64,000 nt of DNA from UHGV virus genome UHGV-0125821. One strand, given 5' to 3'. Both the position numbers and the translations under genes were made by a program. The notes beneath the pieces were generated by a model that ran no database searches, had not been told where the DNA came from, and was given only the letters and a program-made list of their open reading frames with translations. This document shows, in pieces, positions 1 through 64,000 of the stretch; within the stretch, counting starts at the first letter, position 1, and each line of letters begins with the position of its first letter. This DNA comes from a virus.

Positions 1-38
1 GTGCTCAACAGGGGGATCTTTTCACCGCTGGTACCGAG

Positions 39-64
39 TTCTCTTAAACCAAGGTTTAGGATTG
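39..64. other. cix-like 26-bp crossover site for a Cin-family invertase (TTCTCTTAAACC-AA-GGTTTAGGATTG)
   Basis: Imperfect 12-bp inverted half-sites around a 2-bp core, resembling hix/gix-type sites (AAACCAAGGTTT core); overlaps the cin stop codon. Implies bases 1-38 lie inside an invertible segment. Confidence 0.55.
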
Positions 65-616
65 AAATGATGACGCCGGAAACTTCTTATAAAGCGTGGA
101 AACAGCCACATCATAGATGATTGCAACCTGCTTACGGGGGATGCCCTTCTCCAGCAATCGCCGCATTTGCTGCCATGTTTCTTCTTGGTATTTAGGCCGA
201 CGCCCACCTATACGACCTTCTGCGCGAGCTGCATCAAGTCCAGCGCGTGTACGTTCAACGATAAGCTCACGTTCCATTTCTGCCAGCGCCCCCATTACGT
301 GAAAGAAAAAGCGCCCCATTGGTGTACTGGTGTCGATGGAGTCAGTGAGACTCCGGAAGTTAATGCCTCTGTCACGAAGCTCTTCCACCAGCACAACCAA
401 GTGACGCATGCTGCGCCCAAGACGATCTAACTTCCATACGACTAGGGTGTCACCTCTGGAAAGCATACGGAGAACCTTTTTTAACCCAGGGCGTTCAGCC
501 TTTTTGCCGCTCGCCTTATCCTCAAAAATTAGCTCACATCCTGCGCTTTCAAGGGCGTTTCGTTGTAAAGCTGTGTTTTGGTCATTAGTTGATACGCGAA
601 TGTATCCAATAAGCAT
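56..616 (-). CDS. cin: Serine DNA invertase, Cin/Pin/Gin/Hin family
   Basis: Translation MLIGYIRVSTNDQ...GRIGGRRPK...IYDVAVSTLYKK is a typical invertase with catalytic Ser region and C-terminal HTH; SD AAGGGGGA precedes the ATG at 616; the longer track start at 676 is unlikely. Confidence 0.9.
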   Translation of the reverse strand: MLIGYIRVSTNDQNTALQRNALESAGCELIFEDKASGKKAERPGLKKVLRMLSRGDTLVVWKLDRLGRSMRHLVVLVEELRDRGINFRSLTDSIDTSTPMGRFFFHVMGALAEMERELIVERTRAGLDAARAEGRIGGRRPKYQEETWQQMRRLLEKGIPRKQVAIIYDVAVSTLYKKFPASSFQS

Positions 617-720
617 ATGTCCCCCTTGTATGTTAAGGAGGGAGATTTTAGAAGATGTCCTGTAAGGAAATAACAAACTGACTAAGTTAGTGGCGCATTA
701 GATGTTATTTCTGGAGGGGT

Positions 721-1047
721 ATGTTTGCAGATTATGAAAATCTGGCTGTAGTAGTCATAACATCCCTACTAAGTGGAACCGGCGTATTCCTTCTCGGAGT
801 TAGAGATGGGCGCATTTCTGCGTCCCTGCTCAATCTTGCGAGTGAATTGTTTACTGCGGTAACAGCCGGGCTTGCGGGGTATGGGGTGGCGGTTAGCCAA
901 GAATGGCCTGAAGGTATCATTTTCTGCGTTGTTCTGATTGCCAGTAACAACGGTAGTGAAATTTTACAGGGCTTGAAGTCCAGAGCTAGTAACGTCTTGA
1001 ATCTCTTAAGCGTAATAGCGAATGGGGGAAAAGGTGGAGAGAAATAA
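721..1047 (+). CDS. Small membrane protein, holin-like (LydA-position gene of a P1-type late operon)
   Basis: 108 aa with about three hydrophobic helices; first gene of an operon divergent from cin, matching the P1 lydA-lydB-darA layout. Call is by position and topology only. Confidence 0.4.
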   Translation: MFADYENLAVVVITSLLSGTGVFLLGVRDGRISASLLNLASELFTAVTAGLAGYGVAVSQEWPEGIIFCVVLIASNNGSEILQGLKSRASNVLNLLSVIANGGKGGEK

Positions 1048-1493
1048 TGGGTAACTTTGGAAATTATTTCATTTTTATCATGGCATTTGTTGCCATCATT
1101 GACCGTTTCATTTTTCGTCGCAAGAGTGTTGAGATTTTGAGTATTGGTGACGCTGTAGTGAAAGAATCCGCTATAGCATTTCCTGTTTCGCTACGTGTTA
1201 AGCGAAGCTGGGTCAGCAATGCTCAAATCGAATATTGGTTGCAAGACCTGAAAAATCCATCTGTGGTTATTTCAGGGAAAACGCGACCAGTTGACGCCTC
1301 AAAACGCGGTGAGAGAGAAGAGTATTTGCTCATCGATACGAAATATCTTGAGCCAACGAAGTGGGATCTGAAAGTCACATTGACTAACGGTAACTGTCGA
1401 CTGAATCCGCTTTATCGCATTTTCCCTATCAATGACTGCATAGAGCGCCAGTTTACGATCGAAAAGCGTGAAGGAGACTGGGATGTCAAATAA
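1047..1493 (+). CDS. Hypothetical protein with N-terminal membrane anchor (LydB-position)
   Basis: 148 aa; start overlaps the upstream stop; hydrophobic N-terminus. Confidence 0.4.
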   Translation: MGNFGNYFIFIMAFVAIIDRFIFRRKSVEILSIGDAVVKESAIAFPVSLRVKRSWVSNAQIEYWLQDLKNPSVVISGKTRPVDASKRGEREEYLLIDTKYLEPTKWDLKVTLTNGNCRLNPLYRIFPINDCIERQFTIEKREGDWDVK

Positions 1494-2103
1494 GAATAAT
1501 TATGTTCTTCTTAGTTATGATGAGTTAAACGAAAAGGGGCTGGCAAAACTCGTCAAAGAAATCAGCAAAGGTGGTTACAAGATAGCGAGGGTGATCCCTG
1601 CAAGTAATGGCAGGAAGAAAGATGGGATCATGACGCGCACATTTACCCTTATTGGTATTGATGAACAGACAATGGAAGTTCAGGTTAACGATACCGGTGA
1701 TATATCTGGGATCAAACTGAATGGTAAAACAGTACCGTTCAAGCCAGTAAAAACAATGTCGGCTTTGGGGCAATCTCTTGCGGCTTTATTTAATCGCGGA
1801 TCAACTTCTTTCCAGAAGTCATTAGCTCGAAAACTTGCTCGTGCAGCAAAAAATATTGATGACGGAAATAAGAAGCGGCAGGGAGTTAAATCTAACGCTC
1901 AGAAATTAGCTGAAGCGAAAGAATCACGTGATGCACTCCGTGAAGATATCGCTAATGCTAACGACAAACTGTCTAAACTCCAGAGCAAGTCAGACAAAGT
2001 AATGCAAGATACGGGTAACGTTAAAGCTGCCTTGTCTCAGGAAGTAGCTAAGACACGTGCTCTTAAAGAAGAAATCGCGCGCCTGGAGGATGAGCATGAT
2101 TAA
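1483..2103 (+). CDS. Hypothetical coiled-coil protein in the dar-like operon
   Basis: ATG at 1483 preceded by AAGGAG; C-terminal half predicted coiled coil; translationally coupled to the next gene. Confidence 0.5.
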   Translation: MSNKNNYVLLSYDELNEKGLAKLVKEISKGGYKIARVIPASNGRKKDGIMTRTFTLIGIDEQTMEVQVNDTGDISGIKLNGKTVPFKPVKTMSALGQSLAALFNRGSTSFQKSLARKLARAAKNIDDGNKKRQGVKSNAQKLAEAKESRDALREDIANANDKLSKLQSKSDKVMQDTGNVKAALSQEVAKTRALKEEIARLEDEHD

Positions 2104-4021
2104 CAATCCTTTACGAATTAATATTCAGTCTACTTTTGCTGATACGATCCCCGGCTATGTGCCAAGTCGCTGGTCTTCAGAAGAATTAAGCGAAGATGAC
2201 CTGATTTTTGAGGCGGCGACCTTAGAAGATATTGAGCTTGCCTATATGGGCAATGAAATTCTGGTTGTGTCTGACGAAGCTATGTTTGAGTCCATAACTA
2301 CAACCAGAATTCGGTTAGCTCAAACAATGCGAGCTTTCGTCCGTGCGCTGAATCGTGGCCTGAATGGTACGAATATTATGGCAGGGACTGATGAAGCCGG
2401 GACCGATGAAAATGGACGTAATTGTATTGGTGGTGCGATTATCGGTCGTGTACGTCGGGTAGCTAATATCCCTGTTTTGACCGCGCAGATACCGCTTACT
2501 GACGGGCAGAGTACAAGCATAATTTTCCACTCTCCAACAGCTGACGGGGCAAAAATAAAGAGTAACGACGAGCTTGTTGCATTTCAGTTTTTACTTAATA
2601 AGCGTAACGTAACTCACGTTGTCGCCCCGATTGGTGGGAGAGATGTTTCTTTAAGCCAGGTATGCCAGGCGCTATCTAATTTGATTGAGCGTAACAGCGA
2701 AAAATTTAAGAAAGCAAAAGAGCGCCAGGACAAAATGAAGGCAGATATTGAGAGTTATCTCAATGAAGCAGATAAACTGGCAGAAGAACGGTCAATAATG
2801 ATTGATCAGGTGGACGTTGCGCAACGTGGGCTGACTGAAAAGCGTGCTGCTCTTACGGAGATGCAAAAAAAACTTGATGCCCAGAAAGCCATCAACGAGG
2901 AATTACAAGAAAAACGCGATAAATTGTTGTCTGCTAAAGGTGAAAAAACGAAGGAACGAGCGTTTAGTGACCAGCTGCGACATGTAAAACATAATCTTGC
3001 CATTGACGGAAAAACAGTGCTGGATAATGGCGCTGAAGTTAATTATATCACGTCCGGCAGTGACAATTTCGTTACGATAGTAGCACCTGAAGGTAAATTC
3101 AGTATTGATGCCAGTGCTGTCAAAGGAGGCAGTTTGGCAGATGCTGCAACCAAATTACTTAAAGCCTACCGAGAGCATAACGCAGATAAATATAAAGTTG
3201 ATGTGTTACCAGGCCAGCAGGAAGACCCCGAACCACCACAGACAGACCCCGAGACGAACCCAGTATCACAACCAGAGAGCCAGGATGTAGGTAAATACCA
3301 CTATGCACTTCAATCTCGCCCGGCTGGTGTTGGTGCTGTGCCGGATGGAAATAAAGCCGTGCTTGATCGTCCTGACCAGGCTGATCAGTATTACGAATAT
3401 GCTCGTCACGGTATCATTACGTATGACCGTAAACTGACAGATGAAGAAGTCAGCCAGTACGAGTTGCTCTATCTTCCTGATGAAGATGAGCTGAAAGATT
3501 TTGCAGGCCAATTGGTTGTGTCCAGCATGTCGAAACATATTGATGGCTATGTAGACCTGTTTGGCAGTGACCTGAAAACATTCAAGGCGCAAGTGAAAAT
3601 TCTTTTCCGCAAAGCGTTTCCAAACGTGGCGTATCCACTTGGTGATGGGGAGAACCTTTTCATTATGGACGTGTATAACGCCCTTCAAAATCATTCAAGC
3701 GAAGTAAAAACAGAGCATGTGGTTGAGCCGGAATCACAACCACAACCAGCACCAGAACAGGAGCCGGAGCCAGAAGAAGCTGGTGAATCAGCAAGTGAAG
3801 CTGATCAGGAGGCAGATAAAGCACTGGAGTACCTGAAATCCGTGCCGGAGCAGTTTACATCCCGCGATCTGACGGTCATCAGTGCTGAACTTGATCATGT
3901 GCAGGAAGCAGCAAACGCTCTAATCAGCGCAGGTCGATACGACGAGAACGAAGCCACTGTTGGTGCAGCAGTTGACTACCTGATCAACATTCTGGCTGAA
4001 ATTCAGCAGGGAGGTGCTTAA
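2096..4021 (+). CDS. Large internal head/antirestriction-type protein (DarA-position; about 641 aa)
   Basis: Size and operon position match P1 DarA; ATG at 2096 follows a GGAGG; acidic Pro/Glu-rich linkers. I do not recognise the sequence itself, so the name is positional. Confidence 0.45.
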   Translation: MINNPLRINIQSTFADTIPGYVPSRWSSEELSEDDLIFEAATLEDIELAYMGNEILVVSDEAMFESITTTRIRLAQTMRAFVRALNRGLNGTNIMAGTDEAGTDENGRNCIGGAIIGRVRRVANIPVLTAQIPLTDGQSTSIIFHSPTADGAKIKSNDELVAFQFLLNKRNVTHVVAPIGGRDVSLSQVCQALSNLIERNSEKFKKAKERQDKMKADIESYLNEADKLAEERSIMIDQVDVAQRGLTEKRAALTEMQKKLDAQKAINEELQEKRDKLLSAKGEKTKERAFSDQLRHVKHNLAIDGKTVLDNGAEVNYITSGSDNFVTIVAPEGKFSIDASAVKGGSLADAATKLLKAYREHNADKYKVDVLPGQQEDPEPPQTDPETNPVSQPESQDVGKYHYALQSRPAGVGAVPDGNKAVLDRPDQADQYYEYARHGIITYDRKLTDEEVSQYELLYLPDEDELKDFAGQLVVSSMSKHIDGYVDLFGSDLKTFKAQVKILFRKAFPNVAYPLGDGENLFIMDVYNALQNHSSEVKTEHVVEPESQPQPAPEQEPEPEEAGESASEADQEADKALEYLKSVPEQFTSRDLTVISAELDHVQEAANALISAGRYDENEATVGAAVDYLINILAEIQQGGA

Positions 4022-4389
4022 TGACCATCTCTGTTTTAGACCGCCTGAAATTAGGTAAAGAGCTATCAGATCTAATGCAGGCGCAGAAAACTGCGCCAGT
4101 ATTGCAACGCGTCACCATTGGTAAGCAGATTGTTGATGTGATGCTGAAATTGGGCCTGGGGACTGCCGCGCAACCGGCAGCGGAACCGCAACAACAGACT
4201 GATCCTGTTGTAGATGAAGTCCCTAAGATAGTGACTGACTTCCTGGGCGGTGTCTTCACAAAGTCCACACAAATGGAATTTATTGATGCGCTGCGTGGGA
4301 TCTCAAACTATGTTGGCGAGTTCCTTACGTTGGAGCAGGCTAAAGAGCAGACCATAAGCTGGGTGAAAGCTAACGGTTATGCCGGGTAA
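4021..4389 (+). CDS. Hypothetical protein (dar-like operon)
   Basis: 122-aa ORF; ATG overlaps the upstream stop (TAATG). Confidence 0.5.
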   Translation: MTISVLDRLKLGKELSDLMQAQKTAPVLQRVTIGKQIVDVMLKLGLGTAAQPAAEPQQQTDPVVDEVPKIVTDFLGGVFTKSTQMEFIDALRGISNYVGEFLTLEQAKEQTISWVKANGYAG

Positions 4390-4471
4390 TCAAAAGGGGC
4401 TGAAATGCCCCTTTCACTTATCTGTTCTCACATAAATCACACACTTTTTACACTCACAGCTTTCTCTATAG

Positions 4472-5869
4472 TTGGAGTGTATTTTGAACAAATCAGTTAC
4501 TTCTGCGCTTTCCGGGGCCACAGATATTAACAGCGTCATTGCTCTGGTTTCTTCATTAGAGAGGAAAGAAACACGCCTGGGGCGAAGTAGCTACGTAGTC
4601 ACCAGCAAAGGTGCAGAGGTAAAGACGGCTTTTAAGGTCGTTGATGCCAGCAGTCTGATCATTTCGAACAACCTTGACGGTACGATTAACCCGGCCTTCC
4701 CGGAAGAACTCCAACCACGAGATCGTACCCGGTTATCCAGCAAACTCCAGGTTAACCGTATTGCCTCCAATTTACGCCCGGCACAATTAACGGATTCCGG
4801 TATGAGCAGCCACGGAGCGCCGATAGTTGGTCCGGACAACGTTGTTGAATCCGGCAACGGAAGGAGTATGGGTATCTGGCGTGCCTATGAGCAAGGACAG
4901 GCGGATGAGTATCGCCAGTACCTGATCGACCATGCGAAAGAGTTTGGTCTGAATCCTGACGAAATTTCGCAAATGTCTATGCCCGTACTGGTGCGAGAAA
5001 GACTCACAGATGTAGACCGCGCTCAATTTGCCCGCGATTCAAACATTAGCGATCTGCAAGAGATGGCAGCAAGTGAAAAAGCGTATGCGGATGCGCAATT
5101 TCTCACTGAGAGCGTCATGGCGCTATTTAATCCTTCAGATGATGGAAATCTGCTGGCGCGGTCCAATGATGCGTTTATTCGTGCGTTTTTGCGCGAAATT
5201 GGCGATACAGCGACAGCAGGCTTGCTTACTGCCGATGGGCGTCCCACGAAACAGCTTATCGATCGCATCCAGAATGCAATTTTTGCCAAAGCGTACAAGG
5301 ATGAAAGGCTTGTTCGGCTGGTGTCGGAAGAGCCAGATCCGGAAATGCGTAATATCCTGACCGCATTAAATACGGCAGCCAGCGATTTTGCGCAAATGCA
5401 GTCGCTGTCTGGCGACGCTCACCATGACGCAGTAACAGGCTTAGTGGACGGTATAGAGCAGGTTAATGGCCTGGATACACAGGCGATAGCAGCACTCCAG
5501 GAAGCAATTAATCTTGTACGTGAAGCCAAAGACAACGGTCAGGCCGTTGAAGAAGTGATCGCCCAAAGGGGGTTATTCGGCGACAGTACACCGGAAGCTG
5601 AGGCATTGGCGTTATTCATCGTAGCAAATAATCGCAGTGCGAAGCGTATGGGGGCAGCATTCAAAAAAATGGCGCAAAAAATCAACGACGAGCTGACTCA
5701 TAAACAACAGGCATTGGGCGATATGTTCGGCGGTGGCGATGTTGATCTGCGTCGTATTTTGTCTGCTGTATCTGATGAAATTGAGGGTGAATTTGGCGAA
5801 GGGAAAGGTCTGAACTTTGCTATGTTTGAAAATTCTACAGATCTAAATAATTGCCGTACGGAAAACTAA
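4472..5869 (+). CDS. Hypothetical protein (dar-like operon)
   Basis: 465-aa ORF with TTG start in the track; an in-frame TTG at 4484 has a better-spaced GGAG. Confidence 0.55.
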   Translation: MECILNKSVTSALSGATDINSVIALVSSLERKETRLGRSSYVVTSKGAEVKTAFKVVDASSLIISNNLDGTINPAFPEELQPRDRTRLSSKLQVNRIASNLRPAQLTDSGMSSHGAPIVGPDNVVESGNGRSMGIWRAYEQGQADEYRQYLIDHAKEFGLNPDEISQMSMPVLVRERLTDVDRAQFARDSNISDLQEMAASEKAYADAQFLTESVMALFNPSDDGNLLARSNDAFIRAFLREIGDTATAGLLTADGRPTKQLIDRIQNAIFAKAYKDERLVRLVSEEPDPEMRNILTALNTAASDFAQMQSLSGDAHHDAVTGLVDGIEQVNGLDTQAIAALQEAINLVREAKDNGQAVEEVIAQRGLFGDSTPEAEALALFIVANNRSAKRMGAAFKKMAQKINDELTHKQQALGDMFGGGDVDLRRILSAVSDEIEGEFGEGKGLNFAMFENSTDLNNCRTEN

Positions 5870-5933
5870 ACCAACCGCTGAAATCACATACTGATTATGC
5901 TGCCGCAAAACTGGAAACAATTTGCGGTGATTC

Positions 5934-7616
5934 ATGGCAACGAAAGACAAAAACAAAGGCTTTCTGTCAGCATTGAAGAAAGCCTTCAACGGTGGTGATG
6001 TTACGCCCGCCGATCCGGTCGTTTTTACGAGCGGACATAGTGTCGTTGCTCGTTCCGGCCTGTCTGCTTTACGTCCAGGCATCCTGGGGAGCAATAGCGA
6101 TGGCATGACGAGTGAAGCAGATTCAATTTCTTTATCCGCTGAACTGCCCGGCGAGCGCCTGCAAAAGTACAACATCCTGGAAACGATGGCTAAAAGCCCG
6201 ACTATCTCGACGGCTTTAAATATTCACATTGCACATGCGCTTGCGCCTTCAAAAAAAACCGGACAAGCATTCATCCTTTCGCCAAAGGATGGTTCCGATG
6301 CCGAGGCAGTAAGTAGATGTGAAGAGTTAACCGCTGATTTGGGGGCGATGATTAATGACGGACTTCCTTCATGGGCCATGATTATGGCGATCTTTGGGGT
6401 GTCTTATGTCCGACCTTATGCTGAACAGGGCAGGGGGATAACAGGCATTGAGTCCAGTTATTACACTCTGCCACACTTCGTCCAGGAGTTTTATCGTGGT
6501 AGCCAGCTGGTAGGTTTCAGTGGTGATTACATTCTGGATACGCATAGTTTGCGCAGAGTAATAACCGAACCGTGGAATCTGGTTTCCATGAAAAATCCCT
6601 ATTGGACGCCACAGCATAAAGTTATTCCGGTTAGCTACGGCACAAAAGGGTACTCACTGTTAAGTGATCAGGCTGATAAGCCGTTAATGGAGACGCAGAA
6701 TTACGGAACTTCATTCCTGGAATACAGCTATGAACCTTACCTTAATTTATGTGCTTCGCTCGCCGCGCTGAAATCAACGCGAAATAATGCAGCCAAAATT
6801 GACCGCCTGATTGCTCTTACGACGAACACACTGGACCCGGTTAATGCGGCGAACTATACGCGTGGCGTCAGCCAGGCATTGAAGCGTCATAGTGACCTGG
6901 TGGCGCAAAGGTCGATTAATGCCAACGCTATTCCGACTGTGCTTAACCATCTGATACCTGTTATGGGAGACGGGAAGAACGGCATCACCATTGATACGCA
7001 ATCCATACCCGCAGATATCAGTGGTATTGAAGACGTTATGTTTCACCTCCGGCAGCTTGCTGCAAGCCTCGGCATTGACGCAACAATGCTTGGCTGGGCT
7101 GATCAGATGAGCGGAGGGCTTGGAGAAGGCGGCTGGCAGCAAACTGCTATCCAGGCTGCATTGCGTGCGAACTGGATCAGACAGGCCGCCCAGCGAACTA
7201 TTTATCGGCTTCTGGACATTCACCTCGCTTATAAATATGGCAAGGTTTACACCGAAACAAACCGCCCTTATGACGTGCAATTCAACTCAATGAACACAGC
7301 TATCCAGGAAGAGGAAAACCGAGAACTGGATGCACGCGCCAACTTTGTTGCTGTCATCTCCCAAATTATGGACCAGATCCAGAACAACCCGAAACTGGCT
7401 GGTAGCGACGCGTTTATGCGTTATCTGTTCACTGAGCAGTTGCACATCGACGATGACACTCTCAACACCATGATCAAAGAGTTTAAGGCGAATGAATCAG
7501 AGCAAAACAACGAGCATGGTATGTACGAATCCGCGCCGTTGTCGTCCGGTGACGATCCGGAAAACTGGACGCCAGAACAGTTAATAAACTTTGCAAAATT
7601 TGTGATGAGCAATTAA
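5934..7616 (+). CDS. Hypothetical protein (dar-like operon)
   Basis: 560-aa ORF on the same strand, tightly packed. Confidence 0.55.
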   Translation: MATKDKNKGFLSALKKAFNGGDVTPADPVVFTSGHSVVARSGLSALRPGILGSNSDGMTSEADSISLSAELPGERLQKYNILETMAKSPTISTALNIHIAHALAPSKKTGQAFILSPKDGSDAEAVSRCEELTADLGAMINDGLPSWAMIMAIFGVSYVRPYAEQGRGITGIESSYYTLPHFVQEFYRGSQLVGFSGDYILDTHSLRRVITEPWNLVSMKNPYWTPQHKVIPVSYGTKGYSLLSDQADKPLMETQNYGTSFLEYSYEPYLNLCASLAALKSTRNNAAKIDRLIALTTNTLDPVNAANYTRGVSQALKRHSDLVAQRSINANAIPTVLNHLIPVMGDGKNGITIDTQSIPADISGIEDVMFHLRQLAASLGIDATMLGWADQMSGGLGEGGWQQTAIQAALRANWIRQAAQRTIYRLLDIHLAYKYGKVYTETNRPYDVQFNSMNTAIQEEENRELDARANFVAVISQIMDQIQNNPKLAGSDAFMRYLFTEQLHIDDDTLNTMIKEFKANESEQNNEHGMYESAPLSSGDDPENWTPEQLINFAKFVMSN

Positions 7617-7629
7617 CCGGAGGGAAATA

Positions 7630-8628
7630 ATGCAATCACTGAATACTGTTACGGATCGCTTCTCCCTGGTAGAGAAAATCCGCAAACACACACCGCAGAA
7701 CAACCGAAATTACGTCATTCAGTCGGTACGAGACACATTCAACTCGCCAGAAACAAAAGAGCGTATCGCGCTGGGTGAGATGTATGGTTATTACGGTCAT
7801 GGTCGCCGGGCGATGCACTATAACAAAACGAAAAGCCTGAACTTGCCGGAAGTCTCTGTTGTGATGGTAGATGGGAAGCCTGTTGTATTGGAGAACGTGC
7901 CGTCAAACAGGACTATCGACATTTCGATTGACGACAACGGCATTGTTACTCATACGCAGGAAATACTGGATACAGACACCGGGCGTATTGTTCAGGGCAT
8001 GATTAATTCTGGTGCTGGTGGTTGGTCGTGGGCTACATCTGGTCCAGATTCATCGGTATCCCTGGTAAAGTCTTTCCACGGCTTTGATTACGTAACTGTG
8101 CCTAACTATATCAGCCTCGACAAGAGAAGCCTGATGCTTGAATCAGCAGAAGAGCGCGATGCGGCTATTCATGCAGCACTTATCGAACAAGGTTTTACCG
8201 ATAACGCTGCTACGGATCTGGTTCACCACTTTTCAGCAATGAAAAATCAGCAAGCCATGCTCGAATCTGCACATCGTGAAGCCCTGGAATCAGAATTGAT
8301 GCTCCTTGAAGTGGAAAACATACAGCTTCGAGATAAGCTGCGCGCTCAAACAGCGATGATGGAAAGCCAGGGGGAAAATGCAAAGCAATGCCGCCGGATT
8401 TTGCGTGAAGCTATCCAGGAAATGCCTGTTTTTATCAGCGCAGAACAGCGCCGGGCGCTCTGCCGTATGCAGTCTGAAGATGATGCCCGCATAGTGGCTG
8501 CGATGCTTGAATCTCTTGGGGCAAATGCTACTTATGGCTTACCGGTATCAGGCAAGAAAGAACCAGAGTTATCACCGAAGGAGAACAAAAACACCACCCC
8601 GTTACTCTTCGTTTCCAGAAGGGGGTAA
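7630..8628 (+). CDS. Hypothetical protein (dar-like operon, last gene)
   Basis: 332-aa ORF starting 14 nt after the previous stop. Confidence 0.55.
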   Translation: MQSLNTVTDRFSLVEKIRKHTPQNNRNYVIQSVRDTFNSPETKERIALGEMYGYYGHGRRAMHYNKTKSLNLPEVSVVMVDGKPVVLENVPSNRTIDISIDDNGIVTHTQEILDTDTGRIVQGMINSGAGGWSWATSGPDSSVSLVKSFHGFDYVTVPNYISLDKRSLMLESAEERDAAIHAALIEQGFTDNAATDLVHHFSAMKNQQAMLESAHREALESELMLLEVENIQLRDKLRAQTAMMESQGENAKQCRRILREAIQEMPVFISAEQRRALCRMQSEDDARIVAAMLESLGANATYGLPVSGKKEPELSPKENKNTTPLLFVSRRG

Positions 8629-8641
8629 TCGCCTTGTTAAG

Positions 8642-8656
8642 TTAAATTTCTAACAT
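8642..8656. promoter_or_regulatory. Operator-like motif TTAAATTTCTAACAT (monovalent)
   Basis: Member of a recurrent asymmetric motif family with consensus TTA(G/A)(T/A)TTTCTAACA(T/C). Confidence 0.4.
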
Positions 8657-8742
8657 AGTGTATTTATATACACTGTTGATCCTGGTGGATGGGATCGAGT
8701 AGGATCGCGGTCACTGCTTCGGTAGCGACTGCCAAAAAAAGC

Positions 8743-8768
8743 AAAAGCCGCTGAGAAGCGGCTTTTTG
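8743..8768 (+). terminator. Rho-independent terminator
   Basis: GC hairpin AGCCGC-TGAGAA-GCGGCT followed by TTTTT. Confidence 0.7.
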
Positions 8769-8828
8769 GTGTATAAATCCACTGGCATAGATTTATACGG
8801 TAGATAGATTTTTTCACGGAACTATCTG

Positions 8829-9791
8829 GTGAGTATTTTAAATTCAGTTTCAGTAACTTTCAACACTTCTGAGTATAAAAACAACACTGAATACCACAAA
8901 AAAATCAAAGGTCATCAGTTGAGTTTTTTTGCTCGTCATAGCGGTCTTATTTCCCCTTCACATAGCGCCATTATTGCCGAGTTCGCCAACCTGGCAGGGG
9001 CTACCGATGAATACATGATCCGTCGCTCATATGCTGATATGTCCGAGATTACAGGACGCAGTATTTCTACTGTGCGCCGGGCATTTGCTGAAGCGACGAA
9101 GTGCGGAATGCTTGTTAAGCAACATCAGGTAGCGAATAACAATGCCCAGGTGTGTAACGTATATCGGTTTACGACACAATTTCTCCACTTCATTCATGTA
9201 GCAATGGAGATAGGGGGTAAGCAGGGCATCAAATTTGCCAACGCCACAAAACTGGTTAAGCAGTTGATTTCAAAGGTTCGTTATTTTTTTGAAACTGGGA
9301 CCCCCCTGTTCAAATTGAACAAGTCCCCCTATGTTCAAAATGAACAGCCAATAGAAAATAAGAGTCACTCTATAGCCAAAAGAAGAGAAAGATCATGCGC
9401 GGTTCAGCCAAAGGCTTCACCAGCAGATAGTTCTCAAACGGATAACGGGGTACTGGATAAAAAACCAGTAATCAGGGAAGAACATACCAACCACTGCCTG
9501 GCGGCGGCAAAAGCGAGAGCTGCAAAGCGTCGTTCAGACGAGGGGCACGCAAAACGGCAGGCTCTGTATCGTACCGCTGAAAAGCTGGCAAAAAAATTTG
9601 CATGGATACGTAGTGCCGCTACCGCAGTGAATAAGCCTAAACAATCCAGTGCCCTGGATTTCTCAATGGATTATTCTGGCTCCCAGGGGTGTGCAACCAT
9701 TGGTGAAGCCTTTGACCTGATGAAACAGCGTGGCTATCGGTCTGAATTTGACCGTGAGGATTGGTCAATCCCGGCGGGCTTTAGGGGATGA
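8829..9791 (+). CDS. Hypothetical DNA-binding protein (winged-helix-like segment)
   Basis: 320-aa ORF with GTG start; segment ITGRSISTVRRAFAEATKCGMLV resembles an HTH. A replication-initiator (RepL-like) role is only a guess. Confidence 0.45.
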   Translation: MSILNSVSVTFNTSEYKNNTEYHKKIKGHQLSFFARHSGLISPSHSAIIAEFANLAGATDEYMIRRSYADMSEITGRSISTVRRAFAEATKCGMLVKQHQVANNNAQVCNVYRFTTQFLHFIHVAMEIGGKQGIKFANATKLVKQLISKVRYFFETGTPLFKLNKSPYVQNEQPIENKSHSIAKRRERSCAVQPKASPADSSQTDNGVLDKKPVIREEHTNHCLAAAKARAAKRRSDEGHAKRQALYRTAEKLAKKFAWIRSAATAVNKPKQSSALDFSMDYSGSQGCATIGEAFDLMKQRGYRSEFDREDWSIPAGFRG

Positions 9792-9842
9792 CCTGTGTGT
9801 CTACAAAACATCCCAATGATCGGAAAATGCTCGCTCGATAAT

Positions 9843-9873
9843 TTGTGTTAGAAAATTAATTTGCTGTTTCTAA
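9843..9873. promoter_or_regulatory. Bivalent operator-like site (GTTAGA-N16-TCTAA inverted pair) upstream of the c4/icd/ant-like module
   Basis: TGTGTTAGAAAATTAATTTGCTGTTTCTAAA; same core spacing as three other bivalent copies; positioned like P1 Op51. Confidence 0.45.
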
Positions 9874-10078
9874 ATCGGAATGTATGATCTGCATCATCGA
9901 CTGAAGTCATCCATTGCTGAAATTTTTAGTTGATCTTCCATGTTTTCAGGCTTATATTCATGTCGTCGTAGCAAATTCTGCGACCGGGTTTAGCAGCCTG
10001 AATACGAATGCGGACAACCGCAGATATCCGATATTGCGGTATTTTTGTGTCCGTAAAACCACGTTACGCCCGAATTAT

Positions 10079-10155
10079 GGTGGGGCGTGATGGGGAGGCT
10101 TCGGCCTGCTGGTTTCATTCGTGCCAGTCTGCTAACCCCGTCACGTCCTGCCACC
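10079..10155 (+). ncRNA. c4-like antisense immunity RNA (candidate)
   Basis: Long closing stem GGTGGGGCGTGA...TCACGTCCTGCCACC around an AGGC-TTCG-GCCT hairpin; internal CTGCTAAC is complementary to GTTTAGCAGC repeats at about 9988 and 10157, the second just upstream of the icd-like RBS. Boundaries approximate. Confidence 0.35.
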
Positions 10156-10205
10156 CGTTTAGCAGCGGGGCGCAGGTTGTTAAACCTACGAATGAGGCCG
10201 TAACT

Positions 10206-10430
10206 ATGGTTAATGCCAATCCTTGCTCGCGCCCGGAATTTATCTGGCGTTTCCACTCCCTGCAAAAACACTGCGATCACTTCGCAATTGCCGCAACTGA
10301 AAAAGAAGCCCGTTCTCTGATCCCTGATCAACATGGCGTCCTGACTGGCCGTTTCTCTACTTCATCACAACCAAACACTAATCCTTGGTATCGCAATATT
10401 GCCAATCCCGGAATTGCGGAGGCACACTGA
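10206..10430 (+). CDS. Icd-like small protein (Ash/Icd family signature FIWRF...AATE.EAR)
   Basis: 74 aa from the ATG at 10206; motif PEFIWRFHSLQKHCDHFAIAATEKEARSLIP; paralog at 48952-49122. The 140-aa track ORF from 10008 is rejected. Confidence 0.5.
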   Translation: MVNANPCSRPEFIWRFHSLQKHCDHFAIAATEKEARSLIPDQHGVLTGRFSTSSQPNTNPWYRNIANPGIAEAH

Positions 10431-11137
10431 TGGATATCTGCATTCTTGAAAAGCCATCAATGACCAGCATTGAGATCGCGGAGCTGGTGGGAAAACGTCA
10501 TGACAATGTGAAGCGTACCATTGAAACATTAGCCGAATCCGGCGTTATTGTTCGTCCTCAAATTGAGGATGAACCAAAAATAGATGTAATGGGGCGTTCT
10601 CGATTAATTCAGGTGTTCCGATTTAGCGACGAGCAAGGCAAACGAGACAGTATTATTGTAGTCGCACAGCTTTGTCCTGAGTTTACTGCCCGGCTGGTGG
10701 ACCGCTGGCGCGAACTGGAAGAACAAGTACGCCAGCCGTTGACCGAAATAGAGATGATCGCCGCAATGGCTGCAAATGCAGTTCAGCAGCAAAAGCGGCT
10801 TCATGCTGTTGAGTCAAAGGTTAGCCAGGTCGCTGAAACCGTCGAGCAAATCAAGAAGGGCAACATTCCGGAAGGTTACATTGGCTACCGCCAGCTGGCG
10901 GCAAAATGCGGCCTGACCGAAGCCAAATGTCGCAACCTGGTTAACGCTTACCGGATTCCCACCGATACACATGAGTTTTTAACTCCAGAGGGGGTATTGT
11001 CGCGTCGTTCCATCGTGGCCTTATCTCCCTTCATGAATGCTTTTAACCGGATGATGTCGGAGGCTGAACACCGAGGAAAACGCTGGTATCACCCCAAAAT
11101 GGGGCAATTCCAGGTGATCGGTTGGGGAGGTGAGTGA
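10430..11137 (+). CDS. Antirepressor, Rha family (Ant-like)
   Basis: N-terminal SIEIAELVGKRHDNVKRTIETL is a Rha-type regulatory domain; ATG overlaps the icd-like stop (TGATG). Confidence 0.6.
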   Translation: MDICILEKPSMTSIEIAELVGKRHDNVKRTIETLAESGVIVRPQIEDEPKIDVMGRSRLIQVFRFSDEQGKRDSIIVVAQLCPEFTARLVDRWRELEEQVRQPLTEIEMIAAMAANAVQQQKRLHAVESKVSQVAETVEQIKKGNIPEGYIGYRQLAAKCGLTEAKCRNLVNAYRIPTDTHEFLTPEGVLSRRSIVALSPFMNAFNRMMSEAEHRGKRWYHPKMGQFQVIGWGGE

Positions 11138-11334
11138 TGGACATCATGCAGGCGGTAAAAAAAATCAGGGAAGGACAGGCTGAAGTGTGCCGCCGTAAAG
11201 CATGGAGTGTTGGTGTATGGGCCTGGCCTGATAATTACTCTACTACCGGATGGTTTTGTATTAATGGACTCCAGATCCGGGAAGTTGATTTATCGACGGC
11301 TGATATAGTCGGTAATGATTGGATCGTGACTTGA
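11137..11334 (+). CDS. Small DUF2829-like protein (Tad2-like fold candidate)
   Basis: 66 aa with AVKKIREGQ.EVCRRKAW and terminal DIVGNDWIV motifs, resembling the larger DUF2829 segment at 34130-34792. Confidence 0.35.
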   Translation: MDIMQAVKKIREGQAEVCRRKAWSVGVWAWPDNYSTTGWFCINGLQIREVDLSTADIVGNDWIVT

Positions 11335-11366
11335 AGCGTGATGCCCCGGCCTGGCCGGGGCTTTTT

Positions 11367-11852
11367 TCATGCCTCATTAGTTGAGGTTGCTGCGTCTCCG
11401 ACTGGTAACAGAGCGGTATTGCGTGGTTCGCCAGCAGGCCAGCGATAGCCAGACACTCTTGATGTTGGGAATGCGCGAATATTAACCGCATCCCCCTGGT
11501 TCCCACCCAGGACAAGCAGATCGCCATTGGCGCGGCGTCCGACAACGAAGCCTACGTGCCCACCGCCTACGCGGGTAAATACAACGATACATCCGTATGC
11601 CGGTGTATCTAATTTCTCGCCCCAATCCAGATAGGATTTTGCCGACTCAAATCTTGTTGAGCGGATGCCTACACGTTCCAGCATTGCACCGACAAATGCT
11701 GCGCACCACGGCGTTTCATCGTCTTTAATTCCGCCGCGCTTGATGTCGCGCCAGAACTGAACGATTTCAGGATTGTGTTTAGCGCCTTTTATTTCAGTCA
11801 GGCCAATGTGCTTACGGGCTTCAATTAGCCAGCGAGGTTCAATGTTTGCCAT
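11367..11852 (-). CDS. NlpC/P60-CHAP-like cell-wall hydrolase family protein
   Basis: 161 aa; candidate Cys in ETPWCAAFV and His in GGGHVGFVVG, typical of phage Cys-His peptidase families. Confidence 0.5.
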   Translation of the reverse strand: MANIEPRWLIEARKHIGLTEIKGAKHNPEIVQFWRDIKRGGIKDDETPWCAAFVGAMLERVGIRSTRFESAKSYLDWGEKLDTPAYGCIVVFTRVGGGHVGFVVGRRANGDLLVLGGNQGDAVNIRAFPTSRVSGYRWPAGEPRNTALLPVGDAATSTNEA

Positions 11853-12003
11853 ATTTTTCTCCCGGTCATGGGTTAATAAGTAGGCAAACTATGGGGAGTA
11901 TGTGATTTTGACGGTAGTATCGTCCCCCTGAAAATAACATTCTCCATACCCTCTCAACCGTACCGCATAGCGGAATTTTTTACGGTTTAGAGGGGGAAAT
12001 CCT

Positions 12004-15000
12004 TTGGACAAACTACTTCATTCAATCAGTGAAGTCTCCAGCTTAGGCGAACTGATTGAAATTGTTAGTCGGTTGCATAAATTACGTGCTGTTGCGACCT
12101 TTGGCGTCAGGAAAGCCGATGGTGTCAGTATTCAGAAAACACGCCGGGCAGCAAACAATGCCGCAGTAAATCTTCTTAATTCCCTTCCGCCCGGCTTCGA
12201 TGGGGCGAAATTAACTGACGAACAACGTCAGATTCTTGCTGGGTATACCGGTGAAGGCGGCCTGACAGATGGTGAGGGCAGCCAATACGAATACTACACG
12301 CCACAGTTTATGGCTGAAGGTATATGGGAGCTGTTTGCTGACTACGGTATTGATGGCGGTCACGTACTGGAACCATCAGCTGGCACGGGTATTTTCCAGG
12401 AGACAAAACGGCAGGGAATGATAATGACCAGCGCCGAGCTGTCTCCGATCTCCGGTCGAATCAACCAGCTGTTGCACCCGGAAGACGATGTGAACATTGG
12501 GGCGTTTGAGGCTCTGGCGGCGAAAGACGCAATGTATGACCACGCTGTTGGTAACGTACCGTTTGGCGAAGGCCGTTCCGGCGTTGCAGGGCTTGATCCG
12601 GCATATGCAAACGAGAAGAACGTTGGCAATTACTTTGTGCTGCGCACGATCGACAAGGTTAAGCCTGGTGGGCTTATCGTATTGGTGGTGCCAAATGGCA
12701 TGACCGATGGTACGAAATATAAAAAATTGCGCGATAAAGTCAGCCGTAAAGCGGAATTTTTGGGCGCACATCGTATGCCTTCCGGTACGTTCAGCGAATC
12801 CGGTACAGATACCGTGGTGGACGTATGGGTATTGCGTAAACACCCGGAAACCTTCCTGGAGATGATCCCCGACACGGATGATTCAACACTCAAATCGGCA
12901 AACGTCCTTTGGGATACCTTCCTCAAAGGAAAATGGTTTACAACCGAAGGGAAGCGATTTGTTTACGGCGACATGGAACGTACCAGCTTCCGCAATACCC
13001 TGGTGGTGAAAAAAGACGGTCGTGTATCCAATGAGTCGATGAAAACCGCGCTATCTCGTCGCTTTGATAGTCGCATCAATTGGGATTTGCTCGGCGTAAC
13101 TACTCAGGCATGGCAGGGCGCGAAAGTGGGCGATAAACGCCTTGTAGGCGGTATCTGGCATGAGTTTGATGGTCTGAAATGGGTTAAGGACACGACAACC
13201 AAATCCTCCGCGCTTGATGTAAGTCGATATGGTGTTTCGACGTTTGGCGATCTGCAGATCGCGTTTCAGTCAACAAATGGCATTCTGGCTTTGTCATGGG
13301 ACCAGATATCGGCGATCGCGTCTGACTATCCATCGGTTGTCAGTGATGAAGTGGCAGCAATGATTCGCTTTGCTGGCAAGCAGCGAGAAAAAGACAGGGA
13401 GCGCGTTATGCGCGGTGCACTGATAGGTCAGTTGATCAACAAGGCACTTGATTTGCGTAACCTGGGGGTGAACGTTGATGACAAACTGGCAGATGCATCC
13501 CGCCTGGCGGCAGCAGAAGTTGCGAAGTATGGACCACCGCACGTGATTAAGCTGAATGGGCTTGCTGAAGCTGGCGCTAAAAACTGGATGACGTTCACTG
13601 GCAATGTGAAACAGGATGGTTCCACTTCTGACCTTCTGGCAGGGCGACTTGATGTAACGGATGGTGCTGCCGGTATTGACTTTACGCGTCCTGAACAAGT
13701 GATAGCACATCTTTTTAGTGATGTAGCCCTTAATCCTATAACGCTGGGCGACTTTCGTGAGGCGTTTGCTGGTGAACTGCCAGAGGACGACGACGCGGCC
13801 CTTGAATACCTGGCGAAATTTGATGATATCGCTATTGATGGGTATGGCTGTCTGCTGCCGATGGACCGCGCCACCAGCGGCGATGTTGCAACCAAAACAG
13901 CACTGCTGGTGGGCTGGCGTGATGCGTCAACAGGTGAGCAGAAAGCGAACTTTGAGCGTCAGCTGGCGAAAATCGAAGAGAAACGCATTTTCACGCCACT
14001 AAATAAAGTCACCGTTAATCTGAATGCCCGCTGGCTGGATCGCCGCTTGATAAAAGAGTTCCTGGCAGAGCAGGGCTATGACGAGTTTAAGTACACTGAA
14101 CCTGATCTGAAGGTCGTCGATGGCATTCTGGTATCTCCGGACGATTACGAAGGTAAGGACGGGGTATTTACCGGCTATCAGCTACGAACCGTAAACGGCA
14201 AAAACGGGAATGAGTTCAAGAAGGCCAACAATAAAGACGGCTTCCTGAACCAGTTAGAAAACTACCTGAACGGTGTTAAACCGCGTGGGCAGAATGCTAA
14301 CGAGTACCTGGATAAAATTGCTCAACTGGAAGTTAGTTTTAACGACTGGTTACGCACTCACCCGCAGGCTGATCAGATAGCCCGCGAGTATAACGACGCA
14401 TTCAATGGTTTCATTCCGTTCACGCATTCTGACGCACCGCTTGGCCTGGAAGGGATTAGTGGAAAGCGCATTCCTCTGACTTATCAGAATGAAGAAGTGC
14501 GGCGCTTGTCAGAAGATGGGCGCGGCATCATGGGATTTGGTACCGGGCTGGGTAAAACCACGACCGCGCTTGCGCTTGAGGCGTATAACTTCGAAACAGG
14601 TCGCACTAAACGCACGTGTATTGTTGTTCCGAAGGCGGTTTATCAGAACTGGTATCACGAGGCACAGAGTTTCTACAGTGCTGATGCCTTCGCCAATATG
14701 ATGTTTATCGGTTTGGATGAAGTTCGTGATGACAGCGGAAATATTCTGACCGCGCCGGTGCTTGATGAAAATGGCGAACCACGCCTCGACAGTAACGGGC
14801 AGCCTCTTACCAGAAATGTTGTGAAAGAGTCCGCCAGCGCCGTTATCGTTCAGCGCATGAACATGATCCCGTCGTCAAATTGGCGAACGGTCATCATGAC
14901 AAAAGAACAATTCGCGTCTATCCCGCTACGAGAAAAAACCATCGATGAGAACTCACAGCAAGCTGTCTTTAATGCTGTGGAAATGGGGCGTCTTGACCTG

Positions 15001-18000
15001 GCGTCCGGTAAACACCGTGATGCGCAGAAGAAGAACAAGATTAAGGATCAGGCCGCGAATACCGGTACAACGAAGAAGCAGAATATCCCGTACTTTGAGG
15101 ATATGAACTTCGATAGCGTGATTGCCGACGAGGGGCATAACTACCGCAACTCCTTTAATGCCGGGCGTGAAGCGGGACAACTGGCATATTTGCCTAACCC
15201 GGCAGTATCCAAGATGGCCCGCGACATGGCTGTAAAAGCTGCGTACATGATGAAACGCAACAACGGGCGTGGTGTAGTCATGCTGACGGCAACACCGCTG
15301 GTGAACAGTCCGATTGATGCCTTCAACATGCTGTCTACTGTCATTCCGCAGGAAGAGTGGATGCGCATGGGCATCATTACGCCTGATGATTTCGTTCGTG
15401 TGTTTGGCAAAACAGCCACAGTTCAGGTCCAGAAAATTTCCGGGGAAGTGGAAGAGAAGCAGGGGCTGGTGGGCTTCCAGAACCTTGACGGCCTGCGTGG
15501 TATTTTCCATCGTTGGACCACTCTGAAGACTGCTGCAGATGTCGGAGCGACGGTTAAAATTCCCGACATCATCGAGAACACCTTGCAGATCCCGATGACA
15601 GGGGAGCAGGAGGCTGCTTATGAAGAGCTTCGTAAGCGTGCTCAGGAGTTAAGTCGCAATGATGAGCTGACAGTCGATGAAAACGGGCATATCACTAACG
15701 ACAAACCGGATGATTTCATCTTCTCCATCATCCGCGACATGGATAAGGTTGCTATAGATCCGGATCTGTATGCCAGTGCGATTACATTCCAGTTCCCCGT
15801 TGAGCTTGCAGACAAGGTAAAAGCTATTGCTGATGCCCTGCCAAAAGTCGCAGGCGGTAAAGTGGCAGAAGATGCAGACGAGGCCGAAGAAGACGGCGTT
15901 GGTGGACTGGTCAGTACGCGTACCAGCAAGGTAGTGAAGACCACCTTTAGTGAACATCCGGCGCATGTTGAAATACGCGCCAGCATTGAACTGGAAGCTG
16001 AAATACTGAAGGCCATTGCTGCCGCCGGGATTGATCTGCAGCAGGTATCACACCCCATCCCACCGAAGTATGCCGCGCTGATCGAAAACCTTCGTGAAGG
16101 TCTGAAGAACGGTAAACAAATTGTCTTCATTGATGAAAAAGCCCAGCACCAGAAGCTGCGCCGTATTATCGCCAGTGCACTGCAAATGCCGGAGCAGGAG
16201 ATAGGCATTATCAATGCGACGACCGTTAGCCAGGCTGGCGGCATCAAGCTGAAGAAGGTGAATAAGCCGACTGAACCTACTCCGAATAAAAACGGTGAAT
16301 ACAAAGAAGGGGCATGGGAAACCTACTACAGCAAACTTGCCCAATATGAGGATTATCTCTCAGCTAAAAATGATGCTGGCCTTGAGGGCATGGAAGGTAT
16401 TGCCGCCGACTATAACGAAGGTCGCACGCGCATCATAATCTGTAACAAGAAGGCTGAAGTAGGTATTAACCTGCACATCGGGACAACCGATATCCACCAC
16501 CTGACACTACCCTGGACACCAGCCAGTATCGACCAACGAAATGGGCGCGGTGCGCGCGTAGGGTCTCCGCAAGAGAAGGTCAATGTTCACTACTATTGTG
16601 GCAAAGGCACATTCGACGACTTCCGTCTGGATACGCTGAAACGTAAGAAAGACTGGATCAAGATGGTGATGACCTCCGACATGTCAGAGATCGCCAATGG
16701 TGATGCGGATGATGCTGATGAACGCGCCATTATGCTGGCGGCAAACCCGGAAGAACGCCGCGCAATCATGGCTCGCCAGGCGCAAGAGCGTGAAGAACGT
16801 CTGAAACTGAAAGCACAGCGCGAGGCCAACAATGCTCTCGATATCTACCTGAAAGCGGCAAACGCCGCCGGAAAAGATATCGGCATGATGGAGACAGAAC
16901 TGAAAAGCGCGATGGAACAGATAGAGTATTACCAGCGAAATCTTGACGACCTGATAAAAGCGGGTACGAACAGGAATGGGCAAAAATACGCACTTGAGCA
17001 GTTGAGTAGCTACAGAAAACGTGCGCGGGTGCTGCGGTTTGCGATCACCAGGGCAAAAGACGCGGATACCATAATGAAACGCTCTCGTGGTGATGTGGAG
17101 CGCGCTATTAAGTCTGGTGTGCTGGATATCAGTATCGATGTTATTCAGAACCCACAGGAATATATGCGCACTGACAAGAATATCCTGTTGCATAAAGGTA
17201 GTTATTACCGTGCAGTCATTGATGATCGCGAAACAACAGCGATTGTCCGGGTGGAAAAAATTGACGGTGAAAAAGCACAATACCTCTGCCGTATCGCCTG
17301 GCTGGATAGAGCAAGTCGTTACGCTCGAGCACCGGGGTCAATCGTTACATTGCCGTTTGACTCTGTGATTGAAGCGGTAACTTTTGAAGAGGGGGTAGCT
17401 GAATCGCGCGCAACGGCTGCGCGAGGTGTTCAGTGCCACCAGCTATCAACAATACTAACTCGCGATCAGTTCTATGATGCTATTCGCAATGGGGTAATGA
17501 ATGTTATTGCTGGTAAACCAGGTAATGCATGGGGCGGTGGGTCAGCTATTAAATACTGGGCATATCGCACAGATGATGGTCAGATTGCGCTGTCATCGGC
17601 CTATGATGGCGTGATAGGCCAAAAAATCGGGCGAGCATCGGATATAGCACCTGAGCGATGGATATATCCTGATGGCAACGACGAGGCGCTGAAGCGTGAA
17701 GTGGCAAAAATACAAGCCAGTGATAACCCGCTGAATATCGTGGACGGCGAGGGATTCCTCCAGGCATTGTATGGGTATGATTACATCCAGGGAATGCAGG
17801 CATGGGGCGCACAGGCAACGATGGATGATGTTGCCCAGGAGTTCGAAAACTGGATGGCTGGGCGTGGTCTGTCAGGTCGTTCGCTTAATAAAGTCACTTC
17901 TGAAGATATTCTTAGCTTGTTCCGCAAACCGTCCGGAGAAGGTCTGGAATCATTCTGGAGGACCGTGCTGGCATACCGTTTATTCCAGGGCAGGATGAAA

Positions 18001-18840
18001 GCCTTTAGCAATATCGATGATATTGAACGGATGTTTAATCAGGTCAAGATCGCGAAAATTAAGGCGAAGATCGAAAAAACACGTTCTGCGCTGGTGGCCT
18101 GGCGCGATGCATTGTTTGAGCAATATAAATCACTCAGTGATGCAGATGGATGGGCGGCATTGGAACAGCTGGCGAATAATGGGGTAGATGGAGCGAAACT
18201 CGCCATTGTTCAGGCTGATAACCCCCTGGAATCACCGGCAGCACAGTGGATTAAGGTGGGGGCTGTCATCAATGCATTTGATGAAAAACACATTAGTAAG
18301 GACGATTTTGCTGATGCTGTTTCTGTTAATCGCCTGGTAGAAATGGCTACCCGCCGCGCCCGTGAGTTGAAAGACGGCGACTATGTGAATGAGTTGCCGG
18401 ATACGCTCAAATCGGCAACGTGGCAGGACTATGTATCGCTGAAAAACGGCGGGGCCACTGAATCAGAGATCGCGGAAAGGCTTGAGCAGGCTGAAAGCAA
18501 AAGAGAAGAGCAGGCGGCAGTGGCTGAAGCCAGAGCTGATGAAGCGGCGAATGATGACTATATCATTGTGGTTAATGATAAGCCGATTCGCGCTAAGGCG
18601 CGTGTTCGCGGGCGCTGGTGGAGCGTCAGCGAGGACGTTGGCGCGGTTTATCTCATTGCCGACCAACCAGGTTCCTCGACAATACGGAACGCCAAAGACG
18701 CGATTAAGAAGATTGGCGGGCGTTTCTGGAATTTTGAAGCAAACCCGGTTGCTGATGTGAACTTTGACCGTCCTGCATGGATGGTATCTACGCGTTACTC
18801 GGTAGATGAACTGCGTAAAATAATCGCCGATGCGGCCTAA
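12004..18840 (+). CDS. darB: Giant methyltransferase-helicase fusion, DarB-like antirestriction protein (2278 aa)
   Basis: N-terminal MTase motifs (LEPSAGTGIF; DHAVGNVPFG); central SF2 helicase (GFGTGLGKTT Walker A; VIADEGHNYRN DExH box); size close to P1 DarB; TTG start after GAGGGGGA. Internal antisense ORFs are spurious. Confidence 0.8.
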   Translation: MDKLLHSISEVSSLGELIEIVSRLHKLRAVATFGVRKADGVSIQKTRRAANNAAVNLLNSLPPGFDGAKLTDEQRQILAGYTGEGGLTDGEGSQYEYYTPQFMAEGIWELFADYGIDGGHVLEPSAGTGIFQETKRQGMIMTSAELSPISGRINQLLHPEDDVNIGAFEALAAKDAMYDHAVGNVPFGEGRSGVAGLDPAYANEKNVGNYFVLRTIDKVKPGGLIVLVVPNGMTDGTKYKKLRDKVSRKAEFLGAHRMPSGTFSESGTDTVVDVWVLRKHPETFLEMIPDTDDSTLKSANVLWDTFLKGKWFTTEGKRFVYGDMERTSFRNTLVVKKDGRVSNESMKTALSRRFDSRINWDLLGVTTQAWQGAKVGDKRLVGGIWHEFDGLKWVKDTTTKSSALDVSRYGVSTFGDLQIAFQSTNGILALSWDQISAIASDYPSVVSDEVAAMIRFAGKQREKDRERVMRGALIGQLINKALDLRNLGVNVDDKLADASRLAAAEVAKYGPPHVIKLNGLAEAGAKNWMTFTGNVKQDGSTSDLLAGRLDVTDGAAGIDFTRPEQVIAHLFSDVALNPITLGDFREAFAGELPEDDDAALEYLAKFDDIAIDGYGCLLPMDRATSGDVATKTALLVGWRDASTGEQKANFERQLAKIEEKRIFTPLNKVTVNLNARWLDRRLIKEFLAEQGYDEFKYTEPDLKVVDGILVSPDDYEGKDGVFTGYQLRTVNGKNGNEFKKANNKDGFLNQLENYLNGVKPRGQNANEYLDKIAQLEVSFNDWLRTHPQADQIAREYNDAFNGFIPFTHSDAPLGLEGISGKRIPLTYQNEEVRRLSEDGRGIMGFGTGLGKTTTALALEAYNFETGRTKRTCIVVPKAVYQNWYHEAQSFYSADAFANMMFIGLDEVRDDSGNILTAPVLDENGEPRLDSNGQPLTRNVVKESASAVIVQRMNMIPSSNWRTVIMTKEQFASIPLREKTIDENSQQAVFNAVEMGRLDLASGKHRDAQKKNKIKDQAANTGTTKKQNIPYFEDMNFDSVIADEGHNYRNSFNAGREAGQLAYLPNPAVSKMARDMAVKAAYMMKRNNGRGVVMLTATPLVNSPIDAFNMLSTVIPQEEWMRMGIITPDDFVRVFGKTATVQVQKISGEVEEKQGLVGFQNLDGLRGIFHRWTTLKTAADVGATVKIPDIIENTLQIPMTGEQEAAYEELRKRAQELSRNDELTVDENGHITNDKPDDFIFSIIRDMDKVAIDPDLYASAITFQFPVELADKVKAIADALPKVAGGKVAEDADEAEEDGVGGLVSTRTSKVVKTTFSEHPAHVEIRASIELEAEILKAIAAAGIDLQQVSHPIPPKYAALIENLREGLKNGKQIVFIDEKAQHQKLRRIIASALQMPEQEIGIINATTVSQAGGIKLKKVNKPTEPTPNKNGEYKEGAWETYYSKLAQYEDYLSAKNDAGLEGMEGIAADYNEGRTRIIICNKKAEVGINLHIGTTDIHHLTLPWTPASIDQRNGRGARVGSPQEKVNVHYYCGKGTFDDFRLDTLKRKKDWIKMVMTSDMSEIANGDADDADERAIMLAANPEERRAIMARQAQEREERLKLKAQREANNALDIYLKAANAAGKDIGMMETELKSAMEQIEYYQRNLDDLIKAGTNRNGQKYALEQLSSYRKRARVLRFAITRAKDADTIMKRSRGDVERAIKSGVLDISIDVIQNPQEYMRTDKNILLHKGSYYRAVIDDRETTAIVRVEKIDGEKAQYLCRIAWLDRASRYARAPGSIVTLPFDSVIEAVTFEEGVAESRATAARGVQCHQLSTILTRDQFYDAIRNGVMNVIAGKPGNAWGGGSAIKYWAYRTDDGQIALSSAYDGVIGQKIGRASDIAPERWIYPDGNDEALKREVAKIQASDNPLNIVDGEGFLQALYGYDYIQGMQAWGAQATMDDVAQEFENWMAGRGLSGRSLNKVTSEDILSLFRKPSGEGLESFWRTVLAYRLFQGRMKAFSNIDDIERMFNQVKIAKIKAKIEKTRSALVAWRDALFEQYKSLSDADGWAALEQLANNGVDGAKLAIVQADNPLESPAAQWIKVGAVINAFDEKHISKDDFADAVSVNRLVEMATRRARELKDGDYVNELPDTLKSATWQDYVSLKNGGATESEIAERLEQAESKREEQAAVAEARADEAANDDYIIVVNDKPIRAKARVRGRWWSVSEDVGAVYLIADQPGSSTIRNAKDAIKKIGGRFWNFEANPVADVNFDRPAWMVSTRYSVDELRKIIADAA

Positions 18841-18876
18841 CAGATAAGGAGCGGCCCCAACTTGGGCCGAATTTGA

Positions 18877-19311
18877 ATGACGACATTAATTGACACTGTA
18901 AAACCGACGGAATCCTACCTTGAGGACATTTTGCCGCAGGCGCTCAATGGCAGGAGTGAAGAGGCGTTTCTGGATGCATATCTGAATGGCATGGTGGAAA
19001 GGCTGAAACGAGATCCACAGCTTTATCACCTTTATGGGCCGTGGTGGCCTGCGCTTAAAACGTTATTGCTGGAGCGCGGCGACATATCATTTGGACAAGT
19101 TGTAGATAGTGATGTGGCAGAGATCTACAAAATGAGTCGCCCGGCGCTTACGGTTTTGGCTGGGCATCTGTATTCGAGCGATCGCCTGGAAAATGACGCG
19201 GTATACAATCCTGTTCATGCTCTGGAAGTCGCACCTTATGCCGATGATACAGAGCCATACGTGTACATAAGTTACGACGAGTCTATAGAGAAATATCGAA
19301 TTATGGGGTAG
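18877..19311 (+). CDS. Hypothetical protein
   Basis: 144-aa ORF directly downstream of the darB-like gene. Confidence 0.5.
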   Translation: MTTLIDTVKPTESYLEDILPQALNGRSEEAFLDAYLNGMVERLKRDPQLYHLYGPWWPALKTLLLERGDISFGQVVDSDVAEIYKMSRPALTVLAGHLYSSDRLENDAVYNPVHALEVAPYADDTEPYVYISYDESIEKYRIMG

Positions 19312-19313
19312 CC

Positions 19314-19574
19314 ATGCGAAAGAATCGTAGGTTTACGGTCGAAGACCTAAAGGAATATTCCATATCGAAGGGGTATATCCTTGAGTTCCACCGATACAAG
19401 AAGGTTTTTACGCTGCGAAAAGCAGAAAACCCTGCGAACTGGAGCTGGATATACTTTCCTCACACCGATGATAAGTTGGTAGAACTTGTTGATGATTTAA
19501 CCTATGAAGGTTGGTTGATCGCAATCGACAAGACAATCAAAGAATTATCCGAACAGGATAAAATAACCCTTTAA
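19314..19574 (+). CDS. Hypothetical protein
   Basis: 86-aa ORF starting 3 nt after the upstream stop. Confidence 0.45.
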   Translation: MRKNRRFTVEDLKEYSISKGYILEFHRYKKVFTLRKAENPANWSWIYFPHTDDKLVELVDDLTYEGWLIAIDKTIKELSEQDKITL

Positions 19575-19710
19575 AAATAACAGGTTGGGTAAATGCCATG
19601 CGATTTACCCTCCTTGTTGATTAAGGTCACTCTTTACTCTAAAAGCAAATCCGACCTGTTGCATATAGACCATCCTTGAGTAGTATCTCTCTTGTTTTAC
19701 AAATCTAACG

Positions 19711-20205
19711 TTGTTGTTATTATTTTGCATATTTACTATCAATGGGTGTGTTAGAAAAATAGCGCGAAAGAGAAGGCGTCGCAGTGAATATTCTGAAACA
19801 TCCCCACATGCCGCAGCTCTTAGAGAACTGGAGAAAAACCCAGATCTAATCAAAAGGAACCATGAGCATTACGAGCAGGTTCGCGTCCTGGACTGGTTGT
19901 ATCGCAATATGCGTTATGTGTATGAGCATACTCACGCCACTCCAAACGGTGGCCTGCGAGGCAAAAGGACGGCAATAAAAATGGTGGCAGAGGGCCAAAA
20001 GAAGGGATATCCCGATCTTTCTATAGACCTTGCTTGTGGGGGATACCACGGAATGCGCATTGAGATGAAACATGGGAGAAATCGCCTGACTCCCGAACAA
20101 CTCGTCTGGATGACTCGCCTCACTGAAGCCGGTTACTACTGCTTTGAGGCGCGCAGTGCCGCTGAAGCCATAAAAGCTATCACGGAGTATGTTTGTCTTG
20201 ATTAA
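19711..20205 (+). CDS. VRR-NUC domain nuclease (start codon uncertain)
   Basis: C-terminal HATPNGG...GYPDLSIDL...IEMKHGRNRLTPEQLVWMTRL fits the VRR-NUC (PD-(D/E)xK) pattern; the track start is TTG and no well-supported in-frame start precedes the domain. Confidence 0.5.
   Translation: MLLLFCIFTINGCVRKIARKRRRRSEYSETSPHAAALRELEKNPDLIKRNHEHYEQVRVLDWLYRNMRYVYEHTHATPNGGLRGKRTAIKMVAEGQKKGYPDLSIDLACGGYHGMRIEMKHGRNRLTPEQLVWMTRLTEAGYYCFEARSAAEAIKAITEYVCLD
19747..19759. promoter_or_regulatory. Operator-like motif GTGTTAGAAAAAT
   Basis: Reverse-orientation copy of the recurrent motif; lies inside the 5-prime extension of the 19711 ORF. Confidence 0.35.
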
Positions 20206-20219
20206 ACGGAGAAATCGTT

Positions 20220-20420
20220 TTGCGTTTACTTAACGTGGCAGAACTTATCCCTGCAGGAACTAATGCTATCGCTCGTCGTCGCTCATGGCAGCAGGCTCTA
20301 TGTATTGAGATCTCGAAACGTATCAATGGAAGTTTTGAAGCTCACAATATTGTTACTGGCGATAAGGTTCACATAACCCCGGAAAGTGCAAGCGCTGATG
20401 ATTGGGAGTTTGTACATTGA
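20220..20420 (+). CDS. Hypothetical small protein
   Basis: 66-aa ORF, TTG start. Confidence 0.3.
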   Translation: MRLLNVAELIPAGTNAIARRRSWQQALCIEISKRINGSFEAHNIVTGDKVHITPESASADDWEFVH

Positions 20421-20716
20421 GCAAAAAATATTATGTGAGTCTGGCGTTCGCTGACGATGCGGGGAGGACGCGGAGTATCACGTTGAGCACACCGGTTAAG
20501 GCTGTGACAGCGCCGTTAATCCGTGAAGCACTCAGAGAGCTGGAATTGGGGGAAAACTCGGCACTGTTGTCGGTTAGTTGGTTCGGGAAAATGTCAGAGA
20601 AACAATACGTGGATGGAGTTACCCCAATAACAGTAATGAGGCTACTTTCATTGCTGCAATGGGCCATCGTACCTGTATTTATCGCGTATCTTATTTATCA
20701 GGCTGCAACACAGTAA
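20402..20716 (+). CDS. Hypothetical protein with C-terminal transmembrane helix
   Basis: 104-aa ORF ending in LLSLLQWAIVPVFIAYLIY; followed by a terminator. Confidence 0.4.
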   Translation: MGVCTLSKKYYVSLAFADDAGRTRSITLSTPVKAVTAPLIREALRELELGENSALLSVSWFGKMSEKQYVDGVTPITVMRLLSLLQWAIVPVFIAYLIYQAATQ

Positions 20717-20721
20717 TTGCA

Positions 20722-20750
20722 TAAAAACCCGCCAATTAGCGGGTTTTTTG
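20722..20750 (+). terminator. Rho-independent terminator
   Basis: AAAACCCGC-CAATTA-GCGGGTTTTTTG. Confidence 0.75.
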
Positions 20751-20790
20751 TTTATTGCATCTTCCGATACCGTCATCAAACTAATAAAAT

Positions 20791-20805
20791 ATGTTAGAAA
20801 ACTAA
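20791..20805. promoter_or_regulatory. Operator-like motif (reverse complement of TTAGTTTTCTAACAT)
   Basis: Exact 15-mer shared with sites at 31322, 48135 and 43237; 25 nt upstream of the 20830 start. Confidence 0.45.
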
Positions 20806-20829
20806 TTCAACAAAGTAACGGGAATAGCA

Positions 20830-22038
20830 ATGAGTCAACACACTGATACTTCTAATCTGGAAATTATCTCGACAGCAATTGAAACGCTGCGCACACAAAT
20901 CGCTCTTATACAGAAACGGAATCCGGGTGATGACCTGTCAAAGCGACTGCACGAGAGTGTCATTGCCACTACAGATAACCTGGTGGCGGAAATCAACAAG
21001 CTGCTTGATGATGGGGCAGTTGATTACAATAAGCTGGTGGATCAGTTTGAGGAATACCAACAAGCAGTTAATGATGGCTTGATCCGTTTTTCACAAGTCA
21101 CAGGCGTATCAGCGACAGTTGAAAGCCTGGGTGATGCAGTTAATCAATTTGCCGCGAATATGCGTAATGAGATCGGCAATCTGGAAGCGCGTCTTGAACA
21201 GGCAAATACACTGCGTAAATCTGCCGAAGCCGATTTGAACCGTTACAAAAAAGACTATCCGCCCAGCCTGACAAAGCGGCTGGATGTTGCGGAGAAGGAT
21301 AACCGCACGCTGAAAAGAGAGCGCCGGGAACTAAAAGAGCGTTTAACCAAGCTCAATCAGCAATGCATTGATTATCAAGGCGAAGGCGTCACACTGCGTA
21401 AAAAGTTGGCTACAGCGCAGAGCATTATCGAAACATTAAAGCGAGAGTGCTCACAGCTTGGTCACGATCTGAACCGTGCTTGTGGCATGGGACAAAGACC
21501 AGAGACATTTCCACTTATGTATGACGGAAGGGATGCCATTGCCTACATCCATGAGTATCCGCACGGCCTGGTTGCGGAAACTGGGCAGCGTGGCGAAGCA
21601 CTGCTGACGGCTAATTACCATCAACAAATCAGAACCAATCGCTTGTTAACGATGGATGTGATCCCATCGGTATGGGGAACGCCGCTTTACTATCGCCTGC
21701 CGGGCTTCGAAAAGGACTGGAATACCGACATAGACGAATGTCTCGCAGATAAAATTATGGCGTACCTGGAGACGGATTTTCCGCGCTTATATCGCCGGAT
21801 TATGGACTCTAAGGATGCGCCAATCGATGAATTAAAAATGCGTCCGGAGACGCTGGAGGCAATCAAGCAGACGGAGTTTGATACTGTATTCAGTGTGGCC
21901 TGCATTCCAAGCTGTTTCCATGAAAGCATTCCGTTCATGCAAGGAGATCGTCGTCAGGAAATCATTGACGCTTGCCGGGTATGGGCGAACGAATGGGATA
22001 AGAAGAATGGGGGTGTAGAAGATCTTTACGGGAAATAA
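20830..22038 (+). CDS. Hypothetical protein with N-terminal coiled coil
   Basis: 402-aa ORF bracketed by operator-like motifs at both ends. Confidence 0.6.
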   Translation: MSQHTDTSNLEIISTAIETLRTQIALIQKRNPGDDLSKRLHESVIATTDNLVAEINKLLDDGAVDYNKLVDQFEEYQQAVNDGLIRFSQVTGVSATVESLGDAVNQFAANMRNEIGNLEARLEQANTLRKSAEADLNRYKKDYPPSLTKRLDVAEKDNRTLKRERRELKERLTKLNQQCIDYQGEGVTLRKKLATAQSIIETLKRECSQLGHDLNRACGMGQRPETFPLMYDGRDAIAYIHEYPHGLVAETGQRGEALLTANYHQQIRTNRLLTMDVIPSVWGTPLYYRLPGFEKDWNTDIDECLADKIMAYLETDFPRLYRRIMDSKDAPIDELKMRPETLEAIKQTEFDTVFSVACIPSCFHESIPFMQGDRRQEIIDACRVWANEWDKKNGGVEDLYGK

Positions 22039-22054
22039 TGTGTTAGAAATCTAA
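22039..22054. promoter_or_regulatory. Operator-like motif TGTGTTAGAAATCTAA
   Basis: Core GTTAGAA immediately followed by TCTAA; right after the 20830-22038 stop. Confidence 0.35.
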
Positions 22055-22196
22055 AATCACAATTCGAATGTATTGATTGTGAGGGTAACTTAACATAGAA
22101 TTTTCCTTGCTGGTGGGCGGTACCCACGTTTCGCTTGCTGGGCTTGATAGTCACTTATTGGTTATTGTTCGCCCACCAGCATTTAACAAATTAAAG

Positions 22197-22209
22197 TGTT
22201 AGAAAAATA
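22197..22209. promoter_or_regulatory. Operator-like motif GTGTTAGAAAAAT
   Basis: Same core as the other copies. Confidence 0.35.
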
Positions 22210-22547
22210 TAGTAACGCAAGAGCACGCTTTGGCACCGTGCAGGCCAAAGTTCAGCAGGTTTAGTGCGGAAAGTGGTTTCAGAGAGAGCACTTTGCGGAG
22301 TAAACGACAATACATGTTGAGCCACGGAAGGTCTTTTTAAGGTGTTCATTGATGATGGTCCGGCAGAGAGTAACGGTACATGCTGCATCTAATCATCAAT
22401 GCACATCTTCAACATTAAGGAGGCATAGGGATTTTTGTGGCGGTTACCTTTTGCCCTGAGTCTCCTTAATGTTGCAGTAATGCACCTATGCGGATGTGGC
22501 CTTGCATTGTGTCTTGAAAGAATGGGGTAAGGCCGGGGATATCCCCA

Positions 22548-22562
22548 GGGGGAGGCACCCCC
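22548..22562 (+). other. RNA hairpin GGGGG-AGGCA-CCCCC (1 of 3 with invariant AGGCA loop)
   Basis: 5-bp stem, 5-nt loop; stems differ between copies by compensatory changes. Confidence 0.4.
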
Positions 22563-22788
22563 GCTGCAACGAACAGCCACAGACGGCAGTCTAGTGATGG
22601 AAACGTGCAAAGACTTTAAACCTCGTTACGGCTGGCGTGGCAAACGCGACAACCGAGACAGAGCGGTGACGGGCGGAGAGAGTGCCGCATCAAGAAAGAA
22701 GCCGACTTGTGATCCCTTTCAGCGGGCATTTGAAAGTGAATCTAGCTCAGGCAGTCGGCTTCTTTCTTGTGTGAGATGTAGCGTATTT

Positions 22789-22812
22789 GCCCATCTTCGG
22801 GTGGGCTTTTTT
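22789..22812 (+). terminator. Rho-independent terminator closing an ORF-poor structured region
   Basis: GCCCATC-TTCG-GGTGGGC followed by TTTTTT; preceded by a long imperfect hairpin at about 22700-22770. Confidence 0.6.
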
Positions 22813-23272
22813 AGGGTTTTCGTCATGGTTAGCGACTTTGCGGCGGTTTAGAAACCGACCATTAAAGTAAATGCAAACGATGATCTGATGATGGTAGCGG
22901 CCTAAGAAGCCTGACGCCACGGGGTATGAGTCGTCCCCCGTCAAAAAATCGACCGCAGAGTGTCCCCGTCTGTGTATTAGGGAACGGGGAGGCATAACAG
23001 GCAAGGGCGCTGGTGTGATTAACCAGATGAATGAGAAGGGTCAGGTCTTTCTGGTCAGCGCCCTTACCTGTTACGTCCCTCCCGCGTAATAGCCATTGCT
23101 TAATGGCATCCTGGGGGAATTTCTTGTAACGGGTATATCCCGTCATGCTGAAGGCGCTAATCACGCTGGAAGCCAGGGTTATGCATCCCCTGTTACTGAA
23201 TTGCAGCCAGGGCGCGGTGCGCCGAAAAGCATACGGAGGTGGAAGCCCTCGCCGGAGACGTACCCGGCAAGT

Positions 23273-23348
23273 GATGGTGTAGCTCAGCGGTTAGAGCGGT
23301 TGACTGTTAATCAACGGGTCGATGGTTCAAATCCATCCACCATCGCCA
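23273..23348 (+). tRNA. tRNA-Asn (anticodon GTT)
   Basis: Manual fold: 7-bp acceptor GATGGTG/CACCATC, D-arm GCTC..GAGC, anticodon loop CTGTTAA, T-arm GATGG-TTCAAAT-CCATC, 3-prime CCA. Confidence 0.9.
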
Positions 23349-23350
23349 AT

Positions 23351-23426
23351 GCCGGTTTAGCTCAGTTGGTAGAGCGCCTGCCTTGTAAGCAGGATGTCAG
23401 CGGTTCGAGTCCGTTAACCGGCACCA
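23351..23426 (+). tRNA. tRNA-Thr (anticodon TGT)
   Basis: Acceptor GCCGGTT/AACCGGC, anticodon loop CTTGTAA, T-loop TTCGAGT, 3-prime CCA; 2 nt after tRNA-Asn. Confidence 0.9.
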
Positions 23427-23847
23427 ACACAACAGGTAAGGGTATTTTGCGACGTCGGAGATCGCCGTGCTTGGCAGAGGGTTCGAATCCCTACGAAGTA
23501 CCCTTACCGTTGTGATGAAGTGCAGCTCTTTGAAGCAACCAGAAGATAAGCATCTGGCTTCACAACATAAACCGCAGGAACGACCAATAAACGGTAGTCC
23601 GTATGGAGAACACCCCGTTGAGGAAGAGGCCTGGCCGGAACCGTAACCGGCACTACAACGTTAAGAACACTGGCGTAACGGGGTCATATCCCAATCTATG
23701 AATAAATGTTGCGTTGCAGCGTGACAACCAGTGTTCTCAACATTGTGGTGAATGCACAGGCTGATGTGCCGCAACTACAGTAGTGCGCGCTTTGCGGGGC
23801 TTGCTACAACCCTGTGTCGGAGTTCAGCACCGACCATCACAATCACT

Positions 23848-23934
23848 GGAGAGTAGGGAGCATGGTGCTCAAACGGTCTTGAAAACCGTCCCATTGCGCA
23901 AGCGATGATGGTTCGATTCCATTACTCTCCGCCA
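23848..23934 (+). tRNA. tRNA-Ser-like gene (anticodon TGA, long variable arm)
   Basis: Manual fold: acceptor GGAGAGT/ACTCTCC, anticodon stem ACGGT/ACCGT with loop CTTGAAA, 4-bp variable-arm hairpin, T-arm GATGG-TTCGATT-CCATT, discriminator G and CCA; D-arm short (3 bp). Confidence 0.45.
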
Positions 23935-24142
23935 GTGCAACGTTAAGAGTATTTGGCTAATTAAGCGAATGCCGGAAGCAGAACCGGATCACCAAATGCG
24001 TACAGGCGTCATCGCCGCCCAGCCAGCCAAGTGCTCTTACCATTGCGGTGAATGCGGTTAAGCGCACGCGGAACAGTTAAAACAATCCTCCTTAGTGGTT
24101 AAGTCAAACATCCCGGCGTTAATTGTTAACTGGTTAACGTCA

Positions 24143-24157
24143 CCTGGAGGCACCAGG
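24143..24157 (+). other. RNA hairpin CCTGG-AGGCA-CCAGG (2 of 3 with invariant AGGCA loop)
   Basis: Same loop as 22548 and 25771 with a covarying stem; followed by a T-run at 24166-24172. Confidence 0.4.
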
Positions 24158-24197
24158 CACCGCAGCTTTTTTATTCGTTAAATAATGGAGTGAGAGG

Positions 24198-24434
24198 ATG
24201 CAGAACAATCCGAACAAATGTCGAACGCTATGGGTGCGGTTATATATTTATGTCGCCCTCTGTTTGATTGTGTCACTGGTTCTGTATGTTTGGCTTTTGC
24301 CAAATATGATCTCATCTGACAGCACAATACTTGTATTGTTGGGAGTCCTTCTCGCGCTCATTTACCCGGCTTTTGCAGTAGTCTTTTTTCGTGAAAAAAC
24401 CAGGAAATTGATTAATGAAAAAAACGTTGATTAG
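24198..24434 (+). CDS. Small integral membrane protein
   Basis: 78 aa with two hydrophobic helices; overlaps the start of the downstream SPFH gene. Confidence 0.4.
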   Translation: MQNNPNKCRTLWVRLYIYVALCLIVSLVLYVWLLPNMISSDSTILVLLGVLLALIYPAFAVVFFREKTRKLINEKNVD

Positions 24435-25221
24435 TGCAGCGATTATTTTTGGTTCTTTATGTCTGACCGGATGCGACCGGGTAGAACCAGGCAATGTAGG
24501 GATCAAAGTAAATAAGCTGGGGGATGATAAAGGTGTCGGCGAAGTAGTTGGCGTTGGTCGCTACTGGACAGGCTGGAACACAGAAGTTTATATCTTCCCG
24601 ACCTTTAAGCAAATGAAGACCTATGATGATCCGTTCAGCTTCCAAATGAGCGACGGGACAACAATTGGTTACCACATTGGTGTAGCTTACAAGGTTGATC
24701 CGGCAAAAGTCACAACTGTATTTCAGACCTACCGCAAAGGCGTGGATGACATTACCGACACTGACCTGCGCCAGAAGATCGCCGATGCACTCAACCGACT
24801 GGCCAGCAAAATGACCACCGATAAGTTTATCGACGGTGGTAAGTCTGAACTGCTGGATTCAGCACTTAAAGATATTCAGGAAGAGATGACCCCCATCGGC
24901 ATTCAGGTCATGAGCCTCTCTTATGTCGGTAAACCGGAATATCCGCCAACCGTTATCGACAGCATTAATGCAAAAGTCACGGCGAACCAGAAAACTCTGC
25001 AACGCGAAGCAGAAGCCAACATGCTGCGCGCAGAAGCTGCCGGACAGGCCGATGCCATTCGCACAAAAGCCCAGGCTGAAGCTGATGCCATTCGTTTACG
25101 CGGTGAGGCTCTGCGCCAGAACCCCGGCGTTATGGAGTTGGAAGCGATCAACAAATGGAACGGAACGCTACCGCAGTATATGACCAGTAATACCGCTGTT
25201 CCGTTTGTTCCGGTGAAATAA
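24415..25221 (+). CDS. SPFH/band-7 (prohibitin/HflC-like) domain lipoprotein
   Basis: Lipobox LTGC in the signal peptide; SPFH-type core and Ala/Glu-rich C-terminal helix (AEANMLRAEAAGQADAIRTKAQAEADAIR). Confidence 0.65.
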   Translation: MKKTLISAAIIFGSLCLTGCDRVEPGNVGIKVNKLGDDKGVGEVVGVGRYWTGWNTEVYIFPTFKQMKTYDDPFSFQMSDGTTIGYHIGVAYKVDPAKVTTVFQTYRKGVDDITDTDLRQKIADALNRLASKMTTDKFIDGGKSELLDSALKDIQEEMTPIGIQVMSLSYVGKPEYPPTVIDSINAKVTANQKTLQREAEANMLRAEAAGQADAIRTKAQAEADAIRLRGEALRQNPGVMELEAINKWNGTLPQYMTSNTAVPFVPVK

Positions 25222-25375
25222 CCAAATAGATAACATGATGGAATTTTGGACGTTTGCCGACAAGAACCCTTGGTGGACATTTTTATTTCTGCTGGTGGTT
25301 GCATATGGGGTCGAGCAAGCAGCAAAAGCCTTACGCGGTCCTGGCAAAAAGCGTAAGCGGAATTAACAGTAATCT

Positions 25376-25451
25376 GGCCCTTTAGCTCAGTGGTTAGAGC
25401 AGGCGACTCATAATCGCACGGTCACCGGTTCAAATCCGGTAGGGGCCACCA
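25376..25451 (+). tRNA. tRNA-Ile (anticodon CAT, lysidine type; tRNA-Met not excluded)
   Basis: GGCCCTTTAGCTCAGTGGTTAGAGCAGGCGACTCATAATCGC... closely resembles E. coli ileX/ileY tRNA; 3-prime CCA encoded. Confidence 0.85.
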
Positions 25452-25770
25452 TATTTGGTTGTAACACGGCGTCTGGCACATGCGTCGTTAGCGGTCTGGT
25501 GACGTTAAAAGGGGTATCTTTGACTCTTGCTTAGGCAAACGGACCAGGTAGCCGGAATGTGCAAGCCCCGGTAACAGTGGCGGACCGAGGACTCACCATC
25601 CTGGCGATTCGGTGTGACAGCCGGAAGAGCACGGCGCACAACAGGAAAAGGCGTTTAATTAGCGTGAGCGCCGTTTCCGTTGTGGTAATTGCGGCTATGC
25701 GCTCGTGACGAAGCCATTTTCATTCACTACGTTCTGATAAGTGACGTCGCCAGGAGTGGCTAACCTGGCA

Positions 25771-25785
25771 GGTGGAGGCACCACC
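25771..25785 (+). other. RNA hairpin GGTGG-AGGCA-CCACC (3 of 3 with invariant AGGCA loop)
   Basis: Third copy with a covarying stem; in the non-coding stretch between tRNA-Ile and the 25907 gene. Confidence 0.4.
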
Positions 25786-25906
25786 GCCACAACTCCTTTC
25801 AATTCATCATATAGCCGCTCAGGCTGTACCCCTTAATTAATACGAAGTTACGACATCACTACCGGTACTTCCGGGGGATAGTCGCGCGTGTAAAAAAGGA
25901 GACGTT

Positions 25907-26482
25907 ATGTTAATGGCGAACGATAACGCATATGCAGAAGAAGATCTCATTTTGAGTGACTTCATAGGGAAGCGTGAACGCTGGACCCAAAAGCGAGAGG
26001 AACTTTACGCCTCATTAGTTCGCAAAGGCGTCAATATCGAAACCGCACAGAGCGGCGATATGACAGTGGTAAGCGTTGGATTGCACGGTGTAAGCGTGTC
26101 AGCAATCAATCATGAGCCATACGTTGCGTTATCCGAGTCAATGGTAAGGTTAGTTAAGTTCCTGAAGTACACAGAAGCGAATAATGTAATCATTGGCAAA
26201 AAGAATATCCCTTTTTCCTCGGCTTTTTACTGGATGATGAAAGGGCTTGATGCCCGGCGGACATCATGGCCTAAAGGGAGCTATATATCGATGTTCCGTG
26301 GCAGCATTGGCAGCAAAGAAAAGCTCTTCGAATTCTTGCCGGAAGAGGCATTCGATATTGTGGAAGGGTGCGATGTGATGGTGATGCCTCGCCTGGTAAT
26401 GATGAATGGTGATTTACAGGCGCAGACAGACTGGTTTGCAACTGGTGTGGATATTATCGCGACTGACTGGGAGGCTTTCTGA
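25907..26482 (+). CDS. Hypothetical protein
   Basis: 191-aa ORF; AAGGAG upstream. Confidence 0.5.
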   Translation: MLMANDNAYAEEDLILSDFIGKRERWTQKREELYASLVRKGVNIETAQSGDMTVVSVGLHGVSVSAINHEPYVALSESMVRLVKFLKYTEANNVIIGKKNIPFSSAFYWMMKGLDARRTSWPKGSYISMFRGSIGSKEKLFEFLPEEAFDIVEGCDVMVMPRLVMMNGDLQAQTDWFATGVDIIATDWEAF

Positions 26483-26874
26483 TGTACGGGACTACCAAAT
26501 TAAGCACTCAACAGGCCACCAATATGGAGTGGTCTATCGCTAACTGTAAGATCGTGTCATGCAATGCCACGCGTACTGATGTGGGCCATAAAAGCACTAT
26601 AACAGGCTATCTAGTAATGACCACCAGGGGGATGAGGGTTAGCTTTCGCTGGAAAGCAGAGCAAGTAACGCCATTCAGAGAGCCATCAATGCCGCTGCAG
26701 GTTGAGCAGGATTATCTATGTTTACCAGAAATAGATGGCGGAATGCTGGTGGAGTCTGATGGTAGTAAGGCTGATTTTGAAGCCAATTTGAAGCTGGCAC
26801 AGGCCGTAATCAATAGTTATCGCGGAAAGTGGATCGCAAAAGTGAAACATGTTGTTCGTTTGTCTCGCTGGTAG
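26482..26874 (+). CDS. Hypothetical protein
   Basis: 130-aa ORF, start overlapping the upstream stop. Confidence 0.5.
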   Translation: MYGTTKLSTQQATNMEWSIANCKIVSCNATRTDVGHKSTITGYLVMTTRGMRVSFRWKAEQVTPFREPSMPLQVEQDYLCLPEIDGGMLVESDGSKADFEANLKLAQAVINSYRGKWIAKVKHVVRLSRW

Positions 26875-26890
26875 CGTTAGGTATTTAATA

Positions 26891-26906
26891 TTAATTTTCT
26901 AATACA
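26891..26906. promoter_or_regulatory. Operator-like motif TTAATTTTCTAATACA (variant core TCTAATA)
   Basis: About 80 nt upstream of the lpa-position gene; in P1 the lpa promoter is C1-controlled. Confidence 0.4.
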
Positions 26907-26982
26907 ATCATCTTTTTACCAGTCTATACAGTTTTAACATTCTCATTATCATCCCCTCGGTCATTTCCTGCCCGGGGGATTA

Positions 26983-27375
26983 ATGGAACAAATCAGCAGC
27001 GCAGAAATTGCGGATATCATGATCAGGGCTGACTGCTATCTGACAGTCACTGAAATTACCACTCTCGCCAAAGAAAAATACCCTCATCTCCATGTTTCAC
27101 GAGTAAGTGTAACTAACATCATTCGTCATTTTGTTCGTTCAAGCAGGGCAATCTGTGAGCTTGATGATCGTGTTTACCCACGAAAATACTGGTTGCATGG
27201 CCTGAACGGATATCAGTTCAAGGTGCGTGGGCGAACCCCTGAATATGGCAGTTTACTGGTTAAAAACTGTAGCAGGAAATCAGTCGAACAGGCGCGAAAA
27301 GAGCAACGAGAGCTGGTGGACATGGCGAATAAGCTGTGGAATGCCGCCGTTATAAAGCGTGGTGTTGCTTTATGA
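26983..27375 (+). CDS. Late-promoter-activator-position protein (Lpa-like, by position upstream of pacA)
   Basis: 130-aa ORF whose stop overlaps the pacA ATG (ATGA); operator-like motif upstream. No sequence recognition. Confidence 0.4.
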   Translation: MEQISSAEIADIMIRADCYLTVTEITTLAKEKYPHLHVSRVSVTNIIRHFVRSSRAICELDDRVYPRKYWLHGLNGYQFKVRGRTPEYGSLLVKNCSRKSVEQARKEQRELVDMANKLWNAAVIKRGVAL

Positions 27376-28736
27376 GTCTGGTTAATTGGGAGGAGCACCG
27401 CGCCCGCTTTATAGCGTTGCGTGAAGAAAAAGGGATCACTGTAAAGGAATACTGTGAGGAGCATGGCCTTAGCTTCAATACAGCCAGAAAGCATCTCAAT
27501 ATGAAAAAAAATGAGGTGCGGTCGCAGGTAAAGACAACAAAAAAAAGCACCAAATCACCTGAAAAAAAACGGGCGGGAAGAGCAACAAAAAAGCTGGAAG
27601 AGGGTGTAGAAAAAACAAAATTTACAGAAATTGACAATTCGCAGGGCGCAGGTTCTTTCCGAAGTATGCCGAGAAAGAAAACTTCGGATCATGAAAATAA
27701 TTCAAATAATAACAATAAGATAAAAGAATCTGTCAGGAGATCATTGCGCGAAAAAATGGCGAAAATGATCCCCGAAGAAGATAAAAACGCCCCAAAAATT
27801 GAGGGATCTTCTGCAATGATCCATGACGGTGCTGTGCAGCGAGCCACATTGCCAACTACGAATGTGGCTCGCGATATGATGAAGAACGGCGCAGAAGAAC
27901 ACCTGCGGTTAGCAATTCAAATGGCGCAAGAGCGCGCACTTCAGTATCAAAGCATTGTTGATCAGGAGGCCGAACGTCTACAGGCGGAAATAGACGCCTT
28001 GGGCGATAAAGAGCCAGAAGGAATGCACCCTGGGCAGCGCCTTCTCGGTCTAATCAGTGACGCGGCCTACTACATGAATGATTTTATCAGTAGGTTGGCA
28101 GCTATATATCAGTCCGAACAAAAGCTGCGACAGGGGGATGAAAAGCTTCGTCAGAGCGCTCGCCAGCAAGCATTCAAAGAGGCTGAGGCCAGAGAAAAAC
28201 TCGAATTAGCACGCCTACAGGCCGAACAGCGTGGCAAAGAGATTGAATATCGCATTGGCGCTGACGCACGCGCAGCCAGAGTTATCGCCGCCGCTATACG
28301 TATGCGTGAGCGCGAGGAACTGGATGATATCGGTGTTGCTGAATACATCGAGCGCCAGGGTGTCAGCGTCCCGGCTATCCTCGCGGCGCGCGCGGCGAAA
28401 GCTATCACTCTTCTCGAACCACCTGTTTCTGACGTCAATGATGTTGATGATGAACAGCTGGACAAAGAGGCAAGGGAGTTTGCAACGCTTCAGGCTAACC
28501 ATCCGCAATGGCTGGCAGAGCGCCGGGCGGATGTGGCAACCATTGTTGAAGAATTGGGGTGCGGAGATTACGACCGCAATGGCGAGCGTAAAGCTGGAGA
28601 ATTCGAGGCCAACGACGAAGAGCTGGATATTGACCCTTCGGCAACGGCTGAAATTTACGGTGATTATGATGCATCTGATGCAGGGTATGACGCCGGAGAT
28701 GATGATATCGCGATAGAACCGCCGGAGGATGATTAA
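27372..28736 (+). CDS. pacA: Terminase small subunit, P1 PacA-like
   Basis: Begins MSLVNWEEH; immediately upstream of and coupled to a clear PacB homolog; Lys-rich linker then acidic C-terminus. Confidence 0.75.
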   Translation: MSLVNWEEHRARFIALREEKGITVKEYCEEHGLSFNTARKHLNMKKNEVRSQVKTTKKSTKSPEKKRAGRATKKLEEGVEKTKFTEIDNSQGAGSFRSMPRKKTSDHENNSNNNNKIKESVRRSLREKMAKMIPEEDKNAPKIEGSSAMIHDGAVQRATLPTTNVARDMMKNGAEEHLRLAIQMAQERALQYQSIVDQEAERLQAEIDALGDKEPEGMHPGQRLLGLISDAAYYMNDFISRLAAIYQSEQKLRQGDEKLRQSARQQAFKEAEAREKLELARLQAEQRGKEIEYRIGADARAARVIAAAIRMREREELDDIGVAEYIERQGVSVPAILAARAAKAITLLEPPVSDVNDVDDEQLDKEAREFATLQANHPQWLAERRADVATIVEELGCGDYDRNGERKAGEFEANDEELDIDPSATAEIYGDYDASDAGYDAGDDDIAIEPPEDD

Positions 28737-30244
28737 TGGCTGGCGGGCGCAAGATTAAATGCGTCACCAGAGATCCACGCTGGCGCGATATGGTAATCAA
28801 ATACCGCTACAACTTTACCCAGGCTGTTGTCGATATTTTTGGGATGTTCCCCTCCCAGCAGCAGCAGCAGATCATTCAGTCCGTACAGGAAACGGGGAGT
28901 AGGACTACCGTCACGTCCGGACACGGAACGGGGAAGTCGTCCCTTACCGCGATGTTGCTGTTGATTTTTATGATCCTGTTCCCCGATGCCCGTGTCATCA
29001 TTGTTGCTAACAAGATAGGCCAGGTAAAAACAGGCGTATTCAAATACGTTAAACAGTATTGGGCGAATGCAGTTAAGCGTCATGGGTGGTTGCAGACCTA
29101 TTTTGTCCTCTCTGACACCATGTTTTATGAGCGCTCCCGTAAGGGGATTTGGGAAGTTCTCTGCAAAGGTTATCGACTCGGCAACGAAGAAGCGCTGGCG
29201 GGGGAACACGCGGCACATTTGCTTCTAATTCTGGATGAAGCATCTGGTATATCTGATAAGGCGATCGGCGTAATGACCGGTGCTCTTACTGAAGAAGATA
29301 ACCGGATGTTGATGCTATCCCAGCCAACAAGGCCAAGTGGTTATTTCTACGATTCGCACCATTCTCGAGCAAAAACCCCAGACAACCCGAAAGGGATCTG
29401 GACAGCAATTGTTCTTAACTCGGAAGAATCACCGTTCGTCACACCACAATTCATCAAGGAGAAGCTTCTGGAATATGGCGGGCGCGATTCTATTGAGTAC
29501 ATGGTCAAGGTGCTTGGTCAGTTCCCACGAGAAATTAACGGCTATTTGCTTGGTCGTGATGAATGCGATCGCGCTGCTCGCCGCAAGGTGTTGTTGGAGA
29601 AAAACTGGGGATGGGTGGCAACGGCTGACGTTGGTAATGGGCGAGATAAGTCGGTCCTCAACATCTGCAAGGTATCAGGTCACAGGGATAAGCGGCGCGT
29701 TGTTAACTTTAAGGTAATGGAGATGCCTGGCACTATGGACCCATTGGCCTTTGCTGACTTCATATATAACGAATGTACGCCGGAAAAATACCCGAATATA
29801 ACAATCGCGGTTGATGCTGATGGTTTTGGTTCTGATACGTGTGCGCAGTTGGTGCGTCGTGGTGCGAACCCGGTACGTATTCGGTGGGGAAAACCCATGT
29901 TTGCGAACAAAGACAGGGAGCGATTTGTTAATCAGCGTGCCTACGCAAATATTATGGCGCGTGATGCCATAAAGTCAGGGCGTATGCGGATAGACAGTGA
30001 CCCTAAAACGGCAGAGCAAGCGTCAAAAATCCCCTTTTTACTGAATGAAGAAGGGAAAATGGCGATGATGCGCAAAGAGCACATGCGGCAAAAGCTAAAC
30101 ATCAAATCGCCTGACCGATGGGATACCTACTGCTTCACTATGCTGGTGGACTATGTGCCTGCTAATGAAGATATTGGTGCCGAAATGGCAACTTTCCGAG
30201 ATCAGGTTCTGGCGGATATCGAAATGCCGGATCTGGATATATAA
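28736..30244 (+). CDS. pacB: Terminase large subunit, P1 PacB-like
   Basis: 502 aa; terminase ATPase Walker A TSGHGTGKSS and Walker B LLLILDEASG motifs; overall match to my recollection of P1 PacB. Confidence 0.85.
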   Translation: MAGGRKIKCVTRDPRWRDMVIKYRYNFTQAVVDIFGMFPSQQQQQIIQSVQETGSRTTVTSGHGTGKSSLTAMLLLIFMILFPDARVIIVANKIGQVKTGVFKYVKQYWANAVKRHGWLQTYFVLSDTMFYERSRKGIWEVLCKGYRLGNEEALAGEHAAHLLLILDEASGISDKAIGVMTGALTEEDNRMLMLSQPTRPSGYFYDSHHSRAKTPDNPKGIWTAIVLNSEESPFVTPQFIKEKLLEYGGRDSIEYMVKVLGQFPREINGYLLGRDECDRAARRKVLLEKNWGWVATADVGNGRDKSVLNICKVSGHRDKRRVVNFKVMEMPGTMDPLAFADFIYNECTPEKYPNITIAVDADGFGSDTCAQLVRRGANPVRIRWGKPMFANKDRERFVNQRAYANIMARDAIKSGRMRIDSDPKTAEQASKIPFLLNEEGKMAMMRKEHMRQKLNIKSPDRWDTYCFTMLVDYVPANEDIGAEMATFRDQVLADIEMPDLDI

Positions 30245-30271
30245 AGCCCCGCGATGCGGGGCCGGTTGTGA

Positions 30272-31309
30272 TTACCAGAGCTTCGCGGCGTACTGCGTTT
30301 GGGGGAATGTGTATCCGTAACGTTCTTCGATTGCTTTGCCGTATTTTTTACGAGCTTCATTCAGTTTAATGCCGGTCAGGTCGTCTCCAGAGGCCATCAT
30401 TACGTCTAACAATTCCAGATCCATTTTATCCAGCCTTGCCATTGCTTCACGTGATGTACGTATCTTACGCTCAATGATATGGCGAATAGCCGGATCGGCA
30501 TCCTCCAGCATCTTAGCGGATTTCTGCTTAAGGCTTTCATTGCGAATATCGATGTTCCTTAAGATGTACGACTTCGCAACGTAGCTTGGCTGGTGTTTTT
30601 CCAGGTCACGAACACGATATAAGTTAAAATCGCCGAGAAGGCTGCAAGGTACCGATTCGACGCCAGAATAAATTGTAATGCTCCGGCGTTCACCAACATT
30701 ATTGACAACGGGGATCGTTGTCTTCGGTAGTCTTGCGAAAACCAATGCACCATGTGCGCCAACTCTAAAGCGAGAAAGGGCATTGCTGCCTTCGATGTTT
30801 GTTGTCAGCACAACATCTGTATATGCCTCTTTACGCGCCCGGTAGATCTCGCCTTCAGGCTCAGCTTCAAAGAAGCGCTGTTCTTCTTCAAGATCGCCTA
30901 CGATTTGAGAAAAAACCCTATTTTTCAGGCTTTTCTTTATGATTTTGTCGTATTTTTTTAGCAATTGTTCACGTGTAAATGTACGTGTTGTTGTAGCGCT
31001 TTGCACAACGACATGCGTGCTTTGATTGGTGTCCTCAATGATGAATGGGATCGGAGAATATACAGACTCAACAATGTTCGACGCTTTGCCGTCGGCATCG
31101 CGGCACATGTCAACGAAGGCTTTCCATTCAGCAAGACATTTTTCAGCTTCTTCTAATATGTTTTGGTCATGCGTTAATGCAACATGGCGGAATTCCTCGC
31201 CAGCATAACTGGTATCATGGAAAACAGAGTTTGCGACCACCAGCTCTTTCCACCGTTCAGCGGTTTGCAGGAACCGTTTGTACTCTTTCTCGATCGACTT
31301 CTTACTCAT
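30272..31309 (-). CDS. Hypothetical protein in the c1 position (candidate C1-type immunity repressor)
   Basis: 345-aa ORF between pacB and rox/dre, where c1 lies in P1; operator-like motif 13 nt upstream of its start; sequence not recognised. Confidence 0.5.
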   Translation of the reverse strand: MSKKSIEKEYKRFLQTAERWKELVVANSVFHDTSYAGEEFRHVALTHDQNILEEAEKCLAEWKAFVDMCRDADGKASNIVESVYSPIPFIIEDTNQSTHVVVQSATTTRTFTREQLLKKYDKIIKKSLKNRVFSQIVGDLEEEQRFFEAEPEGEIYRARKEAYTDVVLTTNIEGSNALSRFRVGAHGALVFARLPKTTIPVVNNVGERRSITIYSGVESVPCSLLGDFNLYRVRDLEKHQPSYVAKSYILRNIDIRNESLKQKSAKMLEDADPAIRHIIERKIRTSREAMARLDKMDLELLDVMMASGDDLTGIKLNEARKKYGKAIEERYGYTFPQTQYAAKLW

Positions 31310-31321
31310 TATTCCTACTCG

Positions 31322-31338
31322 ATTTAGTTTTCTAACAT
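31322..31338. promoter_or_regulatory. Operator-like motif ATTTAGTTTTCTAACAT at the 5-prime end of the c1-position gene
   Basis: Exact shared 15-mer; position suggests autoregulation. Confidence 0.45.
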
Positions 31339-31520
31339 AAAATTACTATGACAAATTTATGTCGAATAACAGAGTGAGTAAAGGATCGAACTGTGATTTT
31401 TTGTCATCAATTTTAGAAAACCAACCGTAGAAACCACACTTCGCAAATTAAAGACCATGAAGGCAACGTGTTACTGGTCATCATCAATCTATGATGGGTT
31501 AAAAAAAAATCGGCATTTTA

Positions 31521-31552
31521 TAACTTTAAATAATTGGCATTATTTAAAGTTA
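31521..31552. other. rox site (Dre recombinase target), 14-bp inverted repeats around a 4-bp spacer
   Basis: TAACTTTAAATAAT-TGGC-ATTATTTAAAGTTA is the reverse orientation of the rox sequence as I recall it; it can also be read as a 34-bp lox-like site with 13-bp arms; about 150 bp upstream of dre. Confidence 0.85.
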
Positions 31553-31704
31553 GGCTATAATCATGTGTAGATGAACAGTATTGACATCACTGAAAATACG
31601 TACCTCGAATCAAAGGCTTGTATTTTGAAAATTAACTTATAGCTACCCTGTCATTTTTATATTTTTCGCGTAGCATCATCTGTATATAGAGGTGAAATAG
31701 TTTC

Positions 31705-32733
31705 ATGAGTGAATTGATTATCTCTGGCAGTTCCGGTGGTTTTCTGCGCAACATTGGCAAAGAGTACCAGGAAGCCGCAGAAAACTTTATGCGGTTCATG
31801 AATGACCAGGGGGCTTATGCGCCGAATACTCTGCGCGACCTCCGGTTGGTGTTTCATTCCTGGGCGCGCTGGTGTCACGCTCGCCAGCTTGCCTGGTTTC
31901 CGATCTCACCAGAAATGGCCCGCGAGTATTTTCTTCAGTTGCATGATGCCGATCTGGCTTCGACCACCATTGATAAGCACTACGCCATGCTTAACATGCT
32001 GCTTTCTCATTGTGGCCTTCCGCCACTTTCGGATGATAAAAGTGTTTCTCTGGCTATGCGGCGTATCCGGCGCGAAGCGGCAACGGAAAAAGGCGAACGA
32101 ACAGGCCAGGCTATACCGCTGCGATGGGACGACCTGAAACTGCTCGACGTCCTGTTGTCCAGGTCAGAACGGCTGGTGGACCTGCGCAACCGGGCTTTTC
32201 TCTTTGTTGCATACAATACGCTGATGCGTATGTCGGAAATCTCGCGTATTCGTGTAGGAGATCTGGACCAAACAGGTGACACCGTCACGCTACATATTTC
32301 ACACACGAAGACAATAACGACCGCCGCCGGGCTTGATAAGGTGCTTTCCCGTCGCACTACTGCTGTGCTGAATGACTGGCTGGATGTTTCCGGGCTTCGT
32401 GAACATCCTGACGCGGTGCTGTTCCCGCCGATACACCGTAGCAATAAGGCCAGGATTACGACAACGCCCCTTACTGCACCTGCAATGGAGAAAATATTCA
32501 GCGACGCCTGGGTGTTGCTGAATAAAAGGGATGCCGCGCCAAACAAAGGGAGATACCGGACGTGGACCGGGCATAGTGCTCGTGTCGGGGCCGCTATCGA
32601 TATGGCTGAAAAGCAGGTGTCTATGGTGGAGATCATGCAGGAAGGAACCTGGAAGAAACCGGAAACACTTATGCGGTATCTGCGCCGTGGCGGTGTGTCT
32701 GTGGGGGCTAATAGCCGCTTGATGGATTCGTAG
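31705..32733 (+). CDS. dre: Tyrosine site-specific recombinase, Cre family (Dre-like)
   Basis: 342 aa; aligns with Cre across conserved blocks (FLFVAYNTLMRMSEISRIRVGDL versus Cre FLGIAYNTLLRIAEIARIRVKDI; WTGHSARVGAAIDMA); adjacent rox site. Confidence 0.9.
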   Translation: MSELIISGSSGGFLRNIGKEYQEAAENFMRFMNDQGAYAPNTLRDLRLVFHSWARWCHARQLAWFPISPEMAREYFLQLHDADLASTTIDKHYAMLNMLLSHCGLPPLSDDKSVSLAMRRIRREAATEKGERTGQAIPLRWDDLKLLDVLLSRSERLVDLRNRAFLFVAYNTLMRMSEISRIRVGDLDQTGDTVTLHISHTKTITTAAGLDKVLSRRTTAVLNDWLDVSGLREHPDAVLFPPIHRSNKARITTTPLTAPAMEKIFSDAWVLLNKRDAAPNKGRYRTWTGHSARVGAAIDMAEKQVSMVEIMQEGTWKKPETLMRYLRRGGVSVGANSRLMDS

Positions 32734-32734
32734 A

Positions 32735-32750
32735 TTAAATTTCTAACACA
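32735..32750. promoter_or_regulatory. Operator-like motif TTAAATTTCTAACACA
   Basis: Immediately after the dre stop and upstream of the next operon. Confidence 0.4.
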
Positions 32751-32806
32751 TCTTTTTAGATTGATGTCTTTGCTGTAAAGTACCCTCGCCTATTTCGGAG
32801 GGTGCT

Positions 32807-33151
32807 TTGCAGAGTCAAATCACGGAATCAAGACGCTTTAAGGTGGATGGTTACACCGTAACCTTCGCTGCTGGTGTTAAGAACAGTCATGCTGTCGTTG
32901 TATTCGGCATCATGACCGGGCTTGAGGCCGTCCCTGTGTTTACCCTCGAAAAAAACTGGCGAAATCTGGAGGAAGCAGAAAGCTACGTCCGGAAAGTAAC
33001 CATCATTGCCGCCGAAAAACTCCTGGCCCACTATCAGGAAAATTATCGCACTATGGTCGAGAAGATTAATCTCGCTTTCACTCGCCCCACTACCGGCTTT
33101 ATTGCACCGGATACTAATGCAGGTCGCTATCCTGCAAGGGGGCGTCGGTGA
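32807..33151 (+). CDS. Hypothetical protein
   Basis: 114-aa ORF (TTG start in track). Confidence 0.4.
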   Translation: MQSQITESRRFKVDGYTVTFAAGVKNSHAVVVFGIMTGLEAVPVFTLEKNWRNLEEAESYVRKVTIIAAEKLLAHYQENYRTMVEKINLAFTRPTTGFIAPDTNAGRYPARGRR

Positions 33152-33624
33152 AAACTTATTACCCATCTCTGAATTGTTACCCGTCTTCCTATCCAGGATT
33201 GTCCGGGAAGCTGTTAGCTCTATTAGCTAAAGCACCTACGGAATGGTTTAAGCCAGTCGTTATCAATCCACACTTCCTGGATTACGGATCTGTTCGCACT
33301 CGTAACGAACTCAAAAACTTACTGGCGCATGGATTCATTCGACACCGTGCCGGTAAAGGCTATCAGTTATCGATTGCGCCAGAAGAGGCCGTGCGGCTAT
33401 TCGCATATCGTGACAGCCAGACAAAAGCTCGGGTAATAGCTCAAATACTTCATAACGGCAGCACCTATGCCCGCCAGTTTGGCGGCGACACGTCGCAGTT
33501 CTTGCGGGCGGTGCGATCGCTGGAGGAGCAAGGAGTTATTGAAAGTTCCTGTCTTCCTGTTCCTACCGTTCCACATATCAAACGTCGGGTTTACACCTTC
33601 ACGCAGAGAGCTAAAAAACAATGA
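33148..33624 (+). CDS. Hypothetical protein, possible winged-helix DNA binder
   Basis: 158 aa; 4-nt overlaps with both neighbours. Confidence 0.5.
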   Translation: MKTYYPSLNCYPSSYPGLSGKLLALLAKAPTEWFKPVVINPHFLDYGSVRTRNELKNLLAHGFIRHRAGKGYQLSIAPEEAVRLFAYRDSQTKARVIAQILHNGSTYARQFGGDTSQFLRAVRSLEEQGVIESSCLPVPTVPHIKRRVYTFTQRAKKQ

Positions 33625-34115
33625 TTTACGTAAAAGTGAAACGCCTACATCCGGCAGCAAAACTTCCAGCTTATGCCACCTCCGGATCGGCGGCGATGGA
33701 TTTTGAGGCTGTTGAAATAAAACCATGTGTCGATAGCAATGGTGCAATTTCCTCAAGCTGGTGGGTATACACCGGACTGGCTATGGAGATCCCGCCCGGC
33801 TGGTGTCTGAAACTCTATCCGCGTTCCGGATTGGGCTGCAAAAAACATACTCGCCTGGCTAACTGCGTAGGAATTATCGACTCCGATTATCGCGGTGAAA
33901 TCATGGCAAAACTGATTACAGATCCCGGTGGTGAAGGCGTTTGCCTCAAGCCAGGAATGGCGGTCATGCAAGGCATTTTTGAGCGTGTTGAACCGGTATC
34001 GCTGGTAGAAGTTGATGAACTCGATGAAACAGAGCGAGGCGCTGGTGGCTTTGGTAGCACATCGGAAGACCGCGTTGAAATCAAGCGTACACCGCTTCAG
34101 TACGCAAAGTTTTAA
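33621..34115 (+). CDS. dut: dUTP pyrophosphatase (dUTPase)
   Basis: Conserved dUTPase motifs GIIDSDYRGE and RGAGGFGSTS. Confidence 0.85.
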   Translation: MIYVKVKRLHPAAKLPAYATSGSAAMDFEAVEIKPCVDSNGAISSSWWVYTGLAMEIPPGWCLKLYPRSGLGCKKHTRLANCVGIIDSDYRGEIMAKLITDPGGEGVCLKPGMAVMQGIFERVEPVSLVEVDELDETERGAGGFGSTSEDRVEIKRTPLQYAKF

Positions 34116-34129
34116 GTAGAGGAAGGATT

Positions 34130-34792
34130 ATGGTCAGCACTTTTCAGGTGTTCCCCAAATACAAATGCCACAGCATCATTCGGGCATCGAAAATCAAAGA
34201 TATTGTTATTGTCGGCAAAGCTTATGCGCCCATTTTTGGCAGTATCGAAGTCGTTGAGCCAAAAGGAATGACGCTTCGTGTTGATGGTGTGTTCTTGGAA
34301 AAATTCCGACCGCAAATAGGAGGATATCTCGTCACTGCTGAAAATGGCTATCTGGTCTATGTGCCAGAGAAAGCATTTGAAAAATGCTATAGCCGGGTTA
34401 ACGACGCCTCCGAAAATGGGGTATCGCTCAGCATTGAAGGTCACAATGGGGTGACATTCATTACAGCCAGGGACGTAACTATTTCTGCTGGCGGTATCGC
34501 TACTCTACAAGAAGAAATCGACCTTGAAGCAGCCGACTTTTCTGACGCGCTGATGTGGCTGAAGGATGGCAAGAAAGTTGCCCGGCGCGGGTGGAACGGC
34601 GAAAACCAATTCTGCTGGCTGGTTCCTGAAGGACAGTACCCGGCACGAATGGAAGCCATTAAGGGATATTTCCCCGGCGATCTCGTTCCGTATGGTGCTT
34701 ATTTCGCCTTAAAAAATGCACAAGGTGTAGTTGTTCCGTGGTTGCCTTCTGTAGGCGACTTACTGGCATGTGACTGGTTTGTAGTGGAGTGA
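34130..34792 (+). CDS. Two-domain protein with C-terminal DUF2829 (Tad2-like) domain
   Basis: C-terminal DALMWLKDGKKVARRGWNG...VVPWLPSVGDLLACDWFVV fits the DUF2829 pattern; N-terminal about 130 aa unassigned. Confidence 0.5.
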   Translation: MVSTFQVFPKYKCHSIIRASKIKDIVIVGKAYAPIFGSIEVVEPKGMTLRVDGVFLEKFRPQIGGYLVTAENGYLVYVPEKAFEKCYSRVNDASENGVSLSIEGHNGVTFITARDVTISAGGIATLQEEIDLEAADFSDALMWLKDGKKVARRGWNGENQFCWLVPEGQYPARMEAIKGYFPGDLVPYGAYFALKNAQGVVVPWLPSVGDLLACDWFVVE

Positions 34793-34798
34793 TTTAAC

Positions 34799-35599
34799 GT
34801 GGAAAATACTAAAGCAATTCAATACCGCTTGCGTAATGGCCTGCTGGTGGCTGTGAACGCCGACATGTCACTGCCGTTTGACACGATTGAACGTACTATC
34901 ATGACGTATCTCGGCTTTAATGAAGAGCTGAATGAAGAGCATGGCGTAGCTATATGGAGTGATGCAGAAAGCGGCGTTCATCGTTACATCACCGCCAGGG
35001 GCAAAGACTACTCTCTGGAAGAACTGTTTACCCTTGCACAGTCTTTCGAATGTGTAGCATTAGACATGTTTAATGATCCTGCTATAGCGCAACGACTTAT
35101 ACGCGAGCTTGGGCTATCCGTTACACCAATTATCTTTAAGAATGGCAGCCTGACTGGCACATGGCGCGTAGAACGCATCTCAAACTACCTTCCATATAAC
35201 CGACAGTTAAATGGAGTAATCTCCGGCGTTAATCAGCCCGTAGCGTGTGAAAATGTAAACCTGGTTGCCGCTGTTTTGGCAACCGCATGTCGTGTTATCG
35301 GTTTGGCTAAACAGGCATTTATTCATTTCCCAAATGGTGCAGAAGGTAGCGCAGAGATTATCGCGTGTGATTTCGAATTTACCTGGATGCTACGCGAATA
35401 TCTGGACCAAACAGTATTCCGTGCCGAAGAACTGGATATGTATATCACGTCAACGATTCCAGACGATGTGCGAGCTGAAGCAATCGCTACAGCCAGGGCG
35501 AAATGCCGTGCGGCGATTGCAGAGCAGGCCAAAGAAGAACCGTCCGATGAAGCCGTGGCTGATGTTGAAGCAGAGGTAGCGGAGGATGCTGACGCCTAA
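34799..35599 (+). CDS. Hypothetical protein
   Basis: 266-aa ORF (GTG start in track); acidic C-terminus. Confidence 0.5.
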   Translation: MENTKAIQYRLRNGLLVAVNADMSLPFDTIERTIMTYLGFNEELNEEHGVAIWSDAESGVHRYITARGKDYSLEELFTLAQSFECVALDMFNDPAIAQRLIRELGLSVTPIIFKNGSLTGTWRVERISNYLPYNRQLNGVISGVNQPVACENVNLVAAVLATACRVIGLAKQAFIHFPNGAEGSAEIIACDFEFTWMLREYLDQTVFRAEELDMYITSTIPDDVRAEAIATARAKCRAAIAEQAKEEPSDEAVADVEAEVAEDADA

Positions 35600-35653
35600 A
35601 AACATCACCGAATTAGCTGGCTGACAGCAGAAAAAATCATTGAGTGATAGTAG

Positions 35654-35685
35654 GAAGCCCGCCTGGTTGAGCGGGCTTCTTTTCA
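35654..35685 (+). terminator. Rho-independent terminator between convergent genes
   Basis: GAAGCCCGC-CTGGTTGA-GCGGGCTTC followed by TTTTC. Confidence 0.7.
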
Positions 35686-36063
35686 AATATTGGAACCAAA
35701 TAATTCACGTAGTTTTTCCGCTACTGAAGATACGGGGATTTCTCCAGTTGCGGCCCCCACCGCAAGTTCCACCAGCACGGGAGAATCATATACCTGTATA
35801 CCGTTACGGCGTAGAAATAGCAGCGCACTGTTTAGCGCGGTACGCTTATTGGCATCATTGAATATATGCCCTCTCGCCGTAGCCACCAGGTAGGTGGCGG
35901 AGACTTCGAAAAGGTCGGTGATCTCTTCGTAGGCAACTCTGGCCTGAACTCTCCCGATAATGGCCTCTGCCCTACCCGGATCTGACATTCCCGGCAGGCC
36001 GCCGTAGCGGCTTATATTCGCATCATGAAGCGCAATAAGTTCTTCCGGTGATATATGCCTCAT
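35683..36063 (-). CDS. doc: Doc toxin (Fic-fold kinase; death on curing)
   Basis: Near-identical over most of its length to P1 Doc as I recall it ([22 protein letters not shown]...[13 protein letters not shown]). Confidence 0.95.
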
Positions 36064-36290
36064 TATCGGTTAACCAGTTCCTTGTTGGTGGAGTCCAGGG
36101 TGTCAAACAGGGATGCAAATTCAGCATCCAGCGCCGCTTTTTTGTAGGCTTCAAAAGTAGCCTTGCTGACAATTACTGCTGGCTCTCGGCCTCTGCGGGT
36201 GATTTCAACCTCTTCCCCGGCTTCAACATTGTTGAGCACTTCAGAAAGGTTGCCGCGCGCGGTACGGAAGTTAATGGATTGCATAAACAC
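36063..36290 (-). CDS. phd: Phd antitoxin (prevents host death)
   Basis: [32 protein letters not shown]... matches P1 Phd; stop overlaps the doc start. Confidence 0.9.
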
Positions 36291-36392
36291 CTCGTGTGCT
36301 CGTTATGTGTACGCAATTATAGGTTTTAATGATGCTGAATACCACTTCTTGGTGCCTTAAATCCTCGAGATGCAGTCTTGCAATTGCTGGGA

Positions 36393-36815
36393 TTAAGCAG
36401 AATAAGTGGTTGGAATTCTGAGCAGTAATCCAATCTTGGCTATGTGTGCATATGGCAGCTCTCCGGTTTTACCATCATGTATCGAGGCTATCAGATTCAA
36501 TTCTTGCGCCGCTTTACGAATTTCAGTTTCTGATGGAACAAGGCGAAAACCGGTGTGTAACATTTTGATATAGAAAGGTAATAGTTCGTACTTCACCCGT
36601 AACTGTGCTGCCGCATCTTTCAAATCATGGATGATTTCTTGTTTTAAGTCAGAGCGGGGATTCGATAGCTTTGCTTGGTTAGACAATAACAGATGCGATA
36701 TTTCCCCCAACTGTTCCTTGAATGAAATGTAAGACTCAACCCCCTTGATGATGAGTCGACCTAGGACAAAAACGCTTACTCCAGTGACAACAGTGACAAA
36801 AGCAGACGAACTCAT
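36393..36815 (-). CDS. Hypothetical membrane-anchored protein
   Basis: 140 aa with N-terminal TM helix; moderately AT-rich; downstream of doc. Confidence 0.45.
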   Translation of the reverse strand: MSSSAFVTVVTGVSVFVLGRLIIKGVESYISFKEQLGEISHLLLSNQAKLSNPRSDLKQEIIHDLKDAAAQLRVKYELLPFYIKMLHTGFRLVPSETEIRKAAQELNLIASIHDGKTGELPYAHIAKIGLLLRIPTTYSA

Positions 36816-36949
36816 TCGCGTACCTAAAAAGAGAATTATAACCTCATCTTATCTTCAAGTGAGTAACCGCGTCTAATGGGAGGAATCATTTAAATGGCCA
36901 GGGCGATATAGAGCCAGTCATGCCTCTCTATGGTTTCTCTGAAAACAAA

Positions 36950-37339
36950 TCATATAGCAGGACTATCATCAAATTCACCGCCCCTGGCGTCATTGATAAT
37001 GTGGGTGATCACACCAAAAACAGCATTACTACCCGTGTAACCATCGTCATCTACTGGTAACGCCTCTTTCTTCCCGGTGCTTAAATCCTCCAGGTGCTGG
37101 CGCGGATACTTCCGGTATCTTTTTACGCGATATTCCCCCTCCATAGCGCATATAAGCAGTGAGCCATCAACCGGAGTAAGTGAGGAATCAACCACCAGCA
37201 AAGCACCTTGCAATATTCCCTCACGGTGATGGCTGTCTGCCGCCCGCATGAAGTAGGTCGCTGAAGGATGTCTGATTAGTTGCTGATCAAGAGAAATACG
37301 GCTCTCTGCATAATCCGCCGCAGGAGAAGGGAAGCCCAT
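36950..37339 (-). CDS. humD: UmuD-prime-like SOS mutagenesis protein homolog (HumD-like, S24 peptidase fold)
   Basis: GFPSPAADY...HPSATYF...LLVVD...GEYRVKR...VFGVITHII aligns with UmuD lacking its N-terminal arm. Confidence 0.8.
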   Translation of the reverse strand: MGFPSPAADYAESRISLDQQLIRHPSATYFMRAADSHHREGILQGALLVVDSSLTPVDGSLLICAMEGEYRVKRYRKYPRQHLEDLSTGKKEALPVDDDGYTGSNAVFGVITHIINDARGGEFDDSPAI

Positions 37340-37438
37340 AGCGTTTTACCTCAATGATACTGTTTATTCATACAGTATACATTGAAAAGGCATAGTTTGT
37401 GAAAGCGGGGTTTGCAGGCGCGCCACGCTGGGGGCTAA

Positions 37439-37831
37439 TCACATTGGTGGCGTGAACTTGCCATTCATATATTGCAAAATGCTTGACTCAATTTTTTCAT
37501 TAAAATCAGAATGATGCTCCTCAAGGACAAAGCGCGCCTTATTGTTGCGCACAATAACCTCCGCCAACGGACTAACCAGAGATGTGGAGTTAGAGATTTT
37601 CTCGGCGCGCTCTACATCGCTTTTAAACGTTACGATGAAGTGCTGGTGGCCTGGTGACCGGCGACACAACATGCGTCGCACTTCCACGGTATCTTCACGG
37701 CCTTGAGTATGTACAGGAAAGCTATCGACCACCGCTGTATTGGTGCGGATTGTCTGCATAGAACGCGTGTTGTCGTGATAGTTAAGCATGTTTAATGTCT
37801 TCCCCATCTTGCCGTTATTTTCTTGGTGCAT
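37439..37831 (-). CDS. Hypothetical protein
   Basis: 130-aa ORF in the minus-strand operon. Confidence 0.4.
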
Positions 37832-38066
37832 CCTCGTTCTGATACACCGGATGGCTCCCTTTTGGCAACTGGAGGCTTAACTGCCGGTAGTGCCGTAACC
37901 GTTCCATGAAATAGGTGCGCAGGTTCTCTGGTTGCTCGCGGGCTACCTGTTCAGCCATGACAGGTATGTTCAATCGCTCTTTGTACGCCACACCGCTGGC
38001 AGCCAGATCAACGTTAACCTTATCCCGTTCTTCCTGACTTTTAGCTGCAATATTCCAGTCGCTCAT
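37815..38066 (-). CDS. Hypothetical protein
   Basis: 83-aa ORF. Confidence 0.4.
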
Positions 38067-38068
38067 AT

Positions 38069-38341
38069 TTAAGGCTCACATTTCCAGATGGTATTCTGAA
38101 CACCCGAACCGGGCGCAAGATTAGGGTTAGCGTTCGCGCTATGCTGATATACTGCTTTAGACTTCCCATATTGCTGACAGGCTTTATCTGCGGTTTTTTG
38201 CAGGCTATCCAGGCCATACCAACCATCTGACTGTATGCTTACCTTTTCACCGTCGTTGTATTGCACCATTGCACACCCAGATATAGCCAGTATCGCGCCG
38301 ACAATAACGCTTTTCCATAAAACTCTATGCAACATATACAA
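38069..38341 (-). CDS. Small lipoprotein
   Basis: 90 aa; signal peptide with lipobox AISGC. Confidence 0.5.
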
Positions 38342-38380
38342 AAATCCCCTCTGTGAATTGAGGGGATTTTAGCATGGTGA

Positions 38381-39211
38381 TCAGATATCGGCCTTATTCG
38401 GAATTTTATCAGCCACCAGCGGCAATAAAGCCTTCGCCATTTCATGAACCAACATGGCATCAATGACGCCTAGCGTATGGCCCGGCTTAATCTTTAATGC
38501 GGCCTCAAGATAGCCTCTTTCCAGAGTGGTTTTTACGCTTTTCTTGGGCGATTGTTGGGAACTATCCGGAAAATCCGGATGGTTGCCAGCCAGTCTACGC
38601 AAAACGGCCTTAACAGCCTCAATACGGTCATCATCGCAATTTTCCAGCGTATCTATGCGGTCGAGCATGATGATTGCGTTATCAATATCAGGATTGCCGG
38701 TCCACTCATTACCGCGATTGGATTCGGCAGCATGGTTGCCGCGTACTGGTTGATTCTCGGCTTTACCCTGTCTGTCGTCGCTGCATGAATGCCCTTCCAG
38801 CCAGGCCAATGCTTGTCGCATGAAATACGCAATATGTTTGCCGTGGTAATCGTCTTCATCGATGTGAAAAGCGATACTGCGGATGTATTCAATTGCGTTT
38901 TCAATGGCCTCCGGCGTTATCGGCGCTGGCGGTGCGGTATAAAACTTCGTCCCCAACGGCAACAACTTCATCGCTTTTTCTCCCTTAATGATGCGATAAG
39001 TTGATTTCCCGCCAAGGTCTACCGTCCCATCCATAACAAGGCCATGTTGCTTCTCTGAAACTTCACCAATAGGCTCTGCTTCCAGCGATGTCAGCGCAAT
39101 CCGCGCCAGTTCTTCCGCTTCTTCTGCTGGCAGTACAACGTTGCTACCAGGTCCGTATGTTTCGCGCCACTGCTTGATTGTCAGTAGTCGCTCTTTGGTT
39201 ATAGTGGTCAT
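38381..39211 (-). CDS. Hypothetical protein
   Basis: 276 aa; 4-nt overlap with the upstream gene. Confidence 0.5.
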   Translation of the reverse strand: MTTITKERLLTIKQWRETYGPGSNVVLPAEEAEELARIALTSLEAEPIGEVSEKQHGLVMDGTVDLGGKSTYRIIKGEKAMKLLPLGTKFYTAPPAPITPEAIENAIEYIRSIAFHIDEDDYHGKHIAYFMRQALAWLEGHSCSDDRQGKAENQPVRGNHAAESNRGNEWTGNPDIDNAIIMLDRIDTLENCDDDRIEAVKAVLRRLAGNHPDFPDSSQQSPKKSVKTTLERGYLEAALKIKPGHTLGVIDAMLVHEMAKALLPLVADKIPNKADI

Positions 39212-39489
39212 TTGTTAACCCTCAAAACTTTATGCCCGGGCGCAAAAGCACGCGTTTTGTCTTTGCTTATTCGCCAGCCATCCTTGCGCGCCTCTTTTGC
39301 ACAGCCAGCCCATGACGTACCTATATACTCACCGAAGTCTGGCACTGGATATACACCTTCCGTGCACTGACGGCAGTCACAATAGAGATGCATGGTGTAA
39401 CTTGCAGCGATAGCCATATCACTCTCCTTTAGTACGCAAGTGGTTTTTCCAGCGGTTTTGCGCCGCGCTGGGCTTTTTGCAAAAACCAC
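39208..39489 (-). CDS. Hypothetical Cys-rich small protein (start uncertain)
   Basis: YCDCRQCTEG and WAGC cysteines suggest a zinc-binding fold. Confidence 0.35.
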   Translation of the reverse strand: MVFAKSPARRKTAGKTTCVLKESDMAIAASYTMHLYCDCRQCTEGVYPVPDFGEYIGTSWAGCAKEARKDGWRISKDKTRAFAPGHKVLRVNK

Positions 39490-39593
39490 AATCCATCATC
39501 CCGTAATGTTTCATTAACCCCATCCGTCGGTTGCTGAGTCTCACCCACTGCCAGACGCCAGGAGCGTTTCTACGAACTAACAGAATCTTTGCT

Positions 39594-40346
39594 TTACGGT
39601 TTTTCATCGTTTTGCTCTCCTGCGTCTCCTTTGATGCAAATGCCAGCGACGCATGGCACATTAACTTCCACGATGCGCACAGTTGGTTTGTACATCTCAA
39701 TCGCTGTCAGCCAGTCAGCGCCAGTCATGCGCTTTTCTGCATCGCCATTAGTCCACTTAACCGGTACACCAATAGCCTTCATCGCGATTTCTATTTCCCC
39801 GGCGATGGCGCTTTTTCCGCAACCAGTAAAACCAGAAACAACGACAAGAACTTCACCTTTGGCTGGTTTTATTTCCCGTGCTTCCAGTTCTGCAATGCGC
39901 TTCTCTGCGGCTTCCAGCTTCTCGCGCATATCGTCAACGTACTCGACCAGAGAACCGCCAGCAGGAATTTCGCACTCCTCGACCAGTTGGAAGTAGATAT
40001 CAGCTGCGGCCCGTGTGTTGCTATGCCTAGCGTCGCCCATCTCACCTTCACGAAGAGCATCGCGTTCGGCGGTAAGATTGGCTATTTTGCTGTCTTTGCC
40101 TTCCAGCTCAACACGCAGCTTCCCTACCGTTAGCGCAATATCCTCGTTCTCCTGATCGCGGCTTTTGATGTATTGCAGGTTTCTTTCCCGTTCATCCAAC
40201 AATGCCAGCGCGATATCTGGCGAAAAGTGCTTCATAAAATCGTTAAGCGCATTAATTCGCTGATCGAAAGGCATTACAGGTGCTTCACCAGCAATTTTTG
40301 TTTTTTCAGCGATTTCACGAAGCTTTTGATAATCAATCTTGCTCAC
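39594..40346 (-). CDS. Paralog-family early protein with C-terminal P-loop NTPase-like domain
   Basis: GTG start after AAGGAGG; N-terminus SKIDYQKLREIAEK shared with three paralogs; Walker A-like GFTGCGKS. Confidence 0.5.
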   Translation of the reverse strand: MSKIDYQKLREIAEKTKIAGEAPVMPFDQRINALNDFMKHFSPDIALALLDERERNLQYIKSRDQENEDIALTVGKLRVELEGKDSKIANLTAERDALREGEMGDARHSNTRAAADIYFQLVEECEIPAGGSLVEYVDDMREKLEAAEKRIAELEAREIKPAKGEVLVVVSGFTGCGKSAIAGEIEIAMKAIGVPVKWTNGDAEKRMTGADWLTAIEMYKPTVRIVEVNVPCVAGICIKGDAGEQNDEKP

Positions 40347-40987
40347 TGGTTGCCTCCTTTGCGAAGCTGCTCCGCACAATGCAGCAGGGCGTCCGTCGCT
40401 TCTTTCACCGTAACGATGTCGCCATCGTCCAGCCCGGCAACCGTCGCGTCCTTAACGAACACCGAGCAAAGGTCATTAAACGCCTGCGCACGTACTTCAG
40501 CCAGGAGAGCGTCGGTGACCGGAGTTTCAGGAATCCGTCTCCTCATCCGTTCTATTGCATGATTGAACCCGAAATCTTCAGCAAGAGATACGTCATCCAT
40601 ATTGTCATTGTCGTCCTCAATATCCCGTGGTTCTGGAATTGCAGACTTTATTACCGCATTCTCCGCTGCTAGCGCCGCGCACTTGGCCTCAAGAGCGGCA
40701 ACCACTTCCTGATGGTCTTTGTACTTAACGTATGAGCCGGAGATGTCATCACCTTCGGTGTTTAGCCATGCGTCATTGCAATTCACTGCGTAGGTTCTGA
40801 TGCTCATGCTGATGCTCTCCCGCCCCTGACAGACGCCAGGCCAGTCAATAAAGTATCCGCAATGCCTACCCTCAGACGTGCGCGCAGGATAAATGCCGTT
40901 ATGACCCGGCAAAATATATGCTACCCATTCATCTTGCGTTGCCTGTTTCGCCGCCTCGCGCAGTTCTTTATAGTTAATTTCGCTCAC
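40343..40987 (-). CDS. Paralog-family early protein (Ea22-like organisation)
   Basis: N-terminus MSEINYKELREAAKQ and C-terminus LRKGGNQ shared with paralogs; near-identical gene junction repeated at 40340, 40975 and 45860. Confidence 0.5.
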   Translation of the reverse strand: MSEINYKELREAAKQATQDEWVAYILPGHNGIYPARTSEGRHCGYFIDWPGVCQGRESISMSIRTYAVNCNDAWLNTEGDDISGSYVKYKDHQEVVAALEAKCAALAAENAVIKSAIPEPRDIEDDNDNMDDVSLAEDFGFNHAIERMRRRIPETPVTDALLAEVRAQAFNDLCSVFVKDATVAGLDDGDIVTVKEATDALLHCAEQLRKGGNQ

Positions 40988-41223
40988 TGGTTGCCTCCTT
41001 TACGGATCTGCGCTGCGATGCGCGAAAAAAAAGACTCCCGCGTATGACTGTTAAGAGCTGGCGCGAACGCTGCGTTAAGAACAGCAGCATCACAGCCGTC
41101 ATCAATATAGAGCGCAATTTTTTTCTCCAGGCGCGCTTTGGCTTCCTGCAACTGCATACCCCGGCACGCACGCGGGATATAATCAGCAATTTGAGCGATA
41201 GCCTTTTCGTTCTGTTTAAACAT
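40984..41223 (-). CDS. Short paralog-family protein sharing the C-terminal IRKGGNQ module
   Basis: 79-aa ORF ending with the same motif and junction as its neighbours. Confidence 0.4.
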   Translation of the reverse strand: MFKQNEKAIAQIADYIPRACRGMQLQEAKARLEKKIALYIDDGCDAAVLNAAFAPALNSHTRESFFSRIAAQIRKGGNQ

Positions 41224-41419
41224 GCTTCACCTCGATAGGCTTGATGGTGTCTAACAGCAGTCGACGGCGCGTATTTTCTGCAAAGTGGCGGCGTCCGGTA
41301 TCTTTGTGGTAAAACTCATTTTTGCCGACGACCCACATCCGCTCTGTTTGGTGCAGTTTTTTTACCTGCGGACCGTCTTTGGTGATCACGGTGCCGGTAT
41401 GGGTTTTTACGATTGTCAT
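41216..41419 (-). CDS. Hypothetical small protein
   Basis: 67-aa ORF overlapping neighbours. Confidence 0.35.
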   Translation of the reverse strand: MTIVKTHTGTVITKDGPQVKKLHQTERMWVVGKNEFYHKDTGRRHFAENTRRRLLLDTIKPIEVKHV

Positions 41420-41502
41420 GCCACTACCTCTTCGAACAGATGAACGAGACAGGCCGATGCTCGTCCACCTAAAAAGCTGACGACTTGATGCATACTCACG
41501 GT

Positions 41503-42195
41503 TTATTCCTGAATGCGCTTAAACTCAATTACCCATACCCACGGGTTAGATAGCCAGTTATCCTGCCCGTAAATACTGCGCCAGATATCACCAAAACCAA
41601 CGCGATAAACAGCTTCCGGCGGTGTAATTTTGTACATCGCCGGAGATGCGCCTTCTGCTTTAGCATCTGCCTCGCTCATATCACGCAGCCGTTCCACACG
41701 CACGTCGGTAATTTCCAGCAAAATGCGCGATGCCCAGCGCGGCATGTGAATTGATGGACACCACCCGCCATCAAATTTTTCATTCACAGTGTGAGGTTTC
41801 CAGTCGGCATCATCGGGTATCGACCACAAGCCGTAATCACCCGGCTTTTGCTCACAACTGGCCCGATAAATCCTTGCTGCGTTCTTCTCATCGCCACGAC
41901 AAAGGTTGTCGTTCCAGTCCACACTGCAACCATCCTCATTGCCTAATATCGCCCACGCCTCACGGACCCATATGCGATCACCAACGTTACCGAACGGGCA
42001 TAAACCATGTTCAGGTGCATCCATAACGTGGGTATAGACACCATTGCGTTTCTTTGTCGGTTTACGGATAACCAGGCAGTTATCGGCCCTGACATTTTTT
42101 ACAGGTCGGCGAGTCTGCGTCTTCCTTCCTTCGAGGATGGCCCTGACCATCTCATCGTTAAAAATCATCCCGCGTTCTTTCATTTTTTGATCCAC
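41503..42195 (-). CDS. ASCH-like domain phage protein (tentative)
   Basis: N-terminal MIFNDEMVRAILEGRKTQTRR and GDRIWVREAW resemble ASCH-fold prophage proteins. Confidence 0.4.
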   Translation of the reverse strand: MDQKMKERGMIFNDEMVRAILEGRKTQTRRPVKNVRADNCLVIRKPTKKRNGVYTHVMDAPEHGLCPFGNVGDRIWVREAWAILGNEDGCSVDWNDNLCRGDEKNAARIYRASCEQKPGDYGLWSIPDDADWKPHTVNEKFDGGWCPSIHMPRWASRILLEITDVRVERLRDMSEADAKAEGASPAMYKITPPEAVYRVGFGDIWRSIYGQDNWLSNPWVWVIEFKRIQE

Positions 42196-42199
42196 CTCA

Positions 42200-43195
42200 T
42201 CAGTTATTGAAAGTGATCACTCCGCGCTCGATGGCGAAGTCAAAAAGCTGGTTAGCGGCTACGTAAAGGCGTATGCCATGTGCTTTTTCCCATGCCCGAA
42301 CATCGTTTTCTGCGCTTCTGGCGCAGTCATCGCAAAGAGGAACAGCCCAGCGGTCGTGTTCGTTTAACGAGCGGGCGCGGTACATGAACGGGTGGTTAAC
42401 TTTGCCACCGCATCCGATGCACGGACGAGAAACCACAAACCGGAGATAAGCCGGGCTTTTACCGAGGACCGCTTTTGGTCGGCGCATATAAAGCAGACCG
42501 GAATCCTCATCTACAGACAGGTTGACGATCTGCTCTGCGGTTATGTCCACCAGCTCACGGGTGCTGTGCTCCCAGGTGATATCTGATTCTTTCAGCGTAC
42601 CGGTAGGGATTTCAGTTTTTGGCTGACAAAATGCAATGCGACCGGCTTCATCTGGCAGCTCATCTTTCAGATTCCGGCGAATGGCCCAAAAAGTGAGTTC
42701 AACCATGCTCAGATCGCGTTCTGGCGGTAGTTTTAACTCGCTCGCAGCCCAGTTCATAACCCAGTTGGCACGATTCAGGGATAACTGGTCGTCCAGCTTG
42801 CTGTACCCCTTCATCATGTATTCCGCATCATGCTTCCAGCACAGGCGAACGGCAGAGCCGTTATAGAAATGGGTGGTTAGCTGGTGGCTGCAATCGCGCT
42901 TATCGTGCGCCTGGCAATCGTGGATATTGGAACTTACCCAATGAACAAGCGAATCTTCACCGCCCAACGCGTTAAATACGCGCTCGCTTTGAAAAAACGG
43001 TTTCAGAGACTGGTTGGCAACCAGCGAATAATTCAGATCCACTACGCCATCTGGCGTGTTTTCAGCCTGTTCACGCGGAAGTGGGGAGATAATGAAACGG
43101 CGACCTGCGCCAATGTAGTTGCTGGTGGGCTTGTCTACCGGAAAGACAGCCACACCAGCTCCGTTTACGAAATGAGGTGTGATTATTGCACTCAT
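42200..43195 (-). CDS. Hypothetical protein with C-terminal Cys-rich zinc-binding-like motif
   Basis: 331 aa; CIGCGG...PLCDDC near the C-terminus; first gene after the bivalent operator. Confidence 0.5.
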   Translation of the reverse strand: MSAIITPHFVNGAGVAVFPVDKPTSNYIGAGRRFIISPLPREQAENTPDGVVDLNYSLVANQSLKPFFQSERVFNALGGEDSLVHWVSSNIHDCQAHDKRDCSHQLTTHFYNGSAVRLCWKHDAEYMMKGYSKLDDQLSLNRANWVMNWAASELKLPPERDLSMVELTFWAIRRNLKDELPDEAGRIAFCQPKTEIPTGTLKESDITWEHSTRELVDITAEQIVNLSVDEDSGLLYMRRPKAVLGKSPAYLRFVVSRPCIGCGGKVNHPFMYRARSLNEHDRWAVPLCDDCARSAENDVRAWEKAHGIRLYVAANQLFDFAIERGVITFNN

Positions 43196-43236
43196 AATGT
43201 ATACCGACTCTGTTTTGTTCCGAGCGGTAAAATAAT

Positions 43237-43270
43237 ATGTTAGAAAACTAAAATCAATGTTCTAACACAT
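43237..43270. promoter_or_regulatory. Bivalent operator-like site (GTTAGA-N16-TCTAAC)
   Basis: ATGTTAGAAAACTAAAATCAATGTTCTAACACAT, 25-60 nt upstream of the 42200-43195 start. Confidence 0.5.
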
Positions 43271-43292
43271 TTTGAGTGCGTAAATGATTTGA

Positions 43293-43985
43293 TCAGACTT
43301 TAAGCTGCCCTCCCTTCACCTGCATTAGCGTCAGATTTCCACAAAAAACCGCGCCCGTGTCTATGTAGTGCTGATTCCAGTATGCTTTTGGTCTTCGTAC
43401 CGGTGTGTGCCCAAAGATAAAGCGATCTGCGCCTGTGATTTCTCCACCAATGCCATCTATCGAATCACCGACGCGACTGCGCGACCAGACAACATCAAAA
43501 AGCGATACATCCTTACCGAACTGGTACTCTCCACCTGGATAGTCGGCATGGGCTATAACGATAGTTTCATGTCCGGTGTTCAACTCAATGATATATGGCA
43601 GACGCTTTACCAGCTCCACCAGCGCCTTGGCTAATATTTCCTGATCAGTGTCCAGCATGAAGAACCATTGTCCGCCATTCATTAGCCAGTTATTCACGTT
43701 GCCATCTGGACTTAACGCATCAAGCATCAACCGCTCATGGTTCCCCATTACTGCCCTGAACCAGGGCATCTGCAATAGTTCCAGACATTCGACATTTTCA
43801 GTACCGCGATCGATAAGGTCGCCAACCGATATCAGTAAATCCTGCGCCGGGTCAAAATCCACACGATGGAGTTCGGACATCAGTCTGGTGTAGCAACCAT
43901 GCAGATCACCAACTACCCATATGTTTCTGTAGCCAGAACCATCAATACGGCTATATAAATTCACTTCATGCATAGCTTGGATCAT
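43293..43985 (-). CDS. Ser/Thr protein phosphatase, lambda-PPase-like metallophosphoesterase
   Basis: Motifs VVGDLHG, GDLIDRG and GNHE; start at 43985 gives an ATGA overlap with the upstream stop. Confidence 0.85.
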
Positions 43986-44293
43986 GCGGCAACCTTCTCC
44001 CGCAGCCAGATACAAACTGGACCATCTTCAGTGTCATGAATAGAGCCAACAAACCAGCCTTCACCCTCTGGTCGCTCCGGTTCCCAGGCGGCAATATCGG
44101 GACCAGCTGCGTCCATATCAAAATCATCTTCATCCATACTGCGAATAGTCCACTGAAGATTATTTTCCTTCATCCAGGCGTCAAATTCCTCAGTGGAAAT
44201 ATATTCACGACCTGCGCAAAACTTCTCATACTCCGGATGTGTCCAGCAGCCATATTCATCACGTTCTACCGGCATTTCTTTAATTGTGTTCAC
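43982..44293 (-). CDS. Hypothetical acidic protein
   Basis: 103 aa. Confidence 0.45.
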
Positions 44294-44514
44294 TCTTCAT
44301 CCTCCAAATCAGCAACCGCGTCCATCACATCAGAACCGCGAATAACTTCAAAAGCGCGGCAGGCCATTTGAAATACCCGTTGCTCTTGCGGGTGCGGAGA
44401 CTCCCAATATTTGAAGCCTGGGCGATGCGTGTACCCCATCATGGAATAAAAATCGCCAGCAAGTTCAATCGCGGCATCAACAAGTTCGCGATTTGTCATC
44501 GTCTGTTCTGTCAT
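44290..44514 (-). CDS. Hypothetical small protein
   Basis: 74 aa; 4-nt overlaps. Confidence 0.4.
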   Translation of the reverse strand: MTEQTMTNRELVDAAIELAGDFYSMMGYTHRPGFKYWESPHPQEQRVFQMACRAFEVIRGSDVMDAVADLEDEE

Positions 44515-44801
44515 TTGGTTTTCTCCTGTCTGAACATCACTATCATCAGGTCGCCTTTTGTCGCTATTCTGGCTGTTGTGCCTGGTTCAATGCTGCCAAG
44601 TTCAAATGCGTCATAGAACGCTTCTAATGCCTTCTGGCGTAGTTCCTGTTTGCGCCGTTTTTTCCACTGTTTCAGGAAAATGGAACCCAGCCATCGCCAT
44701 GTACGGGACATGATGTAAAGCCAACCGAGAAGTGCCAGACCGGAATTTAGGAGCGTATCGATCGTTATTGTCGTGTCGATATTCATTGGATTCTGCCTCA
44801 T
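44511..44801 (-). CDS. Hypothetical small membrane protein
   Basis: 96 aa with one hydrophobic helix. Confidence 0.4.
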   Translation of the reverse strand: MRQNPMNIDTTITIDTLLNSGLALLGWLYIMSRTWRWLGSIFLKQWKKRRKQELRQKALEAFYDAFELGSIEPGTTARIATKGDLMIVMFRQEKTK

Positions 44802-44877
44802 CTTTTTTCATCGTATCCCCCTCCCATGCGGGGCGACGGTGCGCCCCGTTAAAATTCAAAGTGATCAAATTCGTCAT

Positions 44878-45201
44878 TCATTTTCTTAAGTCCTCTTCCC
44901 GGATAACGTTGTTGCACGCATCCACACACTCGTCGCAGATGAAAACGTCTTCCCCGGCAATTAACTTTTTGACGGCGTGCTGTGGTTTATTGCAGAAGCT
45001 GCAATAAAGCGTTCGCCTGACTGATACGGATGGTGCGCCAGATGTCAGCCGCGCGATGTCGTTCTTGCGACGCAATATCACACGGCTGCACTCGACCAGC
45101 ATCTCCGGGGATATCTTCTCCTCCGTAGCGAGCGTTTCTAATCGTTCGAGTATGTGGAAGGCTTTTTCCTGGGTAATTGCAGAATGCGATGTGGTCATCA
45201 T
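44878..45201 (-). CDS. Small protein with ClpX-type N-terminal zinc-binding-domain-like C4 module
   Basis: [39 protein letters not shown] parallels the ClpX N-domain ([40 protein letters not shown]); no AAA+ module. Confidence 0.6.
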
Positions 45202-45866
45202 CTTTTCCCTTCAAAGTTCGGGCGCAGGCAGGATTGTCCTTTACGAAGCAGGGCTGCGAACCTGTCAGCCGCATCCGCGCAAGCAGAAGCAACGGAATCA
45301 AAAAATGGATCATCTCCGGTATCGCGCATCGTCAAAGCGAATGCCTCCAATCCCTGAGCCTGTATTTCAACAAGGTAAGCTTCAGATGTAGTGCTTTTCG
45401 CCTCGCCTAATTTGTTATGAGCTATGTTCGCTACACATGCGATGTCTATATCTGGATGATTAATTGGGAGATGGCTAAGAATTTCCTCAAGTGCTGCTTT
45501 TTTGTTTTGGCATTCCGCCACCAGCGCCCCGCAATTGCTTTCCAGCTCTGCAATACACTTTTTAGCGGCTTCCAGCTCAACACGCAGATTCTCAAGCGTT
45601 AGAGCCATCTCCACGTTCTCGTCCAGCAGTTCAATCACATCAGGATCGCTATCATCAACTACTGTTATGCGCGATTTTTTGTAATGCTCGTCAGCATAAG
45701 TTCGTCCAGTTTTGAAGCATCCGTCATCCTCCATGCCAGAACAGGCATAAACAACATGTGATCCAGATATGCGCTGCATTGACATTTCCTCGCCACAAAC
45801 AGAGCATTTAGGCGCTGGTTTCGGTGAAAAACGTTCACGTAACGTCTGATAATAAAGCTCGCTCAC
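45198..45866 (-). CDS. Paralog-family early protein (Cys-rich variant)
   Basis: N-terminus [13 protein letters not shown]; shares the conserved upstream junction. Confidence 0.5.
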
Positions 45867-46372
45867 TGGATGACTCCTTTACGAAGCTGTTCGGCGATAT
45901 CTTCGAGAACGCCATCAGAGAATGAGCGATCAAAATCGCCTTCCGGCGCATTAGCCATAAACTCAGTAGAGGTAAGAATCATCCGGGCAATATCCGCGGC
46001 GTTCTTCGCAGTATCATCAATAAAACCAGCTTTCCAGGCAGCCAGCATTCTGTTCGCCACAAAGTAAGCGCCCTCCTTGCGTGCTTCAGTCTTCACTTCA
46101 TCCAGGAAAGTGTCGGTCGCAGGAGTAGTTTTTTGTGGTGATAGGGCGATACGAATTGTTTCAAGAGCTGGATCTATTTCCACTGTTGGCACCTTGATAA
46201 AACCAAGCTGCACGCCATTCATAATGAACGTGCGGCGATCCTCACATATCGCCTTCAGTCTCGCATTCTCCGCAGCCAGCGCCGCGCGCTCTTTCTCAAG
46301 TCGGGAAATTTCCGTTACATACTCAGCGTTACGCTCTGCCAGTTGTGCGGGCGTTAAACCTTCAGACTTCAT
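45863..46372 (-). CDS. Paralog-family early protein (coiled-coil)
   Basis: C-terminus [11 protein letters not shown] and the shared junction. Confidence 0.5.
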   Translation of the reverse strand: MKSEGLTPAQLAERNAEYVTEISRLEKERAALAAENARLKAICEDRRTFIMNGVQLGFIKVPTVEIDPALETIRIALSPQKTTPATDTFLDEVKTEARKEGAYFVANRMLAAWKAGFIDDTAKNAADIARMILTSTEFMANAPEGDFDRSFSDGVLEDIAEQLRKGVIQ

Positions 46373-46679
46373 ACACTCTCCTTTCGAAATAAACGTACTG
46401 ATTAATCATGCCCAGGGGCATTTCGAGTTTTTCCGCGATCTCACGGCGGGGAACACCACACTGATGAAGCTGCCGTGCCAGTTCTATATCGCTCTGCCGG
46501 TATTTGGCTGACGGATGAAAGTCTCCTTTCAGAATCATGCTGATCCCCAACTCCCGCGCTTTAGTCCTGACGGCATCACCGGTACGACCGATCAGCTTCC
46601 CAATACTCTCGACCGTCATAGTTCCGGCGCACTGGCGGAGTATCATGATTTCTGCCCTTCCCCATCCCCGCCAGCTCAC
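46362..46679 (-). CDS. Small HTH-containing protein
   Basis: 105 aa; IGKLIGRTGDAVRTKARELG looks like an HTH. Confidence 0.45.
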   Translation of the reverse strand: MSWRGWGRAEIMILRQCAGTMTVESIGKLIGRTGDAVRTKARELGISMILKGDFHPSAKYRQSDIELARQLHQCGVPRREIAEKLEMPLGMINQYVYFERRVYEV

Positions 46680-47314
46680 GCAGAACTCCTTCTAACCAAA
46701 AGAACGCCATCTTCAGAAACAACGTTGCAGGACTTCAGGTAATTCATTGCCTCTTTCGGTAATGGATTCTTTGGATCGGCGTTTGCCAGGGATTTCGATA
46801 ACCTCATGATAAATTTGATCATTACCTTCTGGCGGAGCTTGTGCTCATGAGATAAAGAAAGGTAATAGGAAATGGTATGGGCTAAACGCTCACGAAGCTG
46901 TTCTGTGCCGTGATATACAGCAGCGATATCACGCAGTGCATTGACCAGTTCCCGGTAAATATGTGGAGCAACCTGGCATTCAATGTTGGTTGGTGACTCA
47001 TAAATTACAGTCAGCCCCAGCTTTTCAGCCAGCGCGTGCTCTGCACGAGCACCAACCGATTCTTCCCATTGATTGAGCAAATAGATCGCATCAGCAGAAC
47101 GCACCATTGCCAGGCAAATATCCATGTATTCACTCTGGCAAAGGCCACCAGGTAACACCGCTGGATTCAGAACGATATGCCCTTCAGCCATCAGCTCGCT
47201 CGCTTTCGCATTAAACGCCGCACGGTTGTAATCTGGATAACCAGTCATCGGCCCCGCGATGTAAATTTTCAAAACACGTTTCACCATCAAAATTTCCCCA
47301 AAATCGTGACGCAA
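46676..47314 (-). CDS. DUF4406-like (nucleoside 2-deoxyribosyltransferase-fold) protein with C-terminal extension
   Basis: KIYIAGPMTGYPDYNRAAF...HIVLNPA...DAIYLL fits the DUF4406 pattern; start may be the internal Met at about 47287. Confidence 0.5.
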   Translation of the reverse strand: MRHDFGEILMVKRVLKIYIAGPMTGYPDYNRAAFNAKASELMAEGHIVLNPAVLPGGLCQSEYMDICLAMVRSADAIYLLNQWEESVGARAEHALAEKLGLTVIYESPTNIECQVAPHIYRELVNALRDIAAVYHGTEQLRERLAHTISYYLSLSHEHKLRQKVMIKFIMRLSKSLANADPKNPLPKEAMNYLKSCNVVSEDGVLLVRRSSA

Positions 47315-47480
47315 AACATAAGCACTGCGAAAAGCTCAATACCAAGCTCAAGTAGCGCCAACGCCCCGAAAAACAACACATAGAACAGGCCAATCTCATT
47401 CACAGATGGCTGGTGGATCGCACTTAAAGCTATAAGCATCATGTCCTCCAAACAGTTATCAGGAATGATATTAATGTTTT

Positions 47481-47510
47481 GTGTTAGAAAATCAATTTTG
47501 AATATCTAAC
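47481..47510. promoter_or_regulatory. Bivalent operator-like site between divergent ref and the minus-strand early operon
   Basis: GTGTTAGAAAATCAATTTTGAATATCTAAC with 16-bp core spacing; P1 ref is C1-controlled. Confidence 0.5.
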
Positions 47511-47559
47511 TGTTTTGATCAATCATAGAAAAATAGCTGAAAAGTAAGAGGCAGCCATC

Positions 47560-48138
47560 ATGCAGAAACAGAGCTATTGGGAGAAACAGAGACAAAAAGC
47601 CATGCAAAAATTGGCTGACCCAGCCTGGCGAGAGGAACAAAGGGCAAAGCGCCTTCAACAAGCTCAACGCCAGCAGCAACGAGCGAGAGAAAAAGCCGCA
47701 TCGCCTGAATATCGGCAAAAGAGAATTGAAAAAGCAAAGCAATATGACCAGCGGAGAAAAGAGAAAACTGTATCCGCTCCGTCCAAAAAAACACGCACGT
47801 CACGCGGCCTGAAGGGCAGATCACTCACAGCCGATGAACGCCGGATACAGACCGCTATCGGTACTCTCCCCTGCATTGCCTGCCATATTCACGGGCAACA
47901 TAGCCCAGTGGTATCCCTGCACCATATCTTCGGGAGAACGGCAGAGAACGCGCATAAATATGTCCTCCCTTTGTGTAAATGGCACCACCAGTACGCAGCG
48001 CCAGCCGAGGTCCGAGAACAATATCCCTGGCTGGTCCCTGTTCATGCTGACGGAAAAATAGGCGGAAAAGCAGATTTCATGCGGCACAATGCCGATGAAA
48101 TGACGTTATATCAGATGGCGATTGAATTGATAAATTAG
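47560..48138 (+). CDS. ref: Ref-like HNH endonuclease (recombination enhancement function)
   Basis: Basic disordered N-terminal region followed by Cys/His-rich core CIACHIHGQH...LCKWHHQ, as in P1 Ref; size close to P1 Ref. Confidence 0.8.
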   Translation: MQKQSYWEKQRQKAMQKLADPAWREEQRAKRLQQAQRQQQRAREKAASPEYRQKRIEKAKQYDQRRKEKTVSAPSKKTRTSRGLKGRSLTADERRIQTAIGTLPCIACHIHGQHSPVVSLHHIFGRTAENAHKYVLPLCKWHHQYAAPAEVREQYPWLVPVHADGKIGGKADFMRHNADEMTLYQMAIELIN

Positions 48139-48149
48139 TTTTCTAACAT
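48135..48149. promoter_or_regulatory. Operator-like motif TTAGTTTTCTAACAT right after the ref stop
   Basis: Exact shared 15-mer. Confidence 0.4.
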
Positions 48150-48469
48150 TTTAAGTTGAATTGTAAATTTCTCCGATGTACATTCACTACCGATTGGCAC
48201 ACCGGTCAACTTTTTGAGACAAACTGTTTAGTTTTTCGTATTATTGCCGCCGCCATACCTATGGCGGTGCAATATAGGTGGCTGAAAAGCCCCCGTTGAC
48301 TCACGGTGTTCCAGCCTTTATTGCGCCGCCACCAGACCGTGGAACAGTCGATGGCGGCTCCGAAAGCAAGGAGTCACTACACTATGAACAACTACAGTCT
48401 TTTCCCATCACTCGTCGTCCACCACTCACGCGATAATCTGCATTCTTTACTCGCGCTGGGGGTGTCAAA

Positions 48470-48637
48470 ATGACTGTTCGCTACCTCAACTTTCAAATCA
48501 AGAACATTACTGGCGGTTGCTATGACTGGTTTGTCACTCTCGGAAAAGAAGTGATCACCGGGAAGCTGGATGAAGTGAAAGCTAAAGCAATGGCCTACGC
48601 CTGCAAGCAAGCCCGGAAGAAATCCGCCAAAGCATAA
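48470..48637 (+). CDS. Hypothetical small protein (55 aa, below the ORF-track cutoff)
   Basis: ATG preceded by GGGGG; followed by a strong terminator at 48743-48766. Confidence 0.3.
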   Translation: MTVRYLNFQIKNITGGCYDWFVTLGKEVITGKLDEVKAKAMAYACKQARKKSAKA

Positions 48638-48742
48638 AATACTGACTGTTGCGCCCTGGCATTATCGTGGGGTATATTTCTACGGCACCTTAGAAAAACG
48701 GGTGCCGGGATTGGAACCCCGGATAATGCAAAAGGCGACACA

Positions 48743-48766
48743 GACGCCGAAAGCGTCTTTTTTTTT
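48743..48766 (+). terminator. Rho-independent terminator
   Basis: GACGC-CGAAA-GCGTC followed by nine T. Confidence 0.75.
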
Positions 48767-48815
48767 GTGTCATGCCATCGCACAGCCATACGTAGCGTTT
48801 AGCTCAGAGATCAAT

Positions 48816-48891
48816 GGTAGTGCTGGCTGGGCTGCCGAAAGGCAGGCCGGTTCCCTTTTGCGCCGGTAGTTCCAACCCAGTCAGTGCTACC
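48816..48891 (+). ncRNA. Second c4-like antisense RNA (candidate)
   Basis: Stem GGTAGTGCTGG...CCAGTCAGTGCTACC around a CTGCC-GAAA-GGCAG hairpin; internal GGTAGTTCCAA is complementary to TTGGAAC...GGTAGC around the RBS of the icd-like ORF. Boundaries approximate. Confidence 0.3.
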
Positions 48892-48951
48892 GCCATTGAG
48901 ATTGGAACCTCACGCGGTAGCTCCTTAAATTAGCAAAAGGAGGCTGCCAAT

Positions 48952-49122
48952 ATGGCTACTATCCCTACCCCAACTCATTCTGAATTTATCTGGCGTTTCT
49001 ATTCCTGCCAAAAGCACCTGTATATCTGCGTCATGGCTGCTACCGAATCAGAGGCGCGCTCATACCTTCCCGAAGAACCCTGCATTTTTGCTGCTCGCTT
49101 CACTCTAATTGAAAGGTCTTAA
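48952..49122 (+). CDS. Second Icd-like small protein (56 aa)
   Basis: SEFIWRFYSCQKHLYICVMAATESEARSYLP is paralogous to the 10206-10430 product; SD AAGGAGG. Confidence 0.45.
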   Translation: MATIPTPTHSEFIWRFYSCQKHLYICVMAATESEARSYLPEEPCIFAARFTLIERS

Positions 49123-49244
49123 CGATAGTCTGCCACGAATAGTTACTTCCACTGCCTAAAGTTATTTAATTGCATTACAAAGTGTAAATTAGTAACATTA
49201 GAATCTCACACAGCACTATAACTATATGTTTTTTATGTAAAAGG

Positions 49245-49604
49245 ATGATAATCGTGGCTACTAAAATTAAACTTGAAAACCCTCAAACTGGCGAATCAAT
49301 CACCGGTTTTTATGGTTTTTCCTGGACTACATTCTTGTTTGGTGCTTTTCCAGCTTTGTTCAGGAAAGACTTTATAACTTTTATTGGGGTATTTGTAGTG
49401 ATGCTGATACTGGCATTCCTCACAGCCGGAATTGGCCCGTGGATTGCCTCATTTATCTGGGCGTTCATGTATAATAAATATTTCACCGTAAATAAGATAA
49501 AACAAGGCTTCATTTTTGCTGGTTCTCACACAGAAAATGAGTTGGCTGCTAGCAAGCTAGGATTGTCATTAAATCAAAACAACTGCAAAACTATTACCGA
49601 GTAA
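49245..49604 (+). CDS. Small membrane protein (DUF2628-like, tentative)
   Basis: ENPQTGESITGFYGFSWTTFLFGAFPALFRKDF plus two TM helices; AT-rich gene. Confidence 0.45.
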   Translation: MIIVATKIKLENPQTGESITGFYGFSWTTFLFGAFPALFRKDFITFIGVFVVMLILAFLTAGIGPWIASFIWAFMYNKYFTVNKIKQGFIFAGSHTENELAASKLGLSLNQNNCKTITE

Positions 49605-49643
49605 AGCCAAAAAGCAGGCTTAATAGTAAGCCTGCTATGTCAA

Positions 49644-50477
49644 TCACGAATCTCTCTGACAATTCAGAAACATAAACGCCCGCTTGTCTGTTAAATCCGT
49701 AACATAATACTCTCTCATGCCTGTAGGTTTTATTCTACGAGCATATACAAACTTATGAACTGGTTGTTTTTCCCCATAACTTACATCAGTCCTAAATTCA
49801 TCAACCACGCTACCATCTTTTTCAGTTTCCTTTCTCACTAGCTGATTTTCTAATACAGGCTTTGATTCGTCCATGCCACTAAAAGCATCCTGACCTGTGC
49901 TGTTGCCTCGGTTTCCGCGTGGCAAATCCCATGAAAAATAAGTGCCATAGTCAGTAATCACACGATCCCATGTTCCGGAATCCCCCATATAGTTAGAACG
50001 CTCCCCCTTGTAAGTTACAGCCACCTTACAGGCATACGTTTCACCATTATTTTTTTTATCATGTCCAGCCATGCTTGCAGGAGTTGCAGGGGAATTATGA
50101 ATAGATGCGCTTACATCATCTTGCGTTAATTCCTCAACTGGAGCAAATTCATATATGGGTGTGCCGAGGCTATTTAAATATAACTTATATCTAACCCTAA
50201 GCGCACTTCCATCAGAGAATTCATACGTTCCCAGACATTGGAGCTTATTTTTTTCTCTTATCTCATTGATCTGATTATAAGCATCAATTACAGAGATTGC
50301 TTCCTGATCGTCCTTAAGCAGTTCATTATAATCATCGATTAACATCTGTCTGGTTTTAGGGGCATTACAGTCAATTTTGCTAAAATCATAAGCAAAGGCA
50401 AATGTGGGAACAGAGAGAGCAACAACAGTAGCAAGTATTGTTGAGGAACATCTTTTCCCATTTTTTATAAAAAACAT
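49644..50477 (-). CDS. Secreted/exported hypothetical protein (AT-rich cargo)
   Basis: Start at the internal Met (50477) gives a signal peptide MFFIKNGKRCSSTILATVVALSVPTFAFA with GGAG upstream; the track start at 50555 is less likely. Confidence 0.5.
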   Translation of the reverse strand: MFFIKNGKRCSSTILATVVALSVPTFAFAYDFSKIDCNAPKTRQMLIDDYNELLKDDQEAISVIDAYNQINEIREKNKLQCLGTYEFSDGSALRVRYKLYLNSLGTPIYEFAPVEELTQDDVSASIHNSPATPASMAGHDKKNNGETYACKVAVTYKGERSNYMGDSGTWDRVITDYGTYFSWDLPRGNRGNSTGQDAFSGMDESKPVLENQLVRKETEKDGSVVDEFRTDVSYGEKQPVHKFVYARRIKPTGMREYYVTDLTDKRAFMFLNCQRDS

Positions 50478-50821
50478 TTCATTAACTCCATACTTTACCA
50501 TCTTAGCCGCGAGCGCGGTCCCTAAAACCCTTAACTTCACTGCACCGTCCTTCATGCAATCAAAATGACTTTTATGTTATAAAAATAATCAGCAAAATCA
50601 ACATGATTTAGGCCAAATTTCGGTCAAAAATAAAATCCACAAAAAGTGGTTGACACTATTTTGGAAATCACAAACTGCACATAATCCATCGCGCTAACGG
50701 CTCCCGTTGAAGGTTCTTTTGACGATTAACTTTCAGCCGAAGCGCGGTAGGGAGTCATAACGCCAAAGCAGGCCGCCATGTGCGGCCTTTTTTTGTATCC
50801 GTCATCCGTGGAGGAAGGACA

Positions 50822-51475
50822 ATGGAAAAGATCGCAATATTCAGCCTGACCACCAGCAAGCCTCAAATGCTCACTGCAATACTGAAAGACGGTGCTCTCA
50901 TTATTAACGAAGTAAAACCCCTCCCCGCGTCAGCATTGGAGCAAAAGCAAAAAATTCCTCCAGCTATAGCAGCCCTGCGGAAAAGCAAATTTAAGGTACT
51001 GGTAGACGAAATTACGCCAACGATCTCCGCTGGCACCGGAGCAAGCCAGGTGACTCTCAAGACCCGTCATGCCGATGGCAGAGCAGCAATCATCGTCGGG
51101 ATGGAAAGATACAGAGAGTTAAAACTCCAGAAGCTATTATCCCTGCCGCAAAATAACAAAGGTGCTTTCGAAATCCCTGACTCCATCGTTGACACCGAAT
51201 ACAACGGTAACGGAGAAGAAGTCTACCGGGTGAACTGGCAGGATATCAGGCCGGAGCATATTCTGATGATCCTGTGTTGCTACGCAACCGTATACCACAA
51301 CGTTGCCAGTGCGGATTACGTAGAGCAGATGATCGGTACAGTCGAGAAAGAGCAAAAAACAGGCATACTCGCTTCGTTCCTGTCCATTATTGGGCATGAA
51401 AAAGTTAAAGCAGGCACCTCCCAGCCAAAGTCACTGACTGGGAAAGAAGTTGATGAAGATACCGTGATACTTTGA
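50822..51475 (+). CDS. Hypothetical protein
   Basis: Start MEKIAIFSL after GGAGGAAGG; the track start at 50780 would include a terminator-like hairpin. Confidence 0.5.
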   Translation: MEKIAIFSLTTSKPQMLTAILKDGALIINEVKPLPASALEQKQKIPPAIAALRKSKFKVLVDEITPTISAGTGASQVTLKTRHADGRAAIIVGMERYRELKLQKLLSLPQNNKGAFEIPDSIVDTEYNGNGEEVYRVNWQDIRPEHILMILCCYATVYHNVASADYVEQMIGTVEKEQKTGILASFLSIIGHEKVKAGTSQPKSLTGKEVDEDTVIL

Positions 51476-51803
51476 TCACATTAGTAGCTTTGTTAACTCC
51501 CTCAATACCAGGTAGAAGAGTAACAAAAATATTGACGCGAGTATTTGAGTGGTCAATGAAGCGTTCATAAACAGATCAATTAGCATTAATAATTCGAAGA
51601 TAACATCCATGTCATTCACTCCGTTTAATTTTTAATCTAATGCCAGCAAATGAAGCTGGCCCCCGCATAAAGATTAATGAAAGTCACTTGTCACCAGTGA
51701 GGGGATTTATGAACCACATCCCCCTGAACTGGTGGCCTGTCTGTTTCTCGCATTTCACACCCTGCATACAGTTTCCCCCAGGTTATGACTGAGAGGCTTT
51801 GTT

Positions 51804-52133
51804 ATGGGCTATAGCAGACTCGACGATAGGTACATTGAAGACGATATTTTTCGTGCGCTGTTTCACCAGGAAATGATTAAGCGGGTATCGGAGTATCACT
51901 CTGATAATTTCCAGTACACGATAAAGATTGATGAAGTATATCGTTCAGATCTTGCAGCCTACCGGGCGTATGGCAATGCAGATTTGCGCTGGGTATTCCG
52001 GGTGCTGGTGGGCCATGAGTCAGAAATGGAAGAAATGCCCGCAGGGACCACGTTAACTCTTCCTGATGTGGCATGGCTGAGGAACAAGATCCGTGATTAC
52101 GCGAGCGCGGAACCGGAGATAGAAAATGCCTGA
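51804..52133 (+). CDS. Hypothetical protein
   Basis: 109-aa ORF, coupled to the next gene. Confidence 0.45.
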   Translation: MGYSRLDDRYIEDDIFRALFHQEMIKRVSEYHSDNFQYTIKIDEVYRSDLAAYRAYGNADLRWVFRVLVGHESEMEEMPAGTTLTLPDVAWLRNKIRDYASAEPEIENA

Positions 52134-53319
52134 TTTCCTGAAAAACCAGGACGGGCGCTATATCACTGACGGCCTGTCCTCTAAGGACTTCACGCGTTTA
52201 TTCGAGCTTATCAGGAAAGAACAAACCCGTAAGCGCCGACAAGCTCACCGGACGCTGACGCCAGGTAGACTGAGGAACAAATCCGCCGAAGATATTCTCA
52301 AGTTAGGGAAGAAAAAAGGCGGCACGTTCTTCACGCGAGACGACCTGAAAGGTTTCGAAAAGCTACGGAGTAAAACGCGCGAAAAATACGACAGCAAGAC
52401 GGCTGGCATCACATACGCCCAGCTGGTGGCATCCAGCCAGGCAATCGATATTAAGCGTGCAAATAACGCCGTGGATGACGGATCTGGTATCAAAAGAGCT
52501 ACACCCGTATCTCTTCGCCACAATGTGATTAATATCCGCGTAGAAGCATCGGATATATCCGTCCACCAGCACCATATCGTCCGGATACGCTTTGAAGAAT
52601 GGGATCAGATGGTTGATGACATCGCAGAAGACGATAAATCAGCTCTCAAAATCACTAAATCACTGTGCGCCGGGCGAGTGTCTTTCGATTGTGACTGTGG
52701 TCGTCATCAATACTGGTATCGTTACATCGCCACTGCGGGTAACTTTGCCCTGGCACCGCCAAAAGAATACGCCTATCCAAAAGTTCGCAACCCGAAGCTG
52801 CAAGGCGTCGCCTGTAAACACGTGATCCACTCAATGACGCGGTTACAGTCCGCCAGTTGGCAAATGAGTATTGCTCGTGCGCTACAAAAGGCTGCAACGC
52901 AAATTGCATTTGGTGATGATCGCCGCCGTACAACCAAACACTTCTCAAAAGAAGACGAGAAGGAGTTTAATCGCAATCGTAGCAGTAAAACGAACGTTGA
53001 AGCCGCCAAACGCGAATGGAGGCTCTATCAGAAGCGCCAGGCAGCTTTAAGTACAAAACTGGCAAAGGACAACGGCAAGATCGACAAACTACGTGACCAA
53101 TTGACCAAGGCCAGAAAGTTGTCAGATGCACAGAAAAAACGGGCGGCAGCAAAAGAAGCGGCCTTGCAACGTGAGAAACAGAAAAACAAGGAGCTTCAGC
53201 AACGCCTTGCCGATCAGTTCGCACTGAAGAAGCAGGCGTTCATTGATGCGCTTGTCATGGCTGGAACACCACCAGCACAAGCTGAAAAAATGTTCATGGA
53301 GTATGTAAAAAAAGCATAA
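52126..53319 (+). CDS. SWIM-type zinc-finger protein with Lys-rich coiled-coil C-terminus
   Basis: CDCGRHQY...CKHVIH resembles a SWIM CxC...CxH module. Confidence 0.5.
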   Translation: MPDFLKNQDGRYITDGLSSKDFTRLFELIRKEQTRKRRQAHRTLTPGRLRNKSAEDILKLGKKKGGTFFTRDDLKGFEKLRSKTREKYDSKTAGITYAQLVASSQAIDIKRANNAVDDGSGIKRATPVSLRHNVINIRVEASDISVHQHHIVRIRFEEWDQMVDDIAEDDKSALKITKSLCAGRVSFDCDCGRHQYWYRYIATAGNFALAPPKEYAYPKVRNPKLQGVACKHVIHSMTRLQSASWQMSIARALQKAATQIAFGDDRRRTTKHFSKEDEKEFNRNRSSKTNVEAAKREWRLYQKRQAALSTKLAKDNGKIDKLRDQLTKARKLSDAQKKRAAAKEAALQREKQKNKELQQRLADQFALKKQAFIDALVMAGTPPAQAEKMFMEYVKKA

Positions 53320-53352
53320 ACCACACATAGCCTAGTAGTTTATGCTGGGCTT

Positions 53353-54081
53353 TCATTTTTTTGAAAGATCAATTCCAGTATTATCAAACAAACTGGAAAT
53401 ATCAGACACCAATTTATTAAAATGCTTGTCATCATTATAGAATGATGTGCTTTTTATAGCGACTATAAAATCACATAAATCTTGCGGAGATTCAATGCTA
53501 ACCCCCTTATTTTTATATAGTTCAATAATACTGCCAACATCAGTATGCAATAGTTTTATCGCGCCACAAATTTCTCGCTGTTTCGTAACCAAGTCATTAA
53601 GTTTATTTTCATTTTCATCTAAGATTTGTTTTGAATATTTAGCGTCATTGGTTGCTTGATTTAACTTTGTTTTCTTTCTTTGCAATTCTATTCTTTTATC
53701 ATAATCAGCAACTTCATCTAAATATCTTATTTCAGTGTATAATTTACTTGTTAGCTTAGATATCTTCAGTGTGAGAACAGGAGCTAACACAGATGCAAAT
53801 ACTCCATAAACAAATGGGATTACAACGTGATAAACCCACGGGGATACAATCCAATTATCAATGAACGGGACATTACCACCAACAGAAACAATAGATAATG
53901 TATATAGGATGTCGTCCTTTGACTTTAATATAATTAAAATATCCTTCCAGTTAAAAATTAGAAAAGAAATGACAACATATGCAAAAACCTTGTTAAATAT
54001 TTTATCTTTTATTATTTCAGAAAATGATTTTAGTTCTGTTTCATTTATAGACGGATTATCTTTAACTTTTTCTGACATCAT
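53353..54081 (-). CDS. Membrane-anchored coiled-coil protein (AT-rich cargo; exclusion/abortive-infection candidate)
   Basis: 242 aa with N-terminal TM helices then a long K/N/D-rich helical region; much lower GC than flanks. Confidence 0.5.
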   Translation of the reverse strand: MMSEKVKDNPSINETELKSFSEIIKDKIFNKVFAYVVISFLIFNWKDILIILKSKDDILYTLSIVSVGGNVPFIDNWIVSPWVYHVVIPFVYGVFASVLAPVLTLKISKLTSKLYTEIRYLDEVADYDKRIELQRKKTKLNQATNDAKYSKQILDENENKLNDLVTKQREICGAIKLLHTDVGSIIELYKNKGVSIESPQDLCDFIVAIKSTSFYNDDKHFNKLVSDISSLFDNTGIDLSKK

Positions 54082-54102
54082 AGCTTATCCTGATTACTTT
54101 TA

Positions 54103-54303
54103 TTATGGATAGTTAAAAGATTCAACAGGTGATGGTGGTTGAATTGGGTAATGTTTCTTCTCGTACTCCTCAATGAGAAGACTCATAACCTCAAAGAAAT
54201 CACCTTCCGGAGTATTCATTTCCGGTTCGTTATCGAACATCGGTTCGACCGCACGCAGTGCGGCCTCATAATCTTGTTCTGTACGGATAGGTTTAATGTT
54301 CAT
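54103..54303 (-). CDS. Small protein resembling the N-terminal domain of long HigA/HipB-type antitoxins
   Basis: IRTEQDYEAALRAVEPMFDNEPE...LLIEEYEKKHYPI pattern; 66 aa, no HTH; directly downstream of higA. Confidence 0.3.
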   Translation of the reverse strand: MNIKPIRTEQDYEAALRAVEPMFDNEPEMNTPEGDFFEVMSLLIEEYEKKHYPIQPPSPVESFNYP

Positions 54304-54359
54304 TAATTACAAAGGAAAGCCCACTTGCTAAGTGGGCTTTTTGTATGTGTTTTACTATA

Positions 54360-54698
54360 TCAGGCTGCTTTTTTATTCAGGTTCCGCTGAGAAATAAATT
54401 TTTCAGCAGTATTGATACGACTTAACTCTTCCTGAACGCGCATATCATTTTCGACTTCCCACAGATCTACTGCGGTCTGAAGATTAATCCAAAAATCTAC
54501 AGAAGTATCGAATGCTTTTGCCAGGCGATATGCCATATCCATCGTTAGCTTACGATTGTTATTAACAAGAGCACTTACGGTGTTACGATGAACATGAAGT
54601 ATTTCTGCTAACTCGTTGATCTTCAGCTCTAACGGCTCCAGGTATTCGTACAGCAGGATATCACCTACGGTCGTCGGTTTTCTGGTTGCCTGTTTCAT
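54360..54698 (-). CDS. higA: HigA antitoxin (XRE-family HTH)
   Basis: MKQATRKPTTVGDILLYEYLEPLELKINELAEILHVHRNTVSALVNN... is a typical HigA. Confidence 0.85.
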   Translation of the reverse strand: MKQATRKPTTVGDILLYEYLEPLELKINELAEILHVHRNTVSALVNNNRKLTMDMAYRLAKAFDTSVDFWINLQTAVDLWEVENDMRVQEELSRINTAEKFISQRNLNKKAA

Positions 54699-54768
54699 TT
54701 TTTGCCCTTACTAGCGTGCGTATTAAGTGGACTCTGGTCAGAACCCGGTCCGTAACCGGGTATCTGTT

Positions 54769-55071
54769 TTAGTATTTGTGAGGGTCGAGATACAAGTCCT
54801 CGGCCTTTCCGTTAACCCACTTAAAAATTAACCTATATTGCTTATTCACCCTTACTGATGAATAGCCATTTAGCTTCCCTGACAGTTCCTCATACCGATT
54901 ACCTGGTGGTGATCTTAAATCCTTACAGGTAGTTGCGGCATTGATAATGTCCAACTTCCGTGACAATGTCATATGAATATCAGGAGGTATCTTTCTATGT
55001 GGTGTTGAAAATTCAAAAAAATCATCAAGCCACGCATCCCTGAAATCCTTTATGTTAATTTTTTTGGTCAT
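54769..55071 (-). CDS. higB: HigB toxin (RelE/ParE superfamily)
   Basis: DDFFEF...LRSPPGNRYEELSGKLNGYSSVRVNKQYRLIF fits the HigB family; toxin gene precedes antitoxin as in higBA. Confidence 0.85.
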   Translation of the reverse strand: MTKKINIKDFRDAWLDDFFEFSTPHRKIPPDIHMTLSRKLDIINAATTCKDLRSPPGNRYEELSGKLNGYSSVRVNKQYRLIFKWVNGKAEDLYLDPHKY

Positions 55072-55221
55072 TAGTCATTTGATCCTCCGTGATGATTACC
55101 GAATGCCATAACTATAGCGCACCGTTGCACTGTGCGCAAGTGCATTTTATGAATTCCCCCTCCTTCATCCAAAATCACAATCTCCAGAAAATCTTCCTTT
55201 CGATACCTGACAGATCGACCT

Positions 55222-56025
55222 TTGAGGATGCTTATGGGCCGTTTTGACGAATGGTTTGCTGACGATGCAAACCTGGCAAGTAAGGAGTCAGAACATGACA
55301 GCACGCAGAGAGAAACGCCAGCGCCGATTGAAGCGAATGCAGGAGGCGCGCCGGAACATGGCAATACCGGTTCGGATTCATTCAGCATTCTGGAAGAGCA
55401 ACCCGCCGCCCAAGCTGATAGCCATGATAATTTTGCTGATAGCAACGGTGGCCTTACTCCGGATGCTGGCGAATCAGATATAGCCATACTTCCATCTTCC
55501 CTGGCTGGCAGAGAACCGACTCCACAGTTAAAAGCACGCTATAACGGGCATAAAGCCTTTAACGACCAAATCCGCGCAGACTGGATGCTGATTATTGAAT
55601 CCAGCCCAGACGCGTTTCAGGCTCTCTTATATCGACCAGATGTTGGCACATATGGGGTAGTCAGCGACGAAACAGGAGAAGAGTCATTCACTGAACTGGA
55701 TAACAACCAACGCGAACTGACTTACCAGGAACCTGAAATCGTTTATGTGCTGGATAACCCTGACGGGCGTGACTCTTTCCATGCGATTGACGCAGACGGT
55801 GAGCAGGATGGCTTAACCGATGATGTTCTGATTCTGCGTATTGCAGCAAATAACGTCCCCGTCGGCTCAATTCTTGAATGGAATGAAGAGATGGTAAACG
55901 GCGTAGCGCGCCGCTGGTGGTACGTGCACCGTATTTTTAGCTACGGCACACAGCATGTTGGTTCGCTTTACTACTGCATACCTGCCAGGAATTTTGATAC
56001 GACTCAAAACGGAGTGATCGAATGA
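55222..56025 (+). CDS. Hypothetical acidic protein (possible virion/baseplate module)
   Basis: 267 aa, Asp/Glu-rich; first gene of a coupled four-gene plus-strand cluster. Confidence 0.45.
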   Translation: MRMLMGRFDEWFADDANLASKESEHDSTQRETPAPIEANAGGAPEHGNTGSDSFSILEEQPAAQADSHDNFADSNGGLTPDAGESDIAILPSSLAGREPTPQLKARYNGHKAFNDQIRADWMLIIESSPDAFQALLYRPDVGTYGVVSDETGEESFTELDNNQRELTYQEPEIVYVLDNPDGRDSFHAIDADGEQDGLTDDVLILRIAANNVPVGSILEWNEEMVNGVARRWWYVHRIFSYGTQHVGSLYYCIPARNFDTTQNGVIE

Positions 56026-56789
56026 CTTCAAATAAAACCCTCCTGGCGCGAACAGGTGAATGGCAAACCTCACGCACAGGAAAATTCCAGACCACGGGCT
56101 TTGAAAACGTGGATAACGCGTTTGCGACGCTAATCAGCAACATTTTTTCTGATATCTTACTGGTGGCCCCCGCGCCGGAAGAAAAACGCTTTGCGTCATT
56201 CCTGAATCGTCCACCAGCAGAGCGTGTCTATGTGGCCCGTTTCGACAATGCGATCGAGTTTCTTAAAGCAGTTCGTCGCGCAAATGCCGGGCAAGGGAGA
56301 AAACCTGAAAACCAGAACATTAACCGGGATGCTCTCCCCCTGGTCAATATCTCACGCACTATGGATATCAATTATATCAACGATGATCAGCAGATTGACC
56401 GCAAAAAAGTAGCCAGTTTTTGCGAACCGGATACCGGAATGCCTTTAGCAGAACTGGAATACACCCAGGCCATTCTGACGTATGACGTTACGTTAATGGC
56501 AACTGATAAAGCGACCATGAGTCTGATGTGTAATTCGCTGGGCGCACGGCTTCGCCTGATGACAGGTACACAATTTGAAGCAACCACTCACCTTGTTCGT
56601 GTCCCGGTCCCGCTGATTTGCTCGATACAGGATGCCAAAGAAGTCGGCTTTACGGATGTTTCAGCACCAATTGGAGAAGAGCGTATTTATGCCACACAAG
56701 CGCCGATAAGTGTGATTGCAGACGTGATCACAGCATGGGAGTTGGACGCAAAACGTATTATTACCGAAACCTCGATATCTATGGGGTGA
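56022..56789 (+). CDS. Hypothetical protein (possible baseplate module)
   Basis: 255 aa; 4-nt overlap upstream. Confidence 0.45.
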   Translation: MTSNKTLLARTGEWQTSRTGKFQTTGFENVDNAFATLISNIFSDILLVAPAPEEKRFASFLNRPPAERVYVARFDNAIEFLKAVRRANAGQGRKPENQNINRDALPLVNISRTMDINYINDDQQIDRKKVASFCEPDTGMPLAELEYTQAILTYDVTLMATDKATMSLMCNSLGARLRLMTGTQFEATTHLVRVPVPLICSIQDAKEVGFTDVSAPIGEERIYATQAPISVIADVITAWELDAKRIITETSISMG

Positions 56790-56792
56790 TAA

Positions 56793-57773
56793 GTGGCCCA
56801 GGAGTTACAACAATATTTTCTACAGTCAGTGCTCATTAACGATAACAAAGTGCCACGAGACTGGATTTTTACCGCAGTATATGTAGAAAAAACCAGCCTC
56901 AAAGCCCCTTTGCTAAAACTGGAAATTCATGACGCTACCGGCACCGTAATTGATGACTGGAAAGCCAAATACGGTGCATCGCTGGTGGCTGAAATGGGCG
57001 ATCCAAACGGTAATGCAGGCACTTTTAAAACAGATTTCTTTGTTACGTCTGCAATGCTGGCTGGTGATGTTGTTACCGTTATTGCTGTCAGTGAAGACGT
57101 GCGCAGGTTTAAGATCCCCTCCCCGCGCACAAATTTACATACCAACAAAACACCAGACGCTATATTCAAGGCATATTCCGGCAAACTTAAAATTACCAGC
57201 AGCGTGCTAAAACGCGCAGTTACATATCATCTGAATGCCGGTGACAAACCGTCAAAAATGCTTTCGGAGATAGCGCGAGACAAAGGTGCATTGTGTTGGG
57301 TATGTCGGGGGGAATTTAACTTTTACACCCTGGCTGATCTGATGAAGCAAACGCCATCATTTACCTACGAGGGGAATAACCCTAAAGCAGAATACACTTT
57401 GTCCAAAATGCGCCTACTCCAACAGGAACATGCGACAACAGCAAAGAATCAATATCGTTTTGTTGGGTATTCCATGACCGATGGCTACGTCGAATATGGC
57501 GATAGCTCACTCCCAGTGCGTTATATATCCGACTCTGATATGGAAACTCTTCGCAATATGCAGCTGTCTCTCGTCCCCAAAATGGATATAGAAGTCGCAG
57601 GCAATCCTGATATAAAACCGGGGATGGTAATAGAGATTATCGTATACCGCTATGACCAGGAAAACCGCATTGATGAATCAATGCCCCGTAAGCTGATAGT
57701 AAAAAATGTTGCGCACTTTGAGGACCGCGTAGGCTACACAACACGAATGATATTGGGAGTGCCTAACAAATGA
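56793..57773 (+). CDS. Hypothetical structural protein (possible baseplate hub)
   Basis: 326 aa immediately upstream of the spike-like gene. Confidence 0.45.
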   Translation: MAQELQQYFLQSVLINDNKVPRDWIFTAVYVEKTSLKAPLLKLEIHDATGTVIDDWKAKYGASLVAEMGDPNGNAGTFKTDFFVTSAMLAGDVVTVIAVSEDVRRFKIPSPRTNLHTNKTPDAIFKAYSGKLKITSSVLKRAVTYHLNAGDKPSKMLSEIARDKGALCWVCRGEFNFYTLADLMKQTPSFTYEGNNPKAEYTLSKMRLLQQEHATTAKNQYRFVGYSMTDGYVEYGDSSLPVRYISDSDMETLRNMQLSLVPKMDIEVAGNPDIKPGMVIEIIVYRYDQENRIDESMPRKLIVKNVAHFEDRVGYTTRMILGVPNK

Positions 57774-58423
57774 AGCGTAGAGCGCAAATTGTTGGAACTG
57801 TGCACCCGGCAGGGCTTATGCGTGCTCAAGTCCGTGTTTTACCTGACTGGAATGGCGTTCCTGATGACGATCTACCCTGGGCGGAATACCAGTTACCCAT
57901 CGGGAACGCTTTTGTACCTACAGTCAAAGGTGACCTGGTCTGGGTAGAGTTTCCTTATTTAGATGTTAACGGTCGAATAGACACCAGACGCCCAATGATA
58001 GTTGGTGCCGCTCAGGATGCACCGGGAGGAATTCCAAACGTTGCACCAGAAGCATCTGGCAAAGGCAACGGCTGGACGCCGCCGGAAGTAGATGGAGCAC
58101 CTCCCCGCCCCCAAATCTCAGCAACGAAAGACTTCGTTATTCACCGCAACAATATTCTTGAAGTACGAACTGCTGGTGGCGGCTATGAAATTGCCAATAC
58201 GGCAGCAGGCTCAAGGATTGGCATGAATGAGTCCGGGCAGATATATATCATTGGTCCGGCTGATGTAATCGTGAATGCAGGAGGGAGTGTTAACGTCAAA
58301 TCAGCCAACAACATCAATGTTAATGGGGAAAATATAGCTGTCACCGCTAACGGAGACATAGCTTTCAAGGCAGGAGGAACCTTTCAGGCCACTGCTGGCA
58401 ACTTCGATTTCAAGAAAGGATAG
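57770..58423 (+). CDS. Baseplate central spike-like protein (gpV/gp5-type OB fold plus beta-helix)
   Basis: N-terminal GTVHPAG...DLVWVEFPYLDVNGR...PMIVGA resembles P2 gpV/Mu gp45; C-terminal repeats (VNAGGSVNVKSANNINVNGENIAVTANGDIAF). Confidence 0.5.
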   Translation: MKRRAQIVGTVHPAGLMRAQVRVLPDWNGVPDDDLPWAEYQLPIGNAFVPTVKGDLVWVEFPYLDVNGRIDTRRPMIVGAAQDAPGGIPNVAPEASGKGNGWTPPEVDGAPPRPQISATKDFVIHRNNILEVRTAGGGYEIANTAAGSRIGMNESGQIYIIGPADVIVNAGGSVNVKSANNINVNGENIAVTANGDIAFKAGGTFQATAGNFDFKKG

Positions 58424-58437
58424 AAAATGCACCCATT

Positions 58438-58471
58438 TGTGTTAGATAATTAATATGTATTTTCTAACACA
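58438..58471. promoter_or_regulatory. Bivalent operator-like site immediately upstream of rdgC
   Basis: TGTGTTAGATAAT-TAATATGT-ATTTTCTAACACA: 13-bp arms matching 12/13 as an inverted repeat, 8-bp AT spacer; ends 12 nt before the ATG. Confidence 0.5.
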
Positions 58472-58482
58472 AATGGTGAGAC

Positions 58483-59388
58483 ATGAGATCAGTCGCTTTC
58501 AAAAATATCTTCATCTATCGTCTTTCACGCGAAGTTAGCTGGGATACTGCAGAAGTAAATGCAGCCCTTAGCAAGTTTGTGTTTACCCCATGCGGTTCTC
58601 AGGATATGGCTAAAGCTGGTTGGACCTCCGTTCTTGGTGACAACCTCACCCATGAATACCAGGGTTTTCTTCTGATACAGCATAAACGAGAGGAAAAAAT
58701 CCTACCCTCTCAAGTGCTCAAAGAAGAGTTACAGAAAAAAATCCTGACACTTGAAGAAGAGCAAGACAGAAAGCTGAAGAAGACTGAAAAAGATTCGCTG
58801 AAGGATGAAGTGCTTCACTCTCTGCTTCCTCGTGCTTTCACGAGAAAATCAGTCGCTAAAATCCTGATAGACCGAAGCAATCATCTGGTTTTTGTCGAGG
58901 CCAGCAGTGCTAAAAAAGCAGAGGATCAGCTGGCTTTGTTACGGAAATCGCTTGGCAGCTTGCCCGTTGTCCCCTTCTCTCCGAAAGACCCATTAGAACT
59001 GACCATCACTGGCTGGATTAAAAATGGCTTCCCGAACGGTTTCCGTGCCGGTGAGGAAGCGACCTTAAAAGCATTGCTTGATGATGGCGGCGCGGTCCGC
59101 TGCAAAAAAGTGGACCTGCTATCCGACGAGATCATGAGTCATATAGAAGCTGGTAAGGTTGCAACCACAGTTGCGGTTAACTGGCAAGACCGTGCATTTT
59201 TCAGACTGAATGACGATATGAGTATCAAGGCTTTGTCGTTCAGCGACGAATTGTACGACCAGAACGACGATATTGATCGAGAGGATGTTGCGCAACGATT
59301 TGACGCTGACTTTATCCTGTTTACTGCTGAATTATCCGCGATGTTCACTTCGCTGGTGGAGGCCGTTGGTGGTGAAGCTGAACGTTAA
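58483..59388 (+). CDS. rdgC: Recombination-associated protein RdgC homolog
   Basis: Aligns with E. coli RdgC over its length ([14 protein letters not shown]; [21 protein letters not shown]; [17 protein letters not shown]). Confidence 0.85.
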
Positions 59389-59401
59389 CAATAGACCTCT
59401 G

Positions 59402-60052
59402 ATGGTGAGTCTTTGTGATTTCACGGGGAAAATGGTCGCCCCCTGGCTGGAGCATGGTATAGATGCTGTTATCGTCGATCCACAACACGCAGAGACCAGA
59501 GATGAGCTGATGCAATCAGGCGCAGTTCTGACACGTATCAGTGCGATTATCGATAGTGATGAAGTTTATGCTTTTCTCCGAAATAATTTACAACGTATTG
59601 TGTTTTTAGCTGGTTTTCCGCCGTGCACGGACCTTGCTGTTTCCGGTGCGCGCTGGTTTGCGCATAAGGCTGACAAAGATCCGTTTTTCCAGTTCAAAGC
59701 AATGCAGGTTGTCTGGCAGTGTTATGACATTGCAAAGATGATCGGTTGTCCGTACATGATTGAAAATCCGGTCAGCAAAATATCGACATTCTGGCGTAAG
59801 CCAGATCACATCTTTCACCCTTACTTCTTCACTGCATATTGTCAGGAAGATAACTACACCAAAAAAACATGCCTCTGGAGCGGCCAGGGCTTTGTCATGC
59901 CTGATGCCCTAATGGACGAATCATTAGGCAAGCCAGATAACAGAATCCATGCCGCGCCACCAGGGCCTGACAGGGCTAATTTTCGAAGTGCTACTCCACA
60001 TGGATTCGCAAAGGCAGTTTTCGAAGCGAATAAGGGGGTGCTCTATGAGTAA
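59402..60052 (+). CDS. C5-cytosine methyltransferase-like protein (short; motifs IV and VI only)
   Basis: AGFPPCTDLAVSGA (PCQ-like catalytic Cys) and MIENPVS (ENV-like); only about 216 aa with no obvious target-recognition domain. Confidence 0.45.
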   Translation: MVSLCDFTGKMVAPWLEHGIDAVIVDPQHAETRDELMQSGAVLTRISAIIDSDEVYAFLRNNLQRIVFLAGFPPCTDLAVSGARWFAHKADKDPFFQFKAMQVVWQCYDIAKMIGCPYMIENPVSKISTFWRKPDHIFHPYFFTAYCQEDNYTKKTCLWSGQGFVMPDALMDESLGKPDNRIHAAPPGPDRANFRSATPHGFAKAVFEANKGVLYE

Positions 60053-60950
60053 ATCTATAGCAAGCATAGCCATAGAAAAACAGGATACGATGGCTGAAAT
60101 TAGCTATATGCGCACCATTCGGACTCCGGATGAATATGAGCGTCCGATATTCAAATGGGTAGGTGGTAAATTCTCAGAATTGCCTACAGTGCTTGAGCAT
60201 CTACCACACGGTAAGCGGTTAATAGAACCATTCGTTGGTGGCGGTTCCGTATTTACGAATGCAGGATTTTGCCACAACCTGCTTAATGATATTAACGGTG
60301 ACCTGATTAACTTCTATCAGACATTGCAGCGAGAAGGACATTCGCTCGTCACGCTGTCATATAGTTTTTTCCAAAATTACAACAACGCTGACGCTTACCT
60401 CGAAGTGCGTGAGGCATTTAACAGAGGAAAGTATGACCAGCTACATCATGCTGCCGCCTTTTTGTACCTTAATCGGCACTGTTTTAATGGCGTAACGCGG
60501 TACAACCAAAATGGCGAGTTCAACGTGGGGTATGGCAAATACAAAGCGCCCTACTTCCCACATGCAGAGATGGAGGCATTTTTGGCTGATGACGTACTCA
60601 AAAACACGTCCTTTGTATCAGGTGACTTTGCTGGCGTCATCGAGGCGGCTGGTGAAGGCGATGTGATTTTTTGCGATCCGCCGTATGAACCGCTGCCGGA
60701 TACAGAAGGGTTTACCAGTTATTCAGGAAATAGCTTCCGTTTCGACGAACAGAAACGGCTGGTATCTCTATTGGTGGAAGCCCACCAGCGCGGCGCTAAG
60801 GTAGTGATAACAAATAGTGGTGCGCCAAACATCCGTGAACTATATGAAGGAAACGGGTTTAAAGTACATCATATGGCAGCCAGACGGTCGGTGTCCTGCA
60901 AGGCGTCAACACGTGTAGTTGCTAACGATATAATTGCAATAATGAAGTAA
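60045..60950 (+). CDS. N6-adenine DNA methyltransferase, Dam/DpnM family
   Basis: Motif I EPFVGGGSVF and motif IV FCDPPYEP; ATG at 60045 preceded by AAGGGGG and overlapping the upstream stop. Confidence 0.8.
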   Translation: MSKSIASIAIEKQDTMAEISYMRTIRTPDEYERPIFKWVGGKFSELPTVLEHLPHGKRLIEPFVGGGSVFTNAGFCHNLLNDINGDLINFYQTLQREGHSLVTLSYSFFQNYNNADAYLEVREAFNRGKYDQLHHAAAFLYLNRHCFNGVTRYNQNGEFNVGYGKYKAPYFPHAEMEAFLADDVLKNTSFVSGDFAGVIEAAGEGDVIFCDPPYEPLPDTEGFTSYSGNSFRFDEQKRLVSLLVEAHQRGAKVVITNSGAPNIRELYEGNGFKVHHMAARRSVSCKASTRVVANDIIAIMK

Positions 60951-60985
60951 AAAACGCCGCAGTAGCGGCGTTTACTTTTTTATGT
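60949..60985. terminator. Bidirectional Rho-independent terminator between the Dam-like gene and glnS
   Basis: AAAAACGCCGC-AGTA-GCGGCGTTT hairpin flanked by A-run and T-run. Confidence 0.75.
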
Positions 60986-60998
60986 GGCGAAATACCTA

Positions 60999-62660
60999 TT
61001 AACCTAACTTCGCCCAGGTATCACGCAGCCCAACGGTGCGGTTAAATACCGGTTTTTCCGCCGTAGAATGGCGGCTGTCGAGGCAGAAATAACCTTCACG
61101 CTCAAACTGGAATGCTTTACCCGCTACCGCTTCTTTCAGCGACGGTTCAGCAAAACCCTGTTTGATCACCAGCGATTCCGGGTTAATCACCGACAGGAAA
61201 TCATCCGCAGCACCTGGGTTCGGCACGCTGAACAGACGATCGTACAGGCGGATTTCAACCGGCAGCGCATGTGCCGCGCTCACCCAGTGAATAACGCCTT
61301 TCACTTTACGACCATCTGCCGGATCTTTGCTTAAGGTGTCGGCGTCATAAGTACAGAAGATGGTGGTGATATTGCCTTCGGCATCTTTCTCCACGCGTTC
61401 AGCCTTAATGACGTAAGCATTACGCAGACGCACTTCTTTACCCAGCACCAGACGTTTGTACTGCTTGTTAGCTTCTTCGCGGAAATCGGCGCGGTCGATC
61501 CAAATCTCACCGCTAAACGGCACCTGACGGCTACCCATTTCCGGTTTGTTCGGATGGTTCGGCATGGTGACCATTTCGCCTTCGCCCTGGTAGTTTTCGA
61601 TAACCAGTTTCACCGGATCGATAACCGCCATTGCGCGCGGCGCATTTTCGTTGAGATCTTCACGGATGCAGGATTCCAGCGACGCCATCTCAATGGTGTT
61701 GTCCTGCTTGGTCACGCCGATGCGTTTGCAGAACTCACGAATAGAAGCCGCAGTGTAACCACGACGACGCAGACCGGAAATGGTCGGCATACGCGGGTCA
61801 TCCCAGCCTTCAACGTGCTTGTCGGTCACCAGCAGGTTCAGCTTACGCTTGGACATCACGGTGTATTCCAGATTCAGGCGCGAGAATTCGTACTGGCGCG
61901 GGTGAACAGGAATGGTGATGTTGTCCAGCACCCAGTCGTACAGGCGACGGTTGTCCTGGAACTCAAGCGTACACAGAGAGTGCGTAATACCTTCCAGCGC
62001 ATCGCTGATGCAATGGGTGAAGTCGTACATCGGGTAGATGCACCACTTGTTGCCAGTCTGGTGGTGTTCAGCAAATTTAATGCGGTACAGCACCGGATCG
62101 CGCATTACGATAAATGGCGACGCCATGTCGATTTTCGCACGCAGGCAGGCTTTACCTTCTTCAAAACCACCGGTACGCATTTTTTCGAACAGCGCCAGGT
62201 TCTCTTCAACGCTGCGGTCGCGGTACGGGCTGTTTTTACCCGGCTGCGTCAGGGTGCCGCGGTATTCGCGGATCTGTTCCGGCGTCAGTTCATCAACGTA
62301 CGCCAGGCCTTTATTGATCAGTTCGATCGCATAGGCGTGGAGCTGATCAAAATAATCGGAGGAGTAACGGACGTTACCAGACCAGTGAAAACCTAACCAC
62401 TCAACGTCGTTTTTGATCGACTCAACATACTCGATATCTTCTTTTACCGGGTTAGTGTCGTCGAAACGCAGGTTGCACTGGCCTTTATAGTCCTGGGCGA
62501 TCCCGAAGTTCAGGCAGATAGATTTCGCATGACCAATATGCAGATAGCCATTCGGTTCCGGCGGGAAACGGGTATGTACTGTGGTGTGCTTACCACTGGC
62601 CAGATCTTCATCGATGATCTGACGAATAAAGTTAGTCGGGCGGGCTTCTGCCTCACTCAT
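60999..62660 (-). CDS. glnS: Glutaminyl-tRNA synthetase
   Basis: 553-aa product essentially identical to E. coli GlnS as I recall it ([18 protein letters not shown] motif; VMSKR KMSKS motif). Confidence 0.95.
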
Positions 62661-62847
62661 TGTGGATTCCTCAAAGCGTAAACTACGTATAACAGCGTAT
62701 GATCTTATAAGCCGAATAGGCTGACAACCACTAGTTGATTAGAAATTGCTTTCTATCGTTATTTCAATAATGAGCTTTTTCATGAAGCCCACTTTTGCGC
62801 ATAAGTAAATTAATGACAAATGGTACACAATTGGAACCAAAAAGGAT

Positions 62848-62895
62848 GTAAAGGTGCACCAAATTAGTGGTGTATTGGTGCACCTTTGGTTCAAG
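62848..62895 (-). terminator. Perfect 11-bp inverted repeat (AAAGGTGCACC...GGTGCACCTTT): putative par-operon terminator or operator
   Basis: 16-nt loop; on the minus strand it is followed by TTTTT. Confidence 0.4.
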
Positions 62896-62928
62896 ACTTT
62901 TTAAGTTCTAAAACCAACCTGAAAGACT

Positions 62929-63216
62929 TTATTTTGCTTCCTCAGACTCCGCTAACATGAGGATAGCATGGCGGATCATATTCAATTTGCTGCGATTATG
63001 CTTTTTACTTAACGCATCAAGTACCTGGTACTCGTATTCATTGAAACCAACACGAATAGATTTAAAATCACGTGGAGCGTCCTTATCGAGCACTTTGTTG
63101 TCTTCTGGTTGCTCACCTGGCACCAAATCAGCCTTACTGGCAAAATCCTCAATTCGGCGTTCAAGATCGGGGTCTTTTACTTCGGGGGCTTTTACCGATT
63201 TACGAGGCTTAATCAC
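62929..63216 (-). CDS. ParG/ParB-like ribbon-helix-helix centromere-binding protein
   Basis: 95 aa; C-terminal RHH-like KSIRVGFNEYEYQVLDALSKKHNRSKLNMIRHAIL; start overlaps the parA stop. Confidence 0.6.
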   Translation of the reverse strand: MIKPRKSVKAPEVKDPDLERRIEDFASKADLVPGEQPEDNKVLDKDAPRDFKSIRVGFNEYEYQVLDALSKKHNRSKLNMIRHAILMLAESEEAK

Positions 63217-63850
63217 TTAATAACTCCTTAACCAACATCTGGATTTCACCTTTAGCTTTCCCGTTGTCCATCTCAACAACGCCCTTCCCTTCAGCCATGC
63301 AATCGCGGTAAACCTTACGATCACGAATGATGGTTTTCAGCAACTTCAGTTGCGGATATTCAGCCAGGTACTCTTTGGCCTCATTGGTTTCATTCACAAC
63401 CGGATTGGATGGGGCCATTGTTAAGACTGCGAACGCCTTAATGCTAGGATTAGGCATCAGGTCCAAAGCCTCTTCAAACACTTCAACAAAGTGTGCCAGC
63501 GTGTCTAAATCTGGTTGAGATGGTCTGAATGGGACCAACACAATATCTGCAGCGGTTATGCCTGTACGCATCTCTTTGCTATCGCGCCCGGCTGTATCAA
63601 CAACTACAAATTCATAACGCTTATCCAGATCGAGAAGTGTTTCTCGAATATTACCAAACTTCTGGACACAATGAATAACAGGAGAAACCTCTGCCGTGTT
63701 ACGGTCAGCTGCCCAGCGGGCAGCTGTTCCTTGCTTGTCTGCATCTAGTAACACTACATCCTTATTTGCGCGGGCAAGCTCCGCACAGATGTTTACGCTT
63801 GTGGTTGATTTTCCACAGCCACCTTTTTGGCTGACTACCAATATAATCAT
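63209..63850 (-). CDS. parA: ParA/ParF-type small partition ATPase (type Ib)
   Basis: Deviant Walker A KGGCGKST near the N-terminus; start at 63850 (MIILVVSQ) with GAGGA upstream; the track start at 63880 is less likely. Confidence 0.8.
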   Translation of the reverse strand: MIILVVSQKGGCGKSTTSVNICAELARANKDVVLLDADKQGTAARWAADRNTAEVSPVIHCVQKFGNIRETLLDLDKRYEFVVVDTAGRDSKEMRTGITAADIVLVPFRPSQPDLDTLAHFVEVFEEALDLMPNPSIKAFAVLTMAPSNPVVNETNEAKEYLAEYPQLKLLKTIIRDRKVYRDCMAEGKGVVEMDNGKAKGEIQMLVKELLSD

Positions 63851-64000
63851 ATCCGTTCCTCGGTGTGATTTTGGTATCAAAACGGTTCCAGATAAGAGCC
63901 TTTTTGATGCGGGACAGGCTCTATAATGGAGTCATGAATGTTTGGCAAAGTATAACATCAATCAGACCAAATACACCTTATATTGCATCCTATTTAACAC

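Follow-up and report, generated by a model that had tools for sequence, protein, structure and literature searches.

The C1 repressor of phage P1 (immC) has 22 dispersed operators (PMC8546580). The operators of P1 and P7 are asymmetric 17-bp sequences, ATTGCTCTAATAAATTT, and they occur in monovalent and bivalent form. The lambda-type CI proteins have the same role as master repressors that keep the prophage state and regulate their own synthesis, but their fold is unrelated, and their dimers recognize symmetric sites that are grouped at two loci, OL and OR. The window analyzed here, 64,000 nucleotides of virus genome UHGV-0125821, represents about 70% of a D6-like phage-plasmid of E. coli. The element is closely related to phage D6, and the P1-like character proposed for it in an initial annotation is borne out. 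The element has about 19-20 operator-like sites, which are asymmetric, 16 bp long, single or paired, and scattered over the sequence like those of P1 and unlike those of lambda. The site map and gene homology suggest that these sites are very probably the operators for a C1-type master repressor that the element itself encodes.

The candidate repressor is a distant homolog of P1 C1 encoded in the c1 position, in agreement with its selection by position in the initial annotation. The protein is 99.7% identical to C1 of D6 and 21% identical to C1 of P1 over 268 amino acids (pairwise BLASTP, E=1e-8). It belongs with P1 C1 to phrog_1678 (E=5e-170 and 3e-140), and Pfam family PF27008 (Phage_P7_repressor_C1) is recorded for all of its homologs. 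The D6-type protein has an extra C-terminal helical tail of approximately 60-70 amino acids compared to P1 C1. The gene order is pacA-pacB-c1-rox-dre, while in P1 it is pacA-pacB-c1-coi-lox-cre. P1 also has Coi, ImcA, ImcB, Lxc, Ant1/2, and KilA, for which no homologs were found here. Searches of the window with P1 Coi, ImcA, ImcB, and Lxc gave no tblastn match at E<=0.01, the D6 record annotates none of these four, and lxc has been reported missing (PMC6799933). Homologs of P1 Ant1/2 and KilA were not found in the window. The element has two modules with a C4 RNA, and its antirepressor is of the Roi/Rha type.

The motif is strongly overrepresented and is found mainly in noncoding DNA. All 13 copies listed in the initial annotation are present, each within 2 nt of the position given there. 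The 15-mer TTAGTTTTCTAACAT has 17 matches with up to three mismatches, compared to 1.97 expected, and none of 100 dinucleotide-preserving shuffles reached this number. The informative positions span 16 bp, TTAnTTTTCTAACAYA, and their conservation is asymmetric. A position weight matrix scan, proposed along with the list of copies, found 18 sites of at least 14 bits in the window versus 0.4 in Markov controls. Thirteen of the scored sites were themselves used to make the matrix; the 15-mer shuffle test and an unbiased count of the 8-mer TTCTAACA (13 occurrences, 12 of them noncoding) are independent of it. The working set of 19 sites has a cutoff of 13.9 bits, which admits site 19693 (Table 1). 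The initial annotation had noted that equal frequency in coding regions would indicate a compositional artifact, but 17 of the 19 sites are noncoding, while noncoding DNA makes up 11.8% of the window (binomial P=2e-14). Sites 19693, 31409, and 50573, the right halves at 43254 and 58456, and the doubtful site 49842 are additions to the original list. The whole D6 genome (91 kb) has 19 sites, only one of which is inside the 27-kb block of structural genes. These sites carry no annotation in public records.

Table 1. Predicted operator sites and the gene for the candidate repressor (window coordinates)
Position	Strand	Feature	Score or remark
8642..8657	+	operator upstream of repL (lytic replication)	24.7 bits, intergenic
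9844..9877	paired	operator before immI-like module 1	left half 27.2 bits, right half very weak
19693..19708	-	weak operator before pmgM	13.9 bits
19747..19762	-	operator in annotated 5' end of pmgM	22.6 bits
20790..20805	-	operator between pmgR and pmgS	26.3 bits
22039..22054	-	operator directly 3' of pmgS stop codon	25.4 bits
22195..22210	-	second operator upstream of tRNA cluster	20.2 bits, intergenic
26873..26906	paired	bivalent operator, ~90 bp upstream of lpa (late-gene activator)	right half 23.8 bits, left 8.6
30272..31309	-	c1, 345-aa D6-type C1 repressor, proposed to bind the motif	homology and gene position
31324..31339	+	operator by c1 ribosome-binding site, 15 bp upstream of ATG	26.3 bits
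31409..31424	-	second, weaker operator upstream of c1	15.1 bits
32735..32750	+	operator directly 3' of dre stop, before D6_117-dut genes	25.5 bits
43236..43269	paired	bivalent operator before pdcB (DUF968) and following - strand genes	26.3 + 15.8 bits
47480..47513	paired	bivalent operator between ref (+) and divergent - strand operon D6_88..ppp	24.0 + 6.0 bits
48135..48150	+	operator overlapping ref stop codon, before immI-like module 2	23.9 bits
49842..49857	+	doubtful site inside simB	17.5 bits, coding DNA
50573..50588	-	degenerate operator between simB (-) and mat (+)	19.1 bits, intergenic
58438..58471	paired	bivalent operator before rdgC(hrdC)-dcm-dam operon	23.9 + 15.9 bits, strict pair

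Some of the sites form pairs with a single geometry. Inverted pairs do exist as the initial annotation had claimed, but the strict form GTTAGA-N16-TCTAAC fits three (43236, 47480, and 58438) and not four, with 0.01 expected. The relaxed form GTTAG-N17-TCTAA is found five times, at 9847, 26876, 43239, 47483, and 58441, and no GTTAG/TCTAA pair with any other spacing from 12 to 24 was found in the window. Each pair consists of a strong half and a weak half, as does P1 Oc1ab. In the pair at 9844 the right half scores -7.6 bits and retains just TCTAA at the fixed spacing, while the pair upstream of lpa has the form GTTAGg-N16-TCTAAt and is perfect in a Shigella relative. The two 16-mers are 2 bp apart with their TCTAA cores outward, and the cores are separated by 22 bp. 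This is approximately two helical turns, and therefore both cores would be on one face of the helix. The P1 layout, in which two 17-mers overlap by 6 bp at their tails, was not encountered. In P1 Obanab and Oc1ab the cores converge (CTAAT-N6-ATTAG, about 12 bp apart), whereas here the TTAG and CTAA cores diverge.

The sites occupy the same gene neighborhoods as the annotated P1 operators, consistent with the C1-like distribution first proposed. P1 OrepL (Op53) precedes kilA-repL, and site 8642 is upstream of repL. Oc4 (Op51) is about 100 bp before a1, while here 108 bp separate site 9844 from the downstream a1b1 target (9952), and the C4 RNA at 10073 is also downstream; this module includes icd and an antirepressor as well. 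O26 (Op82) is located before pmgL-pmgM, and site 19693 before pmgM. Site 19747 precedes the P1-conserved part of PmgM, which begins at residue 29, and site 20790 shares the neighborhood of OpmgRa/b (Op86). Obanab is found before trnA, trnT, tci, and ban, OpmgT after pap, and Oban before tRNA-Asn/Thr; here sites 22039 and 22195 precede the tRNA cluster, which is on the + strand. Olpa begins at position -87 relative to the lpa ATG, and its counterpart here is at -92. P1 has Oc1 at c1, and here sites 31324 and 31409 are upstream of c1, in inverted orientation and 85 bp apart. Oref precedes ref and Oppp precedes the ppp operon, and the 47480 pair is located between ref and D6_88..ppp. Omat overlaps the ref stop codon, as does site 48135, which is followed by isrK at 48685 and a C4 RNA at 48810. 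Odmt (Op68) precedes uhr-hrdC-dmt, and the 58438 pair precedes rdgC(hrdC)-dcm-dam. Ossb and ban have no counterpart because the ssb and ban genes are absent. Sites 49842 and 50573 are also found in D6; the former has no other support.

Sequence comparisons suggest that the repressor has an altered specificity. P1 uses the operator word ATTGCTCTAAT, and the TCTAA core is common to both systems, but there is no cross-match in either direction. The P1 consensus was given correctly in the initial annotation, and allowing up to three mismatches it has 0 matches in the window. A matrix scan of P1 (93 kb) found no D6-type site of at least 14 bits. These reciprocal absences indicate operators of the same kind with different specificity. 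In relatives whose C1 proteins are 44-80% identical, the sites are invariant inside otherwise unalignable spacers, and the core keeps its positions where C1 identity is 80, 69, 51, and 44%. Site 31324 is invariant in relatives with 80, 69, and 68% identical C1, and it is in the same place in those with 51 and 44% identity. The core of site 31409, TTTTCTAA, is likewise invariant within unalignable DNA and has a counterpart in relatives L014 and L015. Counterparts of site 20790 are present in L009, L010, and L014, and those of the 43236 pair in L009, L010, and L015, while the position of site 32735 is occupied in all four of these genomes.

With C1 proteins about 29-30% identical, a different motif, (A/T)TTCTAAGG, is found at the same positions. 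The Citrobacter and Leclercia phage-plasmids (NZ_CP099368, NZ_CP042508) have a C1 of the same family and the order terminase, c1, recombinase. Their motif occurs upstream of c1, after the recombinase stop codon, and upstream of ref, as the D6-type motif does here; for example, the Citrobacter element has its own motif at the position of site 32735. The two motifs share TTCTAA, but the base that follows TCTAA is C in the D6-type motif and G in the other, and the 5' parts differ. This window shows no enrichment of the Citrobacter and Leclercia motif, and those elements lack the D6-type motif.

The motif could be recognized by a protein other than C1, such as another lineage-specific regulator or a host nucleoid protein, but we regard this as unlikely. 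Candidates would be another small DNA-binding protein encoded in the early operons or a factor linked to the antirepressor; several uncharacterized early genes are present, and the covariation of motif and C1 type is confounded with the lineage of the whole element. However, the strongest conserved site adjoins the ribosome-binding site of c1 itself, and the map parallels the P1 C1 operators gene by gene. The accessory genes are mosaic among the relatives, yet the motif is kept and c1 is always there, and the motif is kept even in the hybrid plasmid pK91, which retains only the c1-dre-dut segment. A host factor would not switch its motif between elements of the same hosts.

It is still less probable that the motif is a promoter element, for example an Lpa-dependent late-promoter box of D6-type phages. 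Lpa is divergent here, with only 32% identity to P1 Lpa, the P1 late box AAGTGACTT occurs only once in the window, and some of the sites precede genes named as putative morphogenetic (pmgM, pmgS). Against this, the same pmg positions are occupied by C1 operators in P1, the lydA-darA, prt-pro, darB, gp26-25, and gp7-5 operons lack the motif, and the 27-kb tail and capsid block has only one site. The motif also precedes the non-late lpa, c1, and repL genes and the immI modules. Relative to the downstream genes the motif is seen in either orientation, and it also forms inverted pairs of fixed geometry, as expected of a protein-binding site and not of a promoter element. Both the motif and the intergenic DNA are A+T-rich, which could point to a chance or compositional artifact, but this is refuted, with practically no probability left to it, by the shuffles that never reached the observed count, the one fixed pair spacing, the invariance of sites within divergent spacers, and the P1 spacers of similar composition that lack the motif.

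The preferred explanation is thus that the C1-type repressor has the predicted target word TTAGTTTTCTAACATA and governs a heteroimmune network of operators, a type of system that is well known. By analogy to P1 C1, each asymmetric site would be occupied by one repressor molecule and each paired site by two, on the same helix face. We infer binding with this stoichiometry, along with repression and looping. In the plasmid-prophage state, occupied sites would silence lytic replication through repL, shut off the antirepressor modules (c4-icd-ant), and keep the late activator lpa off. Silencing would extend to ref and rdgC-dcm-dam, which serve recombination and modification, to the pmg genes, and to the tRNA cluster and the early - strand operon. 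The site adjacent to c1 with its partner upstream would provide autoregulation. Occlusion of promoters by the bound repressor is the putative step. Against this step, scans for sigma-70 promoters around the sites found nothing above chance, and sites 8642, 26891, and 32735 have no convincing promoter that points toward the gene. Promoter matches that overlap sites are weak (8/12 positions). Site 19693 overlaps the -35 of a promoter-like TTTACA-16-TATTAT, which matches at 10/12 positions. There is a -35-like TTGATT in the spacer of the 43236 pair, pointing toward pdcB, and the 47480 pair has divergent -35-like hexamers inside.

To our knowledge, the DNA-binding fold of the C1-family phage repressors (PF27008) has never been described. 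E. coli Tus binds its asymmetric DNA sites (Ter) as a monomer, and its fold has two alpha/beta domains with long beta strands between them that are placed in the DNA groove. A structure model of C1 shows a possible resemblance to Tus, at the fold level only. A tentative proposal, to which we give somewhat worse than even chances, is that PF27008 C1 proteins are Tus-like monomers that read a family-wide TCTAA core. Long inter-domain beta strands with invariant R157 and R159 would read the core, and immunity would be set by the flanks, in particular the base 3' of the core, which is T in P1, C in D6-type elements, and G in Citrobacter and Leclercia. The D6-type elements would have re-arranged the seating of two monomers on paired operators. 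If true, this would connect a family of phage repressors with the origin of the replication-fork trap protein of enterobacteria. With three natural specificities around TCTAA and a confident structure model, the question of a monomeric C1 on asymmetric sites is testable.

The operator word would define an immunity group and predict mutual exclusion of elements, and the set of sites would map which genes the prophage keeps silent. The system may also provide a second, orthogonal C1-type repressor/operator pair; the two phages have already supplied the orthogonal Cre/lox and Dre/rox pairs now in use. Phage-plasmids like D6 occur commonly in E. coli, Salmonella, and Shigella. This type of repressor is found in 149 plasmid records, some of which also carry resistance genes.

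The sequence, number and placement of a recurrent motif make it very probable that this is the operator of the element's own C1 repressor, the binding being predicted. All 13 positions listed in the initial annotation hold the motif, at most 2 nt from where it had been placed. Alignment of these copies gives an informative stretch of 16 bp, TTAnTTTTCTAACAYA, whose 3' two-thirds are nearly invariant and whose 5' TTA is well kept. A single site is exemplified by TTAGTTTTCTAACATA and a paired site by 43236-43269. With up to three mismatches the 15-mer occurs 17 times in the window, compared to 1.97 copies expected, and no shuffled sequence reached 17. The matrix scan that had been suggested found 18 sites that score 14 bits or more (0.4 in Markov controls), and these sites plus 19693, at 13.9 bits, form the working set of 19. 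Seventeen of the 19 are non-coding, though non-coding DNA makes up only 11.8% of the window (binomial P=2e-14), and the plain 8-mer TTCTAACA is found 13 times, 12 of them in non-coding DNA. Therefore the motif is clearly not equally frequent in coding DNA, the outcome that the initial annotation had regarded as fatal to an operator. Applied to the complete D6 genome, this matrix also gives 19 sites, and the 27-kb stretch of genes for tail, baseplate and capsid contains only one of them.

Two further features were considered and rejected. A hidden dyad within single sites, TTAG-N4-CTAA, was discarded because the G of TTAG varies while its symmetry partner C is invariant. The sequence at 14251, inside darB, is not a site; it has three mismatches, scores below 8 bits, and is conserved because it is coding. 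At 32742-32760 the site after the dre stop codon is followed 9 bp on by an inverted TTAGA (TCTAA-N9-TTAGA), the only convergent arrangement near any site.

The 345-aa product of 30272-31309, proposed earlier as the candidate repressor, is a distant P1 C1 homologue in the c1 position. It is 21% identical to P1 C1 over 268 residues (pairwise E=1e-8), the two proteins belong to one PHROG, and precomputed Pfam assignments place PF27008 (Phage_P7_repressor_C1) on all of its homologues. The protein itself has no match in the local Pfam copy or among PDB sequences. Its gene has pacB on one side and the rox/dre module on the other, precisely the place of c1 in P1, and the c1 gene of D6 has been annotated since 2004. 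The C1 family is small, with 132 representatives among 1.84 billion proteins, and the D6-type protein differs from P1 C1 in having an extra C-terminal helical region. No homologues of Coi, ImcA/B, Lxc, Ant1 or KilA were found in the window; lxc is missing in D6-like plasmids (PMC6799933).

The distribution of the sites mirrors that of the C1 operators of P1, as had been noticed at the outset, and the match to the operators in the P1 RefSeq record extends gene by gene.

Motif sites of the window beside the experimentally defined C1 operators annotated in the P1 RefSeq record
P1 operator	Position in P1	Window site	Position in window
Olpa	start 87 bp before lpa ATG		start 92 bp before lpa ATG
Omat	on ref stop codon	48135	on ref stop codon
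Oref	before ref	47480 pair	before ref
Oppp	before ppp operon	47480 pair	also heads divergent operon containing ppp
Oc4	about 100 bp before a1 target of C4 RNA	9844	108 bp before a1b1 element and C4 RNA (Rfam)
OrepL	before kilA-repL	8642	before repL
Odmt	before uhr-hrdC-dmt	58438 pair	before rdgC(hrdC)-dcm-dam
O26, OpmgRa/b, OpmgT	around pmgL-pmgS	19693, 19747, 20790, 22039	around pmgM-pmgS
Obanab	before tRNA-Asn, tRNA-Thr, tci genes and ban	22039, 22195	before + strand tRNA-Asn, Thr, Ser and CAT-anticodon tRNA
Oc1	upstream of c1	31324, 31409	upstream of c1

Some of the sites are paired, and the pairs are built differently from those of P1. Four inverted pairs had been counted initially, which is roughly right: the strict pattern GTTAGA-N16-TCTAAC occurs three times in the window (0.01 expected), and the relaxed pattern GTTAG-N17-TCTAA gives five pairs (9847, 26876, 43239, 47483 and 58441), including the doubtful 9847, whose partner half is very poor. 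No pairs at other spacings from 12 to 24 are present in the window. Every pair consists of one strong and one weaker half, and the lpa pair, degenerate here, is perfect in a Shigella relative. The cores face outward at a distance of 22 bp, or two helical turns, whereas those of P1 face inward at about 12 bp.

Three other explanations of the motif were weighed. The controls rule out chance. The motif might instead be a late-promoter box, but this is unlikely and was rejected because the late operons lack it. The motif is found at lpa, c1, repL and the immunity modules, and at the pmg genes P1 has C1 operators in the same positions. The window contains a single perfect P1 late-promoter box (AAGTGACTT-N4-TANNNT), at 51671-51689 near the gp26 operon. 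Since the P1 box is absent at the other late operons of the window and Lpa is only 32% identical to P1 Lpa, the late promoters of D6-type elements probably depend on another box.

A lineage-specific factor other than C1 could also bind the motif, and this keeps a small share of the probability. Against such a factor, the strongest conserved site adjoins the ribosome-binding site of c1 itself. Moreover, the motif persists wherever c1 persists, even in a hybrid resistance plasmid that keeps only the c1-dre-dut segment.

Operators of its own are to be expected for a divergent repressor, and at least three specificities can be told apart. A tblastn search detects this type of repressor, at varying identity, in 149 plasmid records. 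The c1-dre spacer of relatives with C1 proteins 80, 69 and 68% identical can be aligned only in part, yet both c1 operators and rox are invariant, and these elements have the motif at the same gene junctions (9 and 12 copies compared to about 1.3 expected). It recurs where C1 is 51% and 44% identical, and is absent from Leclercia and Citrobacter phage-plasmids with C1 proteins about 29-30% identical. These phage-plasmids (NZ_CP099368 from Citrobacter and NZ_CP042508 from Leclercia) have a recurrent (A/T)TTCTAAGG that is nearly confined to spacers. It lies at the junctions where the D6-type motif is found: ahead of c1, behind the recombinase stop codon and ahead of ref. This word is not enriched in the window, and judged by sequence these elements appear to have a third C1 immunity specificity with the common TCTAA core. 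P1 has 22 C1 operators with the asymmetric consensus ATTGCTCTAATAAATTT (PMC8546580). The initial annotation had held that the motif differs from this consensus, and indeed P1-type operators are absent from the window and D6-type sites from the 93 kb of P1. The TCTAA core is common to all three specificities and the flanks differ; the base directly 3' of it is T in P1, C in the window and G in the third type.

The Salmonella Typhi plasmid pK91 (NZ_CP029871) is a conjugative IncFIB resistance plasmid with qnrS1, blaTEM-1, sul2 and tetA. All that it keeps of a D6-like element is a fragment with humD, phd/doc, dut, dre, c1 and part of pacB, in which the two c1 operators are intact. Such a resident C1 might give immunity to D6-type phage-plasmids.

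The proposed working follows P1, and the promoter step is its weak point. One molecule of P1 C1 binds each asymmetric operator, and two bind bivalent sites. Details of the monomer and of looping were reportedly worked out by Heinrich et al. (1995) and Heinzel et al. (1994). P1 C1 silences lytic replication, the antirepressor operon, lpa and further early genes, and it also controls its own expression (PMC8546580). The C1 of the window would act by the same logic, with its own operator word and another pair geometry. A consensus promoter scan near the sites found nothing above chance. A looser scan found -35-like hexamers in three pairs, lying in the spacer and directed at the genes downstream, one good promoter (10/12) whose -35 overlaps site 19693, and a -10-like TAACAT inside sites 48135 and 50573. 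These matches are weak and no more than suggestive of promoter overlap.

A system of this kind is textbook knowledge for P1. New in comparison with the accessible record are the operator word, the site map and the pair geometry, as well as the retention of the word down to 44% C1 identity and the fact that at least three specificities share one TCTAA core. Neither public D6 GenBank record has an annotated repressor-binding site or operator. A literature search, with the primary D6 papers (Sauer & McDermott 2004, Gilcrease & Casjens 2018) and the P1 genome paper outside its reach, found no link between D6 or D6-like elements and C1 operators, and searching with the motif string gave only unrelated papers among the matches listed. 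It is possible, though less likely than not, that the sites were described earlier.

Structure prediction gave a tentative lead, and not a result, that C1 may have a Tus-like fold. AlphaFold gave a first model of mediocre quality from 9 homologues (pLDDT 79; other models 57-62) and a consistent second one from 22 sequences including P1-type C1s (pLDDT 86; all five models 83-86). A Foldseek search of the PDB with the first model had only four significant matches, all of them E. coli Tus on Ter DNA (E 1.5e-6 to 4.4e-5, probability 1.00, 276-313 aligned columns), with TM-scores of only 0.27-0.32. Tus binds as a monomer and recognises an asymmetric site through long beta strands between its domains. 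The C1 model has strands of this kind at 99-112 and 155-171, the second bearing the family-invariant R157 and R159. Profiles against PDB sequences gave no sequence link to Tus. The 132 representatives of the family gave none either, in a scan of ten of these matches that were weak or Tus-sized. The likeness of the operator (TATGTTAGAAAACTAA) to Ter (TATGTTGTAACTAA) is not significant, with 557 of 5000 shuffles as good, and no joint mention of C1 and Tus was found in the literature search.

Mapping of the D6 genes on the window shows a close mosaic relative of D6 and not D6 itself. D6 is a P1-like plasmid prophage. Over 28000-34000 the window shares 99.2-99.4% identity with Escherichia phage D6 (immC fragment AY753669; complete genome MF356679), while rdgC, the antirepressor and ddrA are only 85-93% identical to their D6 counterparts, and the second antirepressor (D6_81/82) and tciA/B are missing. 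Among plasmids, E. coli NZ_CP047013.1 matches 40000-48000 best, at 99.9%. The window has two C4 antisense-RNA modules, a further difference from P1. The one at 9952-10158 is complete, with a1b1 target, C4, icd and a Roi-type antirepressor; the one at 48685-48897 has isrK, C4 and a truncated icd, and lacks the Rha/KilA-type antirepressor and pmgF found at this place in D6.

Rfam and ARAGORN both place four tRNA genes on the + strand (Asn, Thr, Ser and CAT anticodon, at 23273-23348, 23351-23426, 23848-23934 and 25376-25451), the fourth in a segment differing from D6. They are co-directional with neighbouring genes, whereas MF356679 puts its three tRNAs opposite to theirs, which looks like a strand error in that record. 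A full-length glutaminyl-tRNA synthetase gene at 60999-62660, also annotated in D6, is unusual cargo for a phage-plasmid that bears tRNAs. In the pmgM region (19711-19795) no ribosome-binding site accompanies the annotated TTG start, a good promoter-like site lies downstream of it, and conservation with P1 PmgM starts only at residue 29. A short out-of-frame ORF in this region has a good ribosome-binding site and a GTG start at 19784.

Follow-up and report, generated by a model that had tools for sequence, protein, structure and literature searches.

A putative divergent Tad2-like protein in the C4-controlled immI operon of a D6-like phage-plasmid

Organization of the immI operon

The window, i.e. 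the whole stretch of 64,000 nt analysed here, comes from a D6-like (P1-family) phage-plasmid. Its positions 9800–12100 share 94.8% nucleotide identity with Escherichia phage D6, a P1-family plasmid prophage. P1, P7 and their kin match only the c4–icd portion of this region, with 86–93% nucleotide identity between positions 9945–10317 and the c4–icd regions of P1 and P7. Between repL (8829–9791) and darB (12004–18840), both placed by mapping the D6 annotation onto the window, lies an immI operon on the plus strand with the order promoter, a1/b1 sites, C4 antisense RNA, a2/b2 sites, icd, Rha-type ant, orf17 and terminator. In P1, the C4 RNA acts at icd and the logic of immI is antirepressor control.

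The operon starts with a sigma-70-like promoter (TTGATC-17-TATATT, 9930–9958, plus strand), the positional equivalent of P1 P51b/P1c4, whose two hexamers also precede the C4 gene in a distant locus (L002). Next come the a1/b1 target sites of the C4 RNA (9952–10004, plus strand), which exceed the gathering score of Rfam RF03163 with 52.2 bits, with a1, TTAGCAGC, at 9990 and b1, TACGAATG, at 10003 and ending at 10010. The C4 antisense RNA gene follows at 10073–10158 on the same strand and matches Rfam RF01695 over its full length (1–87 of 87) with 71.9 bits (gathering score 45). Exact repeats of a1 and b1 are present as a2 (10159–10166) and b2 (10187–10194) before the ribosome-binding site of icd; the script used for this repeat search also recovered the annotated a2/b2 sites of P1. 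The icd-like gene (10206–10430, plus strand, 74 aa) was assigned from its reading frame and the D6 annotation, and the Rha/Roi-type ant (10430–11137, plus strand, 235 aa) from Pfam Phage_pRha (36.9 bits), PHROG 63 'anti-repressor Ant' (2e-46) and the annotation of D6 gp109, so that the name antirepressor is given here by homology and position. The stop codon of icd overlaps the start codon of ant in a TGATG junction (GGAGGCACACTGATGG), and the junction between ant and orf17 has the same design. An intrinsic terminator with eight G-C pairs followed by TTTTTT (11343–11368, plus strand) ends the operon, its hairpin beginning 9 nt past the orf17 stop codon. The locus is of the P1 immI type in that a same-strand C4 gene with duplicated a/b target sites lies upstream, icd is followed by translationally coupled antirepressor gene(s), and a terminator closes the unit. 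A sub-gathering Rfam rnk_pseudo match at 11273–11367 corresponds to the terminator hairpin and was discarded.

Directly beyond the terminator, a convergent gene (11367–11852, minus strand) encodes a 161-aa peptidoglycan hydrolase of the CHAP/TIGR02594 family, labelled 'baseplate hub subunit and tail lysozyme' in PHROG. Elsewhere in the window, Rfam identifies three tRNA genes (23273–23423 and 25376–25448, plus strand), and the corresponding region of D6 contains a cluster of tRNAs for Ser, Thr and Asn.

The orf17 gene

The last gene of the operon, orf17 (11137–11334, plus strand), runs from an ATG at 11137 to a stop codon at 11332–11334 and encodes 65 aa, or 66 aa if the start is taken as the GTG at 11134; its product is predicted to be a divergent minimal Tad2-like (DUF2829-superfamily) protein. 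A GGAGG Shine-Dalgarno sequence lies 8 nt before the start, and the A of the ATG is at the same time the last base of the ant stop codon TGA (TGATG, one-base overlap; GGAGGTGAGTGATGG). The product is 100% identical to D6 orf17/gp110, which is annotated 'hypothetical protein', and falls into PHROG 7385, a family of unknown function. The nucleotide sequence of orf17 occurs in 111 PLSDB plasmids (about 90 kb; hosts E. coli, Salmonella and Shigella), where the Rha-family gene invariably adjoins it, and in 22 IMG/VR contigs; its 90%-identity cluster holds 165 member sequences. Among relatives with 36–45% identity, eleven residues are invariant (I10, G13, C18, R19, R20, W23, W28, P31, D56, D61 and W62), and truncated or frameshifted copies are also found (P0002, P0003 and P0008). 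The small ORF that the initial annotation had pointed out beside the antirepressor is, judged by these features, a real translated gene and very unlikely to be a chance ORF. A second orf17 copy was not found by tblastn of the window, and PADLOC gave no match for orf17. A Pfam DUF1233 (excisionase) match with an E-value of 0.087, covering residues 2–27 only, was dismissed as noise.

Close alleles of orf17 vary mainly at residues 29, 34, 45 and 57, with a pN/pS of 0.4–1 obtained from three diverged plasmid alleles with very few changes, and selection over this short range is uninformative. A dN/dS value against D6 is impossible because orf17 is nucleotide-identical between the two, whereas ant differs at 87 of 708 nt. 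As to where the two sequences differ, 72 of the 87 differences in ant sit in the region of the N-terminal winged helix (Rha), and another 17 fall in 10100–10200, a stretch that takes in the a2/b2 sites and, before them, the C4 gene in its 3′ half; the C-terminal half of ant together with orf17 is nearly identical to D6, with eight differences in 10700–11334. This clustering in the N-terminal part of ant and in C4 looks like a specificity (heteroimmunity) cassette. Because the differences cluster in the N-terminal winged helix of Ant, the ant/orf17 junction is uninformative as a module boundary.

The operon layout fixes the expression of orf17: it can be made solely from the immI transcript, coupled to ant and controlled by C4, and transcription ends right after it. 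Given its terminal position and the TGATG chains, translation of orf17 is chained to that of ant and, via ant, to that of icd. Co-expression with the immunity module, which had been supposed at the outset, is thus borne out by the shared promoter, C4 sites and terminator.

Remote homology to Tad2

The Tad2 fold consists of an N-terminal helix, an antiparallel β-sheet and a short C-terminal helix. The Pfam profile of DUF2829 (PF11195) aligns with orf17 from end to end (residues 1–64 against profile positions 1–72 of 73) at 15.2 bits and an E-value of 0.032, below the 25-bit cutoff. Four of five members of the orf17 family match the profile, the best being P0007 with 23.9 bits (E-value 6.2e-5) and the others scoring 16.5, 14.0 and 11.9 bits, so that neither orf17 nor any of the scored relatives reaches the Pfam gathering score.

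A signal far above chance was obtained by comparing profile with profile. Out of 120 canonical PF11195 proteins collected, 116 were aligned, and the solved Tad2 sequences were recovered by the consensus query. When the 11-sequence alignment of the orf17 family was compared with these 116 sequences, hhalign returned a probability of 88.5% and a P-value of 2.7e-6 over 64 aligned columns. The observed score of 33.9 compares with 10.5 ± 2.0 (maximum 19.7) for 200 column permutations, none of which reached 20, with 11.7 for the reversed alignment and with 8.3 for the unrelated 69-aa Coi protein of P1. Profile-profile homology accordingly extends over the whole domain. Neither the orf17 sequence nor, subsequently, the family HMM found Tad2 among PDB chains, even at an E-value of 10, which means that the relationship is visible only from profile to profile.

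AlphaFold2, run on the shallow family alignment, gave a low-confidence model (pLDDT 67.9) made up of one helix, three strands and a short helix at the C-terminus. The structural comparison called for by the initial annotation had a divided outcome: Foldseek of this model against the PDB yielded no significant match, whereas the top match in BFVD was a DUF2829 protein of 66 aa encoded by Pectobacterium phage CBB (probability 0.94, TM-score 0.54, E-value 0.11).

Several features of the alignment resemble Tad2 and DUF2829 proteins in collinear order over the full length, namely an N-terminal helix ending in a glycine (G13), an RRxxW motif, an aromatic β-strand, a PD turn and, at the C-terminus, a helix that bears D...DW(I/L/V)(V/I). 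The N-terminal helix and terminal DW, on which the initial annotation had based its proposal, are therefore present and align with their DUF2829 counterparts. The size of orf17 is close to that of the short canonical DUF2829 members (~72 aa) and, like SPO1 Tad2, HgmTad2/AcrIIA7, SptTad2 and ModTad2, orf17 is phage-encoded. It departs from Tad2 in having two insertions before RRxxW, in the family-specific invariant Cys18, and in the β2–β5 insertion, of which about eight residues are left, with helix α2 almost absent.

Taken together, remote homology of orf17 to DUF2829/Tad2 is likely. The assignment to DUF2829 made in the initial annotation holds in the sense of a remote homologue, as supported by hhalign and the top BFVD match, and fails in the sense of Pfam membership, at 15.2 bits against 25; a significant match to the DUF2829 profile, the lack of which had been named in advance as counting against the proposal, is absent at the Pfam threshold, and in formal terms the proposal falls on this point.

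The ligand-binding pocket

Tad2 is a homotetramer with its ligand sites at the protomer interfaces, and its N-terminal helix mediates tetramerisation. SPO1 Tad2 holds 1″–3′ gcADPR through W25, N26, W73 and D79, with further contacts from I63, T65, D67, H71, S76 and T78 (bioRxiv 10.1101/2023.05.01.538930). The equivalent residues of HgmTad2 are W21/N22 and S90/T92/D93, and the gcADPR site was reported to be conserved in ~99% of Tad2 proteins; the β2–β5 insertion forms the α2 dimer interface and also, where Tad2 proteins are long, the site for cyclic dinucleotides (PMC10680739).

In our canonical alignment of 116 sequences, R22, W25, N26, G27, T65, W73, S76, D79, D84 and W85 are invariant. The orf17 family retains the equivalents of R22, W25 (W23 in orf17), D79 (D56), D84 and W85. 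At the position of N26 it has a one-residue deletion, the tryptophan being followed by S, P or H; T65 is replaced by I or V, and W73 by V or I, the two most divergent members having F or Y instead. The equivalent of S76 is A, S or T, and that of T78 is E, A or N. Half of the known contact residues are thus lost, and a conserved gcADPR pocket was not found. With the equivalents of N26, T65 and W73 gone, the canonical gcADPR site is not present in orf17, and the idea of an intact Tad2-type pocket that sequesters Thoeris signals is not supported for this protein. Since W23 and D56 are kept, a remodelled ligand pocket may nevertheless survive.

A canonical Tad2-like protein in the same window

The phage also encodes a canonical DUF2829 protein of 220 aa (34130–34792, plus strand), in which residues 136–219 match PF11195 with 79.9 bits and an E-value of 2.1e-22. 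This protein keeps the GWNG and PW..S..D motifs, i.e. the canonical W-N and W-x-x-S-x-x-D positions of gcADPR binding, and is predicted to be a better anti-Thoeris candidate than orf17 in this phage. Its gene directly follows that of a dUTPase (33621–34115). D6 orf114 and SJ46 J46_0048 are relatives of the protein, whose N-terminal extension is of unknown function.

Relatives of orf17 and their association with C4

The domain is met in three arrangements: as a free protein encoded after Ant, as the fused C-terminal part of Ant proteins of the Rha or ORF6N type, and as the sole gene after C4. This fusion to antirepressors in paralogous immI modules, the exclusive C4 control of the family and the canonical Tad2-like protein elsewhere in the phage all go beyond the initial annotation. 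Of 44 IMG/VR loci, 41 have sufficient upstream DNA to be assessed, and every one of these carries a C4 gene on the same strand, at a fixed spacing of ~977 nt in the free form and ~270 nt in the fused form. Canonical DUF2829 genes sampled from metagenomes, in contrast, adjoin lysis or capsid genes and not Ant or C4. Hence, the orf17 family is exclusively C4-controlled, unlike canonical DUF2829 genes.

The fused form is exemplified by the second immI module of D6, in which the presence of C4 was confirmed and which encodes gp045, an Ant protein of 313 aa. Residues 1–237 of gp045 correspond to the Ant of the window (63% identity) and residues 256–313 to orf17 (45% identity). Since this fusion is collinear with Ant plus orf17, free orf17 can be regarded as a detached C-terminal domain of an antirepressor, split off in the linker. 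The gp045-type form was found in about 100 plasmids. A different head is seen in p702_18_3, which has three C4 modules, the third with an ORF6N head in place of the Rha head; the Ant middle region and the Tad2-like domain of this ORF6N-headed protein are 99% identical to those of the Rha-headed form. On the D6-like plasmid of locus L016 (NZ_CP074704.1; 23249–24716 and 43880–45298), the ORF6N-headed module is one of three C4/immI modules and occupies a variable spot between capsid and PAAR genes. The same spot holds a minimal module of c4 plus an orf17 homologue in the distant L002 and L004 elements, CP196041.1 being an example of the L002-type phage-plasmids.

The minimal form is seen with P0007, from a Raoultella phage-plasmid, and P0006, where the unit consists of promoter, a1/b1, C4, the homologue as its sole ORF and a hairpin, without icd or Ant, and where a C4-complementary b2 site lies over the ribosome-binding site. 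In L067 (IMGVR_UViG_2778261184_000002; 2623–3198), icd is followed only by an ORF of 83 aa comprising the linker and the domain. Reduced copies of linker plus Tad2-like domain were also observed in four further loci (L006–L009); including L067, these copies measure 81–83 aa, and others, on resistance plasmids, are fragments that neighbour a tyrosine integrase and IS elements. Such copies either result from decay or point to a domain that functions without the Ant body.

The window itself has a second immI module (48685–49604, plus strand), with an isrK/a1b1-like element (48685–48763), a C4 RNA (48810–48897, 76.7 bits), an icd-like ORF (48952–49122) and then an ORF for a 119-aa membrane protein (49245–49604; PHROG 4915, function unknown). 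As this membrane protein takes the place of the Ant::Tad2-like fusion of D6, the cargo under C4 control is exchangeable.

Discussion

Judged by its sequence and its neighbours, orf17 is probably a divergent offshoot of the DUF2829 superfamily and a dedicated component of the C4-controlled immI modules in D6/P1-type phage-plasmids. To our knowledge, the Tad2-like proteins described so far are all free sponges for nucleotides of immune signalling, and a search of the accessible literature for any link between Tad2 and antirepressors, or for a description of D6 orf17, found nothing.

We tentatively propose that orf17 is a detachable Tad2-fold subunit of the antirepressor switch, and consider it more likely to be a part of such a switch than a classical anti-Thoeris sponge. 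The proposal is favoured because the domain forms a covalent part of Ant proteins whose DNA-binding heads are of two different kinds, because its association with C4 modules is exclusive, because the canonical pocket is half lost and because the phage already encodes a canonical DUF2829 protein. orf17 would be produced only on escape from C4 repression, i.e. in fresh infection or on induction, and in a roughly fixed proportion to Ant. Its helix-plus-sheet fold of the Tad2 type might oligomerise Ant, as the tetramerising helix does in Tad2, or might instead supply a contact, effector or ligand site through which the antirepressor switch acts; in both cases, it would work without the canonical action of a gcADPR sponge. 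Several observations pull the other way. The only activity demonstrated in the superfamily is sequestration of small molecules, and W23 and D56, both kept in orf17, correspond to positions that contact the ligand in Tad2. Free orf17, L067 and the Ant-less L002/L004 modules fit an autonomous function, and expression in an early pulse that is then silenced in the lysogen would suit an anti-defence protein as well. The model, with its pLDDT of 68, is of low confidence, and the fold searches of the PDB returned no significant match to Tad2.

The main rival, in line with the initial annotation, is a stand-alone sponge, a Tad2-like oligomer that sequesters a defence nucleotide, although probably not gcADPR in the canonical mode; we regard this as possible but rather doubtful. 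C4 would then confine expression to infection and induction and so spare the lysogen's own defences. Homology to the Tad2-like family is in its favour, as are the retained equivalents of W25, D79 and in part S76, the aromatic F/Y at the W73 position in distant members, and the variety of ligands bound by Tad2 homologues (gcADPR, cyclic dinucleotides and His-ADPR). The persistence of the domain without the Ant body and the strong Shine-Dalgarno sequence before orf17 also agree with it, and the pN/pS of 0.4–1 with recurrent changes at four positions would fit an arms race, the counts being very small. What weighs against a sponge is the loss of canonically invariant N26, T65 and W73, with the deletion in the N26 loop; moreover, a repeated and maintained fusion to antirepressors is unexpected for a diffusible sponge, the canonical protein at 34130–34792 is already there, and the exclusive C4/immI association is not that of canonical DUF2829 genes.

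It is unlikely, on the other hand, that orf17 is an autonomous small antirepressor or other protein-binding effector, whose Tad2-like scaffold binds C1 or another host or phage protein and to which the Rha/ORF6N 'Ant' part would be accessory. Such a role would account for the domain being the sole protein of a complete C4 module in L002/L004, at the position of P1 icd–ant, and for L067 keeping only linker and domain after icd, and it would accord with the antirepressor logic of P1 immI. Yet no similarity of orf17 to Ant1/2, KilA or Coi of P1 was found, immI modules carry other cargo such as the membrane protein of the second module in the window, and L067 together with the P0015-type fragments may have arisen by decay in plasmids rich in IS elements. 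A chance ORF, or a remnant without function, is a reading very hard to credit: the shortness of orf17, the little purifying selection among close variants and the truncated or frameshifted copies would be expected of one, but the gene is intact in the 111 plasmids and 22 viral contigs, keeps eleven residues invariant across paralogues of 36–45% identity, has both a Shine-Dalgarno sequence and a coupling junction, preserves its domain boundary in fused forms and forms its own PHROG family.

Going further than a subunit of the antirepressor switch, the Tad2-fold domain, whether fused or coupled to the winged-helix antirepressor, might be a nucleotide sensor that gates antirepressor activity, which we consider an improbable extension. 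The ligand could be an immune nucleotide derived from a TIR or CD-NTase enzyme, or c-di-GMP. If so, the phage-plasmid would read immune or physiological signalling of the host to choose between lysogeny and lytic escape, and would do so with a one-component regulator built from the fold of an anti-defence sponge.

Below the Pfam threshold and with a remodelled pocket, the subfamily is confined to antirepressor operons under antisense-RNA control, on phage-plasmids that are widespread in E. coli and Salmonella. If orf17 still bound a nucleotide, the lysis-lysogeny switch would be tied to defence signalling or to second messengers, and anti-defence expression would also be seen to be restricted to the lytic phase by the C4 RNA; if no nucleotide is bound, a sponge fold would have been recruited as a regulatory protein module. 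Either way, orf17 offers a testable entry point to the Rha/ORF6N 'antirepressors', which are poorly understood, and to the immI modules, of which D6-like elements carry two or three.

Comparison with known systems

The immI operon of the window resembles that of P1 and P7 in promoter type, in the a1/b1 and a2/b2 repeats, in the C4 RNA, in icd and in the coupled genes behind icd. It differs in its antirepressor, which is of the Rha/Roi type and not Ant1/Ant2, and in the extra terminal orf17, at the place where P1 carries kilA-repL; P1 Ant1 and KilA are without an orf17-like domain. Elements of the D6 type, unlike P1 and P7, have two or three immI modules. Ant and orf17 of the window together resemble the Rha::Tad2-like fusion of gp045 and an ORF6N::Tad2-like fusion (WP_080028508.1), with the same linker boundary, the difference from gp045 being that orf17 is a separate polypeptide with 45% identity to the fused domain; the second immI module of the window lacks an Ant::Tad2-like fusion altogether.

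From the canonical DUF2829 proteins, the orf17 family is set apart by its constant C4 antisense control and frequent fusion to antirepressors. A more distant parallel is Csa3, in which a CARF domain and a winged helix-turn-helix make up a one-component sensor of immune nucleotides. PADLOC reported a weak match of the winged helix-turn-helix of Ant to that of Csa3 (E-value 2.9e-4). The sensor domains are non-homologous, and the fused paralogues of orf17 are like Csa3 in architecture only, each combining a winged-helix head with a domain whose relatives bind signalling nucleotides.

Follow-up and report, generated by a model that had tools for sequence, protein, structure and literature searches.

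The sequence analysed here is a 64,000-nt stretch of the virus genome UHGV-0125821 (hereafter the window). Its sequence marks it as a phage-plasmid of the P1/D6 type, in which the region 22040–25906 is equivalent to the ban-operon leader and tRNA cluster of P1. The region matches phage D6 at 97.7%, and 35 plasmids span at least 80% of it in a single stretch; the best plasmids among the matches listed cover it fully at ~96% identity. The P1 annotation has the order Pban/C1 operator, dicF-like region, trnA, trnT, tci genes, trnI and ban, and the order in the window is the same. The terminator, a conserved 460-nt spacer, tRNA-Asn, tRNA-Thr, the TciC-like gene and tRNA-Ile2 are shared with the P1 leader (GenBank NC_005856) in the same order and in blocks that are 90–99% identical to the window (90% from 22786 to 23272, the edge of tRNA-Asn). 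Unlike that of P1, the block in the window lies 3' of a pmgS-like gene and 5' of a Tad2-like gene instead of ban. It also has a 750-nt D6-type leader in place of Pban/Op72 and the dicF-like body, a membrane-protein/SPFH pair in place of tciA and tciB, and an extra tRNA-Ser(UGA) module. Every feature of the region is on the + strand (Table 1). The initial annotation was generic, in that it named no RNA family and missed the correspondence to the P1 leader.

Table 1 Features of the region 22040–25906 and its 5' edge.
Feature	Positions	Strand	Evidence or remark
Promoter-like motif copy 1, (A/T)TGTTAGAAA..TAAAAT	22036–22060	+	Repeat family D3; directly 3' of pmgS-like gene
Sigma-70-like promoter, TTGATT-17-TAGAAT	22073–22101	+	Consensus match only
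Promoter-like motif copy 2, TGTTAGAAA..TATAGT	22189–22216	+	Repeat family match
Hairpin B1	22400–22484	+	Inverted repeat I1; fold -37.1 kcal/mol, z -5.2
Module S1, closed by GUUGCAG/CUGCAAC; GGGGG-AGGCA-CCCCC hairpin beside closing strand	22471–22570	+	Model R1 66.1 bits, E 2.5e-16
sRNA-like unit: perfect 17-bp hairpin (22691–22769), then intrinsic terminator (22789–22812)	22686–22812	+	Inverted repeat I8; fold z -4.7
M, tmRNA-like messenger RNA without tRNA-like domain	22813–22995	+	Sequence, covariation, sub-threshold Rfam tmRNA-family matches
M, conserved 5' domain (GUUUUCG, GCGACUUUGCGG, UUUAGAAACCGACCA)	22816–22872	+	
M, tag frame GCA..GCC UAA = ANDDLMMVAA*	22873–22905	+	
M, small hairpin holding stop codon	22899–22911	+	
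M, pseudoknot a	stem 22919–22924/22936–22941; loop GUCG pairs CGAC 22950–22953	+	
M, pseudoknot b	22954–22959/22970–22975 and 22963–22969/22984–22990	+	
Hairpin B2 (ACAGGCAAGGGCGCUG / CAGCGCCCUUACCUGU)	22987–23083	+	Inverted repeat I2; fold z -5.5
tRNA-Asn(GUU)	23273–23348	+	ARAGORN; Rfam tRNA 74.5 bits; P1 trnA homologue
tRNA-Thr(UGU)	23351–23426	+	ARAGORN; Rfam tRNA 74.9 bits; P1 trnT homologue
Hairpin B3	23428–23515	+	Inverted repeat I18; fold z -5.0
tRNA-Thr 3'-end remnant, GAACCGUAACCGGCAC	23638–23653	+	Compared with 23396–23426; repeat family D8
Hairpin B4	23651–23750	+	Inverted repeat I5; fold z -3.9
Module S', begins with first ATTGTGGTGAATGC repeat copy	23742–23845	+	Fold z only -1.0
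Atypical tRNA-Ser(UGA)	23848–23934	+	ARAGORN; annotated in phage D6
Hairpin B5	23933–24050	+	Repeat families D8/D4; fold z -3.7
Module S3, with second ATTGCGGTGAATGC repeat copy, CCUGG-AGGCA-CCAGG hairpin, then U6 tract	24042–24175	+	R1 85.5 bits
78-aa membrane protein gene	24198–24434	+	phrog_1130, E 4e-14
268-aa SPFH/Band_7 lipoprotein gene	24415–25221	+	Pfam PF01145, E 3e-30; phrog_200, E 3e-109
43-aa TciC-like gene	25235–25366	+	39% identity to P1 TciC over 33 aa
tRNA-Ile2(CAU), ileX-like (ARAGORN Met/Ile2)	25376–25451	+	Rfam tRNA 68.2 bits; P1 trnI homologue
Hairpin B6	25637–25684	+	Repeat families D9/D13; fold z -4.7
Module S4, GGUGG-AGGCA-CCACC hairpin	25679–25793	+	R1 100.9 bits, E 5.5e-26

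ARAGORN called Asn, Thr, Ser and Met/Ile2 tRNAs, in agreement with the four tRNA-type genes of the initial annotation. In the Rfam scan proposed there, the Asn, Thr and CAU tRNAs passed the tRNA gathering score, while matches to STnc100, tRNA-Sec and the tmRNA family were sub-threshold. The tRNA-Ser(UGA) has 7/5 acceptor/T stems, G73, an encoded CCA, a 6-bp variable arm with a GCAA loop and a short D arm. It remained under the Rfam tRNA threshold and scored 45.1 bits with the tRNA-Sec model (threshold 47). Since ARAGORN accepts it and an annotated copy exists in D6, the Ser-like gene is retained. The region had also been described as ORF-poor, with only two short credible protein genes. The description as ORF-poor applies to 22040–24197 and 25452–25906, where only short overlapping ORFs without a family match are found, but not to 24198–25366, an insert that contains three credible genes instead of two.

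Four segments are predicted to be STnc100/PasD-like small RNAs, namely S1, S3 and S4 and one variant, S'. The covariance model R1, built solely from copies in other loci with those of the window left out, matched S1, S3 and S4 at 66–101 bits. S' did not match R1 and belongs to a distinct subfamily with an 8–9-bp closing stem around several hairpins; pieces homologous to it are present at 51 loci, among them lytic phages and lambdoid prophages. The three AGGCA hairpins seen initially were confirmed, with stems that differ yet remain complementary (GGGGG/CCCCC at ~22548, CCTGG/CCAGG at ~24143 and GGTGG/CCACC at ~25771). The repeated ATTG(T/C) segment is real but longer than described, comprising 26 nt at 23730–23755 and 24030–24055 with 85% identity (family D4). 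The modules resemble STnc100 (Rfam RF02076) and the PasD prophage sRNAs (bioRxiv 10.64898/2026.05.13.724894; PMC8550237) in their multibranch fold with a 7–8-bp closing stem (GUUGYGGU...RCCRCAAC), in the 5-bp hairpin with an AGGCA loop beside the closing strand, and in their phage location, which is near Q in lambdoid prophages. They differ in that the window copies are sub-threshold for STnc100 (best 39.5 bits against 47, E 2.8e-6, for S3), cover only model positions 31–147, and form an array of three to four copies.

The long hairpins reported initially number six (the "punctuation" hairpins B1–B6), and each folds 3.7–5.5 SD better than its dinucleotide shuffles. Compared with P1, B2 shows a compensatory change from U-A to C-G. 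B3 has a 14-bp stem capped by a tRNA-elbow-like structure, which is formed by a T-arm (GGGUUCGAAUCCC) together with a GGAGAUCGCC hairpin in its insert; neither ARAGORN nor Rfam recognised B3 as a tRNA. In four other loci (L019, L057, L073 and L037) the B3 module adjoins the RNA M (Table 1). The TGTTAGAAA-type motif is present in 10 copies in the window against 3.9 expected, a number reached in 0 of 100 shuffles; one copy other than copy 1 lies ~29 nt ahead of the start codon of the pmgS-like gene. Its initial six bases are similar to the P1 late-promoter -22 box AAGTTA/ATGTGA, and the motif may have a regulatory role. The sigma-70-like sequence is the sole promoter-like match in 21800–26100. 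The terminator noted at 22789–22812 was recovered as the top terminator-like site of the region (7 pairs, UUCG loop, T6 tail). It is the only part of the sRNA-like unit that is common to the end of the P1 "dicF-like region", and no DicF match was found in this unit with Rfam.

The most informative element, 22813–22995, is absent from the initial annotation, and M was unannotated before this analysis. To judge by its sequence, M shares its architecture with the messenger half of tmRNA: a leader, a resume codon, a 10-codon ssrA-type frame, a stop hairpin and two H-type pseudoknots. After the A-rich leader (UAAAU) comes the alanine resume codon GCA, which no start codon precedes, and the sequence reads UAAAU GCA AAC GAU GAU CUG AUG AUG GUA GCG GCC UAA. 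The frame of E. coli ssrA is GCA AAC GAC GAA AAC UAC GCU UUA GCA GCU UAA (ANDENYALAA*), and the opening eight bases, GCAAACGA, match exactly. As in tmRNA (SsrA, 10Sa RNA; Rfam RF00023; including the coding piece of two-piece/permuted tmRNAs), U and A occupy positions -5 and -4, the tag has the 10 codons of the enterobacterial tag and reads AND...(V/M/A)AA or ...AVA, the stop codon lies within a small hairpin, and H-type pseudoknots follow 3' of the frame. In contrast to tmRNA (363 nt), M is ~180 nt long and phage-borne, often within tRNA/sRNA arrays, and has two pseudoknots, both downstream, an upstream PK1 not being established. The 5' domain hardly varies among loci, so its structure could not be resolved.

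The pattern used to gather M loci keeps 28 bases around the resume codon constant and ends at the second base of codon 3. The invariance around the resume codon is thus partly by construction, while the number of codons and the place of the stop are left free by the pattern. In all 133 loci the frame runs for exactly 10 codons and is closed by TAA or TAG; the 21 peptide variants conform to A-N-[DE]-x-x-hydrophobic-...-[AV]-A, and codon 10 is GCC, GCG, GCT or GCA. Single-base differences gave a synonymous to non-synonymous ratio of 593:765 in this frame and of 68:1558 and 400:1206 in the other two, a bias to synonymous substitutions that indicates constraint at the peptide level. Some codon-like periodicity near the stop could stem from the stop hairpin. 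The two pseudoknots covary among the 47 sequences compared: the share of paired cells is 89.5%, against 79.5% in shuffles, and 95 cells have double changes against 26.7, both values being reached by 0 of 500 shuffles, and slid controls were 36–58% paired. The helix variants include CGGGG/CCCCG, CAAGG/CCUUG and UGAGG/CCUCA, and the loop-to-downstream pairing occurs as CCGA/UCGG, CCAG/CUGG, CCAA/UUGG and GUCG/CGAC, among others. Together with the hairpin folds and the covariance-model matches, these pseudoknots support, at the level of prediction, the initial view of a region rich in structured RNA in which further non-coding RNAs are likely.

M is spread over very different enterobacterial phages. 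A blastn search with M matched 200 phage records, including Ackermannviridae, Schitoviridae, Drexlerviridae, Deseoctovirus, Jedunavirus and Punavirus, and M is also present in N4-like and T1-like phages. The pattern was found in at least 120 IMG/VR stretches, and M in 660 of 5,426 complete E. coli genomes, with almost no PGAP annotation at M, and in only 4 GTDB species representatives. In lambdoid prophages it is located after PR'/tR', between Q and the holin gene. A near-consensus promoter of its own, ending a few bases ahead of the conserved 5' end, precedes M in 18 of 98 distinct loci. The P1-type copies, including that of the window, lie directly 3' of a strong intrinsic terminator and lack an evident promoter of their own, so their synthesis would depend on read-through or an unseen promoter.

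M lacks the defining feature of tmRNA, the tRNA-like domain. M has no acceptor stem, T arm, CCA end or G3:U70 in cis, and none close by; nor is there one in the complete 46.7-kb genome of the M-bearing phage C1, where no tRNA, tmRNA or tRNA-like match was obtained with Rfam at E up to 1. ARAGORN called no tmRNA in 98 M loci, and the Rfam tmRNA-family matches to M (tmRNA_permuted, alpha_tmRNA and beta_tmRNA) reached 15–34 bits, below every threshold (47–84). No excess complementarity was found between M and E. coli ssrA.

Our full explanation, to which we assign a probability of about one half, is that 22040–25906 is a non-coding RNA gene island and that M acts on host trans-translation. Transcription from the promoter-type motifs at the 5' edge would yield one or few long precursors, with B1–B6 and the tRNAs as putative cutting points. 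The products would be four tRNAs, three to four STnc100/PasD-type small RNAs, the terminator-ended upstream small RNA and the ~180-nt M. Phage tRNA clusters with co-transcribed small stable RNAs, such as the tRNA region of phage T4, likewise have tRNAs and other small RNAs on one strand, and there these RNAs are released from polycistronic precursors; the non-tRNA members in the window differ, being a tmRNA-like RNA, STnc100-like modules and a conserved long-hairpin family. We infer the transcription and processing of M, as well as its role. M may provide an alternative template for the tag on ribosomes that host Ala-tmRNA/SmpB has entered, may be read as a tag template via an acceptor piece supplied in trans, or may compete for trans-translation factors. 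To our knowledge, there is no known mechanism for loading a separate messenger piece onto the ribosome.

It is possible, although we regard it as rather unlikely, that M is not a template but an inhibitor or decoy, a mimic of the tmRNA messenger domain and pseudoknots that soaks up SmpB, ribosomal protein S1, RNase R or rescued ribosomes. No part of M is more invariant than the leader 5' of the resume codon, and in E. coli tmRNA this leader contacts SmpB and sets the frame. The lack of a tRNA-like domain anywhere in phage C1 also fits a decoy. A half-tmRNA inhibitor has a precedent in the TLD-only ("CDS-less") tmRNA of mycobacteriophage DS6A, which was reported to inhibit host tmRNA; some plastids have this form too (PMC4131195; PMC11915505). 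DS6A and the phages with M each carry a single half of tmRNA, but the halves are opposite: DS6A has the tRNA-like domain without a tag frame, and M the tag frame without the tRNA-like domain. A decoy, however, needs no constant-length frame, conserved stop, conservative amino-acid replacements or synonymous bias.

The B hairpins could act in DNA, as inverted repeats (recombination or mobile-element ends) by which modules are shuffled among phages, and not as RNA processing signals, since they flank highly variable inserts and lie at the joints of a mosaic common to unrelated phages. We consider this improbable, because the non-Watson-Crick transitions in 48 distinct B stems are G-U in 63 cases and A-C in 12 (binomial p 2e-9), a tolerance expected only when the + strand is read as RNA, and because the stem extensions covary (e.g. 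CAACA/UGUUG and CUAUC/GAUAG). DNA-repeat and RNA roles of these hairpins are not mutually exclusive.

A further reading, in which M is no more than the non-functional remains of an ssrA gene from a host or phage, carried in a mosaic tRNA cluster whose only working genes are the tRNAs and three proteins, was already disfavoured and is very improbable. The missing tRNA-like domain of M, its uniformly sub-threshold Rfam matches and debris such as the tRNA-Thr remnant and the unstructured stretch 23516–23650 (fold z +0.8) would suit a relic. Against it, 98 distinct copies from at least six phage lineages, with a mean column identity of 57–73%, all keep the 10 codons, the stop and compensatory changes in four helices, some have a consensus promoter of their own, and M is the sole RNA gene found in phage C1. 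Equally improbable is an ordinary micro-ORF with a non-canonical start and a convergent resemblance to ssrA, which would account for the peptide-level constraint but not for the lack of any ATG, GTG, TTG or Shine-Dalgarno-like sequence between GCA and the in-frame TAG 8 codons upstream in 133 of 133 loci, the exact ssrA match of the opening bases, or the tmRNA architecture of the flanking leader, stop hairpin and pseudoknots.

Were M a decoy, host trans-translation would be damped during phage growth. If instead M acts on host trans-translation as a template or competitor, as we propose, the phage would alter the fate of stalled-ribosome proteins during its development.

The D6 coliphage matches the span under study (22040-25906) at 97.7% identity over 68% of its length, at least 80% of the span is covered in one stretch by 35 plasmids, and the best plasmids among those listed carry the entire span at ~96% identity. 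From these matches and the presence of two C4 antisense RNAs, the window is concluded to be a P1/D6-like phage-plasmid. The two C4 genes are distinct, one accompanied by an a1/b1 target element and the other by an isrK-like RNA, which suggests two immunity-I-type modules within one element. In P1, the homologous material is the front of the ban operon, annotated in GenBank in the order Pban with the C1 operator Op72, "dicF-like region", trnA(Asn), trnT(Thr), tciA/B/C, trnI and ban. From 22786 to tRNA-Asn (23272) the identity to P1 is 90%, and the 750 nt preceding 22786 are confined to D6-type elements. The upstream neighbor of the span is a PmgS-like head gene. Directly 3' of the RNA island lies a gene whose 191-aa product carries a Tad2-like domain of the Thoeris anti-defence type (Pfam PF11195, E 1e-9; phrog_7362), the counterpart of D6 orf6, which is annotated as hypothetical.

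Features of the RNA island, in order and all on the + strand, together with neighboring and repeated elements of the window.
Feature	Position	Strand	Remark
C4 antisense RNA gene	9952-10158	+	71.9 bits (Rfam)
PmgS-like head gene	20830-22038		
Two TGTTAGAAA..TAnAnT copies		+	5' edge; flank a sigma-70-like promoter
Hairpin B1, then module S1		+	
Perfect 17-bp hairpin, then terminator		+	
M	22813-22995	+	tmRNA-like messenger RNA
Hairpin B2		+	
190-nt spacer		+	Confined to P1-type elements
tRNA-Asn, tRNA-Thr		+	
Hairpin B3	23428-23515	+	
Unstructured stretch		+	Contains a tRNA-Thr 3' remnant
Hairpin B4		+	
Module S'	23742-23845	+	
tRNA-Ser, hairpin B5, module S3		+	S3 with U tract
Three protein genes	24198-25366	+	
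tRNA-Ile2		+	
Hairpin B6, then module S4		+	3' end
Tad2-like gene	25907-26482	+	
C4 antisense RNA gene	48685-48897	+	76.7 bits (Rfam)
Promoter-type motif copies	8646, 20787, 22036, 22192, 31297, 32739, 43233/43258, 47477, 48139		

The initial annotation had described an ORF-poor region rich in structured RNA, and most of its parts were recovered. ARAGORN called the Asn, Thr, Ser(tga) and CAU tRNAs where they had been placed, three of the four scoring above the Rfam threshold. The repeat and the terminator are there too, as are three AGGCA-loop hairpins. The two short protein genes proposed there have to be replaced by a three-gene operon encoding a 78-aa membrane protein, a 268-aa SPFH lipoprotein and a 43-aa TciC-like protein. 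The repeated ATTGYGGTGAATGC is where the 3' strand of a B-type hairpin (B1-B6, long "punctuation" hairpins) meets the 5' strand of the closing stem of the module that follows, and the AGGCA hairpins are the final arm of the S modules (S1, S3 and S4, STnc100/PasD-like sRNA modules). A DicF homologue was rejected, Rfam RF00039 giving no match in the window at E up to 10; the terminator is the sole part shared by the P1 dicF-like region and the window. The spacers at 23083-23272, 23516-23650 and 25452-25636 are conserved in P1-type elements only, and their folds are not significantly structured where computed (23083-23232, z -0.9; 23516-23650, z +0.8); an internal promoter for the tRNAs possibly lies within them. 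The P1 ORFs plp and upl (L002 3618-4187, minus strand) are antisense to tRNA-Thr, B3 and B4. The corresponding window DNA (23400-23774) is 99% identical, with the plp frame, which would encode a Cys-, Arg- and Ser-rich product, broken by a stop replacing Gln into fragments of 37 and 49 aa. Lying opposite RNA modules, plp and upl may be annotation artefacts and deserve re-examination.

The most distinctive part of the island is M, a tmRNA-like messenger RNA. The P1-conserved block, used as query in a "distant" blastn search, matched 200 phage records at window positions 22815-22998. The matches come from unrelated phage groups, including the Ackermannviridae phiEa2809, Magnus and PhiSH19, N4-like PD38, Drexlerviridae CS01, Deseoctovirus C1 and a Jedunavirus, and the spot is unannotated in all of them. 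A pattern search of IMG/VR, with the leader and the eight opening bases of the frame prescribed and frame length, stop and codon pattern left free, added at least 120 further stretches. In the alignment, a near-invariant leader, GCGACUUUGCGG..UUUAGAAAC.GACCA..AA..UAAAU, is followed by GCA AAC GA, variable codons and then GCN GCN UAA. The frame in the window reads ANDDLMMVAA* and that of E. coli ssrA reads ANDENYALAA*, the first eight bases being common to both.

The frame has 10 codons (the Ala resume codon GCA plus nine) before TAA or TAG in all 133 loci, which encode 21 peptide variants, every one of 10 aa. An in-frame TAG stop lies eight codons upstream, with no start codon in between, again in 133 of 133. 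Single-base differences among the 33 distinct frames are synonymous and non-synonymous in a ratio of 593:765, compared with 68:1558 and 400:1206 in the other two frames. The frame specifies an ssrA-type tag, starting with AND.. and ending in a hydrophobic ..AA or ..VA, that is under selection at the peptide level. That the frame is decoded is indicated by its constant length, which matches the host tag, by its retention of the AND beginning and of a hydrophobic-Ala-Ala end, and by the synonymous bias; because M has no start codon, trans-translation is the only known route of decoding.

Two H-type pseudoknots follow the stop codon. In the first, the loop and downstream tetramers change together (CCGA/UCGG, CCAG/CUGG, CCAA/UUGG and GUCG/CGAC), and the second consists of CGCAN/NUGUG plus a variable G+C helix. 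Over a 47-sequence alignment, 89.5% of the pseudoknot cells are paired compared with 79.5% in shuffles, double changes in the helices number 95 against 27, and none of 500 shuffles attained either observed value; as the sequences share descent, these counts are support rather than a probability. Sliding the partners by 1-3 columns lowers pairing to 36-58%. M also has a small hairpin at the stop codon, whose register varies among clades. No upstream PK1 was resolved in M, and the pairs predicted by RNAalifold in its 5' domain are all invariant, with no covariation.

The tRNA half of a tmRNA is absent from M: there is no tRNA-like domain to be charged with alanine, with its G3:U70 acceptor stem, T arm and 3' CCA. 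ARAGORN called no tmRNA in the window or in the 98 distinct M-bearing loci. Rfam alignments of M are sub-threshold and cover the resume and tag part only, the best tmRNA_permuted scores being 33.5 bits in related loci and 24.1 in the window (threshold 47). Given messenger-side features without tRNA-side ones, M should not be filed as a tmRNA. In phage C1 (complete, 46.7 kb), M lies in a 545-nt gap between tail genes, on the strand opposite to them and with a near-consensus promoter in front; ARAGORN and Rfam (E up to 1) gave no tRNA, tmRNA or tRNA-like signal in this genome, so that M must work, if at all, with host components. Two ARAGORN calls beside M in PD38, "tRNA-Ala(cgc)" and "tRNA-Cys(aca)", were considered as partners and rejected, having neither Rfam tRNA support nor G3:U70. 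In N4-like phages, T-loop-bearing tRNA-shaped structures recur about every 125 nt 3' of M (L004, PD38, 510-1080; L096, +170 to +624 from M); they draw odd ARAGORN calls or none and are unsupported by the Rfam tRNA model.

M is rare in species-representative bacterial genomes (4 matches) and is found in 660 of 5,426 complete E. coli genomes (12%), at 582 plasmid and 140 chromosomal places, where PGAP annotates nothing save an occasional hypothetical protein. In two lambdoid prophages, M lies 3' of PR'/tR' in the interval from Q to holin, within a B-M-B-S' series, and would be part of the late transcript. Among the 98 distinct loci, M has its own promoter in 18, directly follows a B hairpin in 27 and has a B hairpin next in 64. 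About 40% of M loci have no tRNA gene in the DNA examined. One N4-like viral contig (L041) carries a CUA-anticodon tRNA (ARAGORN, printed as tRNA-Pyl) ~1.5 kb upstream of M, within a six-tRNA cluster; judged by its anticodon, it is a possible amber suppressor.

The B hairpins share the stem (C)ACAAC-A-GGUAAG(A/G)GC... / ...GCUCUU(U/A)CC-GUUGUG with variable inserts, and the folds of B1-B6 are 3.7-5.5 sd better than those of shuffled sequences. Across many loci, 48 distinct stems contain 63 G-U pairs and 12 A-C mismatches (p 2e-9), which indicates selection for structure in the RNA of this strand. The outer stem covaries, e.g. CAACA/UGUUG versus CUAUC/GAUAG. This hairpin family appears to be undescribed so far. 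The B3-type hairpin combines a T arm (GGGUUCGAAUCCC) with a GGAGAUCGCC hairpin, the latter recalling the tmRNA D-loop GGAUUCGAC; the two make up a closed cap, shaped like a tRNA elbow, that lacks an acceptor end. This hairpin often adjoins M elsewhere, after it in L019, L057 and L073 and before it in L037, and could be a mimic that binds SmpB or RNase P. The 5' strand of the post-M hairpin (GGUAAGAGCAUUG) also resembles the 3' strand of ssrA helix 2 (CUAAGCAUGUAG; the comparison is of window 22813-23083 with positions 194-556 of L010, E. coli ssrA). It is a speculative thought that M plus this hairpin would correspond to a tmRNA in which a cap stands in place of the tRNA-like domain and the large loop is opened before PK1.

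The STnc100-like family and the tRNAs are of known kinds. R1, a covariance model of the S modules built from 21 copies outside the window, detected S4 (100.9 bits), S3 (85.5) and S1 (66.1) and nothing else in the 64 kb; the stems covary between copies. The S modules share with STnc100 (RF02076) the closing stem GUUGYGGU/RCCRCAAC and an AGGCA-loop hairpin beside its 3' strand. S3 aligns to model positions 31-147 of 206 at 39.5 bits, below the threshold of 47, and S1 and S4 are unreported by the Rfam STnc100 model; the equivalent array of phage Magnus contains a full-length match above threshold (52.9 bits). The variant module S' is not detected by R1 and was excluded from the family. STnc100 and PasD are Hfq-associated prophage sRNAs near Q (bioRxiv 10.64898/2026.05.13.724894; PMC8550237).

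Asn, Thr and Ile2 constitute the P1 tRNA set, and Rfam RF00005, in agreement with ARAGORN, scores the first two at 74.5 and 74.9 bits and the CAU tRNA at 68.2, all above threshold. The Ser(tga) gene called by ARAGORN has 7/5 stems, G73, an encoded CCA, a 6-bp variable arm and a short D arm. It falls below the Rfam tRNA threshold and scores 45.1 bits as tRNA-Sec (threshold 47). Identification as a tRNA-Sec or allo-tRNA was rejected: the anticodon is UGA and not UCA, a normal 7/5 fold is available where tRNA-Sec has a 13-bp acceptor/T domain, and the 6-bp D stem of the Sec model requires mismatches. The resemblance is due to the long variable arm. The gene is present in ~10 of 46 P1-type loci and annotated in D6, in whose record tRNAscan-SE assigned no amino acid. 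Among eight variants, most changes in the variable arm keep pairing (U-G to U-A, A-U to G-U), and one variant, in two loci, has an A-G mismatch. As judged from these features, it is probably a functional if atypical tRNA-Ser.

A motif made of (A/T)TGTTAGAAA and, 1-4 nt behind it, a TAnnnT hexamer has 10 copies in the window, where 3.9 are expected. Against the 17-position consensus of the P1 C1 operator, the TGTTAGAAA repeats match at ~9-11 positions and were rejected as P1-type C1 operators; the motif is closer to the -22 box of P1 late promoters. One copy lies ~29 nt upstream of the start codon of the pmgS-like morphogenesis gene, and two copies together form an inverted repeat. The poor operator match, the position before a morphogenesis gene and the likeness to the -22 box led us to class it as a promoter-type motif, and it may represent a D6-type late promoter.

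The island would be transcribed rightward from its 5' edge; the P1 equivalent is C1-controlled according to its GenBank annotation. The tRNAs and long hairpins would serve as processing points for RNase P, RNase E and probably RNase III, and the S modules would act, like their relatives, as base-pairing sRNAs. For M, we favor, with a probability of roughly 0.3, a role as a tag template used with host Ala-tmRNA/SmpB or with a separate acceptor piece. Specifically, ribosomes rescued by host Ala-tmRNA/SmpB would take up M in trans, or M would pair with a separately supplied acceptor piece, and the proteins of stalled ribosomes would receive a phage-specified tag in place of the host ssrA tag. To be held with as much doubt is the wider proposal of a stand-alone tmRNA messenger module, loaded in trans, in many enterobacterial phages (P1, D6, lambdoid prophages, and Vi1-like, N4-like and T1-like phages). 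We know of no mechanism for loading a messenger piece in trans, which counts against the template reading. Its other weak points are that M has no special complementarity to ssrA, duplex energies with the host RNA being no better than those of shuffles, and that P1-type M starts right after a strong terminator. Ranked next, and rather improbable itself, is an inhibitory decoy. M is unlikely to be a relic or an ordinary micro-ORF; a conventional ORF was rejected, since the frame lacks a start codon and the ATG of a neighboring frame opens ORFs whose length varies and whose synonymous bias is close to nil.

By definition, a tmRNA unites a tRNA half with a message half, either within a single molecule or as two paired pieces. 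Curated surveys, in which truncated matches are discarded, have recorded tmRNA genes of phages for mycobacteriophages and Bacillus phage G alone (PMC4131195, PMC11915505). M mirrors the TLD-only gene of mycobacteriophage DS6A, which keeps the tRNA-like half where M keeps the message half. A literature search, with most subscription journals outside it, found neither the six most frequent tag peptides nor a tmRNA-like element in P1 or Ackermannviridae. M may be regarded as a candidate new, message-only form of tmRNA relative, provided that it does not coincide with one of the named Pas sRNAs.

Such a relative, conserved, structured and unannotated in P1, in the lambdoid late leader and in 12% of complete E. 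coli genomes, would open the question of whether phages rewrite or block the ribosome-rescue tagging of the host. The conservation of "empty" stretches beside phage tRNA genes is explained, and four new feature types, M, B hairpins, S modules and S' modules, can be annotated. If the template reading is true, M would be the first natural tmRNA messenger domain to work without a tRNA-like domain of its own, and would represent a split, virus-encoded takeover of trans-translation.
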